A stretch of 64,000 nucleotides of DNA. It comes from Thalia democratica (Eukaryota). Positions 1 through 64,000 of this stretch are shown piece by piece. Both the position numbers and the translations under genes were made by a program. How positions within the stretch are numbered: position 1 is the stretch's first letter; each line of letters opens with the position of its first letter. Location: positions 31,000,001 to 31,064,000 of the forward strand of contig OZ241832.1 in the NCBI GenBank assembly GCA_965202585.1, in the 5' to 3' direction. Under the pieces are notes generated by a model, which was not told where the DNA came from, did no database searches, and saw nothing but the letters and a program-made list of their open reading frames with translations.

Positions 1-1030
1 AATAAACACGTTGACTTTTTTTTACGAATCTTATAATTTAAGATAGTTTAGTACAGATACTGATTCATTAGTTTTAGTTGTACTGTTAAGTTTAATTTAG
101 ATTAAAAAATAGTTATGCTGAATAAGTTTAACCAGAATTTCAAAATTAAATAACACGGAATACTGACCAAATGTTCTAAATATTTTTTCATGCACGAGTA
201 ATCTTAGCCGATTGTCCTCCTAATCTGGCAACTATGTCCTAAAAGCTAAATTAAAATTTTAAAACTTGTAAAAAACTACTTATAGAACTTGTTACGACTT
301 ATTTTTTATCGCTTTGTACACCACTTCTTTAAACCAATTATTTTAAGATTTTTTTTTTTCGTTGTTCAATAACCAATACCACAGAGCAACTTATAACAAA
401 CATCAAAATTAATATCTGTTTATAGGAAAAATCTTTAATTTTTTAAAAATAGTCTAGTTTTTTGAAGGTTTTTGCCATCTTATAACTTTAAATATATATT
501 ATTTAAAATACTTTAGTTTAATATAAACGTTCCCCTCAAATTACATTACAAAATGTTTGAAGCCAAAATTGTCACACCAGTAGTGGATAATAATAATAAA
601 AAAGTTTATCAACTTTCTACTTTCAAGAAATATCTAGCATATTTTTTAAATATGTAAATAATTCATGCAATTGTAATTTTTTAGTGTTAATTTTTTTATA
701 CATTTTATGTTCAACTTCAAATTAGATAATTGTTGGTTGGAATAATTGTATGTTAAGTTTGAAATATATACTGATTGCTAAGAATAAGTAAGTGTTTTAA
801 ATAAATAGTTTTTAGATGTCTAAGTTATACACGGTTTACATAGATTAATATTCCTAATATTTCTATATTAACTATCCTGATAAACTATAGGAAAACACCC
901 TTAAATATGCTATTTTTGTTTTCATACAATGTAATACTTAAATATTACAGATGTTCTTGTGCTAAAACTTTATTTCAACTAACGGCGTTTCACTGCTCTC
1001 AAATAAATTTAAGAACAGATCTACGGAGTC
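1..1030. repeat. Conserved non-coding block A of the repeated cassette (other copies at about 7400-8530, 27940-29080, 43150-44200, 62750-64000)
   Basis: Shared motifs in the same order in all copies, e.g. gaatactga(a/c)caa, atgcacgag, tggcaactat, ttcccctcaaa, gtcacac(c/t)ag, ttttagatgtc, ctgataaa. No reading frame is conserved. Confidence 0.85.
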
Positions 1031-1395
1031 TATAAAATGTTAACACACATTAGAAAAAAAGCAGAAAAAAGCATGTATAATTATGTATAGTATTTATCTA
1101 GGTAGTAACTATAAATGGACTTTATGGTTTAAAAACAAAGTTTGGGATAAAAGCATAAAATTATAAAATTGTCTACAAAAAAAAAACAAATTTAATAAAA
1201 GTAGGCACTAACCTCAAAAAGCTCTAAGAATAGGCAAATTTTAAAAATGAAAATTAAATTGAGTTGTGTAGAAATGTTACGTCATAATAATTTTAACAAA
1301 TTGTTCAATAAATTATACAGCTTAAAAACATGAAGTATTAAACTTGCAAGTATATATGAGTTTTGTGAAATAAATTAGTACATAAATAGACAGAG

Positions 1396-1563
1396 TTATT
1401 TAAAGTAGAATCGTCGGTTATGGGGACAGATATTCGATAAATCTTGCCGCTTATTCAGAAGTAGGTCTTTATCTTCTGCTGCAATTACTGCTCTTTCTGT
1501 ATTGCAAGTTGGGCAAATTCTACTTACTCCGTTGGATGCATGTTTGATCAAAACAGAATCTTG
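1396..1563 (-). mobile_element. Penelope-like retroelement remnant, C-terminal end of the GIY-YIG endonuclease region
   Basis: My minus-strand translation gives QDSVLIKHASNGVSRICPTCNTERAVIAAEDKDLLLNKRQDLSNICPHNRRFYFK*. This fits the C-x2-C..E......LLNKR.EL...C.H..KF tail typical of Penelope-like ORFs. The stretch is locally GC-richer than its flanks. Confidence 0.7.
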
Positions 1564-1757
1564 ACATGTATTGTTTAAATTTTATAATGTGAATGAAAAA
1601 CATTTATCTAGCGCATCAGGCGGTAATTTAAAAAACGACAAAGTGTGTATAGCTCGTTAATATAAAAACAATTCAATAAACTTCATTAATTTTAAAATTA
1701 GTTTTTTTTTTGTTTAAAGGGTTTATTTTTTTAGTAACTATTAATAAATATTTAGGT

Positions 1758-3158
1758 ATGAAGAACCGAAAGTTAAGTGAAATAATTACAGCTACAAGGT
1801 TAAACAAACTTTCCCTTAACGAAATTGCAAGTAGTACACTTTCTGCAATCTTAGAAAAAAAGATAAAAATTAAAAATGCTGCTTCTGTTTACAAGTTCGT
1901 GAATCTGTTCAATTTTTCTAGCCTCCAAGATTCAACCCTTAACTATATAGAACGTTGTGTTACAATTGTAAGTGATAATGAAAGCTTTTTAGAACTAGAA
2001 TATAACTTTATTTCTAAAATACTTGCAAGTTCTAAACTTCTAATTACTTCAGAAATTGAAGTATTTGAAATAGCAAATAGATGGTTAAACCACAAAATTG
2101 AAGATCGTAGCAAATACGCTGAAGATCTTTTATTAAAAGTTCGTCTTCAGTTGCTTTCAACAGAAACTATAAGACATCTTTTAAATGATTCAACAATTAC
2201 AAAAGCTGATATTTGTGTAAAAATTTTAAGTGATATGCTAAACTGCAGAGTAAACGGTTCTTATAAATCTTCAAGTGATTATAATACTAGTAGGTATTGT
2301 AGACAAAAATATTTTAAACTTGTGGTATGTGGAGGTCTTAACTCAGTAACACTAATGACTTATCGCTATGTAAGTTGTATTGACTTTAACAAAGTAGGAG
2401 ATGTAGAAGCTTATCCACCAATGAAAACGGGACGTAGTTTACCGAAAGTAGTTTATTTAAAAGGCAATATTTATGTATTTGGTGGTTGGAAAAGAAACAA
2501 GAAATGGACATTGTCTGTAGATAAATATTCACTTAGTTCTAAAAATTGGAGTCAGGTAGCTAAAATGAAAGATGATCGTATATATTTTTGTGTATGTGCA
2601 TTCTTAGATAAAATATTTGTTATTGGAGGTATAAAAGGTGGATTTGAAACTAGTTCTTGTTTACAATTAAATACAAGTGATTATAGTTGGAAAGAACTTT
2701 CTACAATAAGCGAGGCAAGATCAAACGCAGCTTGTGTAGTTTTTGAAGAAAAAATTCTAGTTTCTGGTGGATGTAGTAATTATGGATATGGTTTAAAATC
2801 TGTTGAATCATATGATGTTCTACCAAATAAATGGTCAGCAATGCCAAATATGAACTCCCGTAAATCTGACCACAGTTTAGTTGTTGTTAAAAACAAATTG
2901 TTTGTAATTTCAATGAGAGAAAACAGTTGTGAATTTTTTGACAGCATGTGTAAAAAGTTTATCACAATAAAATCACCAGAATTTGATTTGTTTTCTATCA
3001 TTAGTGCTTATTCTTTTGAAAACAAAATTTTAGCCATTCAAGACGAGCAGAAGAAAATAATTACTTATGATACTAACGAAAATAAATGGTCGGAAGAATC
3101 TTGTGAAGTCAGAAAAAACCTTCAGTGGTTTTCTAGCGTGAAAGTACCTTGTTTATAA
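1758..3158 (+). CDS. Kelch-like protein copy 1 (BACK domain + six Kelch blades, no recognisable BTB), 466 aa from the ATG, intact
   Basis: BACK signature (YIERC..V...SFLEL....I.KIL.SS.L.I.SEIEVF....RW..H....R......LL.KVRL), then Kelch repeats with GG...Y......W motifs. The ATG at 1758 aligns with the start of the four paralogs (tttagGTATG), whereas the ORF-track TTG start at 1710 is not conserved. Confidence 0.9.
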   Translation: MKNRKLSEIITATRLNKLSLNEIASSTLSAILEKKIKIKNAASVYKFVNLFNFSSLQDSTLNYIERCVTIVSDNESFLELEYNFISKILASSKLLITSEIEVFEIANRWLNHKIEDRSKYAEDLLLKVRLQLLSTETIRHLLNDSTITKADICVKILSDMLNCRVNGSYKSSSDYNTSRYCRQKYFKLVVCGGLNSVTLMTYRYVSCIDFNKVGDVEAYPPMKTGRSLPKVVYLKGNIYVFGGWKRNKKWTLSVDKYSLSSKNWSQVAKMKDDRIYFCVCAFLDKIFVIGGIKGGFETSSCLQLNTSDYSWKELSTISEARSNAACVVFEEKILVSGGCSNYGYGLKSVESYDVLPNKWSAMPNMNSRKSDHSLVVVKNKLFVISMRENSCEFFDSMCKKFITIKSPEFDLFSIISAYSFENKILAIQDEQKKIITYDTNENKWSEESCEVRKNLQWFSSVKVPCL

Positions 3159-4294
3159 ATAATATTAACCCAATTATAAGTTTTAAAACTTAAAAAAAGA
3201 TTATAAGTATTGTTTTGATAATTGACAAAAAGACTAGATCACATAGAAAAAAAAACAAGAAAAAAAAAACAAAAAATATTATTCTCTACTATTTGAATAT
3301 ATAGAGAAGTACAATATTTTAATTTTAGGTTCTTTAGAATAATTTAAGTCAACAATTAATGAGCAATTTTTTTTCTTGTTGTATCTTCTTAGGTTTTTAT
3401 TTCAATGCAAAATTTTAAAGTTTAGAAGTTCGCTTTGATTTTTTTTGACTAATAAACAATGTTATTTCTTATTGCTTGTTTTGCTTGTCGATGTTTAAAA
3501 CATAGCTTGAAATAGACATATATTAAAACAAACAAGTTCTTTAACCGCTTATTATGGTTTTTATAGAAAAAATTACAGTTTTCAAATCTATTTATTCTTA
3601 GATCATCTGTGAAGATTACTTTACATAGAATTTTGTCATATTTACACGACGTCACTTGTGCTTCAGTGCAGTTTTTGTATGAGACTTAATTTATCTATGT
3701 GTCACGTTTATGTACATATCAGGGTTTTTGCACAGAGCTTCATTTTAGCACGGCATAACTTTTGTATATTAATAGTTTTAACAAAAGTATTTAAGTGAAG
3801 TAGATACTGGAGTTATCTTTTTATTAGTTTTTGGTAAAAACAAAATGAATTATAAATTTAAACTAGTTTTAAATCAATTAAACATATTTAAATGCGGCAA
3901 AGCTTGTTTAGTAAATTTTGTTCAGTGTAAATGTTTTAATGAAAAAATATATATGTATATATACCTCCTACATATGTAAAAAATAATTTATAATCTACCT
4001 AATCTTATAAAACAATGAAAATAGTTATATACAATAAAAATGAGAGATAAATAATAGAAATTTCAACTTAAACAGCTTGTGAAAATTTGATTCAACTAAG
4101 TACTTTTGTCAACAGTTCAAATCTTATAAATTTATTTTATTTTAAAATATGCGAATTAGTTGCGACTGACCGCTTTAAAAGGTATGATAAAAAAAAATGT
4201 TTTGATATTATGATGAGGGAAATTTTTTCATTTGAGTCACGAACACATGCTTCAGAAAAATATTTAATATTCATTTCTCACGTCATAGTTCAGA

Positions 4295-4475
4295 CTTTTC
4301 ATAGATAATTTTTTCAAACTTACACTTATAATATTTGTGTAAACGCGTGTTAAGATTAGTTGTGTCTTACGTCACAGTTTAGAGTTTTCATAAATTATTT
4401 TTTCAAACTTACATTTATAATATTTGTGTAAACGCGTGTTAAGATTAGTTGTGTCTTACGTCACAGTTTAGAGTT
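4295..4475. repeat. Direct tandem duplication, 2 x 89 bp
   Basis: tgtgtaaacgcgtgttaagattagttgtgtcttacgtcacagtttagagtttt occurs at 4336 and again at 4425. The homologous region near 54670-54780 is single-copy and diverged. Confidence 0.9.
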
Positions 4476-6164
4476 TTAATAAATGATCTTTGAATAAAGC
4501 TTCAAATAAATAAAATTGTGTATTAGCGTGATAACATTTTCTACTTAAATATCAAAACTTCCTAAAAAGAAAACAAATTCAATTAAAAAAAGACCTTAAA
4601 TGTTATATATAATGTTTAGTTTCTTTTTTTTTGTTATTTAAAGTCTTATAGTATAATTTTTTATACTCAAGGAAATTTTTTTATATAAATATAACATAGA
4701 TGTGAACCTGGTATTATCAACAATTTTTAAAAGTTAAGTCATTATTTTAAAGTTTACTTTAAATTTTTTATAAGGTTCATTATATACTACTTAGTAAAGT
4801 CTTTAGATCGATGCTAAAATTTTAGTGACATTTAAAACAAATTTTTTGTTTCATAGTTTTATTTAGAATTATTTTCGGTTTAAATTTAAGCCCTAAATTT
4901 TTAAGTTTGGCTTCTAACTTTTTAGGATTATTTGAGTTCAATTGTCATAGCATAAAATTGTTAAAACTTACATTACTTTTTATTTACTTAACAAACATTT
5001 CAATTATTGTGTAACCAGTACAGACACGTGATACTTTTGTTAAGGGTGCGGAAAATTTACAGATATTTAAAAACCTCTTTGTTTGATATTTTAAAAATAA
5101 CTTGTTAAGATTAAAGTGCTACGAATATTAAAAACTTGTAAGTAAAAGATTAAATAATGTGATAAATGTTTCTGTAAATTAGTTCTGGTTAGCATAATAT
5201 ATTTTTCAAGTTAGTATCTGCTTTATTAAGATCCACCCCAAGAAGCCGATAATTATTAAAATACGGTTAAAAGTATTAACTTTCAGGCAATTTGGCAAGA
5301 TATTTAGTATGTTTGTAATTTGCTTAACAAAATAGTAGTCTGATTTTAACCTATAGATTGTTTTGACTTGGAAACGATGTTTTTGTAGTTCTAAAATCAT
5401 TTATTGTCTAAAGCTTTAATGAGGTGGTTTATGTTTTTATTGTAAGTTATGCGTTTTTAAAACTTATTTGTCACAAAATACTAATATCATCTGTTATACT
5501 TTAAAGTTTTGAAGTAATAATCGGTTTTACAAATAAAAGTATGCTCACAAAAAATATCTACAACTATTTTATCGTATTTAGTCTACTTTTTAATTTTTAT
5601 CAAACTTTTAATTTTTAATTGAAAAATTTATTACATGAAAAAGAAAACACAAGTAAAAGTATTTGATTATATGAATTGTAACTAGTTAAGTTAAAGAGAC
5701 CTTCTATAAAATGAAAAGTAAATATAGATCGCATAAGAACTTAAGTAAATAAACTAATTCTAGTTAAAACTTTATTTTTACTACAATATACTAAATTATT
5801 CTGATGTTCTTGGTTTTTAAACAATAACTTCATTAAATAAGCATAATTGTAGAAAATGAAGATAATTTTATTTTAATTTGTAGTTATTTAAAATACATTA
5901 TAATGCTAATGAATTTACGCATAAACAATAATGAAGAGCAAATTAAATGATGTTGCTGATGATTTAAAATTAAAGCAAGATTGCAAAAAATAAAATAGAA
6001 ATAAACAAGCATTTTTTTACTATTTCTTACATTTTTAGTTTGACCACAATAACAAAGTTTCTGTATACACGGAATATTTTATGAATATTAGATTCTGTAG
6101 ACTGCAGAGACTAGGTTTTAGTCACTGCACTCAATTGCTTTGTCTTTTAAATTCTTTAGTTTGA

Positions 6165-6355
6165 TCAATGATGTCTCGAGTTATGAATCAAAGTATTTCG
6201 TGCTGATGCTTGATTTTCCTGAAAATTTATTTTTGAAGATGCTCCGGTGTTTTTGACTTGATTGATACCAGTATTTCCGACTAATTGATGATTATTTTGC
6301 ATATTTTGTATTTGTTGGTTGTTATAATGTTAAACAGTTTTAGACAGTATATTGC
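6165..6355 (-). pseudogene. 3' remnant of the multi-homeobox gene (internally deleted copy)
   Basis: Translates as ...IITNQQIQNMQNNHQLVGNTGINQVKNTGASSKINFQENQASARNTLIHNSRHH*. This aligns to the C-terminus of 40013-41098 (NERLQRIQNRQLAENSGNNQIQNNQASSRRHSQGNQASAQNNQTQSLGHHG). The 3' flank 5000-6150 is also homologous to about 38.9-40.0 kb and 55.1-55.9 kb. Confidence 0.8.
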
Positions 6356-6519
6356 TTAAGTTTGATGGTAGTTAAAAAGATAGTTTTATCTGGAAAGTTA
6401 AGGACCGCAAATTATTATCGGTCTATATATTTAGTAAGATTCATGACTTCATAAATACATGAATACATAATTTTCTTAATTATTAAGTTAAGGTATCAAA
6501 TCAATTTACAGCTCACTTA

Positions 6520-7400
6520 CTAGGCTTCAAAATAAAGTTATTTAAATTAGCTTCAGGTGTTACAGCTGTAGCAGGGCCTTATTTAAAACAGTTATTAATA
6601 AACTTAAACTTTTTGTTTACAATTTTTTTGTTTTGTATTTTTTTACTAGGTGCAGCTATAGCTCAGATGTTCAACCGCACGCGACGCCCCTGGTTTGAAC
6701 AACTGTTTTTCTGCCTAAAAACAGTTAAACCTAATAATAGACATCAGTGTCGACGAATGATACTTTTCATATAGTGCGAAAACATACGAGCATCAAAAAA
6801 CTGTAATTTCATACTTTGAAACTAACTTTACGAGACAAAAAAAAAATTATTAGAAAGCAAAAGTATATGATTATTTTTACAGTTTTATAATGCTATGATA
6901 AGGTTTTAAACTTTCCTTGGTAGAGCATCTGCTCTAACGTTATACTATAAATTTAGAAAAAAATCATTGTGGTTAGTGTTAAAAAAGGTTCCAATTGTAA
7001 CGTTGAAGTATTAAACTAATATTTGCAAAGTCACCAAATTAAAAACAAATTTTTTTTTTAAAGTTTATAGCCTTATCCCTAACTCATCTAACTCAAACAC
7101 GTTTAAACTAATAATAAAAAAGTTAACAACCAAAAATATAAAATGATGAAATTTTTTTTTCTAATTTTATACACTCAGCAAATATTAAGAGTAAAACTTT
7201 AATGTTTCAACAGACTTTGATAAAAAATCCTTGGAAATTTTATTTATTACTTTAACTAGTTTAAATTCTACTGCGAGGATTTTTTAACACTAAACACAAT
7301 GCTTTTTATCAAGACTGCTCCACACTAGTAGCGCCCCTGGTAAACACTTCAAAGTAAATGTTAACAAACATGTTTTATTTATTTATCTAATATTTTAACA
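6520..7400. repeat. Conserved non-coding block D (copies at about 27040-27930, 37620-38760 partial, 42680-43100 partial, 60800-61617)
   Basis: Shared motifs gcagggcctt, gcacgcgacgcccctggtttgaac, gtcgacgaatg, catacaagcatc, gagc(a/g)tctgctc, tagcgc(c/t/a)(c/a)ctggta. Confidence 0.85.
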
Positions 7401-8534
7401 TAGTTGAGTCAGACATTGACTCATTGGTTTAAGTTATACTGATAAATTTAATTTGTTTAAAAAATAATAGTTACCATGATTTAGGCTAGCCAGAATTTCA
7501 AAATACAAGTGTCCTAAATACTGAACAAACGTTTTAAATTGTCTTCAATGCACGAGTCGACTTTTTCCTTCTAAGCTGGTAACTATTTCCTGTAGTTAAA
7601 CTTAAAACTTTAAAACTAGAAATAAAACTACTTATAAAACTTGTTATTACTTACTATAATCGCTTTACTTTACATACCAGGTCTTAGACCAAATGTTTTA
7701 TCTTTTTTTTTTGTTTTTCAATAACCAATATCACAGAGCAACTTATAAAATACATCAAAAATAATATTTGTTAATAAGAAAACGTTTGAACTTTTTAAAT
7801 AGTTTATTTTTTTGAAGGTGTTTGTCATCTTATAACTTATAATTATTATTCCTAAAATATTTACTTTAATACATTTGTTCCCCTCAAAATACTTCACAAA
7901 ATGTTAATAGCCAAAATTGTCACACCAGTTCTTGGCATTTTTAACAATAAATTTTATCAATCTACTACTTTTAAGAAATATCTTGCCTTTTTATCATATA
8001 TTTAAATAGTTCGTGCAGTAGTAATTTTCTAGTTTGTTAGTTTTTTAATGTTTTTTTGTTAAGTTTAAACTTGGTGTTAATTGGAAAAGCTTTATGTAAA
8101 GTTTCAATTCTAAAATGATGGCTATTAATACATTAGTTGTATTACAAAAATAGTTTTTAGATGTCTAAGATAAACAAGGTTTACTTAAAATAATATGTTT
8201 TCAGACATTTTTATTCTAACTAACCTGATAAATTATAATGACCACATTAAAATATACAATTTTTGTTTTTATACAGTGTAATGCTTAACTATTAGATAAT
8301 TTTTTATTAAAACAATTTTGCTTAACTACAAGTATAAAATTTAATGATTTAATAAAAAGATGATAAGTTTTAAAACACATTATTTGATATATAAGTAGTA
8401 ACAATAAAAAAATATTATGAAACATTTCAAAAAGTCCATTTATGAATTTTATTTTTTTTTTTTCAATTTATATAAGTATCTCAACTTCTATTGATGCTGC
8501 CATTTTTTTTTGTAGGAAGTATAAATCTTATTTA

Positions 8535-8952
8535 TAGTGTTACCACTTTACCTGAAATTCTGGAAATACCTTAAATTTGACAATTAAGGCAAAAAACCTG
8601 TGAATAATTTGGAGTTTTGGAAATTTTGAAAAAAATACCTGGAAAAACCTAAAACTTTGAACAAAAATCACTAAAAAAACTGGAAAAACCTGGAATTTTA
8701 ACAATTTTCAAATGTTTAGTTGTAAAATTTTGAATTGACTTAAAAAATTTATCATATAGTTAAAAAATGTTTGACACTATCAATTTTTTTTTATTAAACA
8801 CGTATTTAAAGTAACTTTACAGTATCTTTTAAATGTTATTATACTATTTAACAGTTTCTTAGCTTAAACTTAACTTTAAACTAAGAATGGACCCAAAAAT
8901 GTGTTCTCTTAAAAGCCTTGAAAAAAACTTTAAAAAACTAGTGGCAACCCTG
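8535..8952. mobile_element. Non-autonomous TIR element (MITE family 1) with 6-bp TSD
   Basis: Left end tagtgttacca (degenerate cagggttgcca), right end tggcaaccctg, flanked by tattta on both sides. Empty site (single tattta) in the paralogous block at about 44190. Confidence 0.85.
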
Positions 8953-9589
8953 TATTTAGTTTGTTGCAAATATTAGCTTAATAGACAATATACTGTTGAT
9001 ACATACTGAAGCTACTTACACTTAATTAAAATTTTTATTTGTTCTGTACTTTGTTAAACATTTTCTAATAGTTTTGTTGTGACTTATAATTTGTTTTACC
9101 CTCTTATTTCTTTAAATATCAATTTTTTTGTAGAACTATATGTTAACTACATTATTAAAGACGAAAAAATGATATAAAAATGTAATTTTAGGCTACTTGG
9201 CATAAGAATAAGGAAATAAATTAATAATGCTAGTTAGCAGTCTAAAATGTTTAAGATAAAATAAAAAATGATTTAGTATTAATTTTAAGTGTTATAATAA
9301 AATCTAATTCAAAATGTTTTATTTACAGTAAAAATTTTTTGAATAATATTTCAAGTTTTCAAAAGATAAAAAGGGAACTTGTTTACTAAGATATACACTC
9401 GAAAAATGTTTATTTTTTCCTTGTTATATATCTTAAGTTTATTTTTTTGTAAGATTTAAATTCAAAAAAAAAATTGTTGTGTTAATACATAATTTTATAT
9501 TTAAAGAATAAAAACTGTTTCTTTATTTTTTTCATAAAATAAGGGATTATATTGATAAAAAATTCCATAAGGTGGGACTAAAATGTAAA

Positions 9590-9740
9590 CAACAAAGGGT
9601 ATTGTCCCAATTTTAATTTTCAAACTAATTATGGAACTGACAAAATATAAGTCCCAAAAGTAACAATATAACTGAAAAAACTTAGTCCACAGTCACAATA
9701 GAACAGACAAAATTTAAGTCCAAAAAACTAACAAAAGTAT
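9590..9740. repeat. Degenerate ~33-bp tandem repeats (aactgacaaaa.ttaagtcc), probably an old TIR-element fragment; copies at about 30170-30290 and 44850-44960
   Basis: Three periods are visible: aactgacaaaatataagtccc / aactgaaaaaacttagtcca / aacagacaaaatttaagtcca. Confidence 0.55.
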
Positions 9741-10011
9741 TGAAAATGTGTGAGTACGACAAAGTTACAAAAAATGGTGACCAATTTTAAGTTACAGTAA
9801 CTCATGTTAAACTTATTTAAGACTCTTGAATATTTATATAACTAAAAAATAGACAATACTTGTAAGAAATTAAGACAGTAAAGACCAGTAAAATGCTGAA
9901 ATTTTTAGAAATTTGTACTATAAGAGTTTTCATAGGCATGATAATTGAATGAGATTTGTGATTGAAAAAATTGTTTCAATCATAATGTTAATGATTTTTG
10001 TCTAGTTATTG

Positions 10012-10467
10012 CAGGGGTGCCACACACTAAGGAAACTCCGGTAATTCAGGGAAACTCAGGGAAGGTTCAAGTTTAAAAAAATCTCAAGGAAAATCAGGGA
10101 ATTATGATTTTTTTTTTTACTCAGAAAAAACTCAGGGAAGTTTTGATTTTTTCTAAAAATTTAAGTTAAATTTTAAAACAATCTCAGGGAAAATTCTTTT
10201 CTAGATCTAGAGTGAGATTTAGTTAATTCAGTTAGTTTCAATATTTTGTTCAAAAAAATTAGTTTCATTTATTTTTGTGTTTATTTAGAAACTTTTATCC
10301 TTTTGTCTAGATCTTCAATATTCTTTAAAAAAACATTGTAATTTTTTAATAAACAGTAAAATTTTTAAGGAGAAAAAACTCAGGGAAACTTAGGTAAGTT
10401 TAGGGTTGATGAGGGTAGTTTTTGGTCACTTAGGGAAGATTTTTTGACTCAAAGAGTGGCAACTCTG
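10012..10467. mobile_element. Non-autonomous TIR element (MITE family 2) with 5-bp TSD
   Basis: caggggtgcca...tggcaactctg with internal (ct)cagggaa repeats, flanked by tattg on both sides. Confidence 0.85.
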
Positions 10468-10828
10468 TATTGACAATTTATGCAAATTAAATTTTCTTAA
10501 ACAGCTTTTGGATAACTTTGAGTACTATTAGTTTTCTAAATGTGAAGGCTTTAAAACCATTTGTTGAATATATTTAATTTCCTATCACTTTGTATTTAAA
10601 TTTTTTCTATTTTATTAGTTTTAAGACTAGTTTAATGTTTTGTATGTTATATAATTTAAAGATTTTTTCTGCTGTAAGTTTAAAAAATTAAGATAAGCTG
10701 CACTGTTTTGCATTAAAAATTACTTTGCCTCACTAATGTCATAGCTAAAAGTAAAAGTAGAGAGAATCTTTGAAAATGGCAGGAAGAGTAAATGTATTGG
10801 AATATCAGTTTTTTTGCTGTATCATTTA

Positions 10829-11214
10829 CGAGGTTGCCATTTACCTTAATTCTACGAAAAACCTGAAATTTGATAATTTAGACAAAAAAAACTTGAAAAC
10901 CCCGGAATTTTGAACAAAAACCACTAAAAAAACCTGGAGTTTTAACAATTTTCACATGCTCAGTGATAAAATTTCGGTTGGACTCAAAAAATCTATTATT
11001 TAAATAAAATTTTTTTGTTACCATCAAAAGTTTTTTTAAATACATTTATAAAATAGCTTTACAGTATCTTTTCAATGTCTTTATACTATTTAACACATTT
11101 TCTTACCTTAAACTTATCTTTAAACTACAAATAGATTTGAAAATGAGTACTTTTAAAATCCATGAAGAAATTTTGAAAACCTGGAAAAATGTTTGAAAAC
11201 GACTGGCAACTCTG
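10829..11214. mobile_element. MITE family 1 element with 6-bp TSD
   Basis: cgaggttgcca...tggcaactctg, internal acctggaaaaa repeats like 8535-8952, flanked by cattta on both sides. Confidence 0.85.
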
Positions 11215-11649
11215 CATTTATTTGAACATCAAAAACTATTAAAAAAGGCAACTAGTAACAAACAGTAATAAACAGTAAATATACTGTTTATTAAACATCT
11301 TTTTTTTAAACAACTCTAACAATTATAATAGATATTTTGATTTTAATTACAAGTAGTTAATTATTAATTTAATATATATTCTTATAGTATATTCCTGTTA
11401 GATTTTATTTTAGTGTAAACATTTTGACCACACTAAAGTATTTTCCAAAGCATAATGTTCTTTGATAATAAGTGTTTGATATTTTGTTTAGAATAAAATA
11501 TAACCACTTTAAGTTATTTCTAGTTTTTATTAATAGTATGGTATACCTTAACAACTATTTCTTATAAATAAAATTTAAATTTAATTATAGTTTAGTGTGG
11601 TTTTACAATACACTATAAGTTTTCAATATATTTTTTATTAGTTTTATTT

Positions 11650-11660
11650 TTTACAGGTTA
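11650..11660 (+). promoter_or_regulatory. Splice (or trans-splice) acceptor about 27-29 nt upstream of the small-ORF ATG
   Basis: Pyrimidine tract + AG|GT conserved in all four copies: ttttacag|gttat (about 11658 and 32203), ttttaaag|gttat (about 17054), ttttccag|gctat (about 46951). Confidence 0.6.
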
Positions 11661-11685
11661 TTTAAACATTTATAAAAGATAAACT

Positions 11686-11868
11686 ATGTCAACACACCAT
11701 AGTCAATTTGAAAATACTACAAAGAAAATAAAACTAGATGGAGTTGATGAAAATGTAAGTAGCATTGCAGAATACAAAAGGCTTGCTATTCTGAAGTATT
11801 GCAAGGAAAATGGGGTTAAAAAAAATCAGTTAGATGTATTATCCATTTCAAAAGAATTTTATAAATAA
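11686..11868 (+). CDS. Conserved small ORF upstream of Kelch (60 aa); either a micro-protein or the first coding exon of the Kelch gene
   Basis: Four paralogs keep the frame and the core VSSIAEYKR.AIL.YC.ENG..K.QL..L.IS, with many synonymous differences. No family recognised. Confidence 0.7.
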   Translation: MSTHHSQFENTTKKIKLDGVDENVSSIAEYKRLAILKYCKENGVKKNQLDVLSISKEFYK

Positions 11869-12772
11869 GGTTTTTTTTGTTTTTATTTATATTGATAATA
11901 ATATTTATCTTTGAATTCTATGAAAGTTTTCTCTACGTTCGTGATATGATAAACTATAGTAGTACTCATTACTAGCTATTTTATGCACAAATCTTTCTTA
12001 TTTTTATTCAATGTGTCTTAGAAAACAAAGGTAACTCATAAACCTTAGTTTAATAAACTTAAATGTTATTTTTATTTTTATTTATGAATTTAACCGTATG
12101 AGGTAAATAGTTAAACTATGATGCTTAAATTTAAAACAACGGCAAGTCATCAATCAATGAAGCTTATATCTTATAAATTAAAGGGCTGTTAATCATAATT
12201 TAATCTAAGGAATAAAACTTTGTTGTTATTTAAAAATGTGATATGGAAATTTTATGTGTTATTGAAACATTCCTAGTCTGCTTTAGAGTAATACGTTCAA
12301 TTGAATTAGTAGTATTTTAATAGTAATTTCGCGCATTGAGTGCTTAATTCTTAAGCCTTCTCCTGAATTCATCTAACTTATTATCACTAAACTTAATTCT
12401 ACTTAATATATGTGAAACTTAAAAAAGTTAGTTTATTTTAATTGACAAAGCAGCTTATCTATTATTAGAACAAAACTGCGAAAATGAATACAAAAAAGTA
12501 ATTCAAATTTTCTGCAAACTAATAAAATCTTATTTAGTGTTTTTATTCAGAATCTTATTAAAAGTTTTATAAACAGAACTTTAACATATATTGTTTAAAT
12601 TTCATAATTTGAATTGAAAACATTCATCTAGCGCCTCAGATGGTAATTTTAAAAACATCAAAATGTATATAGCTTGTTACAATAAAATAAAAATATTTTT
12701 TTTAGAATCAGTTTGTTTTTTCTGTTTAGAGCGTTTGATTTGTTATGTAACCAATAACAAAACTATTTAGGT

Positions 12773-14179
12773 ATGAAGAACCGAAAAATGACTGAAATAA
12801 TAACAGCTACAAGATTTAACAAACTTTCCCTAAACGAAAATGCAGTTAGTACAATTTCTGCAGTCTTAGAAGAAAAATTACAAATCAAAAATGCTGCTTC
12901 TGTTTACCAGTTTGTTAATCTGTTCAATTTATCTAGGCTCAAAAATTCAACCCTTAGATATATAGAACGTTGTTTTACAATTGTAAGTGATAATGAAAGC
13001 TTTTCAGAACTAGAATATAAGTTTATTTCTAAAATACTTGCAAGTTCTGAACTTCTAATTACTTCAGAAATTGAAGTACTTAAGGTAGTTGTAAGATGGC
13101 TAAACCACGACATTGAAAAACGTAGCAAGTACGCTGAAAATCTTTTATTGAAAGTTCGTCTTCATTTGCTTTCAAATGAAACTTTAAAACATCTTTTGAA
13201 TAGTTCAACATATTTAAAAAAAGGTGATTGTTTTGTAAAAACTTTAAATGAAATGCTAGACTGCAGAGAAAAAAAAATATTTGAAACTCCGAGTATTTAT
13301 CATGCAAGTAGGTATTGTAACCAAAAGTGTTTTAGATTAATGGTTTTAGGGGGCTATAATTTAGAAACAGCAATAAATTGTCGCAATGTAAGTTGTTTTG
13401 ATGTTGATAAGGTAGAAGTTGTAGAAGCTTATCCATCAATGATAACGGAACGCACTTTTCTAAAAGTAGTTTATTTAAAAGGTGAAATTTATGTATTTGG
13501 TGGTTATAATAAAAATAGTGATTGGATAAAGTCTGTAGATAAATATTCACTTACTTCTAAAACATGGAGTCAGGTAGCTGATATGAATGATTATCGTAAA
13601 TTTTTTTGTGTATGTGCATTCATAGATAAAATATATATGTTTGGAGGTAAAAAAGATGGAGCCAGAACTAATTCTTCTTTACAATTTGATGCAAGTGATA
13701 GCGGTTGTTGGAAAGAAGTTGCTACAATGAATGGGTCAAGATCATGTGCAGCTTGTGCAATTTTTGAAGAAAGAATTGTAGTTTCCGGTGGATTTAGTGA
13801 TAATGGAAATTTTTTAAACTCTGTTGAATCATACGATGTTCTACCAAATAAATGGTCAACAATGCCAAATATGAACTCCAGTAAATATGACCACAGTTTA
13901 GCTGTTGTTAAGAACAAGTTGTTTGTAATTTCAAAGAGAGAAGACAACAGTGAAGTTTTTGACAACATTTGTAAAAAGTTTATCACTATTAAATCACCAG
14001 GGTTTGACACGTTTTCTGATATAGGAGCTTATTCTATTCAAAAGAAAATTTTTGCCTTTCGAGACAAATCTTCAAAATTAATTTTTTATGATACTAACGA
14101 AAGTGAATGGTTGGAAGAATCTTGTGAAATAACAAAAAACCTTCGACGGTTTTCTAGCGTGAAAATACCTTGTTTATAA
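12773..14179 (+). CDS. Kelch-like protein copy 2 (BACK + six Kelch blades), 468 aa, intact
   Basis: Uninterrupted ORF with the same domain signatures as copy 1. Confidence 0.92.
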   Translation: MKNRKMTEIITATRFNKLSLNENAVSTISAVLEEKLQIKNAASVYQFVNLFNLSRLKNSTLRYIERCFTIVSDNESFSELEYKFISKILASSELLITSEIEVLKVVVRWLNHDIEKRSKYAENLLLKVRLHLLSNETLKHLLNSSTYLKKGDCFVKTLNEMLDCREKKIFETPSIYHASRYCNQKCFRLMVLGGYNLETAINCRNVSCFDVDKVEVVEAYPSMITERTFLKVVYLKGEIYVFGGYNKNSDWIKSVDKYSLTSKTWSQVADMNDYRKFFCVCAFIDKIYMFGGKKDGARTNSSLQFDASDSGCWKEVATMNGSRSCAACAIFEERIVVSGGFSDNGNFLNSVESYDVLPNKWSTMPNMNSSKYDHSLAVVKNKLFVISKREDNSEVFDNICKKFITIKSPGFDTFSDIGAYSIQKKIFAFRDKSSKLIFYDTNESEWLEESCEITKNLRRFSSVKIPCL

Positions 14180-17083
14180 AGAATATTTAGCATATTAGAA
14201 AATCTAAGATTTAAAATTTTAAACGATATTGTTTTGATAATTAACAAACTAACCACTTTGCATATAAATAAACATATATTTATTTTAAATTTTACTCTTT
14301 AATTATACATAACATATTGTATATTTTGACACTTTTATTATAGTTCTTGTAAAGGTTGATTAGTTTCAGTCGGTAGTTTTTTATCACACTTTTTCTAATT
14401 ATCATTCCTGCGTTTTTTTTAGCGTGAAGTTTTAATAGTTTAAAATTTAGATTAGATTTTTGCTCACTTATAAAAAATTTTACTACTTGCTGTTTTTTTT
14501 TCATTATGTCGTGTAATTCAGAGATTAAAAATAGACAAATATACATATAGACAAAAAAGTTCTTTTATTTTGGTAGTTTTTATAAAAGATGTTACAGTTT
14601 TTAAATAAAATTAATCTTAAATATAAAGGAAAATATTACATTCGCTTATAGAAAATTGTCATTTTTGCACGTCTTAATTTATGCACAAGTGCCTTTTTGT
14701 ATACGACGTAATTTGTTCATGAGTGGCAAATCTGCACATTTTAAAATTTTTACATAGATTTTTGCACGGCATAAATTTTGTTGAACTAAAAAAAACTAGC
14801 AAAAGTATTTAAATAAAATAAATTTAGTAAAGGTTTTGTTATCTGAATAAAATTTAGTAAAACTAATAAAAAAACTAAACTAAATCTAACTAAGAAAAAT
14901 AATGGAGAATTACAATAAACTTGAAAGAAATTAAGCAGTACAGAGCTTTTATAAAACTTATTAAAAATCCTATGATAATTATTTTAAAGTTAAAATCTGA
15001 CAGAAATTCAGTTCAAAGACAAAATCAAAATAAAAAAACGATGTTTACACATTAGTAAAGCAGTAATTTATTGAATATTTGAATGGTCTTTAGAGACCTT
15101 CTTTTTTTTAACACTAGTATGAACATTTACAATGTGTTATTAAACTTCATGAAACGCCTTTTAACAAAGACATGTGTAATTTTTATAAGTTTCAAAGTAA
15201 ACTATATTAACAGAGGTGTTTAAACAATCATGAGTGAATTTTAAAGAAAATGTAAATTTAAAAATTTATAAAACCCAATATAAAATATATGTAAATGTTT
15301 TGTACTTAATTTTTATACTTAAACTTCGGTTTTAATTGAGTAATTATATTAATCCTAGTGCTCACTTTACTGACAAAATATAAACTGTTTGTTTCGATTT
15401 TATTCTAGAGGATTAAACGCAGTTTGTTTAAAACATACCTACTAAATGTAATATTAATTTTAAAAAATTAATTACAAAATAAACACTTAGAATTAAATTT
15501 TTACATTAAGTAATTACCGTAAAAATTCGACTTTCAGTTGTCAGATTTGAAATTAGCAAATGGGCTAATATTGCTTAAGCATAGAATTAAGTTGAATATT
15601 TAAAAGTTTCTTTACTATTCAGATTTCTTAGTTTCTAAATTTCGGCAATCCTATTCAATCTGCGTAGATAAACTAAGAATTGGAAGGATAAGACCTCGAG
15701 TTAACCAACGGGGGCCGAGTTTTTACTAGTATCCTTCAGCAGCCATAAAAGAAAAAGGAATAAAAATAATCCTAAATAGTTCACGAAATGCTGTTTAAAT
15801 TGAATTTTTACATATGTTAATAGGTTTGACTGTTAATTTTTAGCCAAATTTTAAACAATGTATGTTGACTATTTAAGATTAAAGATTAAAATAGTTACAG
15901 AATTTTCTTGTGTATAACTAGCTGTCAGCTTAAAAAGGTTCAAAATCAAATTGTGACATCATAATGAATTCAAGCTTTGAAAGGGCTTATTTTCAAAGGA
16001 TATTTTATACTAAGTTACAAAATTTTTCAGGTTAAAGTAATTTAATTAAAATTATTTTCTTCTTATTTTAATTTAAACATTGCTAGAAAGCATGAGTTAT
16101 AAATAAAATAATTGAAGACGTTATAATTAATTATTAATAGTAAATGTATGTCTTAACAAGACACTAATAAAATAGTTTTTTAAGTAGTCTAGATAAAAGA
16201 TACAAGCATTTTGTTGTAAGAAGTTTTTAAACTGCTATGAAAACTAGTGGTGCTATAAAAATTAAAAACTATGCTGTAGAAAAAAAAAAGCATAGAAAAA
16301 AATTTGCAAATTCAGTTTTTAGTAGTCATTCCTTATCAAGTGCTAGTAATTCTTCATTCAAAAACATACTTTATATTAGAAATTAAAAAGTATAATGAAA
16401 TTTCACTGATGTATTTTGATTTGCTTTAAACGTTATAGTGTTTAGAGTTATTTGAGAGAAGCAAAGTATTAAAAAAAAATACATGCCGTTATACTTAATA
16501 TTATGCTAGTAATACTGAGTATTGTAAGACATTAGAATTAAAAGAGAACCTAAACTCTGAAGGTACAACTAAATTTTTCTCATAATAGTTTGTTACACAA
16601 TTTTAATAAGTTATCAAAGTTTATTACCCATTTCGAAGCGTTCTGTTTAAATTTTTAAATGTTAAACAGACTACTGTAAATATAAAATCATATATCAATA
16701 TAGCAGTCTAAACTGTTTAAAATACAACAATAAAATGGAATTTTACTAACAAAAGTTATTAAAGTACAAACTTATAAAAAACAGATGTAGTTACAATAAG
16801 ACTTAAAGATTAAAAATTTAAGTTTGAAAAGATGAAAAAGAAGCTTATTATAAAGTTGATTATGTACATTCAATAAATGAATTAAACTTAAAAAATATTA
16901 TGCTATATAAAAATTGAAAACAAAAGTGAAAAAGTGAAAAATTAAAGTAAATGATACTTATAGTTTTAAAGAACAAGTACGGTATTTAACTAGCTGTATC
17001 TTCTAAAAAGTTTCTTTATCAAAGTACAATTTTTGTGAGTTTGTAATTTTAAAGGTTATATAAATCTTTATAAGAGATAAAGT

Positions 17084-17224
17084 ATGTCAACACAACAACA
17101 TGTAAGCAGTATTGCAGAATACAAAAGATGTGCTATTTTGAATTACTGCAAGGAAAATGGTATTAAAAAACATCAGCTACATGAATTGACGATTTCAAAT
17201 ATCCATAATAATTTAAGTATGTAA
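17084..17224 (+). CDS. Small-ORF paralog, 46 aa (not in the ORF track)
   Basis: My translation: MSTQQHVSSIAEYKRCAILNYCKENGIKKHQLHELTISNIHNNLSM*. It has an in-frame 51-nt (17-codon) deletion relative to the 60-aa copies and ends at a donor-like a|gtatgt (GT at 17217). Confidence 0.7.
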   Translation: MSTQQHVSSIAEYKRCAILNYCKENGIKKHQLHELTISNIHNNLSM

Positions 17225-17339
17225 TATTGTTTTTTTATATCGATAATAATATATTAATTTTTGAATTTTATAAAAGTTTTTTCTATGTTAGTGATAGCAC
17301 GGATTAGATAGTAATTTTTACTACTAATCTTATACACAA

Positions 17340-17690
17340 TGTTTGTTATGTTCATATGTTTAATCATTATATTTTAGTATAATATTCATAGGTTTTATGT
17401 TTTAGTTCATATGTTACTAAACAAGATTCATAGTACATTATCAAACACAAAATTCAGTTAATCTTCGTTTAGTTATATTTTCTTTCATTTTATTTTCGTT
17501 TAATTGACTGTTTATTACAAAAAATTTAAATATTTAAATGATAAAAAAACTATTGGTAATAGCTGGTAAGAAACTTTATAAGCATGCGGTGTACGACTCG
17601 ATAACCAAAAGGTTCCTTTACCAGGTCCTTAGACCAAACATTTTGAGCGCTTTTTTTATCGCTCAATAAACAATATATGACAAGTTAGTT
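17340..17690 (+). repeat. Dispersed ~350-bp repeat; inverted copy at about 20480-20800, further partial copy at about 37340-37450 (-); its end resembles part of block A
   Basis: tataagcatg(c/t)ggtgtacga(c/g)tc(g/a)ataa(c/a)caaaaggttccttt and tatgttactaaacaag match the reverse complement of 20480-20800. Confidence 0.8.
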
Positions 17691-17996
17691 AAAAACTATA
17701 ATTTAGGTAAACTTTAACTAAATTTATGATTGTTATTGGAATATTTGATTGTTTTGCGTATGAGTTAAACATTCATTTAAAGCATTAAGTTTAAACAATA
17801 GTAGGTCATCTACAAAAAGAAATGAACTATGATTTATAATTTACATTGAGAAAGAAAGCTTTGTTATTAGTTTGAAATATCATCTGAACAAACCTTTATA
17901 GTAAAAAACAAATTTAATTAAAAAAAAAATATTATTATATAAGACTACAGTTTAAAACGTTTAATTTTTGTATTAAAAGATTATAATCGTATAGGT

Positions 17997-19412
17997 ATGA
18001 ATAACGGGAAAATGATTGACAGAATTGCGGATACAAGATTTTTACATTTGATACAAAAAAAAAACTCTCAACGAAAAAGCAGTTAGTACAATTTGTAGAA
18101 TTTTAAATGAAAAAATAAAGATTAAAAATGCTGCTTCCGTTTACCAGTTTGTAAATCTGTTCAATTTATCGAGCCTCCAAAGTTCAACCCTTAGCTATAT
18201 AGAACGATGTTTTACAATTGTGAGAAATATTAAAAGATTTTTAGAACTAGAATATGACTCTATTTCTAAAATACTTAGAAGTTCTGAACTTTTAATTACT
18301 TCGGAAATTGAAGTATTTAAAGTAGTTTATAGATGGTTGAACCACAACATTGAAGAACGTAGCAAGTATGCTGAAGATCTTTTATTAAAAGTCCGTCTTC
18401 ATTTACTTTCAACAGAAACTATAAGACATCTTTTGAAAAATTCAACATTTCTTATAAAAGATGATGGTTGTGTGAAACTTATAAATAAAATTCTAGACTG
18501 CAGAGTAAACCGTTTTTATAAATCTTCAAATAATTGTCATACAAGTAGGTATTGTAACCAAAAATATTTTAACTTATTGTTTTGTGGGGGTTTTAACTCT
18601 CAAACATACATGACTTGTAACAATGTAAGTTGCATTGATGTATATAACGTGGGAGATGTAGAAGCTTATCCACCAATGAAAACGGAACGTGATAATCTAA
18701 GAGTAGTTTATGTAAAAGGTAGTATTTATGTTTTTGGTGGTTTTGATAATAATGGCAACTGGATAAAGTCTGTAGATAAATATTGACTTACTTCTAAAAT
18801 ATGGAGTCAGGTAGCTGAAATGAATGACGATCGTACAAATTTTTGTGTATGTGCATTCATAAATGAATTTATTATTATTGGAGGTAACAGAGGTGGCGTT
18901 ACAACTAGTTCTTGTTTAAATTTAATAAAAGTGATTACATTTGGAAAAAAGTCGACAAAATGAAAGAGGCAAGGTCAAGTGCAGCTTGTGCGGTTTTTGA
19001 AGAAAGAATTGTAGTTTCTGGTGGTAAGATTGATAATGTAAATGTTTTAAATTCTGTTGAATCATACGATGTTCTACCAAATAAATGGTCAACAATGCCA
19101 AATATGAACTCTGGTAAATTTAGACAGAGTTTAGTTGTTGTTAAAAACAAGTTGTATGTAATTCCAAGGAGAGGAGACAGTTGTGAAGTTTATGACAACA
19201 TTTGTAAAAAGTTTATTACTATTAAATCACCACAATTTAACAGGGGTTCTACCATTAGTGGTTTTTCTATAGAAAACAAAGTTTTTGCTACTCATGACAA
19301 CATGTCGAAAATAATTACTTACGAAACAAACGAAAATGAATGGTCGGTAGAATATTGTGAAGTCATAAAAAACCTTCGAAATTTTTCAAGCGTTAAAGTA
19401 CCTTGTTTATAA
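17997..19412 (+). pseudogene. Kelch-like copy 3, pseudogene
   Basis: Full-length homology, with a frameshift around the A-run at about 18055-18065, a nonsense TGA at 18784-18786 (TCA in paralogs) and a -1 frameshift at about 18915. Confidence 0.9.
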
Positions 19413-21619
19413 AGAAAATGTTAAGTACGTTTAAGTTTAGATTTAACAAAAATTTTTGAAAATTATCAAACTAATTGAGTGAAAAAAAATTTTATATAAA
19501 AGATTTAATTTTTACGCTTAAATATATTTTTTTTAAATAATTCTAGATTTAAATTATTTTATTTTACTTATTAAAAAAGGTCAATAGTTTAAGTCAATTC
19601 TTGTTTAGCACTATTTTTCTGACAAAGTTTTCTTCGATTTTTATTTGATTGAAAAACGGAGTTATTTAAATTTTTTTTGACTCATAAACAATTTTAGTTT
19701 GTTTTTCTTTTTATCGTTTAATGCAGAGCTTAAAATAAACAAATATATATACATACATATCTAAATGTAAGACAATTAATTTTTTGTCTATTAAGATAGT
19801 TTTCTTAAAAAATATTATACTTTTCAAAGCTACTTATTCTTGAATGGTTAAAAAAGATTATTTTAGCTCATATAAATGTGTAATTTTTGCATGACTATTG
19901 TGCATGTTTTCAAAAAAAATACTAATAATATTTATCTTATATAAGTTAACTAATGAACCTTTCTTTTTTTTTATATTAGCTACTTTTATTTTTCTACGTC
20001 TCCCCCTAACAGAATAATAAATAATTTTTTATTAGTTTTTTATAAATGTGTTAATGTCTTATGTACTATAAAAAACTCTTCTTGAAAGCGATCTTTTTGT
20101 TAGTAATTTTCTATAGATGTGCTAAGTTATTTCTTTTTTAAATGTACCAAGTTATCACTTTTTACATTAAACAAATTGTTTATACTTATTAATTAGTTAT
20201 TTATAATTTAAACTTTGTTTAGTTTCTGGTTTACGTTTATTTTAATCTTAATTTGTTGAATATAAATTTATTTTATTTTATTACCCTTCTTGTGTGTCTT
20301 GTTTTAGGGGCTCGGGTTTTGATGCCTGAGTCCGAAATTGTACAACAAACAATATAATAATAATATTTTGTATATGTTTTTATATCTATACTTGTTATCT
20401 TATCAGATTTTTATTTGCTAATAAATATTTAAAGAAAAGTAGTTTTACTTTATTTTTTTTTCGTTCTAGTATGTTTATGACATAAAAATTGTTTATTGAA
20501 TGATAAAAAAGCGTTCAATAAGTTTGGTCTACAGACATGTTGTACAAAGGAACCTTTTGTTTATTGACTCGTACACCACATGCTTATAATATTTCTTACG
20601 AACTATTAGATTTAACTATTTTATTAATTATATGTTTAAATCTTTACTAATAAAACAATCAGTTAAACAAAATGAAAGAAAAAATAATAATGCGAAAGTT
20701 AACTGAAAATTTTGTATAAAAATGTACTTAAAAGCTTGTTTAGTAACATAAGAACTAAGTAGATATACCTTTTCATAAACTTATTAAAGGATATAAACAA
20801 TACAAATAGCAAACGTTTGAACACTTGAATGATAGGTTACAACCTTTTCAAATAAAGTAAAAATTTAATACGCTAAAATATCTTTACGTTCAATTTTATC
20901 AGTGTTTTGTGCGAAAAGTTTTATTTTGTTTGTCAATTTCAAATGAACATTAAATACTATTTCTCATTCGAATAGATAATTAAGTTATTGCATAATTTTT
21001 TAATAACTTAAAAAAAGACAATTCTTCTATGACCGAACTTAACTTTTATTAATAAAAATAAAAAGACAAGTAATGTTAAATTTATGCTTCTAATAAAAAA
21101 ACAAAAAAATCATAATTATAATATTAACAACAATATATTTCCTTCTGTTTTAAAATATACTTTTTTATATTTCTAATACTTCTCTAAGTCAAAAATTTTA
21201 ATATTACAAGGGCAAAGTATTTGTAAACATAAAAAAGAAGTTTTTTTTTTTTGATTTTCTCATAAAAAGAGAATCTTCAACGTAAGTTTGCTTGAAGCAG
21301 GTATCACAGGGTACTTTTCAAATACTTAATTTTCATTTAAACTATATACATCTATAACTTTTTATTACGTTGGCATGCGAAATAAAACATAAAGTTTGTA
21401 AGTATTCTGAACTTAACTCAAAATAGTAATCTAAAAAAACAGTCTAAAAAAATACCAGGTAGAAAATGCTGCAATCTAGGCTATACAACTGTTACTTATT
21501 GTAAGCGAATAATTTAACTTTTAAACTAAAAATAAATAAGTAGATAAAAAATTTGCCTATCTATTGACAAATACTATTAACTCCTTAAAAAAACGTAAAT
21601 AGACAAGTTTTAATGATCA

Positions 21620-22760
21620 TAAATAACCTTGTTAATCACTTTATGTTAGATTACTTTTAAAATCATGCTGGAACTTTGCAAAACATAATGGTATCTCAGT
21701 CGATAACTTATTTTCTTGGTAGGAATGCGATTTATGACCTATTTTGCTGTTGAATCTAGGTAGGAAAAAAAAATTTTTGTGAACACCTGGTATAATAAAT
21801 ATAGACATTTTATACAATTTTATAGTAGGTTATAAATTTATCTCATAACAGATTATTGTTAAACTTAAACATAAACACATCTAAATCTTATAGATACAAA
21901 CTTTCAACATCTATTATTTTTTTCTGAGTTTTCAGTTCTCTTACACTATCATCATGTTTTTTATAAAGTATGCATCTGAGTGCTCTGTTTTTGAGAACAT
22001 TTATATCATTTATGAATTTTTTATTTGCTCTTCCCCAGCACAACAAGCCATATCTAACGTTGCTCATAAGCAACGAATTCAGAATCAAGTGTAACACTTT
22101 TTCGTTTAAGGAGTGTCTTGTTTTAAATAAGATACCTAATGTTTTTTGAAAATTTGTTTTTTATAGTTTCTATGTTTTCTATGACCATTTAAAGTTTTTA
22201 TCTATAATTATTCCGAAGTTTTCAACGCTATTTGTGTTTGTTATAATCTTTTACCTATTTTTATATTAAGATCTAAATTTAAAAATATTTTATTTTTTTT
22301 GATTGATATAGAATCAAGCTACTAGTTTTTTAAGATTTAGTTTAACTTTGTTTCCATAAGCCAATTTGATACCTTTTTTAGTACTGTGTAAAATTATTAC
22401 AGTAATTTTGGTGTATGTGTTCTGTGAATGTCTCCTATAACATTTTATCATCTACAAAATTGAGAACGTTAAGACTGGTATTGTTCTGTAAGTCGTTCTT
22501 ATGTATTAGGAATAACAACGGTCTTAATACTTAGCTTTGTGGTATCCCAACTTCACTTTTTTCACAGGTTGACTCTTACCTCTAAAGATAACGACTTCCA
22601 TCTAGATATGAGCTCAATCATAACATTGCATTTTCATAAGTAAGATATTTCTATTTACAATATCAAATGCTTTACAAATATTCAAACAAAATATTTCAGT
22701 CAAAGAAATTTAGGAAAGTGTTTGTTATTAGAATAAACTTTTGTAAAGTTCATAATCAAA
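21620..22760 (-). mobile_element. 5'-truncated, decayed CR1/L2-clade non-LTR retrotransposon (reverse transcriptase and C-terminal region)
   Basis: Minus-strand fragments: ICKAFDIVNRNILLMK (cf. LSKAFD.V.H.ILL.K), VGIPQS*VLRPLLFLIHKNDL (cf. GVPQGSVLGPLLF.IYINDL), LNFVDD (cf. FADD), and the ORF-track peptide NVRYGLLCWG...VLKNRALRCI. Confidence 0.9.
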
Positions 22761-23139
22761 ATAAACTAAAAATAGTTTTGAAAAAAAATTTGACCTTATT
22801 TACAACATTCTCCTGCAAACACTTATTAATTAGCCGGTAGAAGTTTTTTTTTGTCGTAGCTGTACATACTACTGTCTTGATCTTTTTTATTTTTTGTTTT
22901 AGTTTGTACTTTTTTGTTGTCACGACTTATTAATGACTTAACATATTTCTTATTACAGTAGATTACTTTACACTTTTTGTTCTGTTAAAATTCTTTTTCG
23001 TGCTGTCGTTTCGAAACTGTTTCTCAATTTGGTCCAAGAAGTATTCTTCTATATTAGTTTTTATTTATTGACAGTAGAGGAGATTAAAGAACACAATCTT
23101 TCTTGTTCGTTTTCGTTTCTTTTATCTGTAGGGTTGGGT

Positions 23140-23230
23140 AGATGTCAAGAAAGTACAGCGTCACTTTTGTACGGGTCGTCAATTTAGCACGGCGTCTTTT
23201 TAGCACGGGGTCACTTTAACACAGAATGAC
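23140..23230. repeat. Periodic tttt(a/g)gcacgg-type motif array, likely a DNA-transposon subterminal fragment; similar arrays 3' of Kelch copies (about 3640-3780, 14650-14790, 35200-35330, 52910-53050) and at about 24655-24700
   Basis: Repeated ttttgtacgg / tttagcacgg / tttagcacgg / tttaacacag. Confidence 0.5.
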
Positions 23231-23759
23231 ATTTTTTTCATGGATTTATTTAAAATCTTTTAAAATGTTCATTTAAATAATGGTTTGATGTTTTATAATT
23301 AATAAGTTAATAAACGAATACATTTGAAAATTTTTTCTAACACTTTTTATAGTAGAGTCAAAAAAATTATAAACAAAGATTTTACTAGGAGCACTTAAAA
23401 TTAAGCAGTTTTTTAAAATTTGAAAACAAAAATTTAGATAAAAAAATTAAACAGGTAAAAAAACTGTCGAATTAAGTTTATTTACACATAGATTTAAATC
23501 TCTTTCAGATAAGAGCTTGTTATGTATAAGCATATGTTAAAACTTTTTTAAATGTATGTGGAAAGAGTTTTTTTTAAGACAAAAGATCTCAAAATATTTT
23601 TTTGAGATAATATTAATAATAATTAAATTTACAAAAAGACAACGACGTTTCACTTAAAGTTGGGATCTTTAGGTCTGAAAACATATATATACAAATTTAC
23701 TTCCAAGAAATAATCTTTTCTAAACCTTTAAAATAAAAAAGTACCAAAGTTTTTTAAGG

Positions 23760-24640
23760 TCGACACGTCCCTTACAGTCAAGTTCAAAAAACAACTTTAC
23801 ACTCAAAATTGAATGCAGAACCATTAATCCAAACATATATTCACTCTGTATAACAAGTAAGAATTTACTTGAAAACACTTTGACTCAAATAGAAAAAAAA
23901 AACAATCATTCAATGATAAAATCACATATGAAGTAATAAAATGGTTTGATCAAATAGATGATAAATCAAGCAAATGTTTTGTCAACTTCGACATTCTAAA
24001 ACTCTATCCAACCATCAAATTGAAGTAGTTTAAAATTAAAACAGAATTTGCAAAATAAAAAAACATATGTAAGTGAAGGGGATCAAATATCATAAAGCAC
24101 ACGTACATCTCAGTCCTTACATACAATAGAAAAGCATTGACCAAAAAATATCAAGACTCAGCTTTTGATATACAATGGTTTTTAGATGCTGAATTCTGCG
24201 ATCTGTTGGCTGTGCATACTAGATATATTAATAAAAATATTTAATTCAAACCAAATAGGCCTACATAGGAATGATGGATTAATAATCAGCAGGATCTTGA
24301 GAATATAAAAAAAGAAACAAAAAAGGTCATAAAGAACATCGGTTTCGGAATCACATACAGAATCACAATAGGTATAAGAATGACCAGATGCATTTTCTAA
24401 TACTTAAGATCTAGCTATTAGCTGTTATATGACATACAGAGAAGACAATTCCTCAATCAAATACATCAACAATAACTTTAACCACTCGATGACAGTCAAG
24501 TAAAGCCTACCTAAATGATAAAGAAGTCTGTCTACAGACCTAAAATCCTCAAATAGTTCAAAGTCCAGCTACTAAACTGCTCTACGCGAATATAACTTCA
24601 GACACGAGCTAGATTACGAAAAGAAGACCAATCCTAAAGG
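23760..24640 (+). mobile_element. Decayed Penelope-like retroelement reverse transcriptase
   Basis: Fragments ECRTINP (cf. CRLINP), EVIKWFDQI..K...FVNFDILKLYPTI (cf. VI.WF..I..K...F.QFDI..FYPSI), DAEFCDL (cf. GAE.CEL), IGLHRNDGL (cf. GLYRDDGL). Many stops and frameshifts. Confidence 0.85.
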
Positions 24641-26690
24641 AACCTGAACAAAAATTACTGCGACATTTTAGCACAGAGCGACATCTTGCACAGAGTTAAT
24701 TTTTTTTTTTTTTCTATGCTTAAATAATATTTGTACTATTATATTTAAAAACTTAAAAAAAGAACTATGCAACATGTAAAATAAAAGTTTAAAAGCGTTA
24801 AATGAGTTACGAGTTTAGGCTTTAATAAAATTTAAAAGAAAGTAAATTTACAAACTTTATCAAATATATAAATTTGAATTATATAATTTGAAACATCTAC
24901 TTTAAAATCTTCTTTTACTTTATTATTTTTTATCTATTTTATCAACATAAAACCATTTTACAAAGCTAGCAATATATACAAGCACTAGGATTCCTAAAAA
25001 AATTTAAAAGACTAAAGACTATTTTTATAATGTTAAACTTAACCGTAAAATTAAAATAAAAGGCGATATATATAGAGGTTAAAAACTTCCTTATTTTATT
25101 TATCAAATACATATAGTTTTAAACGTCATATTACAAAACAAATTTAAATCCTCTTATTTCTACATGCACGCATCTCGAATCTCGTTTTATGCTTATCTAT
25201 GTGTTATAAAAATTATATTTGATAAATCTATTATATCTGAAAGAAAAAAATTGTTAATTAAACAAAAAAAGAACTATTATGTAAAATGCTTAAAAATACT
25301 GTTTTTGATAACAGTATAAACTAATATAAAATTTACTTGTGCAAACTAGTCTTTAGAACATAGCTATGATCTATGTGGCATTTAAAACAAAATTGTTATT
25401 TCATTGTTTTATTTTGAATTATGTTATGATCTAATTTAACCCTATACTTTTGAGTTTGGTTTATTTGAGTTTAATTGCAGTTAAACTGTTAAAACTTAAA
25501 TTGCTTTTTATAAACTTAACAAACATTTCAATTACTTTGTGAACTAGTACAGACACGTGGTATTTTTGTTAATGGTGCGGAAATTTTACAGATATTTAAA
25601 AGATCCATTAACTTAATATTAAAAAAAAAATTGTTAAGATTAAAGCACTAAAAATAGTAAAAAATTTAAAGTAAAAGATAAATTAATGTGATAAATATTT
25701 CTGATAATTAGTTCTCTAAGCATTATTAAAACTCAACAAAAGCAGTTGCTTATAATATACGTTTGAAAGTATTAATATTTAAGTAATTCGGCAAGATATT
25801 TTATACTTAATACATTTATATTTAGCTTAACAAAAGAATAATTTTATTTTATTTTTATATATTGTTTTGATTTAGATACAATGTTTTTGTTGTTTGAAAA
25901 TCACCTAATGTCTAAAAAATTAACAAGCTGATTTATGTTTTTTGTCTTAAATATGCGTTTTTAAAATGTATTTCTCATAAAATATTAATATTTATTAGTT
26001 ATAACTATAAGTTTTGAAGTAATGATTGGTTTTTTAACTAGAAGTATACTTACTAATAATATCTACAATATTATTATATATCTAAATAATATTATGTTAT
26101 CTAGATTCTAGTCTACTAATAGTTTCTATCAAAGTTTAACTTTTCAATAGATAAACTTATTACATGAATAAGAAAACACAAGTAAAAAGTATATAATTGT
26201 ATATTTTGTTACTAGTAAAGTTAAACAGAACTTCTATAAAATGAGAAATAAATATAAATCGCATAAAAAATTTAGTAAAAAAATATATTCTGGTTACAAT
26301 TTTTTTTACTACAAAAAATTGAATTATTATGATAATCATGGTTTTTTCAACAATAACTCCATTAAACAGGCATAATTGTAGAAGATGAAGATAATTTTTT
26401 TTTAAATTATAGTTATTTAAAATACATTGTGAGGCTATTAAATTTACGCATAATTATGAAGAGCAAATTAATAGATGTTGCTGATGATTTAAAATTAAAG
26501 CAAGAATGCAAAAAATTAAAGTAGAAATATACAAGCTTTTTTTTTTACTTTTTTTTTATTTTAACTTAACCACAATACCAAAGTTTCTGTATACACGGAA
26601 TATTTTATGAATATTAGACGCTGCCGACTGCAGATACTTGGTTTTGGTAGCTGCACTCAATTGCTTTGTCTTTTAAATTCTTTGGTTTGA

Positions 26691-26885
26691 TCAATGATGT
26701 CTCGAGTTATAAATCAAAATATTTCGTTCTGATGCTTGATGTTCTTGAGAATTTATTTTTGAAGATGCTTTGTTGTTTTTGACTTGATTGATACCAGTAT
26801 TTCCGAATAATTGATGATTATTTTGCACATTTTATTGGTGTTGGTTGTTATAATGTTAAACAGTTTTAGACAGTATATTGCTTAA
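26691..26885 (-). pseudogene. 3' remnant of the multi-homeobox gene (duplicate of 6165-6355)
   Basis: Aligns to 6165-6355, with an extra 1-bp indel and an in-frame TAA. Confidence 0.75.
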
Positions 26886-29082
26886 GTTTTATGCTGGTTA
26901 AAAAAAGACAGTTTTAGCTTGAAAGTTAACGACCGCAAATTATTATTTGTCTATATATTTTGTAAGATTTATGACTTCATAAATACATGAATACATAATT
27001 TCTTAATTATTAAGTTAAGGTATCAAATCAATTTACAGCTCACTTACTAGGCTTTAAAATAAAGTTATTTAATTTAGCTTCAGGTGTTACAGCTGTAGCA
27101 GGGCCTTATTTAAAACAGTCTTTACATAAACTATAACTTTTTGTTTACAATTTTTTTGTTTTGTTTTATTACTAAGTGCAGCCATAGCTCAAGCGTTCAA
27201 CCGAACGTGACGCCCCTGGTTTGAAGAACTGTTTTTCTGTCTAAAAAAAGTTAAACCTAATAATAGACATCAGTGTCGACGAATGATATTTTTCATATAC
27301 TGCGAAAACATACAAGCATCAAAAAACTGTAATTTCATACTTTGAAACTAACTTTACGAGACAAAAAAACAAAAAATTATTAGAAAGCAAAAGAATATAA
27401 TTATTTTTACAGTTTTATAATGCTATGATAAGGTTTTAAACTTTTCTTGGTAGAGCATCTGTTCTAACGTTTCACTATGAATTTGGAAAAAAATAATTTT
27501 GGTTAGTGTTAAAAAAGGTTCCGATTGTAATGTTGAAGTGTTATACTAATATTTGCAAAGTCACCAAATTAAAAGAAATTTTTTTTTTTTAAGTTTATAG
27601 CCTTATCCCTAACTCATCTAACTCAAACACGTTTAGAATAATAATAAAAAAGTTAACAACCAAAAATATAAAATCCTGAAATTTTTTCTTTTAATTTTAT
27701 AGACTCAGCAAATATTTAAAGTAAAACTTTAATGTTTCAACAAGACTCTGATAAAAAGTCCTTGGCAATTTTATTTATTACTTTAACTAGTTTAAATTCT
27801 ACTGCGAGGATTTGTAAACATTAAACACAGTGCTTTTTATCAAGACTGCTCCACACTAGTAGCGCCCCTGGTAAACACTTCTAAGTAAATGTTAACAAAC
27901 ATTTTTTCTTTATACATCTAATATTTTAACATAGTTGAGTTCAGACATTGACTCATTGGTTTAAGTTATACTGATAAATTTAATTTGTTTAAAAAATAAT
28001 AGTCACCATGATTTAGGCTAGCCAGAATTTCAAAATAAAAGAGTCCTGAATACTGAACAAACGTTTTTAATTGTCTTCAATGCACGAGTAATTTTAGTCA
28101 ACTTTTTCCTTCTAAGCTGGCAACTATTTCCTGTAGTTAAACTTAAAATTTTAAAGCTAGAAATAAAACTACTTATAAAACGTGTTATTACTTACTATAA
28201 ACGCTTTACATACCAGGTCTTAGACCAAATGTTTTATCTTTTTTTTTTTGTTTTTCAATAACCAATATCACAGAGCAACTTATGTAATACATCGAAAATA
28301 ATATTTGTTAATAAGAAAACTTTTGAACTTTTTAAATAGTTTATTTTTTTAAAGGTGTTTGTCATCTTATGACTTATAATTATTTTATATCCTAAAATAT
28401 TTTACTTTAATACATTTGTTCCCCTCAAAATACTTTACAAAATGTTAATAGCCAAAATTGTCACACCAGTTCTTGGCATTTTTAACAATAAATTTTATCA
28501 ATCTACTACTTTTAAGAAATATCTTGCCTTTTTATCATATATTTAAATAGTTCGTGCAGTAGTAATTTTCTAGTTTGTTAGTTTTTTAATGTTTTTTTGT
28601 TAAGTTTTAAACAAACTTGGTGTTAATTGGCAAAGTTTTATGTAAAGTTTCAATTCTAAAATGATGGCTATTAATACATTAGTAGTATTTCAAAAATAGT
28701 TTTTAGATGTCTAAGATAAACAAGGTTTAAATAAAATAATATTTTTTAAAACATTTTTATTTTAACTAACCTGATAAATTATAATGACCACATTAAAATG
28801 TACAATTTTTGTTTTTATACAGTGTAATACTTAACTATTAGATAATTTGTTACTAAAACAATTTTGCTTAACTACAATTATAAAATTTAATGATTTAATA
28901 AAAAGATTATAAGTTTTAAAACACATTATTTGATATATAATTAGTAACAATAAAAAATATTAGGAAACATTTCTAAAAGTCTATTTATGAATTTTATTTA
29001 TTTTTTTCAATTTATATAAGTGTCTCAACTTCTATTGATGCTGCCATTTTTATTTTTTTGTAGGAAGTATAAATCTTATTTA

Positions 29083-29496
29083 TAGTGTTACCACTTTACC
29101 TGAAATTCTGGAAAAACCTTAAACTTGACAATTAAGGCAAAAAACCTGTGAATAATTTGGAGTTTTAGAAATTTTGAAAAAATACCTGGAAAAACCAAAA
29201 ACTTTGAACAAAAATCACTAAAAAAACTGGAAAAACCTGGAATTTTAACAATTTTCAAATGTTCAGTTGTAAAATTTTGATTTGACTTAAAAAATTTATC
29301 ATATTGTTAAAAAATGTTTGACACCATCAAATTTTTTTTATTAAACCCATATTTAAAGTAGCTTTACTATATCTTTTAAATGTTGTTATACTATTTAACA
29401 GTTTCTTACCTTGAACTCAATTTTAAACTAAGTATGGACCAAAAAATGATTTTTAAAAGCCTGGAAAAAAACTTTAAAAAACTAGTGGCAACCCTG
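29083..29496. mobile_element. MITE family 1 (duplicate of 8535-8952)
   Basis: Same ends and the same tattta TSD. Confidence 0.85.
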
Positions 29497-30554
29497 TATT
29501 TAGTTTGTTGCAAATATTAACTTAATAGACAATATAATGTTGATACATACTGAAGCTACTTACTTTATATTGAAATTTTTATTTGTTTTGTACTTTGTTA
29601 GACATTTTCTAATAGTTTTGTTGTGACTTATAATTTGTTTTACCCTCTTATTTCTTTAAATATAAATTTTTTTATAGAACTTTATGTTAACTACATTATT
29701 AAAGACAAAAAAATGATATAAAAATGTAATTTTAGGCTACTTGGCATAAGAATAAGGAAATAAATTATTAATGCTAGTTAGCAGTCTAAAATGTTTAAGA
29801 TAAAATAAAAATGATTTAGTATTAATTTTAAGTGTTATAATAAAATCGAATTCAAAATGTTTTATTTACAGTAAAAATTTTTTGAATAATATTTCAAGTT
29901 TTCAAAGATAAAAAAGGAGCTTGTTTACTAAGATATACACTCGAAAAATGTTTATTTTTTCCTTGTTATATATCTTAAGTTTAATTTTTTGTAAGATTTA
30001 AATTCCAAAAAAAAAATTGTTGTGTTAATACATAATTTTAAATTTAAAGAATAAAAACTGTTTCTTTATTTTTTTCATAAAATAAGGGATTATATTGATA
30101 AAAAATTCCATAAGGTGGGACTAAAATGTAAACAACAAAGGGTATTGTCCCAATTTTAATTTTCAAACTAATTATGGAACTGACAAAATATAAGTCCCCA
30201 AAGTAACAATATAACTGAAAAAACTTAGTCCACAGTCACAATAGAACAGACAAAGTTTAAGTCCAAAAAACTAACAAAAGTATTGAAAATGTGTGAGTAC
30301 GACAAAGTTACAAAAAATGGTGACCAATTTTAAGTCACAGTAACTCATGTTAAACTTATTTAAGACTCTTGAATATTTATAGAACTAAAAAATAGACAGT
30401 ACTTGTAAGAAATTAAGACAGTAAAGACCAGTAAAATGCTGAAATTTTTAGAAATTTGTACCATAGGAGTTTTCATAGGCATGATAATTGAATGAGATTT
30501 GTGATTGAAAAAGTTGTTTCAATCATAATGTTAATGATTTTTGTCTAGTTATTG

Positions 30555-31010
30555 CAGGGTTGCCACACACTAATGAAACTCCGGTAATTCAGGGAAACTC
30601 AGGGAAGGTTCAAGTTTAAAAAAATCTCAAGGAAAATCAGGGAATTATGATTTTTTTTTTTACTCAGAAAAAACTCAGGGAAGTTTTGATTTTTTCTAAA
30701 AATTTAAGTTAAATTTTAAAACAATCTTAGGGAAAATTCTTTTCTAGATCTAGAGTGAGATTTAGTTAATTCAGTTAGTTTCAATATTTTGTTCAAAAAA
30801 GTTAGTTTCATTTATTTTTGTGTTTATTTAGAAACTTTTATCCTTTTGTCTAGATCTCCAATATTCTTTAAAAAAACATTGTAATTTTATAATAAGAAGT
30901 AAAATTTTTAAGGAGAAAAAACTCAGGGAAACTTAGGTAAGTTTAGGGTTAATGAGGGTAGTTTTTGGTCACTTAGGGAAGATTTTTTGACTCAAAGAGT
31001 GGCAACTCTG
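30555..31010. mobile_element. MITE family 2 (duplicate of 10012-10467)
   Basis: cagggttgcca...tggcaactctg with tattg TSD. Confidence 0.85.
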
Positions 31011-31371
31011 TATTGACAATTTATGCATATTAAATTTTCTTAAACAGCTTTTAGATATCTTTGAGTACTATTAGTTTTCTAAATGTGAAGGCTTTAAAAC
31101 CATTTGTTGAATATATTTAATTTCCTATCACTTTGTATTTAAATTTTTTCTATTTTATTAGTTTTAAGACTAGTTTAATGTTTTGTATGTTATATAATTT
31201 AAAGATTTTTTCTGCTGTAAGTTTAAAAAATTAAGATAAGCTGCACTGTTTTGCATTAAAAATTACTTTGCCTCACTAATGTCATAGCTAAAAGTAAAAG
31301 TAGAGAGAATCTTTAAAAATGGCAGGAAGAGTAAATGTATTGGATTATCAGTTTTCTTGCTGTATCATTTA

Positions 31372-31761
31372 CGAGGTTGCCACATTACCTTGAATCTACG
31401 AAAAACCTGAAATTTGATAATTTAGACAAAAAAAACTTGAAAACCCCGGAATTTTGAACAAAAACCACTAAAAAAACCTGGAGTTTTAACAATTTTCACA
31501 TGCTCAGTGATAAAATTTCGGTTGGACTCAAAAAATCTATTATTTAAATAAAATTTTTTTGTTATCATCAAAAGTTTTTTTTTTAAATACATTTATAAAA
31601 TAGCTTTACAGTATCTTTTCAATGTCTTTATACTATTTAACACATTTTCTTACCTTAAACCTATCTTTAAACTACAAATAGACTTGAAAATGAGTACTTT
31701 TAAAATCCATGAAGAAATTTTGAAAACCTGGAAAAATGTTTGAAAACGACTGGCAACTCTG
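31372..31761. mobile_element. MITE family 1 (duplicate of 10829-11214)
   Basis: cgaggttgcca...tggcaactctg with cattta TSD. Confidence 0.85.
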
Positions 31762-32232
31762 CATTTATTTGAACATCAAAAACTATTAAAAAAGGCAACT
31801 AGTAACAAACAGTAATAAACAGTAAATATACTGTTTATTAAACATCTTTTTTTTAAACAACTCTAACAATTATAATAGATATTTTGATTTTAATTACAAG
31901 TAGTTAATTATTAATTTAATATATATTCTTATAGTATATTCCTGTTAGATTTTATTTTAGTGTAAACATTTTGACCACACTAAAGTATTTTCCAAAGCAT
32001 AATGTTCTTTGATAATAAGTGTTTGATATTTTGTTTAAAATAAAATATAACCACTTTAAGTTATTTCTAGTTTTTATTAATAGTATGGTATACCTTAACA
32101 ACTATTTCTTATAAATAAAATTTAAATTTAATTATAGTTTAGTGTGGTTTTACAATACACTATAAGTTTTCAATATATTTTTTATTAGTTTTATTTTTTA
32201 CAGGTTATTTAAACATTTATAAAAGATAAACT

Positions 32233-32415
32233 ATGTCAACACAACATAGTCAATTTGAAAATACTACAAAGAAAATAAAACTAGATCGAGTTGATGAAAA
32301 TGTAAGTAGCATTGCAGAATACAAAAGGCTTGCTATTCTGAAGTATTGCAAGGAAAATGGGGTTAAAAAAAATCAGTTAGATGTATTATCCATTTCAAAA
32401 GAATTTTATAAATAA
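32233..32415 (+). CDS. Small-ORF paralog, 60 aa (near-identical to 11686-11868)
   Basis: Two amino-acid differences from the 11686 copy (H4Q, G19R). Confidence 0.65.
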   Translation: MSTQHSQFENTTKKIKLDRVDENVSSIAEYKRLAILKYCKENGVKKNQLDVLSISKEFYK

Positions 32416-33317
32416 GGTTTTTTTTGTTTTTATTTATATTGATAATAATATTTATCTTTGAATTCTATGAAAGTTTTCTCTACGTTCGTGATATGATAAA
32501 CTATAGTAGTACTCATTACTAGCTATTTTATGCACAAATCTTTCTTATTTTTATTCAATGTGTCTTAGAAAACAAAGGTAACTCATAAACCTTAGTTTAA
32601 TAAACTTAAATGTTATTTTTATTTTTATTTATGAATTTAACCGTATGAGGTAAATAGTTAAACTATGATGCTTAAATTTAAAACAACGGCAAGTCATCAA
32701 TCAATGAAGCTTATATCTTATAAATTAAAGGGCTGTTAATCATAATTTAATCTAAGGAATAAAACTTTGTTGTTATTTAAAAATGTCATATGGAAATTTT
32801 ATGTGTTATTGAAACATTCCTAGTCTGCTTTAGAGTAATACGTTCAATTGAATTAGTAGTATTTCAATAGTAATTTCGCGCATTGAGTGCTTAATTCTTA
32901 AGCCTTCTCCTGAATTCATCTAACTTATTATCACTAAACTTAATTCTACTTAATATATGTGATATTTATAAAAGTTAGTTTATTTTAATTGACAAAGCAG
33001 CTTATCTATCAGTAGAACAAAACTGCGAAAATGAATACAAAAAAGTAATCCAAATTTTCTACAAGCTGACAAAATCTTATTTAGTGTTTTTATTTAGAAT
33101 CTTATTGAGTGTTATAAACAAAACCTTAAAATATATTGTTTAAATTTTATAATTTGAATGGAAAACATTCATCTAGTGCCTCAGGCTATAATTTTAAAAA
33201 CAACAAAATGTATATAGCTTGTTACAATAAAATAAAAATATTATTCTAGAATCAGTTTTTTTTTTTCTGTTTATAGCGTTTGATTTGTTATGTAACCACT
33301 AACAAAACTATTTAGGT

Positions 33318-34741
33318 ATGAATAACCGAAAAATGACTGAAATAATAACAGCTACAAGATTTAACAAACTTTCCCTCAACGAAAATGCAGTTAGTACAAT
33401 TTCTGCAGTCTTAGAAGAAAAATTACAAATAAAAAATGCTGCTTCTGTTTACCAGTTTGTTAATCTGTTCAATTTATCTAGGCTCAAAAATTCAACCCTT
33501 AGATACATAGAACGTTGTTTTACAATTGTAAGTGATAATGAAAGCTTTTCAGAACTAGAATATAAGTTTATTTCTAAAATACTTGAAAGTTCTGAACTTC
33601 TAATTACTTCAGAAGTTGAAGTATTTAAAGTAGTTGATAAATGGCTAAACCACGACATTTAAGAACGTAGCAAGTACGCTGAAAATCTTTTATTAAAAGT
33701 TTGTCTTCATTTGCTTTCAAATGAAACTTTAAAACATCTTTTGAATAGTTCAACATATTTAAAAAAAGGTGATTGTTTTGTAAAAACTTTAAATGAAATG
33801 CTAGACTGCAGAGAAAAAAAAATATTTGAAACTCCGAGTATTTATCATACAAGTAGGTATTGTAACCAAAATTAGTTTAAATTACTGGTTTTAGGGGGCT
33901 ATAATTCAGAAACAGCAATGAAATGTAGCAATGTAAGTTGCATTGATGTTTGTAAAATAAGAGATGTAGAACCTTATCCACCAATGAAAACGGGAAGTTG
34001 GTATCAAAAAGCAATTTATTTAAAAGGTGAAATTTTTGTATTTGGTGGTTGGAATAATCGTGGCAAATGGATAAAGTCTGTAGATAAATATTCACTAACT
34101 TCTAAAACATGGAGTCAGGTAGCTGAAATGTATGACCATCGTAAATTTTTTTGTGTATGTGCATTCATAGATAAAATATATATGTTTGGAGGTAAAAAAA
34201 TGGAGGTGAAACTAATTCTTCTTTACAATTTGATGCAAGTGATAGCGGTTGTTGGAAAGAAGTTGCTACAATGAATTGGTCAAGATCAAGTGCAGCTTGT
34301 GCAGTTTTTGAAGAAAGAATTGTAGTTTCTGGTGGATGGAGTGATAATGGAAATGTTTTAAACTCTGTTGAGTCATACGATGTTCTACCAAATAAATGGT
34401 CAACAATGCCAAATATGAACTCCGGTAAATATGACCACAGTTTAGCTGTTGTTAAGATCAAGTTGTTTGTAATTTCAAGGAGAGAAGACAACAGTGAAGT
34501 TTTTGACAACATTTGTAAAAAGTTTATCACTATTAAATCACCAGAGTTTGACAGGTTTTCTGTTATAAAAGCTTATTCTATTAAAAACAAAATTTTTGTC
34601 TTTCAAGACATCTCGTCAAAATTAATTTCTTATGATACTAGCGAAAGTGAATGGTTGGAAGAATCTTGTGAAACAACAAAAAACCTTCGACGATTTTCTA
34701 GCGTGAAAATACCTTTTTATAAAGAACATTTAGCATATTAG
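33318..34741 (+). pseudogene. Kelch-like copy 4, pseudogene
   Basis: GAA>TAA at 33660-33662, an in-frame TAG at about 33873, a -1 frameshift at about 34195-34201 (aaaaaaatgg vs aaaaaagatgg in copy 2) and a frameshift just before the normal stop. Confidence 0.92.
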
Positions 34742-37700
34742 AAAACCGAAGAGTTAAAATTTTAAACAATATTTTTTGATAATTAAAAAACTAACCACTT
34801 TACATAGAAATAAACATACATTTATTTTAAATTTTACTCTTTAATTATACATAACACATTGTATACTTTGACACTTTTATTATAGTTTTTGTAAAGGTTG
34901 ATTAGTTTCAGTCGAAAAGAATTTAGCACACTTTTTCTAATTATCATTCCTGCGTTTTTTTTTTAGTGTGAAGTTTCAATAGTTTTAAATTTTGATTTTT
35001 GCTCACTTATAAAGAATTTTACTACTTTCTGTTTTTTTTTTTAATGTCGTTTAATTCAGAGATTAAAAATAGACAAATATACATATAGACAAAAAAGTTC
35101 TCGTTTTTATGTATTTTAGTAGTTTTTATAAAAGGTGTTACAGTTTTTAAACAAAATTATTCTTAAATATTAAGAAAAATAGTACAGACGCTTAGAGAAA
35201 ATTGTCATTTTTGCACGTCTTAATTTATGCACAAGTGCCTTTTTGTATACGACCTAATTTATTCATGAGTGGCATATCTGCACATTTAAAAATTTACATA
35301 GATTTTTGCACGGCATAACTTTTGTTGAAACAAAACAAAAAAACTAGCAAAAAAATTTATATAAAATAAATTTAGTAAAGGTTTTGTTATCTGAATAAAA
35401 GTTAGTAAAACTAATAAAAAACGTAACTAAATCTAACTAAGAAAATATAATGAAGAATTACAATAAACTTGAAAAGAAATAAGCTGTACAGAGCTTTTAT
35501 AAAGCTTATTAGAAATTCTATGACAATTATTTTAAAGTTAAAATCTGACAGAAATTCAGTTCAAAGACAAATAAAAAATAAAAAACCATGTTTACACACT
35601 AGTAAAGCAGTAATTTTTTGAATATTCGAATGGTCTTTAGAGACCTTCTTTTTTTTCATTACTAGTAAGAACATTTACAATGTGTTATTAAGCTTCATGA
35701 AACGTCTTTTTACAATAATATGTGTAATTCTTAAAAATTTCAAAGTAAACTTTATCAACAGAGGTTTTTAAACAATCATTAGTGAATTTTAAAGAAAATG
35801 TAAATTTAAAAATTTATTAAACCAAATAAAAATATATGTAAATATTCTGTACATAATTTTTATACTTAAACTTCGGTTTTAAATGAGTAATTATACTAAT
35901 CTAGTGCTCACTTTACTGACAAAATATAAAGTGTTTGTTTCGATTTTATTCTAGAGGATTAAACGCAGTTTGTTGAAAACAAACCTACTAAATGCTAATT
36001 TTAATTCTAAAGAATGTATATTAAAATAAACACTTAGAATTAAATTTTTGCAATAAGTAATTACCGTAAAAATTAATTTTGAGTTGTCAGATTTAAAACT
36101 AACAAATAGCGTAACATTGCTTAAGCATAGAATTAAGTTGAATATTTAAAAATTTCTATACTATTCAGATTTCTTAGTTTCTAAATTTCGGCAATCCTAT
36201 CCAATCTGTGTAGATAAATTAAGAATTGGAAGCATAAGACCTCCAGTTAACCAACGGGGACGCGTTTTTACTGATATCCTTTTTCTGCGCAGTCCATAAA
36301 AGATAAAGAAAATAATCCTATACAGTTCACTAAATGCTGTTTAAATTGAATTTTTACATATGTTAATAGGTTTGATTGTTGCTTTTTTGCAAAATTTTAA
36401 ACAATGTATGTTGAATATTAAGGTTTAAAGATAAAAAAGTTACAAAATTTTCTTGTGCATAACTAGCTGTCAGCTTAAAAAGGTTCAAAATCAAATATTG
36501 ACATCATAATGATTTCAAACTTTGAAAGGTCTTCATTTCAAAATGATATTTTATATTAAGTTTCAAAAATTTCAGATAAAAGTAATTGAATTAAAATCAA
36601 TTTCTTCTTATATTAGTTCAAACATTGATAGAAAATATGAGCTAGTAAATAAAATAAGTGAAGATGTTATAATTGATTATCAACATTAATTTATATATCA
36701 TAACGAGAAACTGATAAAAAAGATTTTTAAGTAGTCTAGATAAAAGATACAAGCTTTTTGTTGTAAGAAGTTTTTGAACTGTTTGAAAACTAGTAGTGCT
36801 ATAGAAATTAAAAACTATGCTATAGAAAAAAAAGCATAGAAAAAAATCTGCAAATTCAGTTTTTAGTAGTCATTCCTTATCAAGTGCTAGTAATTCTTCA
36901 TTCAAAAACATACTTTATATTAGAAATTAAAATGTATAATGAAATTTCATTGATGTAGTTTGATTTGCTTTAAACGTTTTGGTGTTTAGAGTTATTTTAG
37001 AGAAGCAAAGTATTAAAAAAAACAATACTGCCGTAGTAGTTAATTTTATGCTAGTAATACTTAGTATTGTAAGAAATTAGAATTAAAAGAGAACCTAAAC
37101 TCTGAAGGTAATTTTTTTTTCGTAATAGTTTGTTACACGATAATAAGTTATCGAAGTTTATTACCCATTTCGAAGCGTTCTGTTTAAATTTTTAAATGAT
37201 AAACAGACTACAGTAAATATAAAATCAAAGATCATATAGTTTATAAATTAAAAAAAACATTTTAAATCTAATACAAATATAGTGAAACCCACTTCTCATA
37301 TTTAATTTGTAAATTCATAAAAACATGGCACAAAAATCTTAAATATAAAACAAATATATACATTATTTATTGGAGGACAAAACAAGCGTTTAAAATATTT
37401 GGATCCAGGAGCTTGTACACGTAGAACGTTTCGGTTATCGAGTTGTACAATATCATACTTTTTTAAAAAACAAAATTAACTCTGAAACGAATCATAACAA
37501 AGCTGTTCAAGCTCAGTTGTTACAATTTTAATTGAAAAATTAATGTGTTCCGGAAGTATCTGTTTATATAAAATAAGTATGAGACAAAAAGTATTGAAAA
37601 ATATACTTTGAAAGCTTGTCGAAAAAAATCCACCCGTCGCACGCGACGCCCCGGTTTGAACAACTGATTTTATGATTTTCTGCCTAAAAACATTTAAACC

Positions 37701-40012
37701 TGTCGACGAATGGTGTTTTTTATATACAGCTGGGAGGTAGTTTCTGCAAATCTGCAGAAACGTATACTTGTATGCAAAAAAAAATTGCTTTTATTTCAAC
37801 TTGAAAATACTCTGCTCAGCTTTTAGTATCAGTTTTGCACTCCTGGGAGATAATTTTGACATATATGCACTCTTTAGCATTTGTAGTCTCGCAAAGATTA
37901 AACGAATTAAATTTATTTAGCGCGTTAAAGCTTTAATTTGACAAAAAGCTGCATTGAAAAATTGAGTTTAATGAAAGCTGTAGCTTCAAAAATCAAAATC
38001 ATACAATTTTATGTTACAAAAGTTTGCATAATTTGTTGTTACTATTGACTACATTAAATGTTTCATTTTCAAAACAATATAAATGTTTTTGAGTGAAATT
38101 GTGATATTCGTATACATACTTATTTTAAATGAAAATATTTTGGGTTTACACAAGTGGCAACACATAAAGAGTCATAGGGGTTGTGGAGCAAAATAAATTA
38201 CCTTGTATACAGTTATTACTCGTAATTCAACATTCCATTTTCGATGTATTAACACAACTGCATCGTTTCAGATTAAACTAAATGATATTAAACGTAGTTT
38301 AAATTGCCGTGTTCCCGCTAGGACGTTATCACGCGTCATTTCAGATGTTTTAGTTTTTGTAGATTCGTAACTTTTTTGAGCTAGCTACGTCCCTAATACA
38401 CAGCAAATACATACAAGCATCTTAAAAACCCAAATTTGATACTTTGAAAGTAATCTAAGGAAACAAAATGCAACAAATTGTTAGAGAGCAAAAGTCTATA
38501 AGTTTTTTTTTACAGTTTTTTTTACATGCTATAATAAGGTTTTTAATTTTTCTAGGTAGAGCGTCTGCTCCAAAAATCCACGCCAAGTTTGGTTAAAATA
38601 ATTTAGGTTAGTGTTAGGAAGGGTCTGATTGAAACGTTGAGGTGTTTCCCCTAATATTTGCAGAGTCACTAAGTCCATGTTTTTTTTTGCAAAATTTTTA
38701 ATAAAGTTGTAATTTGATTGTTTTATTTTAAAAATCTGGTTCAAACTCTATCCCTAAACTTCTTAATTAAGGTTTTAACTAATTAGGATTAATTAAGTTG
38801 AAAAAACTTTAATCATCATAGCTGAAATATTCTTTTAATTAAAATTGTATTAATAGACTTAGCACACATTTTAATTATTGTGTAGCCGGTAACGACTTGT
38901 AAACGAGGAAAATTTACAAGTATTTAAGAGACCGCTTAATTTAATTCTTTTCAAAAAATTTTAATAAGAATTAAGTACCATAACAACTATAAAACATTGT
39001 AAATAAAACTTAAATTAATCTGATTAATACTTCTAAGTTCTGCTAAGCATTAAATTTTTTCAAGTTAGCATCTGCTTCGATAAGTACATACCCAAGTCAC
39101 TGCTTACTAGTTAATGGTTGAAACTTAAATTATCATAAAAGATATACAACAAAATATTTACTGTTTATTAATTTTTCAACTTGCTTAAAAAAATAAAATA
39201 AGGATGTGATTTTTCTCCTGAAGATTGTTTTGGTAAGGAACCGATGATTTATAATTGTAATAAATTTTTACTACCTTGAAGATAAATGATAAGTGAGCTT
39301 ACATATACTTATTATCACAACTTTTGCTGTTTGTAAACTTTACTTATTACAACATTCCATAGTTTACAAGTTATACATTAAATTTTGGAATTAAAAATCG
39401 GTTTTTTGAATTGAAATATTCCAACAAAAATATCTTCAATTATATTATAAGATCCAGTCTACTTTTAAGTTTCTATCAAACTAGCAATTTTAGAAGAAAA
39501 AACATTACATAAACAAATCCAAGTATTTTGTTAATGGTTATATGAATCGTAAATAATAAATATAAAAAAGAGAACTTCTACAAAATAAATAACAATTATT
39601 ATACAAAAGCTTTAGAGGGATTTTTTTATGTTTTCTACGGTTTTAAACTACAAAATAATAAAGTATAATATTGTTCAAAATTTTTAGAAAACTATAATTT
39701 CGTTAAGCAGGCATATTTAAATAAGATGAAAACAAGTTTAAATTTTTTTTATTTTAAGTTATTAAAAAAGAAGTTCAAAGCAAGTAAAATTACGAATTAA
39801 TTGTAATTAGGAGCAACTTGTTAGATGATGCCAACGATTCGAATTTCAAGCAAGATTATAAAACAGTTAAAATAGAAATAAATAAGAATTTTTAATTTTT
39901 TTTCAATTAAATCATAATAACTGAGTTTCTCAACACAAAGGTTATTTTATGAACATAAGAAACCTAAAAGACTTGATTTTGGTAACTGCACTCGATTTAA
40001 TTTCTTTGTCGT

Positions 40013-41540
40013 TTAAATTCCTGGGTTTGATCCGTGATGTCCTAAACTCTGAGTCTGATTATTTTGTGCTGATGCTTGGTTTCCCTGAGAATGTCTTCTT
40101 GAAGATGCTTGGTTGTTTTGAATTTGATTGTTACCACTATTTTCAGCAAGTTGTCTGTTTTGTATTCTTTGCAAACGTTCATTACTAAAGTGCACTGCGA
40201 TTTTATAGAGAAAACCGTTAATGTTCGGCGTAGGCCTTATCTGGTTCAAAAAGTTGCAGTAGTTTACATGGTTTTGGTAGTGGTAGTCATAAATATCAGC
40301 AAAGCGATTTGTTCGATGAATGTTGTAAACATTTAAAGGAACGTTAGGCGTACTGTTTATTATAGGTTGGTTTTGATAAAGCTGATTTGATGCACTGCTT
40401 ACATCTTGTTGATTAACTCGATTTGTTGTATTACTAACTGCCGAAGTAAAAGGCTCACTATTCGCTGTTGACAAACGTCGAGCGCTTTGAAGTTTTTTTA
40501 AAAGTCTTTGATATTTAATATCTGGCTCATCCAAATCCTTTATGTTATAAAACCAAATTTCAACTTTTAACTCGTCAATACCAATTTCTCTCGCTATCTC
40601 TTTCATTTTTTCAACTGACAACTCTTTGACATTGCAGTGCTTTTCAAAGGACTCTTCTAATGTTCGCTTTTCATTTTCACTGTACTCAACCATCCGAAAA
40701 AACGAGCTTTGTATTTTAAGACGTTTTCTTCTGCTTTGAAAGTATCGAAAGACTGCCAGTTTTTCCGCTTTTAGTATCTGGCTCATAGTAGCATATTCTG
40801 GTAATGACGGTTTTGGGTTCAAACTAAAGTACACTTTCGCCAATGGAATTTGATTTCTCTCGAAAATTCTTTTCCTCAAGTCCATTCTATTCATTTTACT
40901 GAACCATTTCGACACAAAATCTCTACTTTTCCCAGTCATTTCAGACAAAAAGTTAATATCAGTTTCTTTCGGGTGCATATTGTCAAGAAAAAATCTGGCG
41001 AGCAGTTTTTCGCAACGTTCGTCGTCACTCAAAGAAGTTTCTCGACTGCTTTTATTAAGCGTGCTTGTCAATGAGACGTCTGGTGATTCTTGAGTCAAAT
41101 CAATTACATTGGATCCTACTAAAGAAAAAGTTTGAGGTTTTTTTTAATTTTTTTAATTAATGGTATGACTTGAGGTATTTTGTCTGCAATTTTGCTAGTA
41201 GATGGTATGTCTTGAGGTTTTTGTTTGTAAATTTACTAGTGGATGGTATGTCTTGAGGCCTTTCGTATGCAAATTTACTAGTGGATAGTTTGTCTTGAGG
41301 CCTTTCATCTGCAAATTTACTAGTTGATGGTATGTCTTGAGGTCTTTCATTTGCAAATTTACTAGTTGATGGTATGTCTTGAGGACTTTCGTATGCAAAT
41401 TTACTAGCATATGTTATGTCATGAGGTCTTTCGTTTGAAAATTTGCTAGTTGAAGGTATGTCTGCAGACTTACATTTATAAATATTTTCCGAAAAAAAAC
41501 TTGAAGAAGATTCACAGCTACCTTTTAAAATTTTATACAT
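40013..41540 (-). CDS. Divergent triple-homeodomain protein with N-terminal 14-aa tandem repeats and a SIM; about 510 aa if two 1-bp homopolymer deletions are corrected, otherwise a young pseudogene
   Basis: Three homeodomain folds in ORF 40013-41098: L..FF.DNMHP......L...TG.....V.KWF (F20/P26/W48 spacing), L...YF..NP.P...........V..YFQSRRKR, and YSENEKRTLEESF...........IAREIG.....VEIWFYN. ORF 41157-41540 joins it in the paralog at 55931-57343, where both parts are in one frame. Confidence 0.8.
41161..41466 (-). repeat. Coding minisatellite, 42-bp / 14-aa unit (ERPQDIPSTSKFAx), about 7.5 copies
   Basis: Repeated forward-strand unit aaatttactagt(t/g)gatggtatgtcttgagg(t/c)ctttc; translated repeats are visible in the ORF track. 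Confidence 0.95.
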
Positions 41541-44500
41541 TTTTTGATTTGAGCGTTTACTAGATTTTTTTGGGGTTTTGTAATTGGTTTTCTTAGAAAT
41601 TTAGTTGGAAAATTTGAAATACTTGATTTTTAGTTTATAACTACTAAAAATTTAAATAAATAAGATTTAAAAACTTATACTTTTACTTTAAACTTTAAAA
41701 TTAAAGCTAATACAGATCTAGTTTGGCTATTATTACGTAAATTAGTTTCATGTCTATTACTTTTAAAGTTATGATGAAAATTTCCAAAAATTTATACCGT
41801 TTTTTAAGATAAGTTATGTTTATTGATTTACTTAAATTTATACTAGATAGATAAATAGCCTCAATAAAGTTTAATCTTATTATTCAACTAAAAAACATAT
41901 TAAACTTTGAATAAATTAAAAGTAAAATTTGTGTTTTTAAATAATACCTTTTAACTACTGCTAAATAGACAAGTAAGTAAAAACAAACTAACTACCCAAA
42001 AAAGTTTGATTCTTTTCATTACTTGAGGGTGGTTTACCAGTGCTTTCGTTAAATGCTAAAAAAGTTTTTTTTTTTAATTTTTTTATTTTTTTCACTATGT
42101 AATAAAAAGTATATTTCTAAATAAAGGTTTTTATAAAATATGAAGAGACACTGTAGCCTGAAATGGTAAGTTTTTGGTGTGACTAGAGCACACAACACGC
42201 AAACTACTTACTTTTTTTTATATATAAAACTAAGAAATTATAATTTTTCAAAAAAATATTTATAAAATAAATTAATTTAGACTTTATTTTTATACATAAG
42301 AAATGTTACATAGTTGCTTTTAAAATATTTCTATACAACTGGTAATTAAATACTCATGCTATTTCTTTTAAAATTTGTCAAAGTTATGAAACAAAAAATT
42401 TAAAATAAAGCTATTTTATTTTAAAAAATAAAAGTATATTAGAAAAAAAGTTTGTATTTTCAGGTTTATTTATTATTTTTAAAAACATTGTTTAAATGTT
42501 TTGACTCATAATACTAAAAATAAAACTCCTACAATATCTTCACGTAATAAAAGTATGACATAAAATAAATCGTAGGTGTTGAATTTAAATAAAATATAAT
42601 CACAAAATTACTCTTTTATATGTAGTAAAATTTTGTACATTAATACAACTAAATTCCCATAACTGCTACAATGCTCCAGAGTCCAGACCATACTTGGTTA
42701 AAACCATAATTGTAAGTGTTAGAAAGGGTCCGATTGAAACGTTGAGGTGTTTCCTCGAATATTAGCAGAGTCAGAAAACTTTCAAAAGCCTTTTTAAAAT
42801 TTTTTTTTAACTTATATTCTTATCACTAACCCATCTTAATCAAACACATTAAATATAACAAAAAAAAAAATCATAAAAAAAAACTCATTAAATTTACCGA
42901 CTTCGCAAATATTAGGGACAACACATTAATGTTTCAACAAGACTCAGAAAAAAAAATCCTTTGCAGTAAAATTTTAGCTTTTACTTTAATTAATTTAAGT
43001 TCTACTGCCGAGAATTGTTTAACAGTAAACACAGTGATTTATACCAAGTTTTCTCAACACTAGTAGCGCTACTGGTAGATATATATAAGTAAAGTTTTCC
43101 TAGACATCATCTTAACTTTTAATTCTTTTTAAAATTATTACAGTTTTAGTTTTACTGTCAGATTTAATTCAGATCGGTTAAAAATAATTAGTCTGAATCA
43201 GATTTCAAATTCAAATAACCGTGAATACTGAACAATCGTATTAAGTTGTTTTTCGATGCACGAGTAATTTAAGCAGGTTTTCCTCCTAATCTGGCAATTA
43301 TGCTCTGAAGTTTGAATAAAAGATTGGAATTTTAAATAAAATAGTTGTAAAATTTGTTAAGACTTACTTTTTATCGCTTTGTACACCAAATCTTACACCA
43401 AATATTTTATAAACTTATAACAAACATCAAAATTAATATTTGTTTTTAGGAAAATCTTTGATTTTCTATAAATAGTCTAGTTTTTTGAAGGTTTTTGCTA
43501 TCTTATAACTTTAATTATAACTTTTCTTAACATATTATAGTCAATATAAATGTTCCCCTCAAATTACTTTACAAAAATTTACAAGTCACACTAGTGCTGG
43601 ACATTTTTAACACTAAATTTTATCAACCTACCATTTTCAAGAAATATCTTGCCATTTTTTCATATATGTAAATAATTAATGCAGTTCTAATTTTCTAGTT
43701 TTATAATTTTTTTTATAAGTATTAAGTTAAAATTCAGATAAAACAGGTGTTAGTTGTAATGATTGTATGTTAAGTTTGAAATATAAAATGATTGCTATAA
43801 GTAAGTAAGTGTTTTGAATAAATAGTTTTTAGATGTCATAGTAAAACAAGGTTTACATATAATTAACATTTCTATATTAATTAACCTGATAAATTGTAAT
43901 AAACACCCTTAAATATGCTATTTTCGTTTTCATACAGTGTGATACTTTAATATTATATAATATTCTATCAAAAAAATTTTGATTTAACTACAGCTATATA
44001 ATTTAATGATTTAAGGAAAAAGATGATAGATTTTAAAACACATTCTATGATATTTATTTTGTAGCAATAAAAAAAATACAAGGCTGTTTAAAAAGTCTAT
44101 ATAAAAGTTTTATTAATTTTAATTCTTTTTATCATATAAGTTATCTCAACTTCTATAAATACTTCCATTATTTTTTTTTGTAAGAAATACAAATCTTATT
44201 TAGTTCGTTGTAAATATTAGATAAATAACCAATATACTGTTAATAGATACTGAACCTAGTTACACTATAATAAAAATTTTAGTTATTTTGTACTTAGTAA
44301 AACATTTTCTAATAGTTTTGTTGTGTCTTAAAATTTGTTTTACTTCGTCATTTTTGTTAAGGTAAGCTAAGAATATTTTTTATAGAACTTTATGTTAACT
44401 GCATTATTAAAATCATATCATTTAAAATAAAAGTATAACTTTTAGCTACTTGACTTAAGAATGAGTAAATAAATTAACAATGCTTTTTTAGATATAAGAA

Positions 44501-45219
44501 AAAAAAAGTTATACTATTTTTTATAGTTATTATAATAAAGACTATACAGTTTGAGTTACAGTAAACTTTTAAAAATAGCATTTCAAGTTTTCAAAAGATG
44601 AAAAAAACCTCGTTTGCAAATTTATATATTAAAAGAAATTTTAAATTCTTAAATTTTTATTTTGTATAAGAATTGAAAGACAAAAATATTGTAGTGTAAA
44701 ACTAAAGTTAGTTTGTAATTTAAAATTTTAAATATTAAAAACTGTGTCATCAATTTTTATTATGAGTTAAGGGGTCATATTGATAAAAATGCCATAAGTT
44801 TATTAAAAGGTAAACTGTGAAGGGTATTGTCCCAGTTTTAGTCTACAAACTTATTATAGCACTGTCAGAATATAAGTACCTAAAGTCACAATAGAACTGA
44901 AAAAATCTAGTCAACAGTCACAATAAAATTTACAAAATTTAAGTCCAATTAAATTAATGAAAATGTATGAGTACAAACAACTTGTGACCAATTTTAAGTC
45001 ACAGTAACTCATGTTAAACTTATTTAAGACTCTTGAATATTTATAGAATTAAAAAGTAGACAATATTTGTAAGTAATTAAGACATTAAAGACCATTAACA
45101 TGCTGATATTTATAGAAGTTTGTACCATAGGAGTTTGCTTAGGCATGATAATTGAATGAGATTTGTGATTAAAAAAGTTCTTTCAATCATAATGTTAATG
45201 TTTTTTTGTCTAGTTATTC

Positions 45220-45679
45220 CAGGGTTGCCACACACTCAATAAATTCAAGGAATTCGGATAATTCAGGGAATTTTGATTCTTTTTTTTACTCAGAAAAAAC
45301 TCAGGGCAGTTTTGGTTTTTTCTAAAAACTTCAGGAATATTTTAATTTCATATATATATTATATATTTAAGGGAAATTTTGAGATAAAAAAAAATCTCAG
45401 GAAATTTTTTTTCTAGATCTAGAGTGAGATTTAGTTGATAAAGTTTTAATATTTTGTTCAAAAACATTAATTTTATTTATTTTTTGTGTTTTTTTAAAAA
45501 TATTTATCCTTGCGTCTAGATCTTTAATACTCTTAGAATTAACATTGTAATTTTTTAATAAATATTATAATTTTTAAGCTTTTGAAAACATCTCAGGCAT
45601 ACTTAAGGAACTTTAGCTTACTCAGGGAAGTTTTTGGTCATTCAGGTAAGATGATTTGACTCAAAGAGTGGCAACCCTG
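45220..45679. mobile_element. MITE family 2 at the same site as 10012 and 30555
   Basis: cagggttgcca...tggcaaccctg; TSD tattc/tattg (one mismatch). Confidence 0.85.
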
Positions 45680-46038
45680 TATTGACAATGTTTGCTAAAT
45701 AAATATTTAAAAACAGCTTTTGATATCTTTGAGTACTATTAGTTTTCTAAATGTGAAGGCTTTATAACTTTTTGTTGTAGATATTTAATTTCCTACCACT
45801 GTGTAGTTAAATGCTCCTATTTTATTAGTTTTAAGACTAATTTATTGTTTTGTATTTTATAAAATTAAAATAAAACATTTCTGCTTTAAATAACTAAGAG
45901 AAGTTGGACTGGTTTTGCAATAAAAATTACTCTTATTTACCATTGCCATGGCTTTAAGTAAAAGAAGAGAAAGAGGTTCTTTAAAAATGGCAGGAAGAGG
46001 AAAAGTAATGGTTAACAATTTTTTTGCTGTACCATTTA

Positions 46039-46407
46039 CAGGGTAGCCACTTTGTCTGGAATCCTGAAAAAACCTGAAATTTGACAATTTAGGCAAAAAA
46101 AAAAAATTAAAAAAAACCATGATTTTGAGAATTTTGAAAAAAATTTTAAAAACCTGAAATGTACAATAATCACTAAAAAACCTGGAAAAACCTCGAACTT
46201 TGACAATTTTCACATGTTCAGTAGTAAAATTTAAATTCATTAAATACATTTTTTAAAAAGCTTCACAGTATATTTTCAATGTTTTTATACTATTTAACAT
46301 AGTTTCTTACCTTTAACTAAACTTTAAACTAAAAATGTGTACTTATAAAAACATGGAAGAAATTTGGAAAATCTTTTAAAAAATTTGAAAAACGACTGGC
46401 AAACCTG
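46039..46407. mobile_element. MITE family 1 at the same site as 10829 and 31372
   Basis: cagggtagcca...tggcaaacctg; TSD cattta/catttg. Confidence 0.8.
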
Positions 46408-46980
46408 CATTTGTTTGAATATCAAATATTATTAAACCACACAACCAGGAAGCAAGATGGTCTTAAGCAAGTTTAATTTTTCAAGATATGTCAAGATAAA
46501 CTAGCCACAGTGTGATTGCAGTTTAATTGCAGTCAAGACCTTCCAGACAGAATTCTAGAATTGAACTTATTAGTAATTAAACTGTATATTGTAAAGCTCC
46601 TTTTAAAATAATTCTATTAATATTAATAGATTACTTGGTTTTAATTCCAAGTAACTATTTTTAATTTAATATACATTCTAAAAGTATGTTCCTGTTAGAA
46701 TTAACTTTAGTGTAAACTTTTTGAACAAAATTTAAGGTATTCTTCAAAGTATAATGTTCTTTGATATTAAATAATTGACATTTTGTTTAATATAAAGTAT
46801 AACCACTAAAAGTTAAATCTAGTATTTACTAGTATAGAATACCTTTTATAACATTTTTTTTGTAATTAAAAATTATTTATAGTTTTCAGTGTGGTTTTAC
46901 ACCACAGTATAACTTTACAATATAATATTTATTAGTTTTTTTATTTTCCAGGCTATTTAAATGTTTATAAAAGATTAACT

Positions 46981-47271
46981 ATGTCAACACAACATAGTCA
47001 AACTAAAAATACTACAAAGAGAGTACAACTAGATGGAGTTGATGAAAATGTAAGCAGTATTGCAGAATACAAAAGGCTTGCTATTCTGAAGTACTGCAAT
47101 GAAAATGGAATTGAAAAAAATCAGCTAGATGAATTATCCATTTCAAATGAGCTTCATAAATTTGGTTTATTTTGTTTTTTTATTACATTGATAATAACAT
47201 TTATCTTTGAATTCTGTAAAAGTTTCCTCTATGTTCGTGATATAACAAACTACGGTAGTACTCATTATTAG
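46981..47271 (+). CDS. Small-ORF paralog (96 aa if unspliced; about 61 codons if it is exon 1 of Kelch copy 5)
   Basis: Same conserved core. It lacks the TAA found in the 11686/32233 copies and has a phase-1 GT at 47165 at the position homologous to the 17217 donor. Confidence 0.72.
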   Translation: MSTQHSQTKNTTKRVQLDGVDENVSSIAEYKRLAILKYCNENGIEKNQLDELSISNELHKFGLFCFFITLIITFIFEFCKSFLYVRDITNYGSTHY

Positions 47272-48067
47272 CTACCTTACGCACAAATTTTCTTTTAAGA
47301 AAACAAAGGTAACTCATAAACCTTAGTTTGCTAACCTTAAATTCTTTTTTTTTTCTATTTATGAATTTAACTGTATGAGGTTTATAGTTAAACTATCAAG
47401 CTTAAATTTTAAACAACGGTAAGTCATCAACTAAGAAGCTAATCTCATATAAACAATAAGCTGTTAATCATAATTTAATCTAAGGAAAAAGCTTTGTTGT
47501 CAGTTTAGAATATAATTTGAAAAATTTATGTTTTATTAAATAATTCCCAGCCTGGTTTAGAGCAGGGTTTCCCAAAGTGGGCGATATCGCCCCCCTGGGG
47601 GCGATTTTAGTAATTTGGGGGGCGATAATTAGTAAGGGGGCGAAAGGGTGGGCGATAACTAGTAAGGGGGCGAAAAGGGGGCGATTTTGAAATTTTGGGC
47701 TGTCATAAGATTTTTACTTTTTTTCTTGCTATTTTACTAATTTTAGCTTGCTATTAATTATTTGACCCTAAGGTAAAACTTAAACAAAAAAGATAATTTT
47801 ATTTATGTAAAAAATAGAAAAAAAATCAAGTGCTTATGACTCCTACTTTCAAGTAAATACTATACTTTCATTCATATATTTCCTTATTTAAAAATTACAT
47901 AGATCATAGACGATTGGAATCCCTCTCACTATTTTATAACCTGACAGATATGTTTTTTGGGATCATAAATGGTAAAAATTTATGTTATTTATTTTTAACT
48001 ATAACCTTAATATATTTCCAGTTGTTTTTTGAAAAGTCACTAAGTTAGAATAAGAAATAAAACTACA

Positions 48068-48220
48068 CAGGGTTGCCAATTTACCTAGAAACCTGGAAAA
48101 ACCTGGAATTTGACAATTTAGCCAAAAACAAACTTGGAAAAAATCTGGAATTTTTAACAATTTTAACATACTAAGTAGTAAAATTTAGAATTGACACAAA
48201 AAGCTATCATATCGATAAAA
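48068..48220. mobile_element. Left-end fragment of MITE family 1 nested in the hAT element
   Basis: cagggttgccaatttacctagaaacctggaaaaacctggaatttgacaattta..., homologous to the left halves of 8535 and 10829. Confidence 0.8.
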
Positions 48221-48222
48221 AT

Positions 48223-48576
48223 ATGGATTCCTTCGAGGCAGATATTTTTGAAGTAAACGACTAACAGGAAACCTTCTCAGACTTACAAACTGACCTTGAA
48301 CTTAAAGTAAATTCTTCCAAAGAACGATATGAAAGCTTTTGGACTCAACAAAAACTAAGGCAAAAGTATCCAATCATTTGAAAGGAATTTAGATTGTTGT
48401 TTATAGCTTTTCCTTCTAGCTATATTGTTGAGAAAGCTTTCAGTTCAGTTATCAACATCTTGAGCAAAAGATCTTATCTAGATATTTATAAAGGAGGTGA
48501 CTTAAGGCTCTATTTTACTGATTAAGAATCAGATTAGAAAAAACTTGCAAGCAGTCATGAACCTCATCCTTCACAT
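48223..48576 (+). pseudogene. hAT (Buster/ZBED5-like) transposase C-terminal dimerisation-domain remnant
   Basis: My translation: ...YESFWTQQKLRQKYPII*KEFRLLFIAFPSSYIVEKAFSSVINILSKRSYLDIYKGGDLRLYFTD*ESD*KKLASSHEPHPSH. It shows the F(P/A)SSY.(C/V)E..FS motif and the terminal H.SH of Buster-type transposases, with four stops. Confidence 0.88.
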
Positions 48577-51061
48577 TATTTTAGACATTAGTAGCAGACT
48601 TTATTTTATGAAAGTTTTTTAATTTTATTTGATCTTTTAAAATAATTCTTATTTAACCTGGTTTGTATTGTATTTAAGTAGTCTTTTTATAATAACAACT
48701 GTATTAAGCTATTTATTCTAAAACAGGTTTGCATAATGCCTAATAAATATTAATTTACGGTAAACTTCCTCTTGAGTTCGAACTTTTTACCCAAAAAAAT
48801 TGCAAATTTATATTTTCTTAAATTTAACTAAAGTAAATCCTATTACTAACTAAATATTAATAAAACAAATTATATATAATATTTAATAGCTTATATAGAT
48901 TTTTTTCTTTTAATTAAAGTTTGTTTTATGTTTTAGTTGATTTCATGTTTTTTCATAACATTATTGCATATAACACATTGAAATTTGTCATTTTGTAAAA
49001 GAAACGTGGTAATAATTTTTCAAGTTTGCAGTTTTTGATTTTTTTTTTAAGTCCGAACTCAAGAGGAAGTCTACTATAATTATTAAATGGTTTATGTTTT
49101 AAAGTTGTTAATAGTTTTATTTCGACCTGGTTAATTTTGTAGTTCATATTCGTCGTTTTACATTACACTAAAAGTTTTTATAGCATAGTGACCAAAATAT
49201 TTGTTTGAAAGACCTTTATTTGACAGGTTTTTGTTATTACTTGTTTAATCTGTATATAACTTATATCACTATATAACTATTATCTGATTGTAAAATTTTG
49301 ATAACCATTAAAATTTTTATTTCTAAAAATAATTTTTTGGTGTTAAAAGAGTATAAATTTGAGGCCTCTATTTGAAATGACAAATATGTTTTTGTTATGA
49401 CAACTTTTACGTTTTCATTTAAAAGTTTCTTAAACTCAATTTTTTTTTCTAACTTGATTTACTATTGTTAAAAATATTTTATCATATAAGGAGTTTTAAA
49501 CTGTTCATACAAATATTTTTTGTTTTATCTTAATTCAATATATATATTAGCAATTAGAATATACTTAGTTTATTTAAATATTTCAACACTAGCTTTTAGT
49601 TTTTCACTATTTTCCTCTGTTAAACTATCATAGGCTAATAGCTAGAAAAAACAACTTTTTAAACAGTATAAAATAAGCCATCAAAAAGACTGCTACAATT
49701 ACAAAACTAAATTTTAACCTAGTTAAAAGTCTTTTTTAATTGATTACTTTCTGTTCACAGAATTAACTGTCAAACATTGGATTTTTTTTTGAATTTAAAT
49801 AAAGAAAAAAAAAAAGTTAGAATTAAGGTTTAGTTCCCTAAAGATTATTCCCAGTCAAATACTATTTCATGGTATTCTACTACGAAGAAAATAGTTTAAA
49901 AAGTTTAAAATTAAAGTTTTAACTTTACAACTAACTTGCTTACAATATATCATAGCATTGAAATTATAAATTTACTGCATTAACTTGATGAAACCACTTT
50001 TCATGTGAGATAATCAACCAGTCAGTCAAAGTTCCTCAAACTAGATCTAAAATTATTTTTCAATTTTTATTTTATTATGTGTAAAATAAACTGTTTATTT
50101 TTTTATGGTTTTTTAATCTCTGGTATAGTTATTTTAGAATATGCCTATTTATAAAGTAATTTAAGTATTTTGTGCGGCTTAAATAAGTTACTTAGTATTA
50201 AATTCTAAATGTCCAAAATTCGTTATATGAGATATTATTATAATGTCAGGCTTCATTTAAGATTTCAGATAGGTAACGTACTACTCAGATCTAGTCGCAG
50301 ATCCAGTCGATTTTCGACCCGCTAAGTAAATTGAAAACTACTTGTGTAAATAAAATTTAGTTCTTTGATACTTACCATTTTGAAATACACTTTCATTTCG
50401 TTTTCAGTTCACAATAGCATTTCCTAGATCACAATAATACTAAATAATTTTATTACAATTTTGCTCGAGTTTTTTAATTTTCTTATTTGTTATTTTCTAA
50501 ATCATGCAGCCCGCAATTACATTTTTTAACGAGTTGAAACTAGAAAGGATTTGTTAGTAAATATGAGTTGCTCACTACAAAAGTTGTCCACCACTGACCT
50601 AAAAGTTTTATTAGTTTCAAAACAGTTCATATTTAAACAGGATTGATTACAGATTACACGAGGCTTTTTAATATTAAAGTATTTTATACACTTTACTGGG
50701 CTTCTAAGAAAATAACTGTGAATTATTTTCTAAAGCCCTGTAAATTACTTTGAACACAAAAGTGCGTGCATAGGAAGTACTAGACTAAATTACATTTGAA
50801 CACAATTTTTTTTTATCTCAAAAGCTTGTACTAAAAAGAAAAACTACATTGTAAAATCGTGGGGGTGATTTTTTTTCAAATTACTGAAAAGGGGGCGATT
50901 TAGTAAATGAGTTTGGGAAACCCTGATCTAGCGCCTCAGATGGTAATTTAAAAAAATGTATATGGTTTAATTAAATTAAAAACATTTTTTTTTTAGAACC
51001 AGTTTTTTTTCTGTTTAAAGCGTTTAATTTTTCTAGTAACCACTAACAAAACTATTTAGGT

Positions 51062-52465
51062 ATGCAGAACCGAATATTAAGTATGAACGTTACAGCTACA
51101 AGATTAAACAAACTTTCCCTCAATGAAAATGCAAGTAGTACAACTTGTACAATTTTAAAAGAAAAATTACAGTGTAAAAATGCTGCTTCTGTTTACCAGT
51201 TTGTGAATCTGTTCAATCTATCTAGCCTCAAAAATTCAACCTTTAGCTATATACAACGTTGTTTTACAATTGTTAGTGATAAAAAAGGCTTTTTAGATAT
51301 AGATTATAATTTTATTTCTAAAATACTTGCAAGTTCTCAACTTCTAATTACTTCAGAAATTGAAGTACTTAAGGTAGTTGTAAGATGGCTAAACCACAAC
51401 ATTGAAGAACGTAGCAAGTACGCTGAAGATCTTTTATTAAAAGTTCGTCTTCATTTGCTTTCAACAGAAACTATAAGACATCTTTTAAATGATTCAAAAT
51501 TATTTGAAGAAGATGATGGTTGTTTTAAAATATTAAAGAAAATTCTAGATTGCAAAAAAATAAAAAATCATAAACCTTCAAGTATTTATCTCACAAGTAG
51601 GTATTGCAAGCAAAAATATTTTAAAATACTGGTTTTAGGGGGTTATGATTTAAAAACAAAAATGATTTGTAGCAACGTAAGTAGTTTTAATGTTAAAAAA
51701 GTAGATGTAGAGACTTATCCACCAATGAAAACGGAACGTGATCATTCAAAAGTAGTTTATTTAAAAGGTGATGTTTTTGTTATTGGTGGTCGGAATAATA
51801 GTGGTTGGATAAAGTCTGTTGATAAATATTCACTTACTTCTAAAGCATGGAGTCAGGTAGCTGAAATGAATGATGTTCTTAAATATTTTTGTGTTTGTGC
51901 ATTTATGGACAAAATATTTATTATTGGAGGTAACAAACATAGAGTAGAAACCAATTCTTGTTTACAATTTGATACAAGTGATTGCAGTTGGAAAGAATTT
52001 GCTAGAATGAACGAAGCAAGATCAAGTGCAGCTTGTGCAGTTTTTGAAGAAAGAATCGTAGTTTGCGGTGGATACAATGGCAACCATAGAAACTTCTCAA
52101 ATTCTGTTGAATCATATGATGTTCTTCCAAATAAATGGTCAACAATGCCAAATATGAACTCTGGTAAATTTAGACACAGTTTAGTTGTTGTTAAAAACAA
52201 ATTATTTGTAATTTCACAGACAAAAGACGGTTGTGAAGTTTTTGACAACACTTGTAAAAAGTTTATCACTATAAAACCACCAGAATTTTACTACTCGTTT
52301 AATTGTATAAAATCTTTTTCTATTGAAAACAAAATTTTTATCTTACCAGAAAACTATTTGAAAATTATTTCTTTCGATCCTAACGAAATTGAATGGTCGG
52401 AAGAATCTTGTGAAGTAACAAGTAAACTTGTATATTTTTCTAGCGTGAAAATACCTTGTTTGTAA
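51062..52465 (+). CDS. Kelch-like protein copy 5 (BACK + six Kelch blades), 467 aa, intact
   Basis: Uninterrupted ORF with the same domain signatures. It can be joined in frame to the 46981 ORF through 47165 GT...AG 51059. Confidence 0.92.
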   Translation: MQNRILSMNVTATRLNKLSLNENASSTTCTILKEKLQCKNAASVYQFVNLFNLSSLKNSTFSYIQRCFTIVSDKKGFLDIDYNFISKILASSQLLITSEIEVLKVVVRWLNHNIEERSKYAEDLLLKVRLHLLSTETIRHLLNDSKLFEEDDGCFKILKKILDCKKIKNHKPSSIYLTSRYCKQKYFKILVLGGYDLKTKMICSNVSSFNVKKVDVETYPPMKTERDHSKVVYLKGDVFVIGGRNNSGWIKSVDKYSLTSKAWSQVAEMNDVLKYFCVCAFMDKIFIIGGNKHRVETNSCLQFDTSDCSWKEFARMNEARSSAACAVFEERIVVCGGYNGNHRNFSNSVESYDVLPNKWSTMPNMNSGKFRHSLVVVKNKLFVISQTKDGCEVFDNTCKKFITIKPPEFYYSFNCIKSFSIENKIFILPENYLKIISFDPNEIEWSEESCEVTSKLVYFSSVKIPCL

Positions 52466-55400
52466 AAACAATTATCATATTTGAAGTCTCAAAATTAAAA
52501 AAAAAGTTTTAAATTATAGTTTTGATTAATTTCAAACTAACTAGATTACATAAAAAAATACAATAAATATTGTTCTCAAATCTTTGAATTTATATAGTAT
52601 AATAATATTTTGAAATTTGATTTTTGTTCCTAAAATGGATCAATAGTTTGAATCAACGATTATTGAGCACTTTGTTTTCTTGTGATTTCTTAATTTTTTT
52701 TATTGCGAAACTTCAGTTTAAAAGTTTGTTTAGTTTTTTTTTGACTAATAAACAGTGTTGTTTTTTATTGTGTATTTTGCTTTACGACGTTTAAAACAGA
52801 GGTCGAAGTAGACAAATATTAAAACTAAACCAATTCTTTTTTATACAAAATTTTATAGTTTCCAAATCTACTTATTCTTAGATAATCTATAAAGGTTACT
52901 TTAGCTCATAGAAATTTGTCATTTTTGTACGGTGTCACTTATACATAACGTTTTTGTATGAGACTTAGTTTATTAGTGACATTTGTGGACATATCAGAGT
53001 TTTTGCACAGAAATTCATTTTGCAGGGCATAACTTTTGTATATTAATAGTTTTTACAAAAGTAATTAAACAAAATAAATACAAGAATTAATCTGTTTTAG
53101 AAAAAATATTTAGCAAAAAGAATATAAAAACTATGCTTAAACAATTTCTAGATAATTTAAAGATATAAAAAAAGGATTAAAATAAACTTGAGTGAAAATC
53201 AGGCTACAATTATTTTTTTATAAAACCTTTTTTAAATTCTATGACATTCATACAACTGTAATATGACACTAAATTCAATTGCAGACAAAACAAAAGTATA
53301 AACAGTATTTAAATACCAATAAACCAACAACTTTCATATATTTGAGTGGTATTTATAGACTTTTTTTATGCAATACTTTACTAAATATTTATTTTATGTT
53401 ATTAAGTATAAAACGCAACGTTGTTACATAAAAGTATGATCAATTTAGTAGACTATATCAGCACAAATGTTTGTTAGCATCGACAATTTTTAATTTATAA
53501 TTATACTTAAATAAAATTTTATTTAAAAGTTAGTGAACATTCTAAGCTTAAATGTATTCTTAAAATATTGGTTTTAATCGAGTAAAACTTATTTTGATCT
53601 TAGTGCTCAATTTACTAGCAGTCTTTGAAAGGTTTGTTTATCAGATGAAGTTTTTATACATTTAGTTTCATTAAAGATTAATTAAGAACAATTTTACGTG
53701 AAGCTAGTTTTAATTTCTATATGATTTCTAAAATAAAACTTAAATTAATTTCTTTAAAACAACTATTTTTTTTTAATTGCTCTAATAGTCGCCAGACTGG
53801 AAATCAGCAAATTGCCAAACATTACTCGAGCATGGAATTAAAGTTAAAACAAACAAAAATTTTCTCACTATTTATTTATAATAATAAAAATAAAGCTTGT
53901 GCATCTAATGCTCCTTGCCTATATATTTCGAATTAATTTTAATAAGTTAGTGAAATTCAATATTTATATTTAAGCTTTCTGTTTATTTTTTAAAATGTGT
54001 CAAATATATTAACTTTAATATGTATCAACGATCCTATAGTTGTTGAAATATAACTTTTTTATATCTAAAACGAAATTTGTCAAAACCTGTTCACATATTT
54101 AAGTATTCTGGATTATTTAATAAATACATGATACAAAAACACTTCAATTTATAAACAAAACTTCAGTTTTTGCTGTTGTTAAACCAACTTTCTAATTCTG
54201 TTAAAAATTTTAAACAATGCTTGTTTGGTTTATTTATTATAATGAAAATTTATTACATTGTTGATTGTTCCAGAAAACCTACTACTTACTTGGCTAAATA
54301 GTAATTATAATCTATACTTACTGAGCAGAAATTACAGTTTTTATACAATGAAAGTGAGAGAACGAGTAGTAAAAGTTTCAATTTAAACAGCTTGTAAAAA
54401 ATTAATTGAACCAATTATAAACTTTTATCAACAGTTCAAATCTTAGAAAAGGGATATTGTTGTAAAAACATGCGAGTTACTTACGTAATAGAAATTCAAA
54501 TGCATGAGAACAAAAAATCTACTTTGATCTACTGATGAAAGGAAAATGTTTTCTTTGAAATGTCAGTACGTATTATGCAAAAAATTTACAACTCTGTTCT
54601 AACTAATCAATTTGATTTTCTGATGAAGAAAACCTATTTATTTAAATTGCGAATAAAATATACTCATAGTTATTCGTCAGTTGTCTCTTACGTCATAGTC
54701 CACAGTTTTCACAAACAAGTTTTGAACAAAACTTTAACTAAATATCTCAGTATAATAAACTGTTAAGATTTTGTACTTAGGTGTCAAAAAATCCTCGAAA
54801 AAATTAAAAAGATGTCTGACTTAAATATTTAAAATTTAATATTTTTAGCTAGTGATCGTTTTCCGAAACTTTTTTATTAATATACGCCATATAGTTTAAT
54901 ATTTTGTTTATATGTCTTATAATTTAATATTTTAAATCTAAGTTAAAAAAACATAAGTATTTTAAGAATAAAGTTAATTATAATCTTTTTTAAAGTTAAA
55001 TTGTTTTAATTGATAATATTCCGTTCAAATTTTATTACTAAATATTTTAGTTTAGATTTTAACTAACTACGGTTATTTAACTTGAAAAAATCTTATCATT
55101 ATCGCTGAAAAATTCCTTCAAATTTAAATGTTTTTGATGACTTAACAGACATTTTAACGACGTGTGGTAGTTTTGTTAAGGTTGATAGAATTTATAAATA
55201 TTTATAAGAACCCTTAATTTGACACTTTTAAAAACAACTTAATAAGATTTAAGTACCATAATAAGTAAATAAATTATAAGTAAAAGTTAAATTAATCTGA
55301 TAAATATTTCTGGTAATTAGTTCTGCTAAGCATTAAATTTTTTCAAGTTAGCATCTGCTTCAATAAGACTTACCCAAAGCCACTGCAGAGCAGTAAACGG

Positions 55401-55930
55401 TTAGAAATACTAAATGTAAGCAATTTTAAAAAATGTCTAGAACATAGTAAGTTTATGATTTGCTTAAAAATCTTAAGATTTAACTTTTTCTAAAGATTAT
55501 TTTGGTAAGGAACCGATGATTTTATTGATTCAAAAACACTTACTGTCTTAAAAATAATAAGGTGACTTTTACTTATTACCACAAATCTTGCTACTTGTAA
55601 ACTTTGTTTAATACAACATAGTATAGTTCACAAGTTATACTTTAAAGTTCTGAAGTAACAATCTGTTTTTTAATTGAAATATACTAACAAATAATATCTT
55701 CAATTATATTATAACATCCAGTCTACTTTTAAGTTTTTATAAAACTAGTATTTTTAGTAGAATAACCACTATGTAAACGAAACCAAATATTTTATTTATA
55801 GTTATATGAATCGTAACTAATAACGTTAAAAAAACTTTTACAAAGTAAAGAATAGAGAAATATTTTAAAAACAATAAAAACTTCAAAGACTTGATTTGGG
55901 TACCTGCACTCAATTTAATTTCTTTGTCGT

Positions 55931-57343
55931 TCAAATTCCTGGGTTTGATCCGTGATGTCCTAAACTGTGAGTCTGATTATTTTGTGCTGATGCTTGGTTT
56001 CCCTGAGAATGTTTTCTTGAAGATGCTTGGTTGTTTTGAATTTGATTGTTACCACTACTTTCAGCAAGTTGTCTGTTTTGCATTCGTTGCAAACGTTCAT
56101 TAGTAAAGTGCACTGCGATTTGATAGAGAAAACCGTTAATATTCGGCGTAGGCTGTATCTGGTTCAAAAAGTTGCAGTAGTTTACATGGTTTTGTTAGTG
56201 GTAGTCATAATCATCAGCAACGCGAATTGTTTGATGAATGTTGTAAACATTTAAAGGAATGTTGGGCGTACTGTTTATTATTGGTTGGTTTTGAAAAAGC
56301 TGATTTGATGAACTGCTTAGATCTTGTTGATTAACTCGATTTGTTGTATTACTAACTGCGGAAGTTGAAGGTTCACTATCCGCTTTTAACAAACGTCGAG
56401 CTCTTTGGTGTTTGTTTATAAATCTTTGATATTTAATTTCTGGCTCATCCAAATCCTTTATATTATAGAACCAAATTTCAATTTTTAACTCGTCAATACC
56501 AATTTCTCTCGCTATCTCTTTCATTTTTTCAACTGGCAACTCTTTGACATTGCAGTACTTTTCAAAGGACTCTTCCAATGTTCGCTTTTCATTTTCGCTG
56601 TACTCAAACGTGTAAGCAACCGAGCTTTGTATTTTGAGTTTTTTTCTTCTGTTTTGAAAGTATCGAAAGACTGCCAGTTTTTATGCTTTCAATACGCGGC
56701 TTATAGTAGCATATTCTGATAGTGGCGGTTTTGGGTTTAAACTAAAATACACTTTTGTTAATGGAACTTGATTTTTCTCCAAATTTTTTCTTCCCAAACT
56801 CATTCTATGCATTTTATTGAACCATTTCCACAAAAAGTCTCTGCTTTCCCCAGTAATATCTGACAAAAAGTTAATATCAGTGTCTTTCGGGTACATATTG
56901 TCAAGAAAGAATTTGGCCAGCAGTTTTTCGCAACGTTCGTCGTCACTCAAAGAAGTTTCTCGACTGCTGGTATTCAGCGTGCTTGTCAATGAAACGTCTG
57001 GTGATTCTTGAGTCAGATCAATTACATTGGATCCTGCTAGAGGAAGAGTTAGAGGTTTTTAAAGTTTTTTAATGGACTGTATGTCTTGAGGTCTTTCTTT
57101 TACAAGTTTGCTAATAGATGGTAATTTAGATGGTATGTCTTGAGGTCTTTCGTCTGTAAATTTGCTAGTCGACATCATGTCTTTAGGTTTTTCGTCTGAA
57201 AATTTACTAGTGGATGGTATTTCTTGAGGTCTTTCGTCTGCTAATTTGCTTGTTGACGGTATGTCTGATGACTTAAAACTGTTAAGATTATCTGAAAAAC
57301 AACTTGAAGAAGCTCCACTGCAATCTTTTGAAATTTTATACAT
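55931..57343 (-). pseudogene. Second full-length copy of the triple-homeodomain gene, with three in-frame TAA codons
   Basis: ORF-track fragments 57059-57343, 56681-56989, 56195-56578 and 55931-56167 all lie in one frame. The stops at 57059, 56681 and 56195 align to AAA, GAA and TAT in the 41-kb copy. Confidence 0.9.
57070..57270 (-). repeat. Coding 42-bp minisatellite (ERPQ.IPSTSKF), about 4.5 copies with an internal 12-bp insertion
   Basis: Translated repeats in ORF 57059-57343. Confidence 0.9.
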
Positions 57344-59694
57344 TTTTTTGATTTGAGCGTTTATTAGTTTTCGTTGGGGTTTTGTAATTGGATTTTCTGG
57401 AAATTTAGTTATTTAGTTTTAAGTACTTAATTTTTTTTTTATAGTTGAATAGAAGTGTGCAAATTAAACACTTTATTTACGACCCGGTTTTGAAACCGGA
57501 CAAGTGCACACTACTATTCAAATAAGCTTTTTACATAAAGTAAATTGAGCAATCATTTTAGATAAGAAAAATAACTGTATAGTTTATAGGTATCAGAAAA
57601 TTTTAATGAAATAAAATTTATAAAACTATACTTGTAATTTAAACCTTAAAATTAACTTTGTGTAGCTAGAAATACAGATTTTTACTAAATATATTTTGAT
57701 TTTTGTTACGTAATTAGTTTTATATAAAACACTTATAAAGTTATGATGAAATCTTCCTAAAATTTATACTTTTTTATTAGGGTAAGTTATGTTTATTGAT
57801 TTACTTAAATTTATACTAAAAAGATAAATAGCCTCAATAAAGTTTAATCTTATTATTCAACTAAAATACATGTTAAACTCTAAATTAAATAAAAAGTTAA
57901 ATGTTATTTTTAAAATATTACCTTTTAATTAAAGATAAATAGAAAAGCAAGTAAAAATAAACTAACTATTCAAAAACTTTTGATTATATTCATTACTTGA
58001 GGGTGCTTTACCAGTGCTTTCGTTGAACGCTAAAAAAATTTATATTTTTTTATTTTACTACCTAATAAAAAGTAAATTTCTAAACAATGCTACTTACTTA
58101 TCTTTCTAGTCACAATTTTAAAGTTATCAAATTCTTTATATTGTTTTGAGATATTTTAATTTCACACAATTTTGTTGCAATATTTTCAATGTCTTGTTGT
58201 TGTTTTAAAAGTTCTCTTTGTATTTGCGATAGTTTTTCCTCGACAGCTAAAGGAATATTAGTTTTTTGAAACCTTTAATATGTTTTAATGCTTTTCAATG
58301 ACTTTCAATAACTTTTTTAAATAACCTAAACAGTTTTATGGCTATTTAAACTGTTATTGTTATACAAACTGTTTGGTATTTAAAAGAAAAACATAAAGCA
58401 AAAAGTAAAAACATATATAAGAAATATATTAACCAATTAAAAAAAAATATTTTAAATAATTTTTTTAACATAATATATATAAAAAATAAATTGTATTTAT
58501 ATAAGTAAGTGTAAGTATATATAAGTATGTAAGAGTGCTTTGCAAATAACTTGAAACAAAAGCGATAATTAAAATATTTTTTTGAAAGTAGTTAAGAGCT
58601 TTTTACACAAAGTTTGATCATTCCATAATTATAATGAGTTGTATCACATTAGTGTAGACTTTTTTATTTTATAAACTAAGATAATAATTGAAAATGTAGC
58701 AGGCACTTTTTTTAAAATGACACTAAACTTGTAAATAAAAAACACTAATTTGCTAAGTGAAATATTTAAAATAAACATCTACGTGATTTAAACCAAAGCG
58801 CTTGCATTGTTTTATTGACTACTATTGCAAATTTACAACACGCTTTTGTAAATAAACAATTTTCAGCTAACTTGATCTTATATCTAACTAACTCACTAAG
58901 AGGCAAGTGTTGCACTGGATGTTCAACTAATGATACTATTGTTAAACAAAAAGTATTTAAAAAAGCTTATGAAAAAAGTCTACACTTGTTTAGTCTAAAC
59001 TGAAAAAATTATTATATTATTTTAAATATATTAAAATATTTATAAATATTTAAAATTTAAAAAATTATTACATATTTTACAAGGTACAACTCATAATTCG
59101 AATAGTAGTAGAATCGTTAACAGAAAATAATTTTAATGTTTTCTTAAAAATATACTTTACAGTTTTTAGTTAAAAATTTTAGTTTTTATTTTTAGTATTA
59201 GTTGAAAAACTATTATTTTTGGTGCTTTTAAAACTGTATGGTCACATTTTAAAATATTTTATAATTTTAGCACTTTCGAATAAAACAGAATTTATTTTTT
59301 ATTTCATACTTCGTAAAGTTAGAATTTATTTCATCAATTATTAAAAAAATTGTGCACAAGTTAAAATTTATTAAATGATTTATACTGTGCTTTAGACGAA
59401 TTGAAACAAACTAATCAATTTAATTCAAAAGTAACTTTATTTTACTATTTTAAACATTGTTAACAAAATTTAAACATATTCTGAACTAACAAAGTTTATT
59501 TAAATTTTTACAAAGGACTTTACAATAAATGATTACAGTTTTATATTTTGTATTTTAACTTGTAGACCATAAGTATTCTTTAAAGTTCGTAATTCTTTTT
59601 ATTTATAGTAATAAGTAGAAACTGTTAGATTGACAATTTTTCTAAGTGGTTTCCGCAAGCTAAAAAAAAACTTTTTTTACACTTTTAATTTTAA

Positions 59695-59960
59695 ACAATT
59701 GTATTTAAAGCTTAAATAAAAAACTACTTTGTATTAAAATTATAATTAGTAATATTTTTTTGTATTTTTTTAAACTTTTGTTGTTTTAAAGATTGTATTT
59801 AAAGCTAAAATAGAAAAACACTTAGTTGTTATAATTATAACTATTAATTTGTTTATGTATCATTTTTTTAATACTTTTGTTGTTTAAAAAGTTGTATTTA
59901 AAGCTAAAATAAAAAAGGATTTAGTATTATAATTATAACTAGTGTTTTTTTTATGTATCT
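59695..59960. repeat. Degenerate tandem repeat, about 95-99 bp x 3
   Basis: ttgtatttaaagct(t/a)aaata recurs at 59699, 59793 and 59892, each followed by ...attataa(c/t)ta....ttttg. Confidence 0.8.
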
Positions 59961-61617
59961 ACATAAAACTTGTCGCCTGGTTAAATTGTACAGAAATTGT
60001 ATAGTGTTACAGAATGTATTCTATAAAACAATTGAACTCAGTTAAAGTTATTTTTAGAAACGACAATGAATATTAGTTAGAAATCCAAAAACATTTGTAT
60101 CTTTATACAAGTAGATACGACAAAAACTTCAAATTTAAAAATTATTTAAATAAAACAACTAATGTTGTAATGCACTATTAAGGTAGATTATTTTTTAGTA
60201 AGTATATACTGAATACAAGTGGTGACGCGTGGTATTTTTGTTAAGGGTTACTGAAAAATTACTCATTTGAAAAATCCCTAACTTAAAACTTTTGTTTTGA
60301 GCTACGAGCGCTTGTTGTATCGCTTGTAGCTTTACTTTCTAGCAGACACGTTTCATTTTTCGTGTTACTGCTACTTGGCCCATTGCAGTTGCTTCGCTTG
60401 CTAGCTTAACCCGCTTTCGTGGCTTGCACGTCTGCTCGCTTAAACATTTAGATTTTGATAGATTTTATTGCTTAATTTTTGATAGTTTGTTTACAATTAG
60501 AAGTTTTTTTTTTATAAACGTTCAAATTTTTATTTTAATTTACATAGTGCTGAAATTCTAAAAGAAAATATTGAAATTTTGGGTATGTTCAATTAACACA
60601 GATTGAGCTTGCAGCTTCAACATTACGAAAAATTTGAGCATCAAATTTAATTACTAAAATTAATCAAATGCAGCGGGAAGATTAACGACGTTCTGTTATA
60701 TTTTGGTTGTATGTTTTGTATATATTTATTTATGCATAACTTTCCTAGTTTTTAAGCTGAGATGTTAAATCAATTAAAATATCAATCTCTAGGATTTAAA
60801 ATGAAGTAATTTTAGTTTAGCATTGGGTCCTACAGTTGAAGCAGGGCCTTTTTTAAAATAGCGTCTACACAACTATAAACTTTTAATACACATTCCTTTT
60901 GTCTTGTACTTTTTCTGAAGCAGCCATAGCTTAAGCGTTCTATTGCACGCGACGCCCCTGGTTTGAACGACTGTTTCTGCCTAAAAAAAGTTAAACCTAG
61001 TAATAGACATCATTGTCGACGAATGGTTTTTTTCATATACTGCGAAAACATACAAGCATCAAAAAACTGTAATTTCATACTTTGAAACTAACTTTACGGA
61101 ACAAAAAACAGCAAATTGTTAGATAGCAAAAGTGTTAATTTCTTTTACAGTTTTATAATGCTAGAATAAGGTTTTTAAACTTTCCTAGGTAGAGCATCTG
61201 CTCCAAGGTTTCGCTATTAACTTGTTAAAAATCATTATGGTTAGTGTTAAAAAAGGTCCTGTTGTTACGTTGAAGTGCTTCTCCTAATATTCGCTGAGTC
61301 AGCAAACTTTTTAAAACCTTTTTTTTTTAATTATATCTTATCCTTAACCTATCTTATCCAAACACATTAATAATGATAAAAAATATTTTTGATAACTTAA
61401 ATAAAAATCATTAAAAATCTTTATTATTTGGCCGATTCAGCAAGAAAAAAGGGTAACACCTTAATGTTTTGACAAGGCTCTGCGAAAAAGTTCTTGGCAA
61501 AAAGTGTTTAGTGATTACTTTAATAAATTTCAATTTTACTTCCGGGGATTTTTTAAAAAATAACACAGTGCTTTCAACCAAGTTAGCTCAACATTAGCAG
61601 CGCACCTGGTAAACTTA

Positions 61618-62700
61618 ACGAGCGTGTACTTATCTTCAGAGCGTTTTTTAGTAATTTTATAAAAGTGTTTAAACTTAAAACCCAATTATGTCCTTATCTT
61701 AATAGCTAATTAAAAACTTTTTTTATTGTAAAGAACGGTCCTTTGTCTTTAATTTAAAAAAAAATCCATTGAATTGGGGTTTTAATTTTTGAATTGGGCC
61801 CCTTTAAAATGTTTGTATTTTTTTCTAGTTTTTTGTTTTTACAACCTCATATTATTTTATTTTTTTCAAATTTTTTTTCTTAAACAAACTTATTAAAATG
61901 AGTATAATGATATTATAAAAAACCATATGTTTTTTTGTACCATATTCCGGAATAAATTTTTCAGAAAAATTCCGATTTTGCACGGCTTTCGTTTTTTAGA
62001 TATACAATCATTTATGCAAAAATAATATTTTTATTTCTAGTTATTTTTGTTTTAAACAGACTTGTATAGTTATGTTTTAGGATGTTGTGATATTTTTTTC
62101 CTAGTTTTTTTTTTAATATTTGACCCATACAAGTTTTACCTAAATTCTTAGCAACGCTATTTGAGGGATTTCTTGCTTAAGTGCTAAGAGTTTAGGTAAA
62201 ACTTTTATGGGTCTTATTTTTTAAAAGAAATAATAAACTAGGAAAGTAAATATCATAACATCATAAAAAATATCTATACAAGTCTGTTAAAACCAAAACT
62301 TTCTAAAAAAAACATTTTATTTTTGCATTAAAGGTTGTATATCTGAAAAACGAAAGTCGTGCAAAATTGGAATTTTCTTGAAAAGTTTATTCATGCTTAT
62401 GGTAAAAAAAAAGTATATAGCACCATTAAACTCATTTTAATAAGTATGTTTTAAAAAAAAAATGTTTTTTAAGAAAAGGTTGTATAAATAAAAAACTAGC
62501 AAAATCACAAAATTTTCAAAGGGGCCCATTCAAAAAGTCAAAACCCAATTCAATGGATTTTTTTAATTAAAGACAAAGGACCGTTCTTTAGAAAAAAAAA
62601 GGTTTTAATTAGCTATTAAAATAAGTACATAATTGGGTCTTAAGTTCGGACATTTTTATAAAATTTCTAAAAAAAGCTTTCAATCAAAGTTCACGCTCAT
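61618..62700. mobile_element. Foldback (almost entirely palindromic) non-autonomous element, probably Mutator/MULE superfamily
   Basis: About 520-bp imperfect inverted arms around a short spacer near 62165 (e.g. aaagaacggtcctttgtctttaatt / aattaaagacaaaggaccgttcttt). 9-bp TSD gtaaactta (61609-61617) / gtagactta (62701-62709). Absent from the paralogous D-A junctions at 7340, 27880 and 43075. Confidence 0.88.
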
Positions 62701-64000
62701 GTAGACTTATATTAGTAAAATTTCAATAACATGTTATCTTTTAAAAATCTAGTATTCAAACATAGTTTAGTACAGATATTAAGTCACTAGTTTTAGTTTT
62801 ACTTTTAAACTTAATTTAGTTTAATATAAAATAATTACTCTGAATCAGGTTAACAATAGTTTCAAAGCTACAGAACTCTGAATACTGAACAAACGTTCTA
62901 AATTATTTTTCCATGCACGAGTAATTTTAGTTGATTTGTTCATCCTAATCTGGCAACTATGTCCTGAAGTATACATTTAAATCTAAAAACTGAATAAAAA
63001 AATTATTTACTCATAAAATTAGTTACGACTTATTTTTTATTGCTTTTTATACCAAATTTTTGGACCAAATATTTTGAGTTTTTTTTTTGTTTTTGTTCAA
63101 TAACTAATAATACAGAATAACTTAAAAGATATATTAAAAAAAATGTTTTTTGATGAAAGACTTTTGAACTTTTTAAATAGTTTAGTTCATTTATTTTTTT
63201 TGCCTTCTCACAACTTGTAAATACTTTTTTTACTAAGATATTTTATTTGAATATAAATGCTTCCCTCAAATTACATTACAAAATGTTTATAGCCAAAATT
63301 GTCACACTAGTGCTGGACATTTTTAACAATATGTTTTATCAACCTACCATTTTAAAGAAATATCTAGCCATTTTTTCAGATATGCAAATAATTCATGCAA
63401 TTGTTATCTTCTAGTTTGTTAATTTTTTTATACGTTTTATGTAAAGGTTCAAATAAGACGGGTGTTTGTTGGAACAGTTGTATGTTAAGTTTGAAATATA
63501 AAATGATTGCTAAGAGTAAGTAAGTGTTTTGAATAAAAAAATTTTAGGTGTCTGAGTAAAATAAGGTTTACATAAAATTATTATCCTTAATATTTCTATA
63601 TTAACTATCCTGATAAATTATAATAAACATATGCTATTTTTGTTTTTATACAGTGTAATACTTAACTATTGTTTAATATTCTATCCAAACAATTTTGCTC
63701 TAACTACCAGAATAAAATTAAATGATTTAAGGAAAAAATGATAGTTTTTAAAACACATTATATGGTGTTTATTTTGTAGCAATAATAAAAAATATGAGGC
63801 TGTTTAAAAAGTATATATAAAAGTGTAATAAATTTTAATTTTATTTATATCATAAAAGTTATCTAAACTTCTATAAATACTTTTATCTATTTTTATATTT
63901 TTGTAAGAAATATCAATATTTTTTAGTTTGTTGCAAATATTAGATAAATAACCAATATACTGTTAATAGATACTGAACTAAGTTACACTATAATAAAGTT

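Follow-up and report, generated by a model that had tools for sequence, protein, structure and literature searches.

A cluster of BACK-Kelch genes

The window analysed here, a 64,000-nt stretch of an AT-rich animal genome, contains five gene copies (c1 to c5), all lying on the + strand. Three of them are intact BACK+Kelch open frames: c1 (1758..3158; 466 aa counted from the ATG), c2 (12773..14179; 468 aa) and c5 (51062..52465; 467 aa). The earlier note on this DNA had described five diverging paralogs. BACK and Kelch domains were indeed found by Pfam in every copy, but two of the five are pseudogenes: c3 (about 18052-19412) is broken by an insertion of 13 nt near 18042, an in-frame stop (TGA) at 18784 and the loss of 1 nt near 18918, and c4 (33318..34741), whose nucleotide sequence is 93% identical to that of c2, has stop codons at 33660 (TAA) and 33873 (TAG) and has lost 1 nt at 34199. 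Residue numbers refer to c2 throughout. In this copy the BACK domain (PF07707, E=5.6e-21) comprises residues 43-142 (12899..13198, + strand), and the six-bladed Kelch propeller, defined by an AlphaFold2 (AF2) model and Foldseek, comprises residues 185-468 (13325..14176, + strand).

The c2 copy lies in a 12-kb segmental duplication (4798..16703, + strand), whose partner (25348-37239, ~92% identity) contains c4. Inside it a 3-kb tract (9269..12263, + strand) shares 98-99.7% identity with its counterpart upstream of c4, and is probably a recent gene-conversion tract. Signs of gene conversion were also found in the family as a whole: the BACK and Kelch trees conflict, and 13 significant shared tracts were detected.

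The window copies are part of a larger array, in which at least 62 copies share a single chromosome (C8:30.48-32.09 Mb). Another array is located at C8:57.5-58.0 Mb, and a query taken from it brought back the same set of matches. Close members number ~90 genome-wide and roughly one third of them are broken: among 91 scored matches, 63 are without internal stops, ~57 of these being near full length, and 28 have stops. The 62 or more copies within 1.6 Mb, the second array and this proportion of broken copies are features of a tandem expansion that is lineage-specific and proceeds by birth and death, and the five copies would accordingly belong to a lineage-specific, tandemly amplified family of putative single-coding-exon BACK+Kelch genes. 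A joint tree with other species contained species-specific bursts, and relatives from other species (≤74% identity) interleaved with the sub-clades, which means that other species have kept the family too. No account of the family was found in the literature searched. There was no sign of a viral origin, the array being embedded among host repeats and host genes.

Truncation of the BTB domain

The open frame begins within the last third of the BTB domain. Residues 1-42 of c2 align with the C-terminal BTB helices and the 3-box; in these alignments residue 24 falls on residue 174 of Keap1 (chain 6wcq_C) and residue 30 on residue 122 of KBTBD2, which indicates that only the last BTB helices (~30 residues) are encoded and that the main Cul3 and dimer interfaces would therefore be absent. 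In agreement with this, phmmer matches to KBTBD2, KLHL11, KLHL3, Keap1 and gigaxonin begin at residues 24-32. Thus, of the domains that characterize KLHL/KBTBD adaptors, BACK with the 3-box was recognized (PF07707 and phmmer) and BTB/POZ was not: Pfam found no PF00651 at E≤0.01 in any window copy.

It could be argued that these genes encode canonical Cul3 adaptors, whose missing two thirds of BTB come from unrecognized small upstream exons joined via a conserved 3' splice site before the open frame. A 'tttag|GT' acceptor is in fact conserved immediately before codon 1, many intact copies, including all second-array copies examined, have K, I, L or N instead of M at position 1, and the start of the frame in the middle of BTB is also what such a gene structure would predict. 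Nevertheless, we regard this explanation as very unlikely. Of 49 open pieces ≥30 aa long on the + strand over the 7.5 kb before c2 (5200-12772; shorter exons would escape), none resembled BTB, a conserved small upstream ORF (11686-11865) had no Pfam match at E≤10 and, as read by eye, hits a stop in c2 before any in-phase donor, and PF00651 was present in 0 of the 120 homologues listed (of 288 matches), all of them single-frame gene calls. The premise of the earlier note that these are ubiquitin adaptors did not pass the domain test, with a frame that starts in mid-BTB, no BTB by Pfam and none in the 7.5 kb upstream. As judged from the predicted proteins, dimerization or Cullin-3 binding as in canonical KLHL adaptors cannot be assumed, and the unusual truncated-BTB architecture makes the use of Cullin-3 questionable.

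Fold of the propeller and divergence of its loops

The AF2 model of c2 (pLDDT 87.6, pTM 0.88; pLDDT >85 in the propeller) has 24 strands in six blades, and Foldseek aligned it with the propellers of KLHL17, KLHL12, KLHL2, KLHL3 and Keap1 (TM 0.84-0.87, E ~1e-24), that is, with the six-bladed Kelch β-propeller of the BTB-BACK-Kelch (KLHL/KBTBD) adaptors. Loops were assigned by DSSP on this model, and the placement of sites on one face was derived from its strand order and topology. In KLHL propellers the BC and DA loops build the substrate face (PMC3597819).

Between the three intact copies, identity was 73-75% in the strands, 68-70% in BACK and 63-74% in the AB+CD loops, and dropped to 55-57% in the DA and 30-48% in the BC loops; 56% of the differences in the Kelch domain are located in the BC+DA loops, which make up 40% of its residues. 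The strands, described earlier as a nearly invariant scaffold, are more conserved than the BC/DA loops, but at this level of identity the wording was too strong. The loop and scaffold strings quoted in the earlier note were all present in the translations as far as they lie inside open frames, which is what the check covered; NRGGVTT and KKDGGET (blade 3 of the broken copies) span the breaks. The same pattern was seen in 36 paralogs of the main array, where mean column entropy was 1.28 in BC, 1.17 in DA, 0.83 in AB and 0.75 in CD loops, 0.73 in BACK and 0.64 in the strands. Loop divergence between the window copies is thus real, but it is family-wide and nothing special to the window, and the original observation of divergent loops on a conserved scaffold is partly confirmed.

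Selection on the propeller

Selection was analysed in 44 genomic paralogs with our own implementation of the codon models (not PAML or HyPhy). Branch lengths were fixed in proportion to the nucleotide tree, and the Kelch region was given its own tree. Constraint overall was weak (M0 ω 0.58). When codons were grouped by structural class, the following ω values were obtained: 0.40 (strands, p=7e-36 against neutrality), 0.62 (AB+CD loops of the opposite face), 1.00 (BC loops) and 0.80 (DA loops). In sister pairs ω was 0.68 overall and 0.56 in the strands; NG86 ratios for sister pairs, calculated by loop class from small counts, were ~1 on both loop faces and say little on their own. The overall sister-pair value, together with the stops and frameshifts in c3 and c4 and in 28 of the 91 scored genome copies, might suggest a decaying array, the copies being gene wreckage with no current function. 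This is hardly credible, however, in view of the constraint on the strands across the tree, which persists even in sister pairs, of the 63 stop-free copies in 91, most of them near full length, and of the sub-clades common to other species.

The earlier note had staked its proposal of a diversifying repertoire on a loop dN/dS above 1. Taken as classes the BC and DA loops do not exceed this value, and only ~15-40 codons do. The site models that it had suggested (M7/M8) did detect such codons. In the Kelch region of the 44 sequences, lnL was -12652.11 for M1a and -12584.70 for M2a (2ΔlnL=134.8; 10.8% of sites with ω 2.5), and -12655.30, -12628.91 and -12576.31 for M7, M8a and M8, respectively (2ΔlnL 158 for M8/M7 and 105 for M8/M8a). 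The models place 11-14% of the propeller codons in a class with ω ~2.1-2.5, and this class is confined to the BC/DA loops: all 17 sites with a posterior of at least 0.95 are located there (Fisher test: p=0.008 in comparison with the AB+CD loops, p=1e-7 with the remaining propeller). As for the clustering on one face that the earlier note had called for, the hypervariable positions lie, by strand topology, on the face formed by the BC/DA loops.

Four c2 loops, all on the + strand, illustrate this. The DA loop of blades 1-2 (residues 221-230, 13433..13462) has residues 228 and 229 in the ω>1 class, the BC (post-GG) loop of blade 2 (245-253, 13505..13531) has 245 and 249, the BC loop of blade 3 (293-301, 13649..13675) has 293, 297 and 298, and the BC loop of blade 4 (341-350, 13793..13822) has 341, 345 and 347. 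Among the fast codons are, in blades 2-4, the residue directly following the GG doublet and residues 5-7 of these loops, and, in the DA loops, the positions that come right behind the conserved Arg. In the alignment of c2 with Keap1, residues 245, 293, 341 and 347 correspond to F478, Y525, Y572 and F577, which are pocket residues of Keap1 (PMC6891428). An a priori set of 20 positions chosen by the Keap1 rule gave ω 1.35, which was not significant (p=0.16).

Recombination can inflate site-model tests, and BACK, which these genes also encode, can be compared with the Kelch half in this respect. For BACK, M2a/M1a gave 2ΔlnL=0.36, with 51% of sites neutral (ω=1) and an M0 ω of 0.55, so the two halves of the same genes gave opposite test outcomes. 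With these values, and with BTB truncated, the family does not have a conserved cullin-binding module under purifying selection. Removal of all codons within 3 columns of any gap left a Kelch signal of 2ΔlnL=47.4 with ω 2.56, and the signal was present in each of three disjoint clades. Sites picked in one clade set had β 1.75-2.3 in the other (p ~1e-13, with the gene-wide synonymous rate), disjoint clades agreed on which sites are fastest (Spearman 0.72 within loops), and tree-free sister pairs gave ω 1.55-1.99 relative to gene-wide dS (p ~1e-4).

These estimates depend on the synonymous rate. For the BC+DA loops as a class it was not raised (α=1.00); fitted at the selected codons only, it was 1.15-1.5. 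With the local rate the cross-validated ω was ~1.5 (p=0.06 and 0.19), the sister-pair ω was 1.28-1.45 (non-significant), and site-wise dS lowered 2ΔlnL of the mixture test from 160 to 36. A first α/β mixture without a prior had yielded unreliable per-site posteriors (e.g. α=0.02, β=0.8), and its site calls were set aside. The evidence for positive selection on codons of the BC/DA face is thus mixed, being strong under standard site models and borderline with local dS.

The borderline values leave room for neutral birth and death ('genomic drift'), an explanation put forward earlier for F-box families (PMC3030570). According to this explanation the fold is constrained and the loops are free (ω=1), the ω>1 class is produced artificially by gene conversion, local variation in synonymous rate or multi-step changes at hypervariable codons, and there is no adaptive repertoire. 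The loop-class ω of 0.8-1.0, the loss of significance with local dS, the documented gene conversion, the broken third of the copies and the neutral half of the BACK sites would all fit. We consider drift possible, if unlikely, because BACK, which has the same recombination regime and composition and also a large neutral class, does not produce an ω>1 signal, whereas the Kelch signal survives gap filtering, recurs at the same fastest sites in disjoint clades, arises in loops with an unraised class synonymous rate and coincides with canonical pocket positions.

Discussion

Taken together, the results make it fairly probable that this is a birth-and-death BACK+Kelch family in which a constrained fold is combined with diversification of pocket codons. 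The strands and the AB/CD face are under purifying selection, which implies folded proteins that have been in use. Most BC/DA loop residues evolve approximately neutrally, and ~15-40 codons on this face appear to replace their amino acid at a rate above the synonymous one (ω ~2). The putative ligand-binding pocket may in this way be diversifying into a repertoire of propellers with differing specificities. That host-pathogen conflict stands behind the loop diversity is pure speculation.

A more far-reaching version of the pocket-diversification model, which we hold to be distinctly unlikely, is that the BTB-less repertoire of ~90 BACK-Kelch genes, kept across related species, constitutes germline-encoded diversified recognition independent of canonical Cul3 recruitment. 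The proteins might then act as decoys or sensors against parasite or viral factors, or as a self/non-self system, with recurrent diversifying selection at the pocket residues, and gene conversion between paralogs and pseudogenes would bring in new loop combinations.

The vertebrate KLHL/KBTBD Cul3 adaptors (Keap1, KLHL12, KLHL2/3, KBTBD2) share with this family the BACK domain with 3-box, which aligns to KBTBD2 122-230 and KLHL11 133-242, and the six-bladed propeller with its BC/DA substrate face. They differ in being single-copy and conserved, whereas here there are ~90 tandem paralogs with an uninterrupted BACK+Kelch frame and only the last ~30 BTB residues.

Diversifying recognition families of the ubiquitin system are known mostly as F-box or MATH-BTB proteins of plants and nematodes. 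Thomas (2006, cited in PMC8120010) is said to have described lineage-specific expansions of such adaptors (nematode MATH-BTB and F-box) whose substrate-binding domain is under positive selection. The present family resembles these and the grass MATH-BTB genes in its large lineage-specific tandem expansion with many pseudogenes, and in a selection signal limited to the predicted ligand-binding surface of a conserved fold. It differs in that the recognition fold is Kelch, not MATH or FTH, and in that the cullin-binding module is truncated and its BACK remnant half neutral, not strongly conserved. In plant Kelch-repeat F-box proteins (KFBs) the Kelch propeller is likewise the diversified recognition module of an expanded family (PMC13262408, PMC3719486), but KFBs join SCF/Cul1 via the F-box, whereas the proteins described here have BACK and no F-box.

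Fast-diversifying recognition families point to genome conflict or the tracking of changing ligands, and this family would add to them a Kelch-propeller example, from an AT-rich marine or freshwater animal, with ~17 defined pocket positions. Because its BACK and Kelch halves give opposite results, it can also serve as a useful internal control for selection studies in gene-converting tandem arrays.

The BTB-Kelch genes of poxviruses and giant viruses are, like those of the array, multi-copy and intron-free, but the viral proteins have a BTB domain. As a separate observation, a Nucleocytoviricota cluster appeared among the language-model neighbours (score 0.90), which we mention as a lead only.

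Kelch gene copies in the window

The window has a G+C content of 25% and is free of N. Homologous units were located by tblastn using the longest copy as query, and five were found, all on the plus strand. Copies c1 (1758-3158), c2 (12773-14179, the reference for residue numbering) and c5 (51062-52465) have uninterrupted frames of 466-468 codons. The other two are pseudogenes. Besides an insertion of 13 nt near 18042, c3 (about 18052-19412) has a TGA stop at 18784 and has lost 1 nt near 18918; c4 (33318-34741) has stop codons at 33660 (TAA) and 33873 (TAG) and lacks 1 nt at 34199. Pfam searches detected BACK (E about 1e-20) and Kelch repeats in all five copies, and a BTB domain in none of them.

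Antisense open frames of 121-139 aa lie opposite blades 3-5 of c2, c4 and c5 (13591-14010, 34165-34530 and 51853-52269, minus strand). Such frames are unusual at 25% G+C and probably follow from the codon pattern of the sense strand. The minus strand also contains a 361-aa ORF with homeodomain matches in two stretches (40013-41098; PF00046, E=6.5e-15), immediately upstream of it a 127-aa ORF of 'PSTSKFA-ERPQDI'-like repeats (41157-41540) and, 16 kb away, a split paralog of the homeodomain ORF (56195-56989), which together with the latter may be part of a duplicated unit.

Loop and scaffold divergence

c2 was modeled with AlphaFold2 from an alignment of 50 sequences (pLDDT 87.6, pTM 0.88); the model has a helical BACK region followed by a six-bladed propeller (residues 185-468). 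In Foldseek comparisons with the KLHL17, KLHL12, KLHL2, KLHL3 and Keap1 propellers it gave TM values of 0.84-0.87. The A-D strands and the AB, BC, CD and DA loops of every blade were labeled from the DSSP strands of this model, by which the 'post-GG' loops of the earlier note correspond to BC loops and its 'blade 1-2 linker' to a DA loop. The loop and scaffold strings quoted there within open frames are present in the translations.

Identity among the three intact copies was 73-75% in the strands, 68-70% in BACK, 63-74% in the AB and CD loops, 55-57% in the DA loops and 30-48% in the BC loops. The BC and DA loops make up 40% of the propeller residues and contain 56% of the differences. Mean column entropy in 36 paralogs of the array followed the same classes (BC 1.28, DA 1.17, AB 0.83, CD 0.75, strands 0.64). 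The enrichment of differences in the BC and DA loops is thus real, but to call the scaffold nearly invariant, as had been done, was an overstatement at 73-75% strand identity.

Site models of selection

Selection was estimated from 44 intact paralogs aligned by codon. The likelihood code was our own implementation of MG94xHKY85, and branch lengths were kept in proportion to those of a nucleotide tree from IQ-TREE. The single-ratio model (M0) gave a dN/dS (omega) of 0.58. On a Kelch-only tree omega was 0.40 in the strands (p=7e-36 against neutrality), 0.62 in the AB and CD loops, 0.80 in the DA loops and 1.00 in the BC loops. The fold is under purifying selection and most residues of the ligand-face loops evolve neutrally; as classes, the loops do not show the excess of dN/dS over 1 by which the idea of a diversifying repertoire was to be judged.

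Models allowing omega to vary among sites fitted far better when a class above 1 was included. Log-likelihoods were -12652.11 for M1a and -12584.70 for M2a (likelihood-ratio statistic 2dlnL=134.8; 10.8% of codons at omega 2.5), and -12655.30, -12628.91 and -12576.31 for M7, M8a and M8, respectively (2dlnL=158 for M8/M7 and 105 for M8/M8a; 13.7% of codons at omega 2.09). Posterior probabilities of at least 0.95 were obtained for residues 228, 229, 245, 249, 272, 293, 297, 298, 341, 345, 347, 373, 388, 392, 413, 416 and 459. All 17 are among the 115 BC/DA loop positions; none occurs in the AB and CD loops (0 of 35; Fisher p=0.008) or elsewhere in the propeller (0 of 169; p=1e-7). W, R, Y and F are abundant in their wide residue spectra, as at site 341 (W9 R7 I4 Y4 V4 T3 C3 S3, plus others).

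Loops that follow one another in an antiparallel blade of four strands switch between its two faces, and therefore the BC and DA loops lie on one face by topology. In KLHL propellers this is the face that binds substrate (PMC3597819). By strand order, the variable sites would share that side of the propeller. When c2 was aligned by profile to the Kelch domain of Keap1 (chain offset 324, which puts its F at 478), an alignment in which blade register is arbitrary but the position within the blade is not, sites 245, 293, 298, 341 and 347 correspond to Keap1 F478, Y525, Q530, Y572 and F577, sites 228 and 229 to I461 and G462, and site 373 to G603. F478, Y525, Y572 and F577 are named residues of the Nrf2 pocket (PMC6891428).

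Robustness of the selection signal

Analyzed on its own tree, the BACK portion of these genes gave an M2a/M1a 2dlnL of only 0.36 although 51% of its sites were at omega=1, which is relevant because recombination, composition bias and multi-nucleotide changes are expected to affect that class too. Dropping codons within 3 columns of any gap left 182 codons, with 2dlnL=47.4 and omega 2.56. The signal was present in each of three disjoint clades, and per-site omega correlated between clade sets (Spearman 0.72 within loops). When sites picked in one clade set were scored in the other, their nonsynonymous rate was 1.75-2.3 times the synonymous rate of the whole gene (p about 1e-13). Sister pairs compared without a tree, again with gene-wide dS as the reference, gave omega 1.55-1.99 (p about 1e-4).

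The main competing explanation is that the loops are simply neutral, which agrees with BC and DA class values not exceeding 1 and with a weakening of the signal when dS is fitted locally. The synonymous rate fitted at the chosen codons alone was 1.15-1.5, which lowered the tree omega to about 1.5 (p=0.06, 0.19) and that of sister pairs to 1.28-1.45 (not significant), and a mixture with site-wise dS reduced 2dlnL from 160 to 36. Against it, the synonymous rate of the BC and DA loops as a class is not raised (alpha=1.00), and therefore we take the local rate at a few dozen hypervariable codons to be noise rather than a mutational hot spot. Gene conversion among the paralogs is real and is a further weak point of the site models: BACK and Kelch trees conflict at high support, and significantly long identical tracts are common to 13 of 928 paralog pairs. 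Taken together, a small set of pocket positions is probably under diversifying selection. A diversifying recognition repertoire is the best supported reading and a reasonably probable one, and the purely neutral reading of the loops is less likely. A role in host-pathogen conflict would be hypothetical.

The N-terminus and the truncated BTB domain

The counterpart of c2 residue 24 in the full-length Keap1 chain 6wcq_C is residue 174, and that of residue 30 is 122 in KBTBD2 and 133 in KLHL11; the frame therefore opens in the last third of the BTB domain and continues with the 3-box and BACK. Codon 1 directly follows a conserved 3' splice acceptor ('tttag|GT', 12766-12775), in c2 as in the fetched paralogs. 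ATG is codon 1 in about 60% of the main-array copies and in none of eight fetched copies of the second array, and many otherwise intact copies have a K, I, L or N codon there. Given the acceptor and these codons, splicing of some form to codon 1 is likely, and the protein start may differ between copies.

Among 49 plus-strand open pieces of at least 30 aa in the 7.5 kb upstream of c2, none was BTB-like. At about 0.9 kb before the Kelch frames there is a small conserved ORF, located at 11686-11868, at 17081-17221 and ahead of c4; it has no Pfam match at E<=10 and contains a consensus GTAAGT at 11753, and in c2 a TAA precedes any in-phase donor. The main Cul3 interface requires the BTB domain and the 3-box, and BTB alpha5/alpha6, the 3-box and BACK alpha9/alpha10 line the groove that receives the N-terminal extension of Cul3 (PMC3597819). 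The premise that these proteins are ubiquitin adaptors thus finds no support in the truncated frame, the Pfam searches or the upstream region; speculatively, they may keep the groove for the Cul3 extension.

Array organization and duplication

Across the whole 802-Mb assembly, 91 close relatives were scored in a six-frame search; internal stops are absent from 63 and present in 28. Sixty-two of the 91 lie at 30.48-32.09 Mb of the same chromosome, a second array is at 57.5-58.0 Mb, and a few are elsewhere. A word search returned 288 homologues; the 120 listed were all ENA metagenome proteins with BACK and Kelch, and none had BTB. None of these exceeds 74% identity to any fetched paralog, and in a joint tree they are interleaved with the sub-clades; therefore the family predates the species, with recent species-specific bursts on top. 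The array thus consists of BACK-Kelch genes with a truncated BTB that evolve by birth and death, and a strand omega of 0.40 speaks against its being nothing but gene remnants.

Within the window, 4798-16703 (with c2) and 25348-37239 (with c4) form a 12-kb segmental duplication of about 92% identity. A 3-kb tract upstream of c2 and c4 (9269-12263 and 29800-32800) is 98-99.7% identical, compared with 86-95% in the remainder, and ends about 500 bp short of the Kelch frame; it is a probable recent gene-conversion tract.

Copy orientation between 30.48 and 31.70 Mb changes blockwise (mostly minus at 30.48-30.91, plus at 30.97-31.36, minus at 31.39-31.50, plus at 31.54-31.60 and minus at 31.63-31.70), which suggests large inverted duplications. 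Between c1 and c2, two DNA runs show a jump in summed contig depth from about 300-700 to 16,000-275,000 at 10104-10471 and 10840-11207; these stretches resemble pieces of very high-copy repeats.

Follow-up and report, generated by a model that had tools for sequence, protein, structure and literature searches.

The small open reading frame (ORF) that begins at position 11686 of the window is, judged by the way its codons have changed between copies, real and protein-coding, and the coding sequence of the adjacent BACK-Kelch gene probably begins with it: as a first coding exon it would give a protein that has no BTB domain an orphan N-terminal module. The window is the whole stretch of Thalia democratica DNA that was analysed, 64,000 nucleotides long (C8:31,000,001-31,064,000 of the 800-Mb assembly), with a G+C content of 25%. 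Translation would start at the ATG, at 11686 in the window copy, continue for 61 codons and end after the first base of a Gly codon (G/GT, the slash marking the exon boundary). A phase-1 intron of about 0.9 kb would then be removed and exon 1 joined to the AG/GT ATG that heads the Kelch exon, as far as the joint can be read from genomic sequence. The predicted product has about 530 amino acids and consists of the orphan N-terminal module, a BACK domain and a six-bladed Kelch propeller. Positioned at the usual place of BTB, the module may give localisation or partner binding to the substrate-recognition propeller.

Table 1. Features of the 11686 unit and of its sister copies, in window positions; splice sites and intron are predicted.
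Feature	Position	Strand	Remarks
Acceptor-like AG (11655-11656) and 29-nt leader ahead of the ATG	11655-11685	+	
Coding part of putative exon 1 (the small ORF)	11686-11868	+	60 codons and a premature TAA (11866-11868); TTA (Leu) in sister copies
Final exon base G, which opens the split Gly codon, and predicted donor GT, phase 1	11869-11871	+	
Predicted intron, 901 nt	11870-12770	+	Neutral divergence (p = 0.20), many indels
Predicted acceptor AG/GT	12769-12772	+	GT completes the split Gly codon; ATG at 12773
Exon 2, BACK and six-bladed Kelch propeller, intact	12771-14179	+	468 codons from the ATG at 12773
Short-type exon-1 copy without the 17 codons	17084-17218	+	Open to A/GT (split codon AGT, Ser)
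Twin of the 11686 copy	32233-32415	+	Identical TAA
Intact exon-1 copy	46981-47166	+	61 codons, then G/GT
High-identity tract	9430-12425	+	98-99.4% identical to the unit 20.5 kb downstream (about 29960-32970)

Four copies of the ORF are present in the window, at 11686, 17084, 32233 and 46981, as found with a degenerate core pattern for which 0 matches are expected by chance. A tblastn search with a 62-residue consensus of the copies yields these four and no others. The 60-residue frame at 11686, from its ATG to its TAA, is as described in the first-pass annotation of this DNA. Codon-by-codon comparison of this copy with that at 17084 recovers exactly the eight synonymous changes listed there; in place of the about eight changed residues given with them, 10 replacements are counted in the aligned core, after which the 3' ends diverge. 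The sole large indel between the two copies measures 51 nt, or 17 codons, again as reported. It is a subfamily marker, and the same subfamily is also found in ocean metagenomes. The motif KKIKL had been ascribed to three copies and is found in two, the third copy having KRVQL and the fourth lacking the segment. The ORF had also been said to lie always 0.8-1 kb upstream of a Kelch frame, which is correct for three of the four window copies and incorrect for that at 46981, which lies 3.9 kb upstream. Most of the 33 units of the genome that have a Kelch exon inside the retrieved stretch carry it at 1047-1098 nt from the ATG; in the remaining ones the distance is 0.65, 0.9-1.0, 1.6, 3.2 or 4.1 kb.

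The Kelch exon of the 17084 copy (about 17997-19412) is a pseudogene with two frameshifts and one stop, and that of the 32233 unit (33318-34741) is broken by two frameshifts and two stops. The 46981 unit has an intact exon 2 at 51060-52465, its intron having grown to 3,895 nt by an insertion. Repeated GGGGGCGA-like motifs occur within this intron at about 47650-47800 of the window, in otherwise 25% G+C sequence, and are part of the 3-kb insertion.

Purifying selection on the ORF, which had been proposed from the comparison of two copies, is upheld by a codon model of 30 distinct sequences: omega is 0.34 and not near 1 (lnL -1395.4 against -1419.4 at omega = 1; 2ΔlnL 48). The Nei-Gojobori dN/dS is 0.41 for the ORF and 0.30 for its core, as compared to 0.66-0.77 in the two wrong frames, and the third codon position is the most variable. 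The core beyond codons 24-25 is the most constrained portion. Pairwise comparison of the 15 units in which the Kelch exon is intact gives a pS of 0.193 and a pN of 0.086, the divergence being 0.201 in the intron and 0.178 in the upstream block. Silent sites therefore diverge as non-coding DNA does, and replacement sites less than half as fast. Constraint is stronger in exon 1 than in the Kelch exon, in which omega is 0.66 and dN is higher, and the module would be the most constrained part of the gene. Gene conversion was considered as a reason for the 5' block being more alike between units than the Kelch exon; it is not needed, since the synonymous divergence of the two is similar (0.19 and 0.22).

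The flanks accumulate frameshifts freely, as had been noted. Over 24 non-redundant copies, the 184-nt ORF has a single indel, as against 88 in the upstream flank (370 nt) and 70 in the downstream flank (first 300 nt). If homopolymer and other sites are treated separately, about 35-54 indels are predicted in the ORF from the flanks, where one is seen.

The ORF does not hold up as a stand-alone gene, which is how it had first been presented: no stop codon is conserved, whether in the 41 copies from the genome or in the 39 relatives from metagenomes. In 35 of the 41 copies the frame stays open between the ATG and G/GT. Past the donor GT the translated sequence is T-rich and unconserved, and it runs for anything from 1 to about 75 codons before a stop, the place of which differs even between close copies. 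The GT itself is found in 36 of 36 units, preceded by G in 35 and by A in one. At the other end of the putative intron, the context ..TATTTAG/GT ATG is conserved before the Kelch ORF. Of 31 units, 30 have the acceptor AG and 30 have G as the next base, the one AG/GA copy still encoding Gly. In other Kelch subfamilies AG/G is readable as '..LG', '..SG' or '..KG' before the first conserved residue, where the ORF call extended upstream. Donor and acceptor are both in phase 1, the split codon is GGT, GGA or AGT, and the frames join; matching phase is expected by chance in one of three cases. The resulting junction reads through in 15 of the 16 units whose Kelch exon is intact. The intron would be 871-901 nt long in 11 of 15 such units, with variants of 1.44 kb (three units) and 3.9 kb (one unit), and in two further units the Kelch exon is situated about 3.2 kb from the ATG.

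The splice signals are not canonical throughout. The donors GTTTGT, GTTTAT and GTTTTT are far from GTRAGT, a general consensus that is uncalibrated for this genome. A-rich sequence occupies the 16 nt ahead of the acceptor, and about 40 nt upstream there is a better pyrimidine tract that has an AG of its own; use of that AG would bring a stop in frame. A search of sequencing runs returned no RNA run containing the stretch, and the two DNA-contig runs that cover the intron are without the GT..AG joint. An internal GTAAGT at codons 24-25 was considered as a donor and rejected: its GT is missing from intact copies with I or L at that codon, its phase would not fit, and the core downstream of it is the most constrained. 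Likewise, a tail-anchored small membrane protein, with the hydrophobic read-through sequence as its anchor, is contradicted by the tails of copies L048, L049, L055 and L067, which have an intact Kelch exon and end after 1-8 residues, and by the unrelated tails of the metagenomic relatives.

Upstream of the ATG, an acceptor-like AG precedes a 29-nt leader and is kept in 35 of 36 units. The block from -19 to +10 comprises the most conserved 30 nt of the unit (0.92). Ten of the 36 units, the 11686 unit, L034 and L055 among them, have in-frame stops in the leader, which is therefore non-coding. It is probably a 5'UTR, to which either a non-coding exon further upstream or a spliced leader, in trans, would be joined. 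The motif TATAAAAG is found at 11671-11678 of the window and in all units, 8-15 nt before the ATG and within the most conserved 30-nt block. As a TATA box it would imply a transcript start inside the ORF, and it is here read as part of the putative leader.

Exon 2 matches the Pfam families BACK (PF07707, 5.6e-21, residues 43-142) and Kelch_1 (3.8e-30), and its AF2 model has a pLDDT of 88.7. The propeller of the model can be superimposed on KLHL12 with a Z of 35.4 and an rmsd of 2.1 Å over 275 residues; KLHL12, KEAP1 and KLHL2 all give a Z of 34-35 with an rmsd of about 2 Å, and propellers fill the matches listed in a structure search with this model. BTB (PF00651) has no match at E ≤ 1 in the small ORF or the Kelch ORF, none among 47 module sequences, and none at E ≤ 10 in the first 60 residues of three exon-2 copies. 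A genome-wide BTB scan yielded 225 candidates, none of them in the units examined. The sole BTB match in the span of the cluster, at C8:31752792-31753049, is inside a separate open frame of 492 amino acids, which may represent a BTB-bearing relative among the BTB-less units.

The Kelch exon belongs to a large family, with 6001 first-look candidates genome-wide when a 40%-identical metagenomic member is the query; most of the 86 candidates scored have open frames of 470-510 amino acids. Single-exon BACK-Kelch genes of this family are found genome-wide, for example at C1:114.5-116.0 Mb, at C5:19.3-19.7 Mb, and on C6 and C7. The first full codon of exon 2 is Met in about 75% of 62 family members, with varying neighbours, and K, N or I in the others; in L053 and L055 ATA replaces the ATG. 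Second exons with such heads are unable to start translation themselves. The conserved Met suggests that a module-less form starting there may also exist.

The module combines a basic patch and an acidic one with an amphipathic helix, whose motif is IAEYKRLAILKYCxENG. The first-pass annotation had recognised no family for the peptide, and none is found in Pfam, PDB sequences or the ESM Atlas. When a profile of 29 copies is run against 1.84 billion representative proteins, it recovers 39 short ORF calls of ocean-metagenome origin, the most distant about 35% identical. These relatives keep the layout of the module: a Met-Ser start, the basic patch and the helix IAE(Y/F)K..AILK(Y/F)C.EN, ending in ..K(L/I)G. 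Their conserved part ends in Gly or Ser (GGT/AGT) and is followed by unrelated residues. A cluster look-up gave only ENA and Logan contigs, and JGI metagenome scans gave nothing, or unrelated Kelch genes only. The module is seen in none of the 120 metagenomic Kelch homologues listed, and literature searches found no relevant paper. Modelled alone, the module gives a poor AF2 model (pLDDT 60.6) with one continuous helix at residues 27-42. Three other identities were considered and gained no profile support: an F-box, a homeodomain-like helix, and a remnant of BTB in exon 1 or in the first part of exon 2.

The genome contains about 80-110 copies of the ORF, nearly all within one cluster of 1.6 Mb. 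In a DNA search 40 copies were scored out of 92 candidates. A six-frame protein search gave 109 matches, about 80 of them at C8:30.48-32.09 Mb; only three of the 109 have a stop inside the core, and the longest open frame around the module is at most 136 amino acids. The cluster comprises at least 80 units, the Kelch exon being broken in about half of them. Apart from some exceptions, the minus strand holds the units up to about 30.9 Mb and the plus strand those beyond about 30.97 Mb; the array is roughly mirror-symmetric about a point just left of the window. A second group, at C8:57.5-58.03 Mb, consists of about 25 weak open-frame matches to the exon-1 peptide with 40-52% identity.

Identity between units is mosaic. 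The high-identity tract listed in Table 1 spans the upstream block, exon 1 and most of the intron, and the 11-kb duplicate around it is otherwise 92-96% identical. This pattern indicates a recent gene-conversion tract of 3 kb, carrying the TAA allele. The TAA is codon 61 of the 11686 copy, one codon before the donor, and is shared with the copy at 32233. From the comparison of copies, the 60-residue form seen in the window is thus a derived state, reached via TTA>TAA and present in two of 41 copies. In the 11686 unit the 60-residue peptide would be made alone, the stop being located 3 nt before the Kelch ATG in the spliced RNA. The intact Kelch ORF of this unit would be translatable only from its own ATG, giving at best a module-less Kelch protein.

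Decay of the two exons was compared in the 31 units with a complete Kelch exon. In 16 units this exon is intact; the other 15 carry 36 frameshifts or stops, in 1.4 kb each. Scaled by length, 4.7 lesions are expected in exon 1 of the 15 broken units and five are seen, namely the TAA of the 32233 copy, frameshifts in L038 and L042, a stop in L061 and an ATG>ACG change in L063. Among the 16 intact units, only one has an exon-1 lesion, the TAA of the window copy at 11686. The difference between 5/15 and 1/16 is borderline in Fisher's test (p about 0.08, an estimate); a p of 0.037 is obtained with 6/15, a figure that counts the 17084 copy as lesioned, and this copy has been re-read as open. Exon 1 appears to be protected together with a live Kelch exon and to drift with a dead one, unlike a separate gene, which is supporting evidence rather than proof.

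Other explanations of the ORF have to be weighed against these data. It might be a small-protein gene in its own right, perhaps as the upstream cistron in a tunicate operon, that encodes a peptide with a variable tail, the Kelch protein being made from its own ATG after spliced-leader trans-splicing at AG/GT. Tunicates use both operons and spliced-leader trans-splicing, and an acceptor positioned 2 nt before the ATG, as is the case here, is found in many of their trans-spliced genes. The prevalence of Met at the head of the Kelch exon among varying neighbours is in line with such an arrangement, as is the combination of a clean stop and an intact Kelch ORF in the 11686 unit. Furthermore, a product fusing the module to Kelch was found neither in the six-frame search of the genome nor in the profile search of 1.84 billion representative proteins. 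However, no stop is conserved, and the tails, mostly hydrophobic and unconserved, differ between near-identical copies. Two cistrons also leave unexplained why conservation ends at an invariant GT and why the phase of the acceptor matches. The lesion counts given above show exon 1 kept no better than neutral when the Kelch exon is dead, and the spacer, at about 0.9 kb, is long by the standard of tunicate operons. Taken together, these points make a separate gene unlikely.

It is quite improbable that exon 1 is coding and spliced to some other exon, or that the AG about 40 nt before the Kelch ATG is the one used, in which case the frame would end after about 14 more codons. The weak donor and the pyrimidine-rich tract that accompanies this AG in the 11686 copy are the points in favour of such splicing. 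The upstream AG is not conserved in place or phase, though, being missing from the 17084 copy and displaced by 2 nt in that at 32233, while the AG/G directly before the Kelch ORF is conserved across subfamilies; in the retrieved units, no further conserved ORF is found between the exons or within about 0.8 kb past the Kelch exon. A non-coding conserved element, such as a promoter, an enhancer or an RNA of the Kelch unit, with an open frame that is accidental, is very improbable indeed. It would account for the TATAAAAG motif before the ATG and for the modest contrast with the flanks: the whole block from -400 to +850 is 75-92% identical between units, and the ORF is thus only slightly more conserved than its surroundings. 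It does not agree with the rejection of neutrality by the codon model, with a third codon position that varies most, with an order-of-magnitude deficit of indels that is limited to the ORF, or with a peptide that is kept at 35-60% identity in the metagenomic relatives, and the ORF stretch has no match in Rfam.

If the ORF is the first coding exon of the Kelch gene, single-exon ORF calls of the Kelch genes in the cluster miss about 60 N-terminal residues, as would those of the 120 listed metagenomic homologues, and the small 'orphan' ORF calls in ocean metagenomes would be fragments of such Kelch genes. It is conceivable, if doubtful, that the module is a new tunicate-specific N-terminal domain replacing BTB in one subfamily, and that the same acceptor serves either cis-splicing, which would give the form with the module, or spliced-leader trans-splicing, which would give a module-less form from the conserved Met. 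With such dual use of the acceptor, a single nonsense change would switch a copy from the long to the short form without killing the gene. Confirmation of the splice would establish a large tunicate-specific set of Kelch propellers with an unfamiliar N-terminal module in place of BTB, raising the question of how, or whether, these proteins couple to ubiquitin ligases.

The module can be compared to an ankyrin repeat, with one repeat of two ankyrin proteins sharing 20 core columns at 50% identity and the motif LAVVKYCHENG. Both proteins come up in the profile search by way of a stretch of 17-20 residues. The E-values of these proteins (9e-10 and 1e-5) are for the whole protein, summed over 6-7 repeats. 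The hhalign probability is 42%, however, no Pfam Ank match is found in 47 module sequences, and the AF2 model contains a single helix, not a helix-turn-helix. The likeness is a motif-level resemblance only. The 11686 and 32233 copies resemble upstream ORFs or micropeptide genes, in that their frames stop 3 nt before the main ATG and would act as an upstream ORF of 60 codons. This state is derived and rare (2/41); elsewhere the frame would run on into the main ORF.

A close parallel in architecture is with the KLHL/KBTBD family of BTB-BACK-Kelch adaptors of Cullin-3, in which BACK is likewise followed by a six-bladed propeller and whose length is similar to the approximately 530 residues of the predicted joined protein. 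Kelch-like proteins normally carry BTB ahead of BACK, and it is BTB that normally links them to Cullin-3. Here BTB goes undetected in exon 1, in the first 60 residues of exon 2 and near the units, and Cullin binding is therefore not implied; an orphan module of 61 residues stands in its place. Fast-evolving tandem families with lineage-specific exons are common. In the size of the cluster, the broken units, the mosaic identity and the conversion tract, the array is similar to the lineage-specific tandem expansions of Kelch and BTB-Kelch genes, which evolve by birth-and-death and gene conversion. It differs from them in its scale, which is unusual given the number of Kelch-exon candidates genome-wide (6001 at first look), and in that this subfamily has an exon-1 module of its own.

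Follow-up and report, generated by a model that had tools for sequence, protein, structure and literature searches.

The window analysed here, a 64,000-nt stretch of Thalia democratica DNA, carries on its minus strand an open reading frame that encodes three divergent homeodomains (HDs) in direct succession. The locus raises two questions: to what kind of homeobox gene this frame belongs, and whether the copy in the window is still a working gene.

Three homeodomains in one open frame

The frame spans 376 open codons, ends in a stop codon at 40013-40015 and is shut on its upstream side by a TAA at 41146-41144; its earliest in-frame ATG falls within HD1. It comprises the following features.

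40013..41143, minus strand: large-exon ORF (exon 3 of the family gene model), with a VIDLTQES motif, three HDs and a Q/N-rich tail
41047-40868, minus strand: HD1, with F20, P26, W48, F49 and K51; 15.5 bits against Pfam when scored alone, recognised by family profile and model
40885-40706, minus strand: HD2, with Y48, F49, Q50, S51, R52 and R53; 23.4 bits against Pfam alone
40705-40523, minus strand: HD3, with W48, F49, Y50 and N51; 34.5 bits against Pfam alone
40016..40519, minus strand: Q/N-rich C-terminal tail, no Pfam match; dN/dS of 0.65-1.36 among neighbouring copies, that is, about neutral

The earlier note, made from the sequence without searches, had described three abutting divergent HDs at these positions, and our own numbering, the Pfam search and the structural model all agree with it. 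Translation likewise returns the residues it named (F20, P26, W48, F49 and K51 in HD1, YFQSRR in HD2 and WF.N in HD3) and its count of 31 rather than 28 residues from F20 to W48 in HD3. HD1 and HD2 overlap by about five residues and their W48-to-Y48 distance is 54 residues, indicating that the two domains truly abut.

The whole ORF matches Pfam PF00046 over three stretches (E 6.5e-15, 55.1 bits). With the curated cut-off of that family at 22.9 bits, HD3 and HD2 pass when scored singly and HD1 falls below. We nevertheless accept HD1 as a homeodomain because its family profile and predicted structure support it: the HD1 profile retrieved only homeodomains from the PDB (SIX1 at 6e-4, ZHX3 at 1e-3, Oct-1 at 1.5e-3). 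The HD2 profile found PDF2 (4e-7), POU6F1 (5e-6) and Oct4 (7e-6), and the HD3 profile DUX4 (6e-5) and Exd/PBX (2e-4). An AlphaFold2 model of the three-HD protein (pLDDT 84.9, pTM 0.77) aligns domain by domain with known homeodomain structures, namely residues 11-60 (HD1) with MATa1 (Z 9.1, rmsd 1.4 A over 49 residues) and engrailed (Z 9.0), residues 64-114 (HD2) with the second HD of DUX4 (Z 9.3, rmsd 0.8 A over 50) and residues 124-180 (HD3) with the Oct-1 HD (Z 8.4, rmsd 1.8 A over 54). A three-helix helix-turn-helix fold is thus predicted for every one of the three units, including HD1 and HD2, for which the earlier note had wanted the fold checked. Over two domains at once, no solved structure matches better than the double HD of DUX4 (105 residues aligned at Z 8.8, Foldseek probability 1.0). 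The whole three-domain model returned no PDB match in Foldseek at E <= 0.001, and domain-wise alignment was needed; an ESM Atlas feature search gave top scores of 0.79, to homeodomain-only and DUX clusters, under the counting level.

DNA-contact residues

Asn51 is nearly universal in homeodomains. In the translation of the window copy, the canonical pair of N51 and R53 occurs in none of the three HDs, which carry K51/N53 (HD1), S51/R53 (HD2) and N51/K53 (HD3). Beyond N51, K53 is the sole basic residue of HD3, and the end of its helix 3 is short and acidic. The family alignments reveal a core that is conserved and a position 51 that is variable in all three HDs, with N51 present in no paralog in HD1. 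HD2 is the best-kept unit of the family, with 10 invariant columns that include F20 and R53, and it is the only HD in which R53 is invariant; its position 51 is N in most of the nearest copies and variable family-wide. As the arm residue R5 and N51 are unconserved even here, HD2 may also fail to bind DNA in the classical manner. The earlier note had proposed non-canonical or composite recognition. Its observational part stands, the canonical base-reading residues not being kept, and the variability of position 51 across three HDs makes non-canonical recognition itself a fair suggestion.

The serine at position 51 of HD2 appears to be a peculiarity of this copy. Its codon (AGC at 40735-40733) is private to the window copy among 19 family sequences, and all public read contigs covering 40734 carry an Asn codon and none the Ser51 codon, in runs that hold just 0.13-0.28 of the sampled words of the stretch, so that the window's own haplotype may be unsampled.

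A lineage-restricted gene family

The genome itself holds at least 36 places matching the triple-HD family, with the three HDs colinear among paralogs down to 27-51% identity and open frames of 400-670 codons. Ten representative proteins match at E < 1e-30. All of those looked up (P0001, P0002, P0004, P0005 and P0007) are unnamed, and the four that were traced (P0001-P0004) sit on ocean metagenome contigs, three of them from Tara Oceans. A homologue search returned one unnamed metagenome protein, and among 30 representative matches looked up there was no named close relative and no ZHX-like protein; the named matches in this set were weak, generic multi-HD arrays from Timema, Ovis, Basidiobolus and a diatom. 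The triple-HD genes are an undescribed family, known to date from this AT-rich marine genome and from ocean plankton DNA alone, and the lineage-specific multi-homeodomain class posited in the earlier note is borne out by these genomic places and by outside relatives that are unnamed and, where traced, oceanic. The same genome also has a triple-HD relative closer to the canonical type, L020, which scores 25.4 bits with Pfam Homez, over the cut-off of 21.

For selection on the HD region, comparison of L012 with its metagenome counterpart gives a dN/dS of 0.33, and values among cluster copies range from 0.26 to 0.6, with an upper bound of 1 or less in five of six bootstrapped pairs. In the C8 cluster, five of the eight other copies have stops or frameshifts inside the HD region, and in the second copy in the window (55.9-58.3 kb) the exon 1 ATG is changed to AGG.

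Gene model and conserved motifs

Intact members of the family possess three exons, consisting of exon 1 with the start codon and a heptad-repeat helix (about four heptads), a 60-nt exon 2 (20 residues) and one large exon that contains all the HDs. Upstream of paralogs on contigs C5, C6, C8 and C9, exons 1 and 2 are both conserved, and the GTAAGT donor, phase 1, 60-nt exon 2 and AG acceptors agree in L011, L010, L012, L022 and L007. Paralogs that are 30-50% identical retain both small exons, together with GT-AG sites and a phase that matches. Exon 1 was found at 18 places, each adjoining a triple-HD place on the upstream side of the gene. By our reading of the alignment, its heptad positions are 11, 15, 18, 22, 25, 29, 32, 36 and 39. 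Neither small exon shows a Cys/His pattern, and neither was recovered on the metagenome contigs, which are too short.

The large exon of intact members encodes, in order, KSITKPQK, at least one PSTSKF motif, often [VI]IDLTQ, the three HDs, the Q/N-rich tail and a C-terminal motif. The [VI]IDLTQ motif looks like a SUMO-interaction site. PSTSKF-type motifs number one to three in distant paralogs and are expanded in the window copy into a tandem array, upstream of which exon 2 is preserved:

41996..42055, minus strand: exon 2, 60 nt, ...FNESTGKPPSSNEKNQTF...; AG acceptor at 42057-42056, GT donor at 41995-41994
41160..41463, minus strand: tandem array of a 42-nt unit (PSTSKFxxERPQDI, 14 residues) present in 7.3 copies

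The C-terminal family motif (NIDKLxxF...) is legible in the window copy only out of frame past the stop, at about 39945-40028, a loss common to the whole cluster. We considered an intron separating the homeobox ORF from the repeat array and rejected it, as other copies read straight through.

The HD3 loop and the origin of the gene

HD3 is 63 residues long, its loop joining helices 1 and 2 being three residues longer than usual; its W48 lies 31 positions past F20, where the canonical distance is 28, and 47 of its residues occupy Pfam positions 7-50. The earlier note had linked this insertion to the TALE class (PBX, MEIS, TGIF) and had read the intronless homeobox region as a sign of retrogene-like origin. 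The insertion does lie at the TALE position, and HD3 aligns to Exd/PBX over its full length without gaps, but the length of the loop is inconstant: the three residues are missing in the L024/L016/P0004 subgroup and in canonical outgroups, and the insertion is eight residues longer in L012/P0003. In addition, HD3 lacks the PYP motif at positions 24-26 and has no match to Pfam Homeobox_KN (PF05920), to which HD1 scores 14-17 bits against a cut-off of 24. To judge from the alignment, the HD3 insertion is a labile loop altered within the family, its polarity resting on outgroup comparison only, as the base of the family tree is unresolved. The homeobox region is indeed without an intron, but the gene as a whole has two 5' introns conserved with their GT-AG sites and phase, and a retrogene origin is rejected on that ground. 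We regard a TALE-class HD3 in a retrocopied gene as scarcely credible.

Relationship to ZHX/HOMEZ

The chordate ZHX/HOMEZ family offers a further possible home for these genes, of which they would be a much-diverged tunicate offshoot. As in the window family, several atypical HDs lie in one exon in ZHX/HOMEZ genes, some of these HDs are thought to make protein contacts instead of reading DNA, and HOMEZ has three HDs together with a leucine zipper; dimerisation in ZHX/HOMEZ is mediated by the homeodomains. The PDB matches of HD1 include the homeodomains of ZHX1-3, L020 clears the Homez threshold noted above, and reports of ZHX in chordates extend to Ciona and lancelet (PMC7144352). Against this, a C2H2 zinc finger was found in no exon examined, and no Pfam zinc-finger family matched the window ORF or ten paralog open frames. 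The ZHX matches of HD1 (E ~1e-3) are weak and no better than those to SIX1, Oct-1, LHX9 and TGIF; the HD2 and HD3 profiles favour POU, DUX and PBX types, with ZHX3 appearing at only E 0.64 for HD2; and the 30 representative matches include nothing ZHX-like. The window protein has no Pfam Homez match, and a Homez profile search of the genome itself, which was uninformative, also gave none. The putative coiled coil of the window family is N-terminal and lies in its own exon. With neither zinc fingers nor ZHX-specific similarity, the family shows no sign of belonging to ZHX, the known family that the earlier note had named as a possible alternative; ZHX/HOMEZ membership is not supported, and we consider such a descent very unlikely.

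Damage to the window copy and its probable status as a pseudogene

Compared with intact members, the window copy shows damage ahead of its HDs.

42204..42211, minus strand: exon 1 donor relic, gtaagtag
41591..41594, minus strand: exon 3 acceptor, in which a G-to-A change shifts the AG by one base (TAAG/A versus TAG/G in L013, by direct reading)
41539..41545, minus strand: frameshift, one nt lost from an A run that immediately precedes the ATG of a 127-codon ORF
41220..41225, minus strand: frameshift, 1-nt deletion inside the repeat array
41141..41147, minus strand: frameshift, an A run longer by 2 nt than in L007, L003 and L013, whose frame is continuous; an in-frame TAA comes next

A search for exon 1, which supplies the start codon and the heptad-repeat helix, found it nowhere near the window copy. 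Similarity to other copies stops at 42124, and about 2.6 kb is absent relative to the second window copy. The shifted acceptor puts the large exon out of phase, and the deletion at 41539 moves the frame relative to the upstream conserved KPITKPQ motif, the extra base being present in other copies. The reading frame breaks again within the last units of the 42-nt array, where a read contig from run X1 is identical to 41161-41339 and has single-copy depth, confirming the deletion at 41220..41225. Because exon 1 and the upstream frame are lost, the acceptor is displaced and three indels have accumulated, the window copy is probably a pseudogene, a point that the earlier note had missed.

The same locus could instead be a working gene, producing a shorter triple-HD protein from another promoter and start, or one whose frameshifts are assembly errors. 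The HD frame is open over its full length, comparison with most copies gives a dN/dS under 1 for the HD region, and the small indels all fall in A/T homopolymer runs, where assembly errors are common and where reads confirm one of the three. A cryptic splice would even provide a route around the damage, as each repeat unit contains a phase-1 donor (CTA/GTAAAT) that would join in frame to a tttctttag acceptor with its AG at 41120-41119. This putative acceptor is plain coding sequence in other copies, however, and the frameshift confirmed by an exact read contig, the deletion of the only conserved start and the position of the first in-frame ATG inside HD1 all weigh against a functional product. 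Neighbouring copies are mostly visibly decayed, and at roughly 6% divergence from L002, the closest paralog, an open frame is fairly often expected by chance. The HD-region dN/dS of 0.6 against L002 has a bootstrap interval of 0.30-1.78, which includes 1 and does not tell relaxed selection from ongoing selection. The terminal branch of the window copy in the family tree is short (0.039). The four sequencing runs compared consist of DNA-like contigs that include intergenic DNA, and no RNA run holding the stretch was found. On balance, we think it improbable that the copy still works.

The account we favour, and hold to be likely, is that the stretch represents the homeobox part of exon 3 in a lineage-restricted, undescribed family, and that this copy is most likely a young, unprocessed pseudogene. 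It would sit in a tandemly duplicated cassette evolving by birth and death, and we propose that the damage is too recent for its homeobox frame to have closed.

Possible function and comparison with other systems

Sequence features of the family suggest that its proteins would act as nuclear DNA-binding regulators. HD2, with its hydrophobic core kept and R53 invariant, would provide the main DNA contact, while HD1 and HD3, with degenerate recognition helices, may serve as auxiliary or protein-binding modules. Positions 50, 51 and 54 appear free to vary, such that specificity could be relaxed or could change quickly between paralogs. The N-terminal helix of exon 1 may pair two chains, a role suggested by its heptad spacing alone; a two-copy homodimer prediction for the L011 helix, made without control runs, scored 0.02 and counts neither for nor against pairing.

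Nematodes and mammals are known to have multi-homeodomain genes that are lineage-specific and that have been linked to fast-evolving early-development programmes. The mammalian DUX genes, like the window family, combine tandem HDs connected by a short linker with tandem-array amplification and many dead copies. Unlike DUX, the window family has three HDs rather than two, is not PRD-class by sequence and would have an independent origin. In mammals, selection for new specificities has been put forward for DUX, Obox and Rhox. A bolder view of the present family, which we offer as a speculation with rather low confidence, is that it constitutes a new homeobox class private to one lineage of pelagic marine animals, in which an N-terminal coiled coil joined to a fixed array of three Asn51-independent HDs would yield DNA-binding dimers with six homeodomains and composite, fast-evolving recognition, its amplification reflecting selection of the same kind.

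A second comparison is provided by the lineage-specific multi-homeodomain genes ceh-99, ceh-100, ceh-83 and duxl-1 of C. elegans (Hench et al. 2015, PMC4448998). These share with the window family divergent, linker-free HDs (units down to 55 residues there, 54-residue spacing here), the absence of orthologues beyond a narrow lineage, and residence in duplication-rich regions with fast turnover. The two groups have no demonstrated sequence kinship, and the window family differs in keeping a fixed three-HD unit across 30-50% identity and in having, besides, an exon for an N-terminal heptad repeat and short motifs that are conserved. Such a fixed unit with variable Asn51 would test how the homeodomain fold works without canonical base reading, and would provide a test case for task-sharing among tandem domains. 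For annotation, this locus should be entered as a pseudogene copy, and intact members (e.g., L010, L011, L012, L022 and L024) should be given both of their short 5' exons, which automated callers overlook.

Homeodomain content and predicted fold

The minus-strand frame from 41143 to a stop at 40013-40015 is open for 376 codons. G+C is about 25% in the window, where stop codons are common, and reaches 31% in the 2-kb bin that contains the ORF. Pfam PF00046 matches the ORF in three stretches (E 6.5e-15); scored singly against a cut-off of 22.9 bits, HD3 receives 34.5 bits, HD2 23.4 bits and HD1 15.5 bits. The earlier note's observation of three abutting, divergent homeodomains is confirmed as a whole, and all the residues it listed are present in the translation: F20, P26, W48, F49 and K51 in HD1; Y48, F49, Q50, S51, R52 and R53 in HD2; and WFYN in HD3, where F20 and W48 are spaced by 31 rather than 28. 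The units do abut: matching positions in HD1 and HD2 lie 54 residues apart, so that the end of HD1 helix 3 and the N-terminal arm of HD2 share residues. In the homeobox frame, the earliest in-frame ATG sits within HD1.

An AlphaFold2 model with a 14-sequence family alignment as input shows three three-helix units (mean pLDDT 84.9, pTM 0.77).

Structural alignment of the modelled units
HD1, model residues 11-60: MATa1, Z 9.1, rmsd 1.4 Å over 49 aligned
HD1, model residues 11-60: engrailed, Z 9.0, rmsd 1.8 Å over 50 aligned
HD2, model residues 64-114: DUX4 HD2, Z 9.3, rmsd 0.8 Å over 50 aligned
HD3, model residues 124-180: Oct-1 homeodomain, Z 8.4, rmsd 1.8 Å over 54 aligned

The solved DUX4 double homeodomain spans HD2 and HD3 of the model (Z 8.8, 105 residues). 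Family profiles matched essentially only homeodomains among PDB sequences: SIX1 (6e-4), ZHX3 (1e-3) and Oct-1 (1.5e-3) for HD1; plant PDF2 (4e-7), POU6F1 (5e-6) and Oct4 (7e-6) for HD2; and DUX4 (6e-5) and Exd/PBX (2e-4) for HD3, besides spurious repeat-protein matches. On the model and the profile matches, HD1 and HD2 are predicted to be genuine homeodomain folds; the helix-turn-helix fold, whose absence from these two units was to count against the original reading, is thus supported by model, structural alignment and profiles alike.

The HD3 loop insertion is real, but the TALE ancestry it was taken to hint at is not borne out. The three extra residues are absent from one subgroup (loci L024 and L016 and protein P0004) and from the more canonical triple-homeodomain relatives L020 and L014, and the insertion is 8 residues longer in locus L012 and protein P0003, indicating a labile loop. 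HD3 also lacks the PYP motif, and Pfam Homeobox_KN gives no match to it. The family tree gives no firm order for its deepest branches.

Extent of the family

A search of the 802-Mb genome with the 180-residue triple-homeodomain segment found 36 matching places. At least nine lie on contig C8 within 0.9 Mb around the window, at 75-88% identity; others, on C5, C6, C9 and elsewhere on C8, show 27-51% identity, keep all three homeodomains colinear and sit in open frames of 400-670 codons. When 1.8 billion representative proteins were searched with a profile, ten matched below 1e-30, and no named protein proved to be a close relative. All of the ten that were looked up (P0001, P0002, P0004, P0005 and P0007) are unnamed, and the four traced to contigs (P0001-P0004) lie on contigs assembled from ocean metagenomes, Tara Oceans in three cases. 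Weaker matches are generic homeodomain arrays of unrelated organisms, namely stick insects, diatoms, a fungus and a sheep (DUX-like), together with a metagenome protein carrying 16 homeodomains. The family is undescribed in the libraries searched.

HD2 is the best-conserved unit of the family alignment: ten of its columns are invariant, F20, R53 and the LxAE[KR]L turn among them. At position 51 none of the three units is conserved: HD1 has Asn in no aligned member, HD2 has N, S, I, T, E, V, K or Y, and HD3 has N, K, S, C or M. The HD2 S51 is private to the window copy, all other C8 copies having N. Every public read contig covering 40734 has an Asn codon there; since no more than 0.13-0.28 of the words sampled from the stretch occur in these runs, they may derive from a different individual or haplotype.

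Gene structure

In most paralogs the open frame lacks a start codon and opens with a conserved ...LGKSI[AT]KPQK, whose LG overlaps a TAG/G acceptor. Comparison of DNA upstream of divergent paralogs revealed two small conserved exons. Exon 1 has a Met start and encodes about 60 residues, with hydrophobic positions at 11, 15, 18, 22, 29, 32, 36 and 39 and Gln at 25, a four-heptad a/d pattern; exon 2 is 60 nt long and of phase 1-1. Loci L011, L010, L012, L022 and L007 agree in phase-1 GTAAGT donors, exon 2 phase and AG acceptors, and an exon 1 profile found 18 places in the genome, each adjoining a triple-homeodomain place on the gene's upstream side. Thus, while no intron crosses the homeodomains, the gene is not intronless, and the proposed retrogene origin is unsupported. 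What stands of the earlier interpretation is a lineage-specific, non-canonical multi-homeodomain family, with neither the TALE link nor the retrogene origin.

The large exon (exon 3) also carries a PSTSKF motif, a [VI]IDLTQ motif resembling SUMO-interaction motifs, a Q/N-rich tail and a C-terminal NIDKLxxF motif. Since PSTSKF occurs one to three times in distant paralogs, it is a short linear motif that is conserved and has been multiplied in the C8 cluster, where the window copy has an array:
41160-41463, minus strand: PSTSKFxxERPQDI tandem array, 7.3 units of 42 nt

Damage in the window copy and its neighbors

The window copy is probably a young, unprocessed pseudogene within a duplicated cassette. 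Neither tblastn nor the genome-wide profile found exon 1 near it; similarity to all other copies ends at 42124, and compared with the second window copy (L006) the locus lacks a segment of about 2.6 kb that contains exon 1. The exon 3 acceptor AG is shifted one base by a G-to-A change (TAAG/A, against TAG/G in paralog L013), and three frame-shifting indels precede the homeodomains, with the result that the homeobox frame meets a TAA at 41146-41144.

Features bearing on the state of the copies (all minus strand)
42211-42204: exon 1 donor relic gtaagtag, preceded by unrelated AT-rich DNA
about 41539-41545: indel of -1, frameshift
41222: indel of -1, frameshift; confirmed by a read contig matching 41161-41339 exactly at single-copy depth
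41141-41147: indel of +2, frameshift
55861-58268: second window copy, about 88% identity across the large exon
4830-6276 and 26091-26802: older relics of tail and downstream DNA, 66-68% identical to 38694-40142

The window copy, in common with the rest of the C8 cluster, ends in ...GHHGSNPGI; the family's C-terminal motif can be read only beyond the stop and in another frame. At 41138-41160 numerous contigs from three read runs break off and leave loose ends to either side, which marks a place where family copies differ in sequence or length.

Most of the neighbors are decayed as well: stops or frameshifts interrupt the homeodomain region in L003, L005, L006, L008 and L009, and L007 may be the sole intact copy among the neighbors. 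In L006, exon 1 lies at 58116-58268 with its ATG reading AGG, so that the start is lost, and HD2 contains a TAA; this copy too is a pseudogene. The older relics contain several stops, with the family C-terminal motif still visible (...SNIHKIFRVYRNF). A single duplicated cassette is thus represented in the window by at least four generations.

Selection

Among C8 copies dN/dS is 0.26-0.6 in the homeodomain region, with an upper bound of at most 1 in five of six bootstrapped pairs, and near 1 in the tail, which shows past constraint on the homeodomains. The intact, distant L012 gives 0.33 against its metagenome counterpart. The window copy and the paralog nearest to it, 94% identical in nucleotides, give 0.6 (interval 0.30-1.78), compatible with recent loss of constraint; because divergence is so small, the still-open homeobox frame is not strong evidence for function. 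Between the window copy and L003-L007, synonymous divergence amounts to about 0.07-0.12 for the tail (40016-40519) but 0.25-0.27 for the homeobox region (40520-41059), suggesting that the exon was shaped by gene conversion or has a mosaic history.

Relation to other multi-homeodomain genes

ZHX/HOMEZ proteins are reported from chordates including Ciona and lancelet (PMC7144352), and membership in ZHX had been named as an outcome that would overturn the proposal of a separate class. No zinc fingers were found by Pfam in the window ORF or in ten paralog open frames, and ZHX homeodomains match HD1 only, no better than SIX, POU or LIM types. Membership in ZHX/HOMEZ is unsupported, though a remote kinship may exist. 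The closest analogues in kind are ceh-99, ceh-100, ceh-83 and duxl-1 of C. elegans, which are likewise lineage-specific, tightly packed multi-homeodomain genes; mammalian DUX arrays are a second.

Multi-homeodomain genes of a more canonical kind, each in one open frame, also occur in this genome: L015 (G000:C7:51309000-51318000; six homeodomains, 918 codons), L019 (C99; five, 486 codons), and L020 and L014 (C6:73.43-73.45 Mb; three each, 407 and 1383 codons). Their colinearity with the triple-homeodomain family is weak, position 51 is often Ser, Lys or His, and L020 scores above the Pfam Homez cut-off. Two marine metagenome proteins, each from a single short contig, carry longer arrays: P0007 (1666 residues) has 16 Pfam homeodomain stretches, and P0016 (705 residues) has C2H2 fingers followed by six homeodomains.
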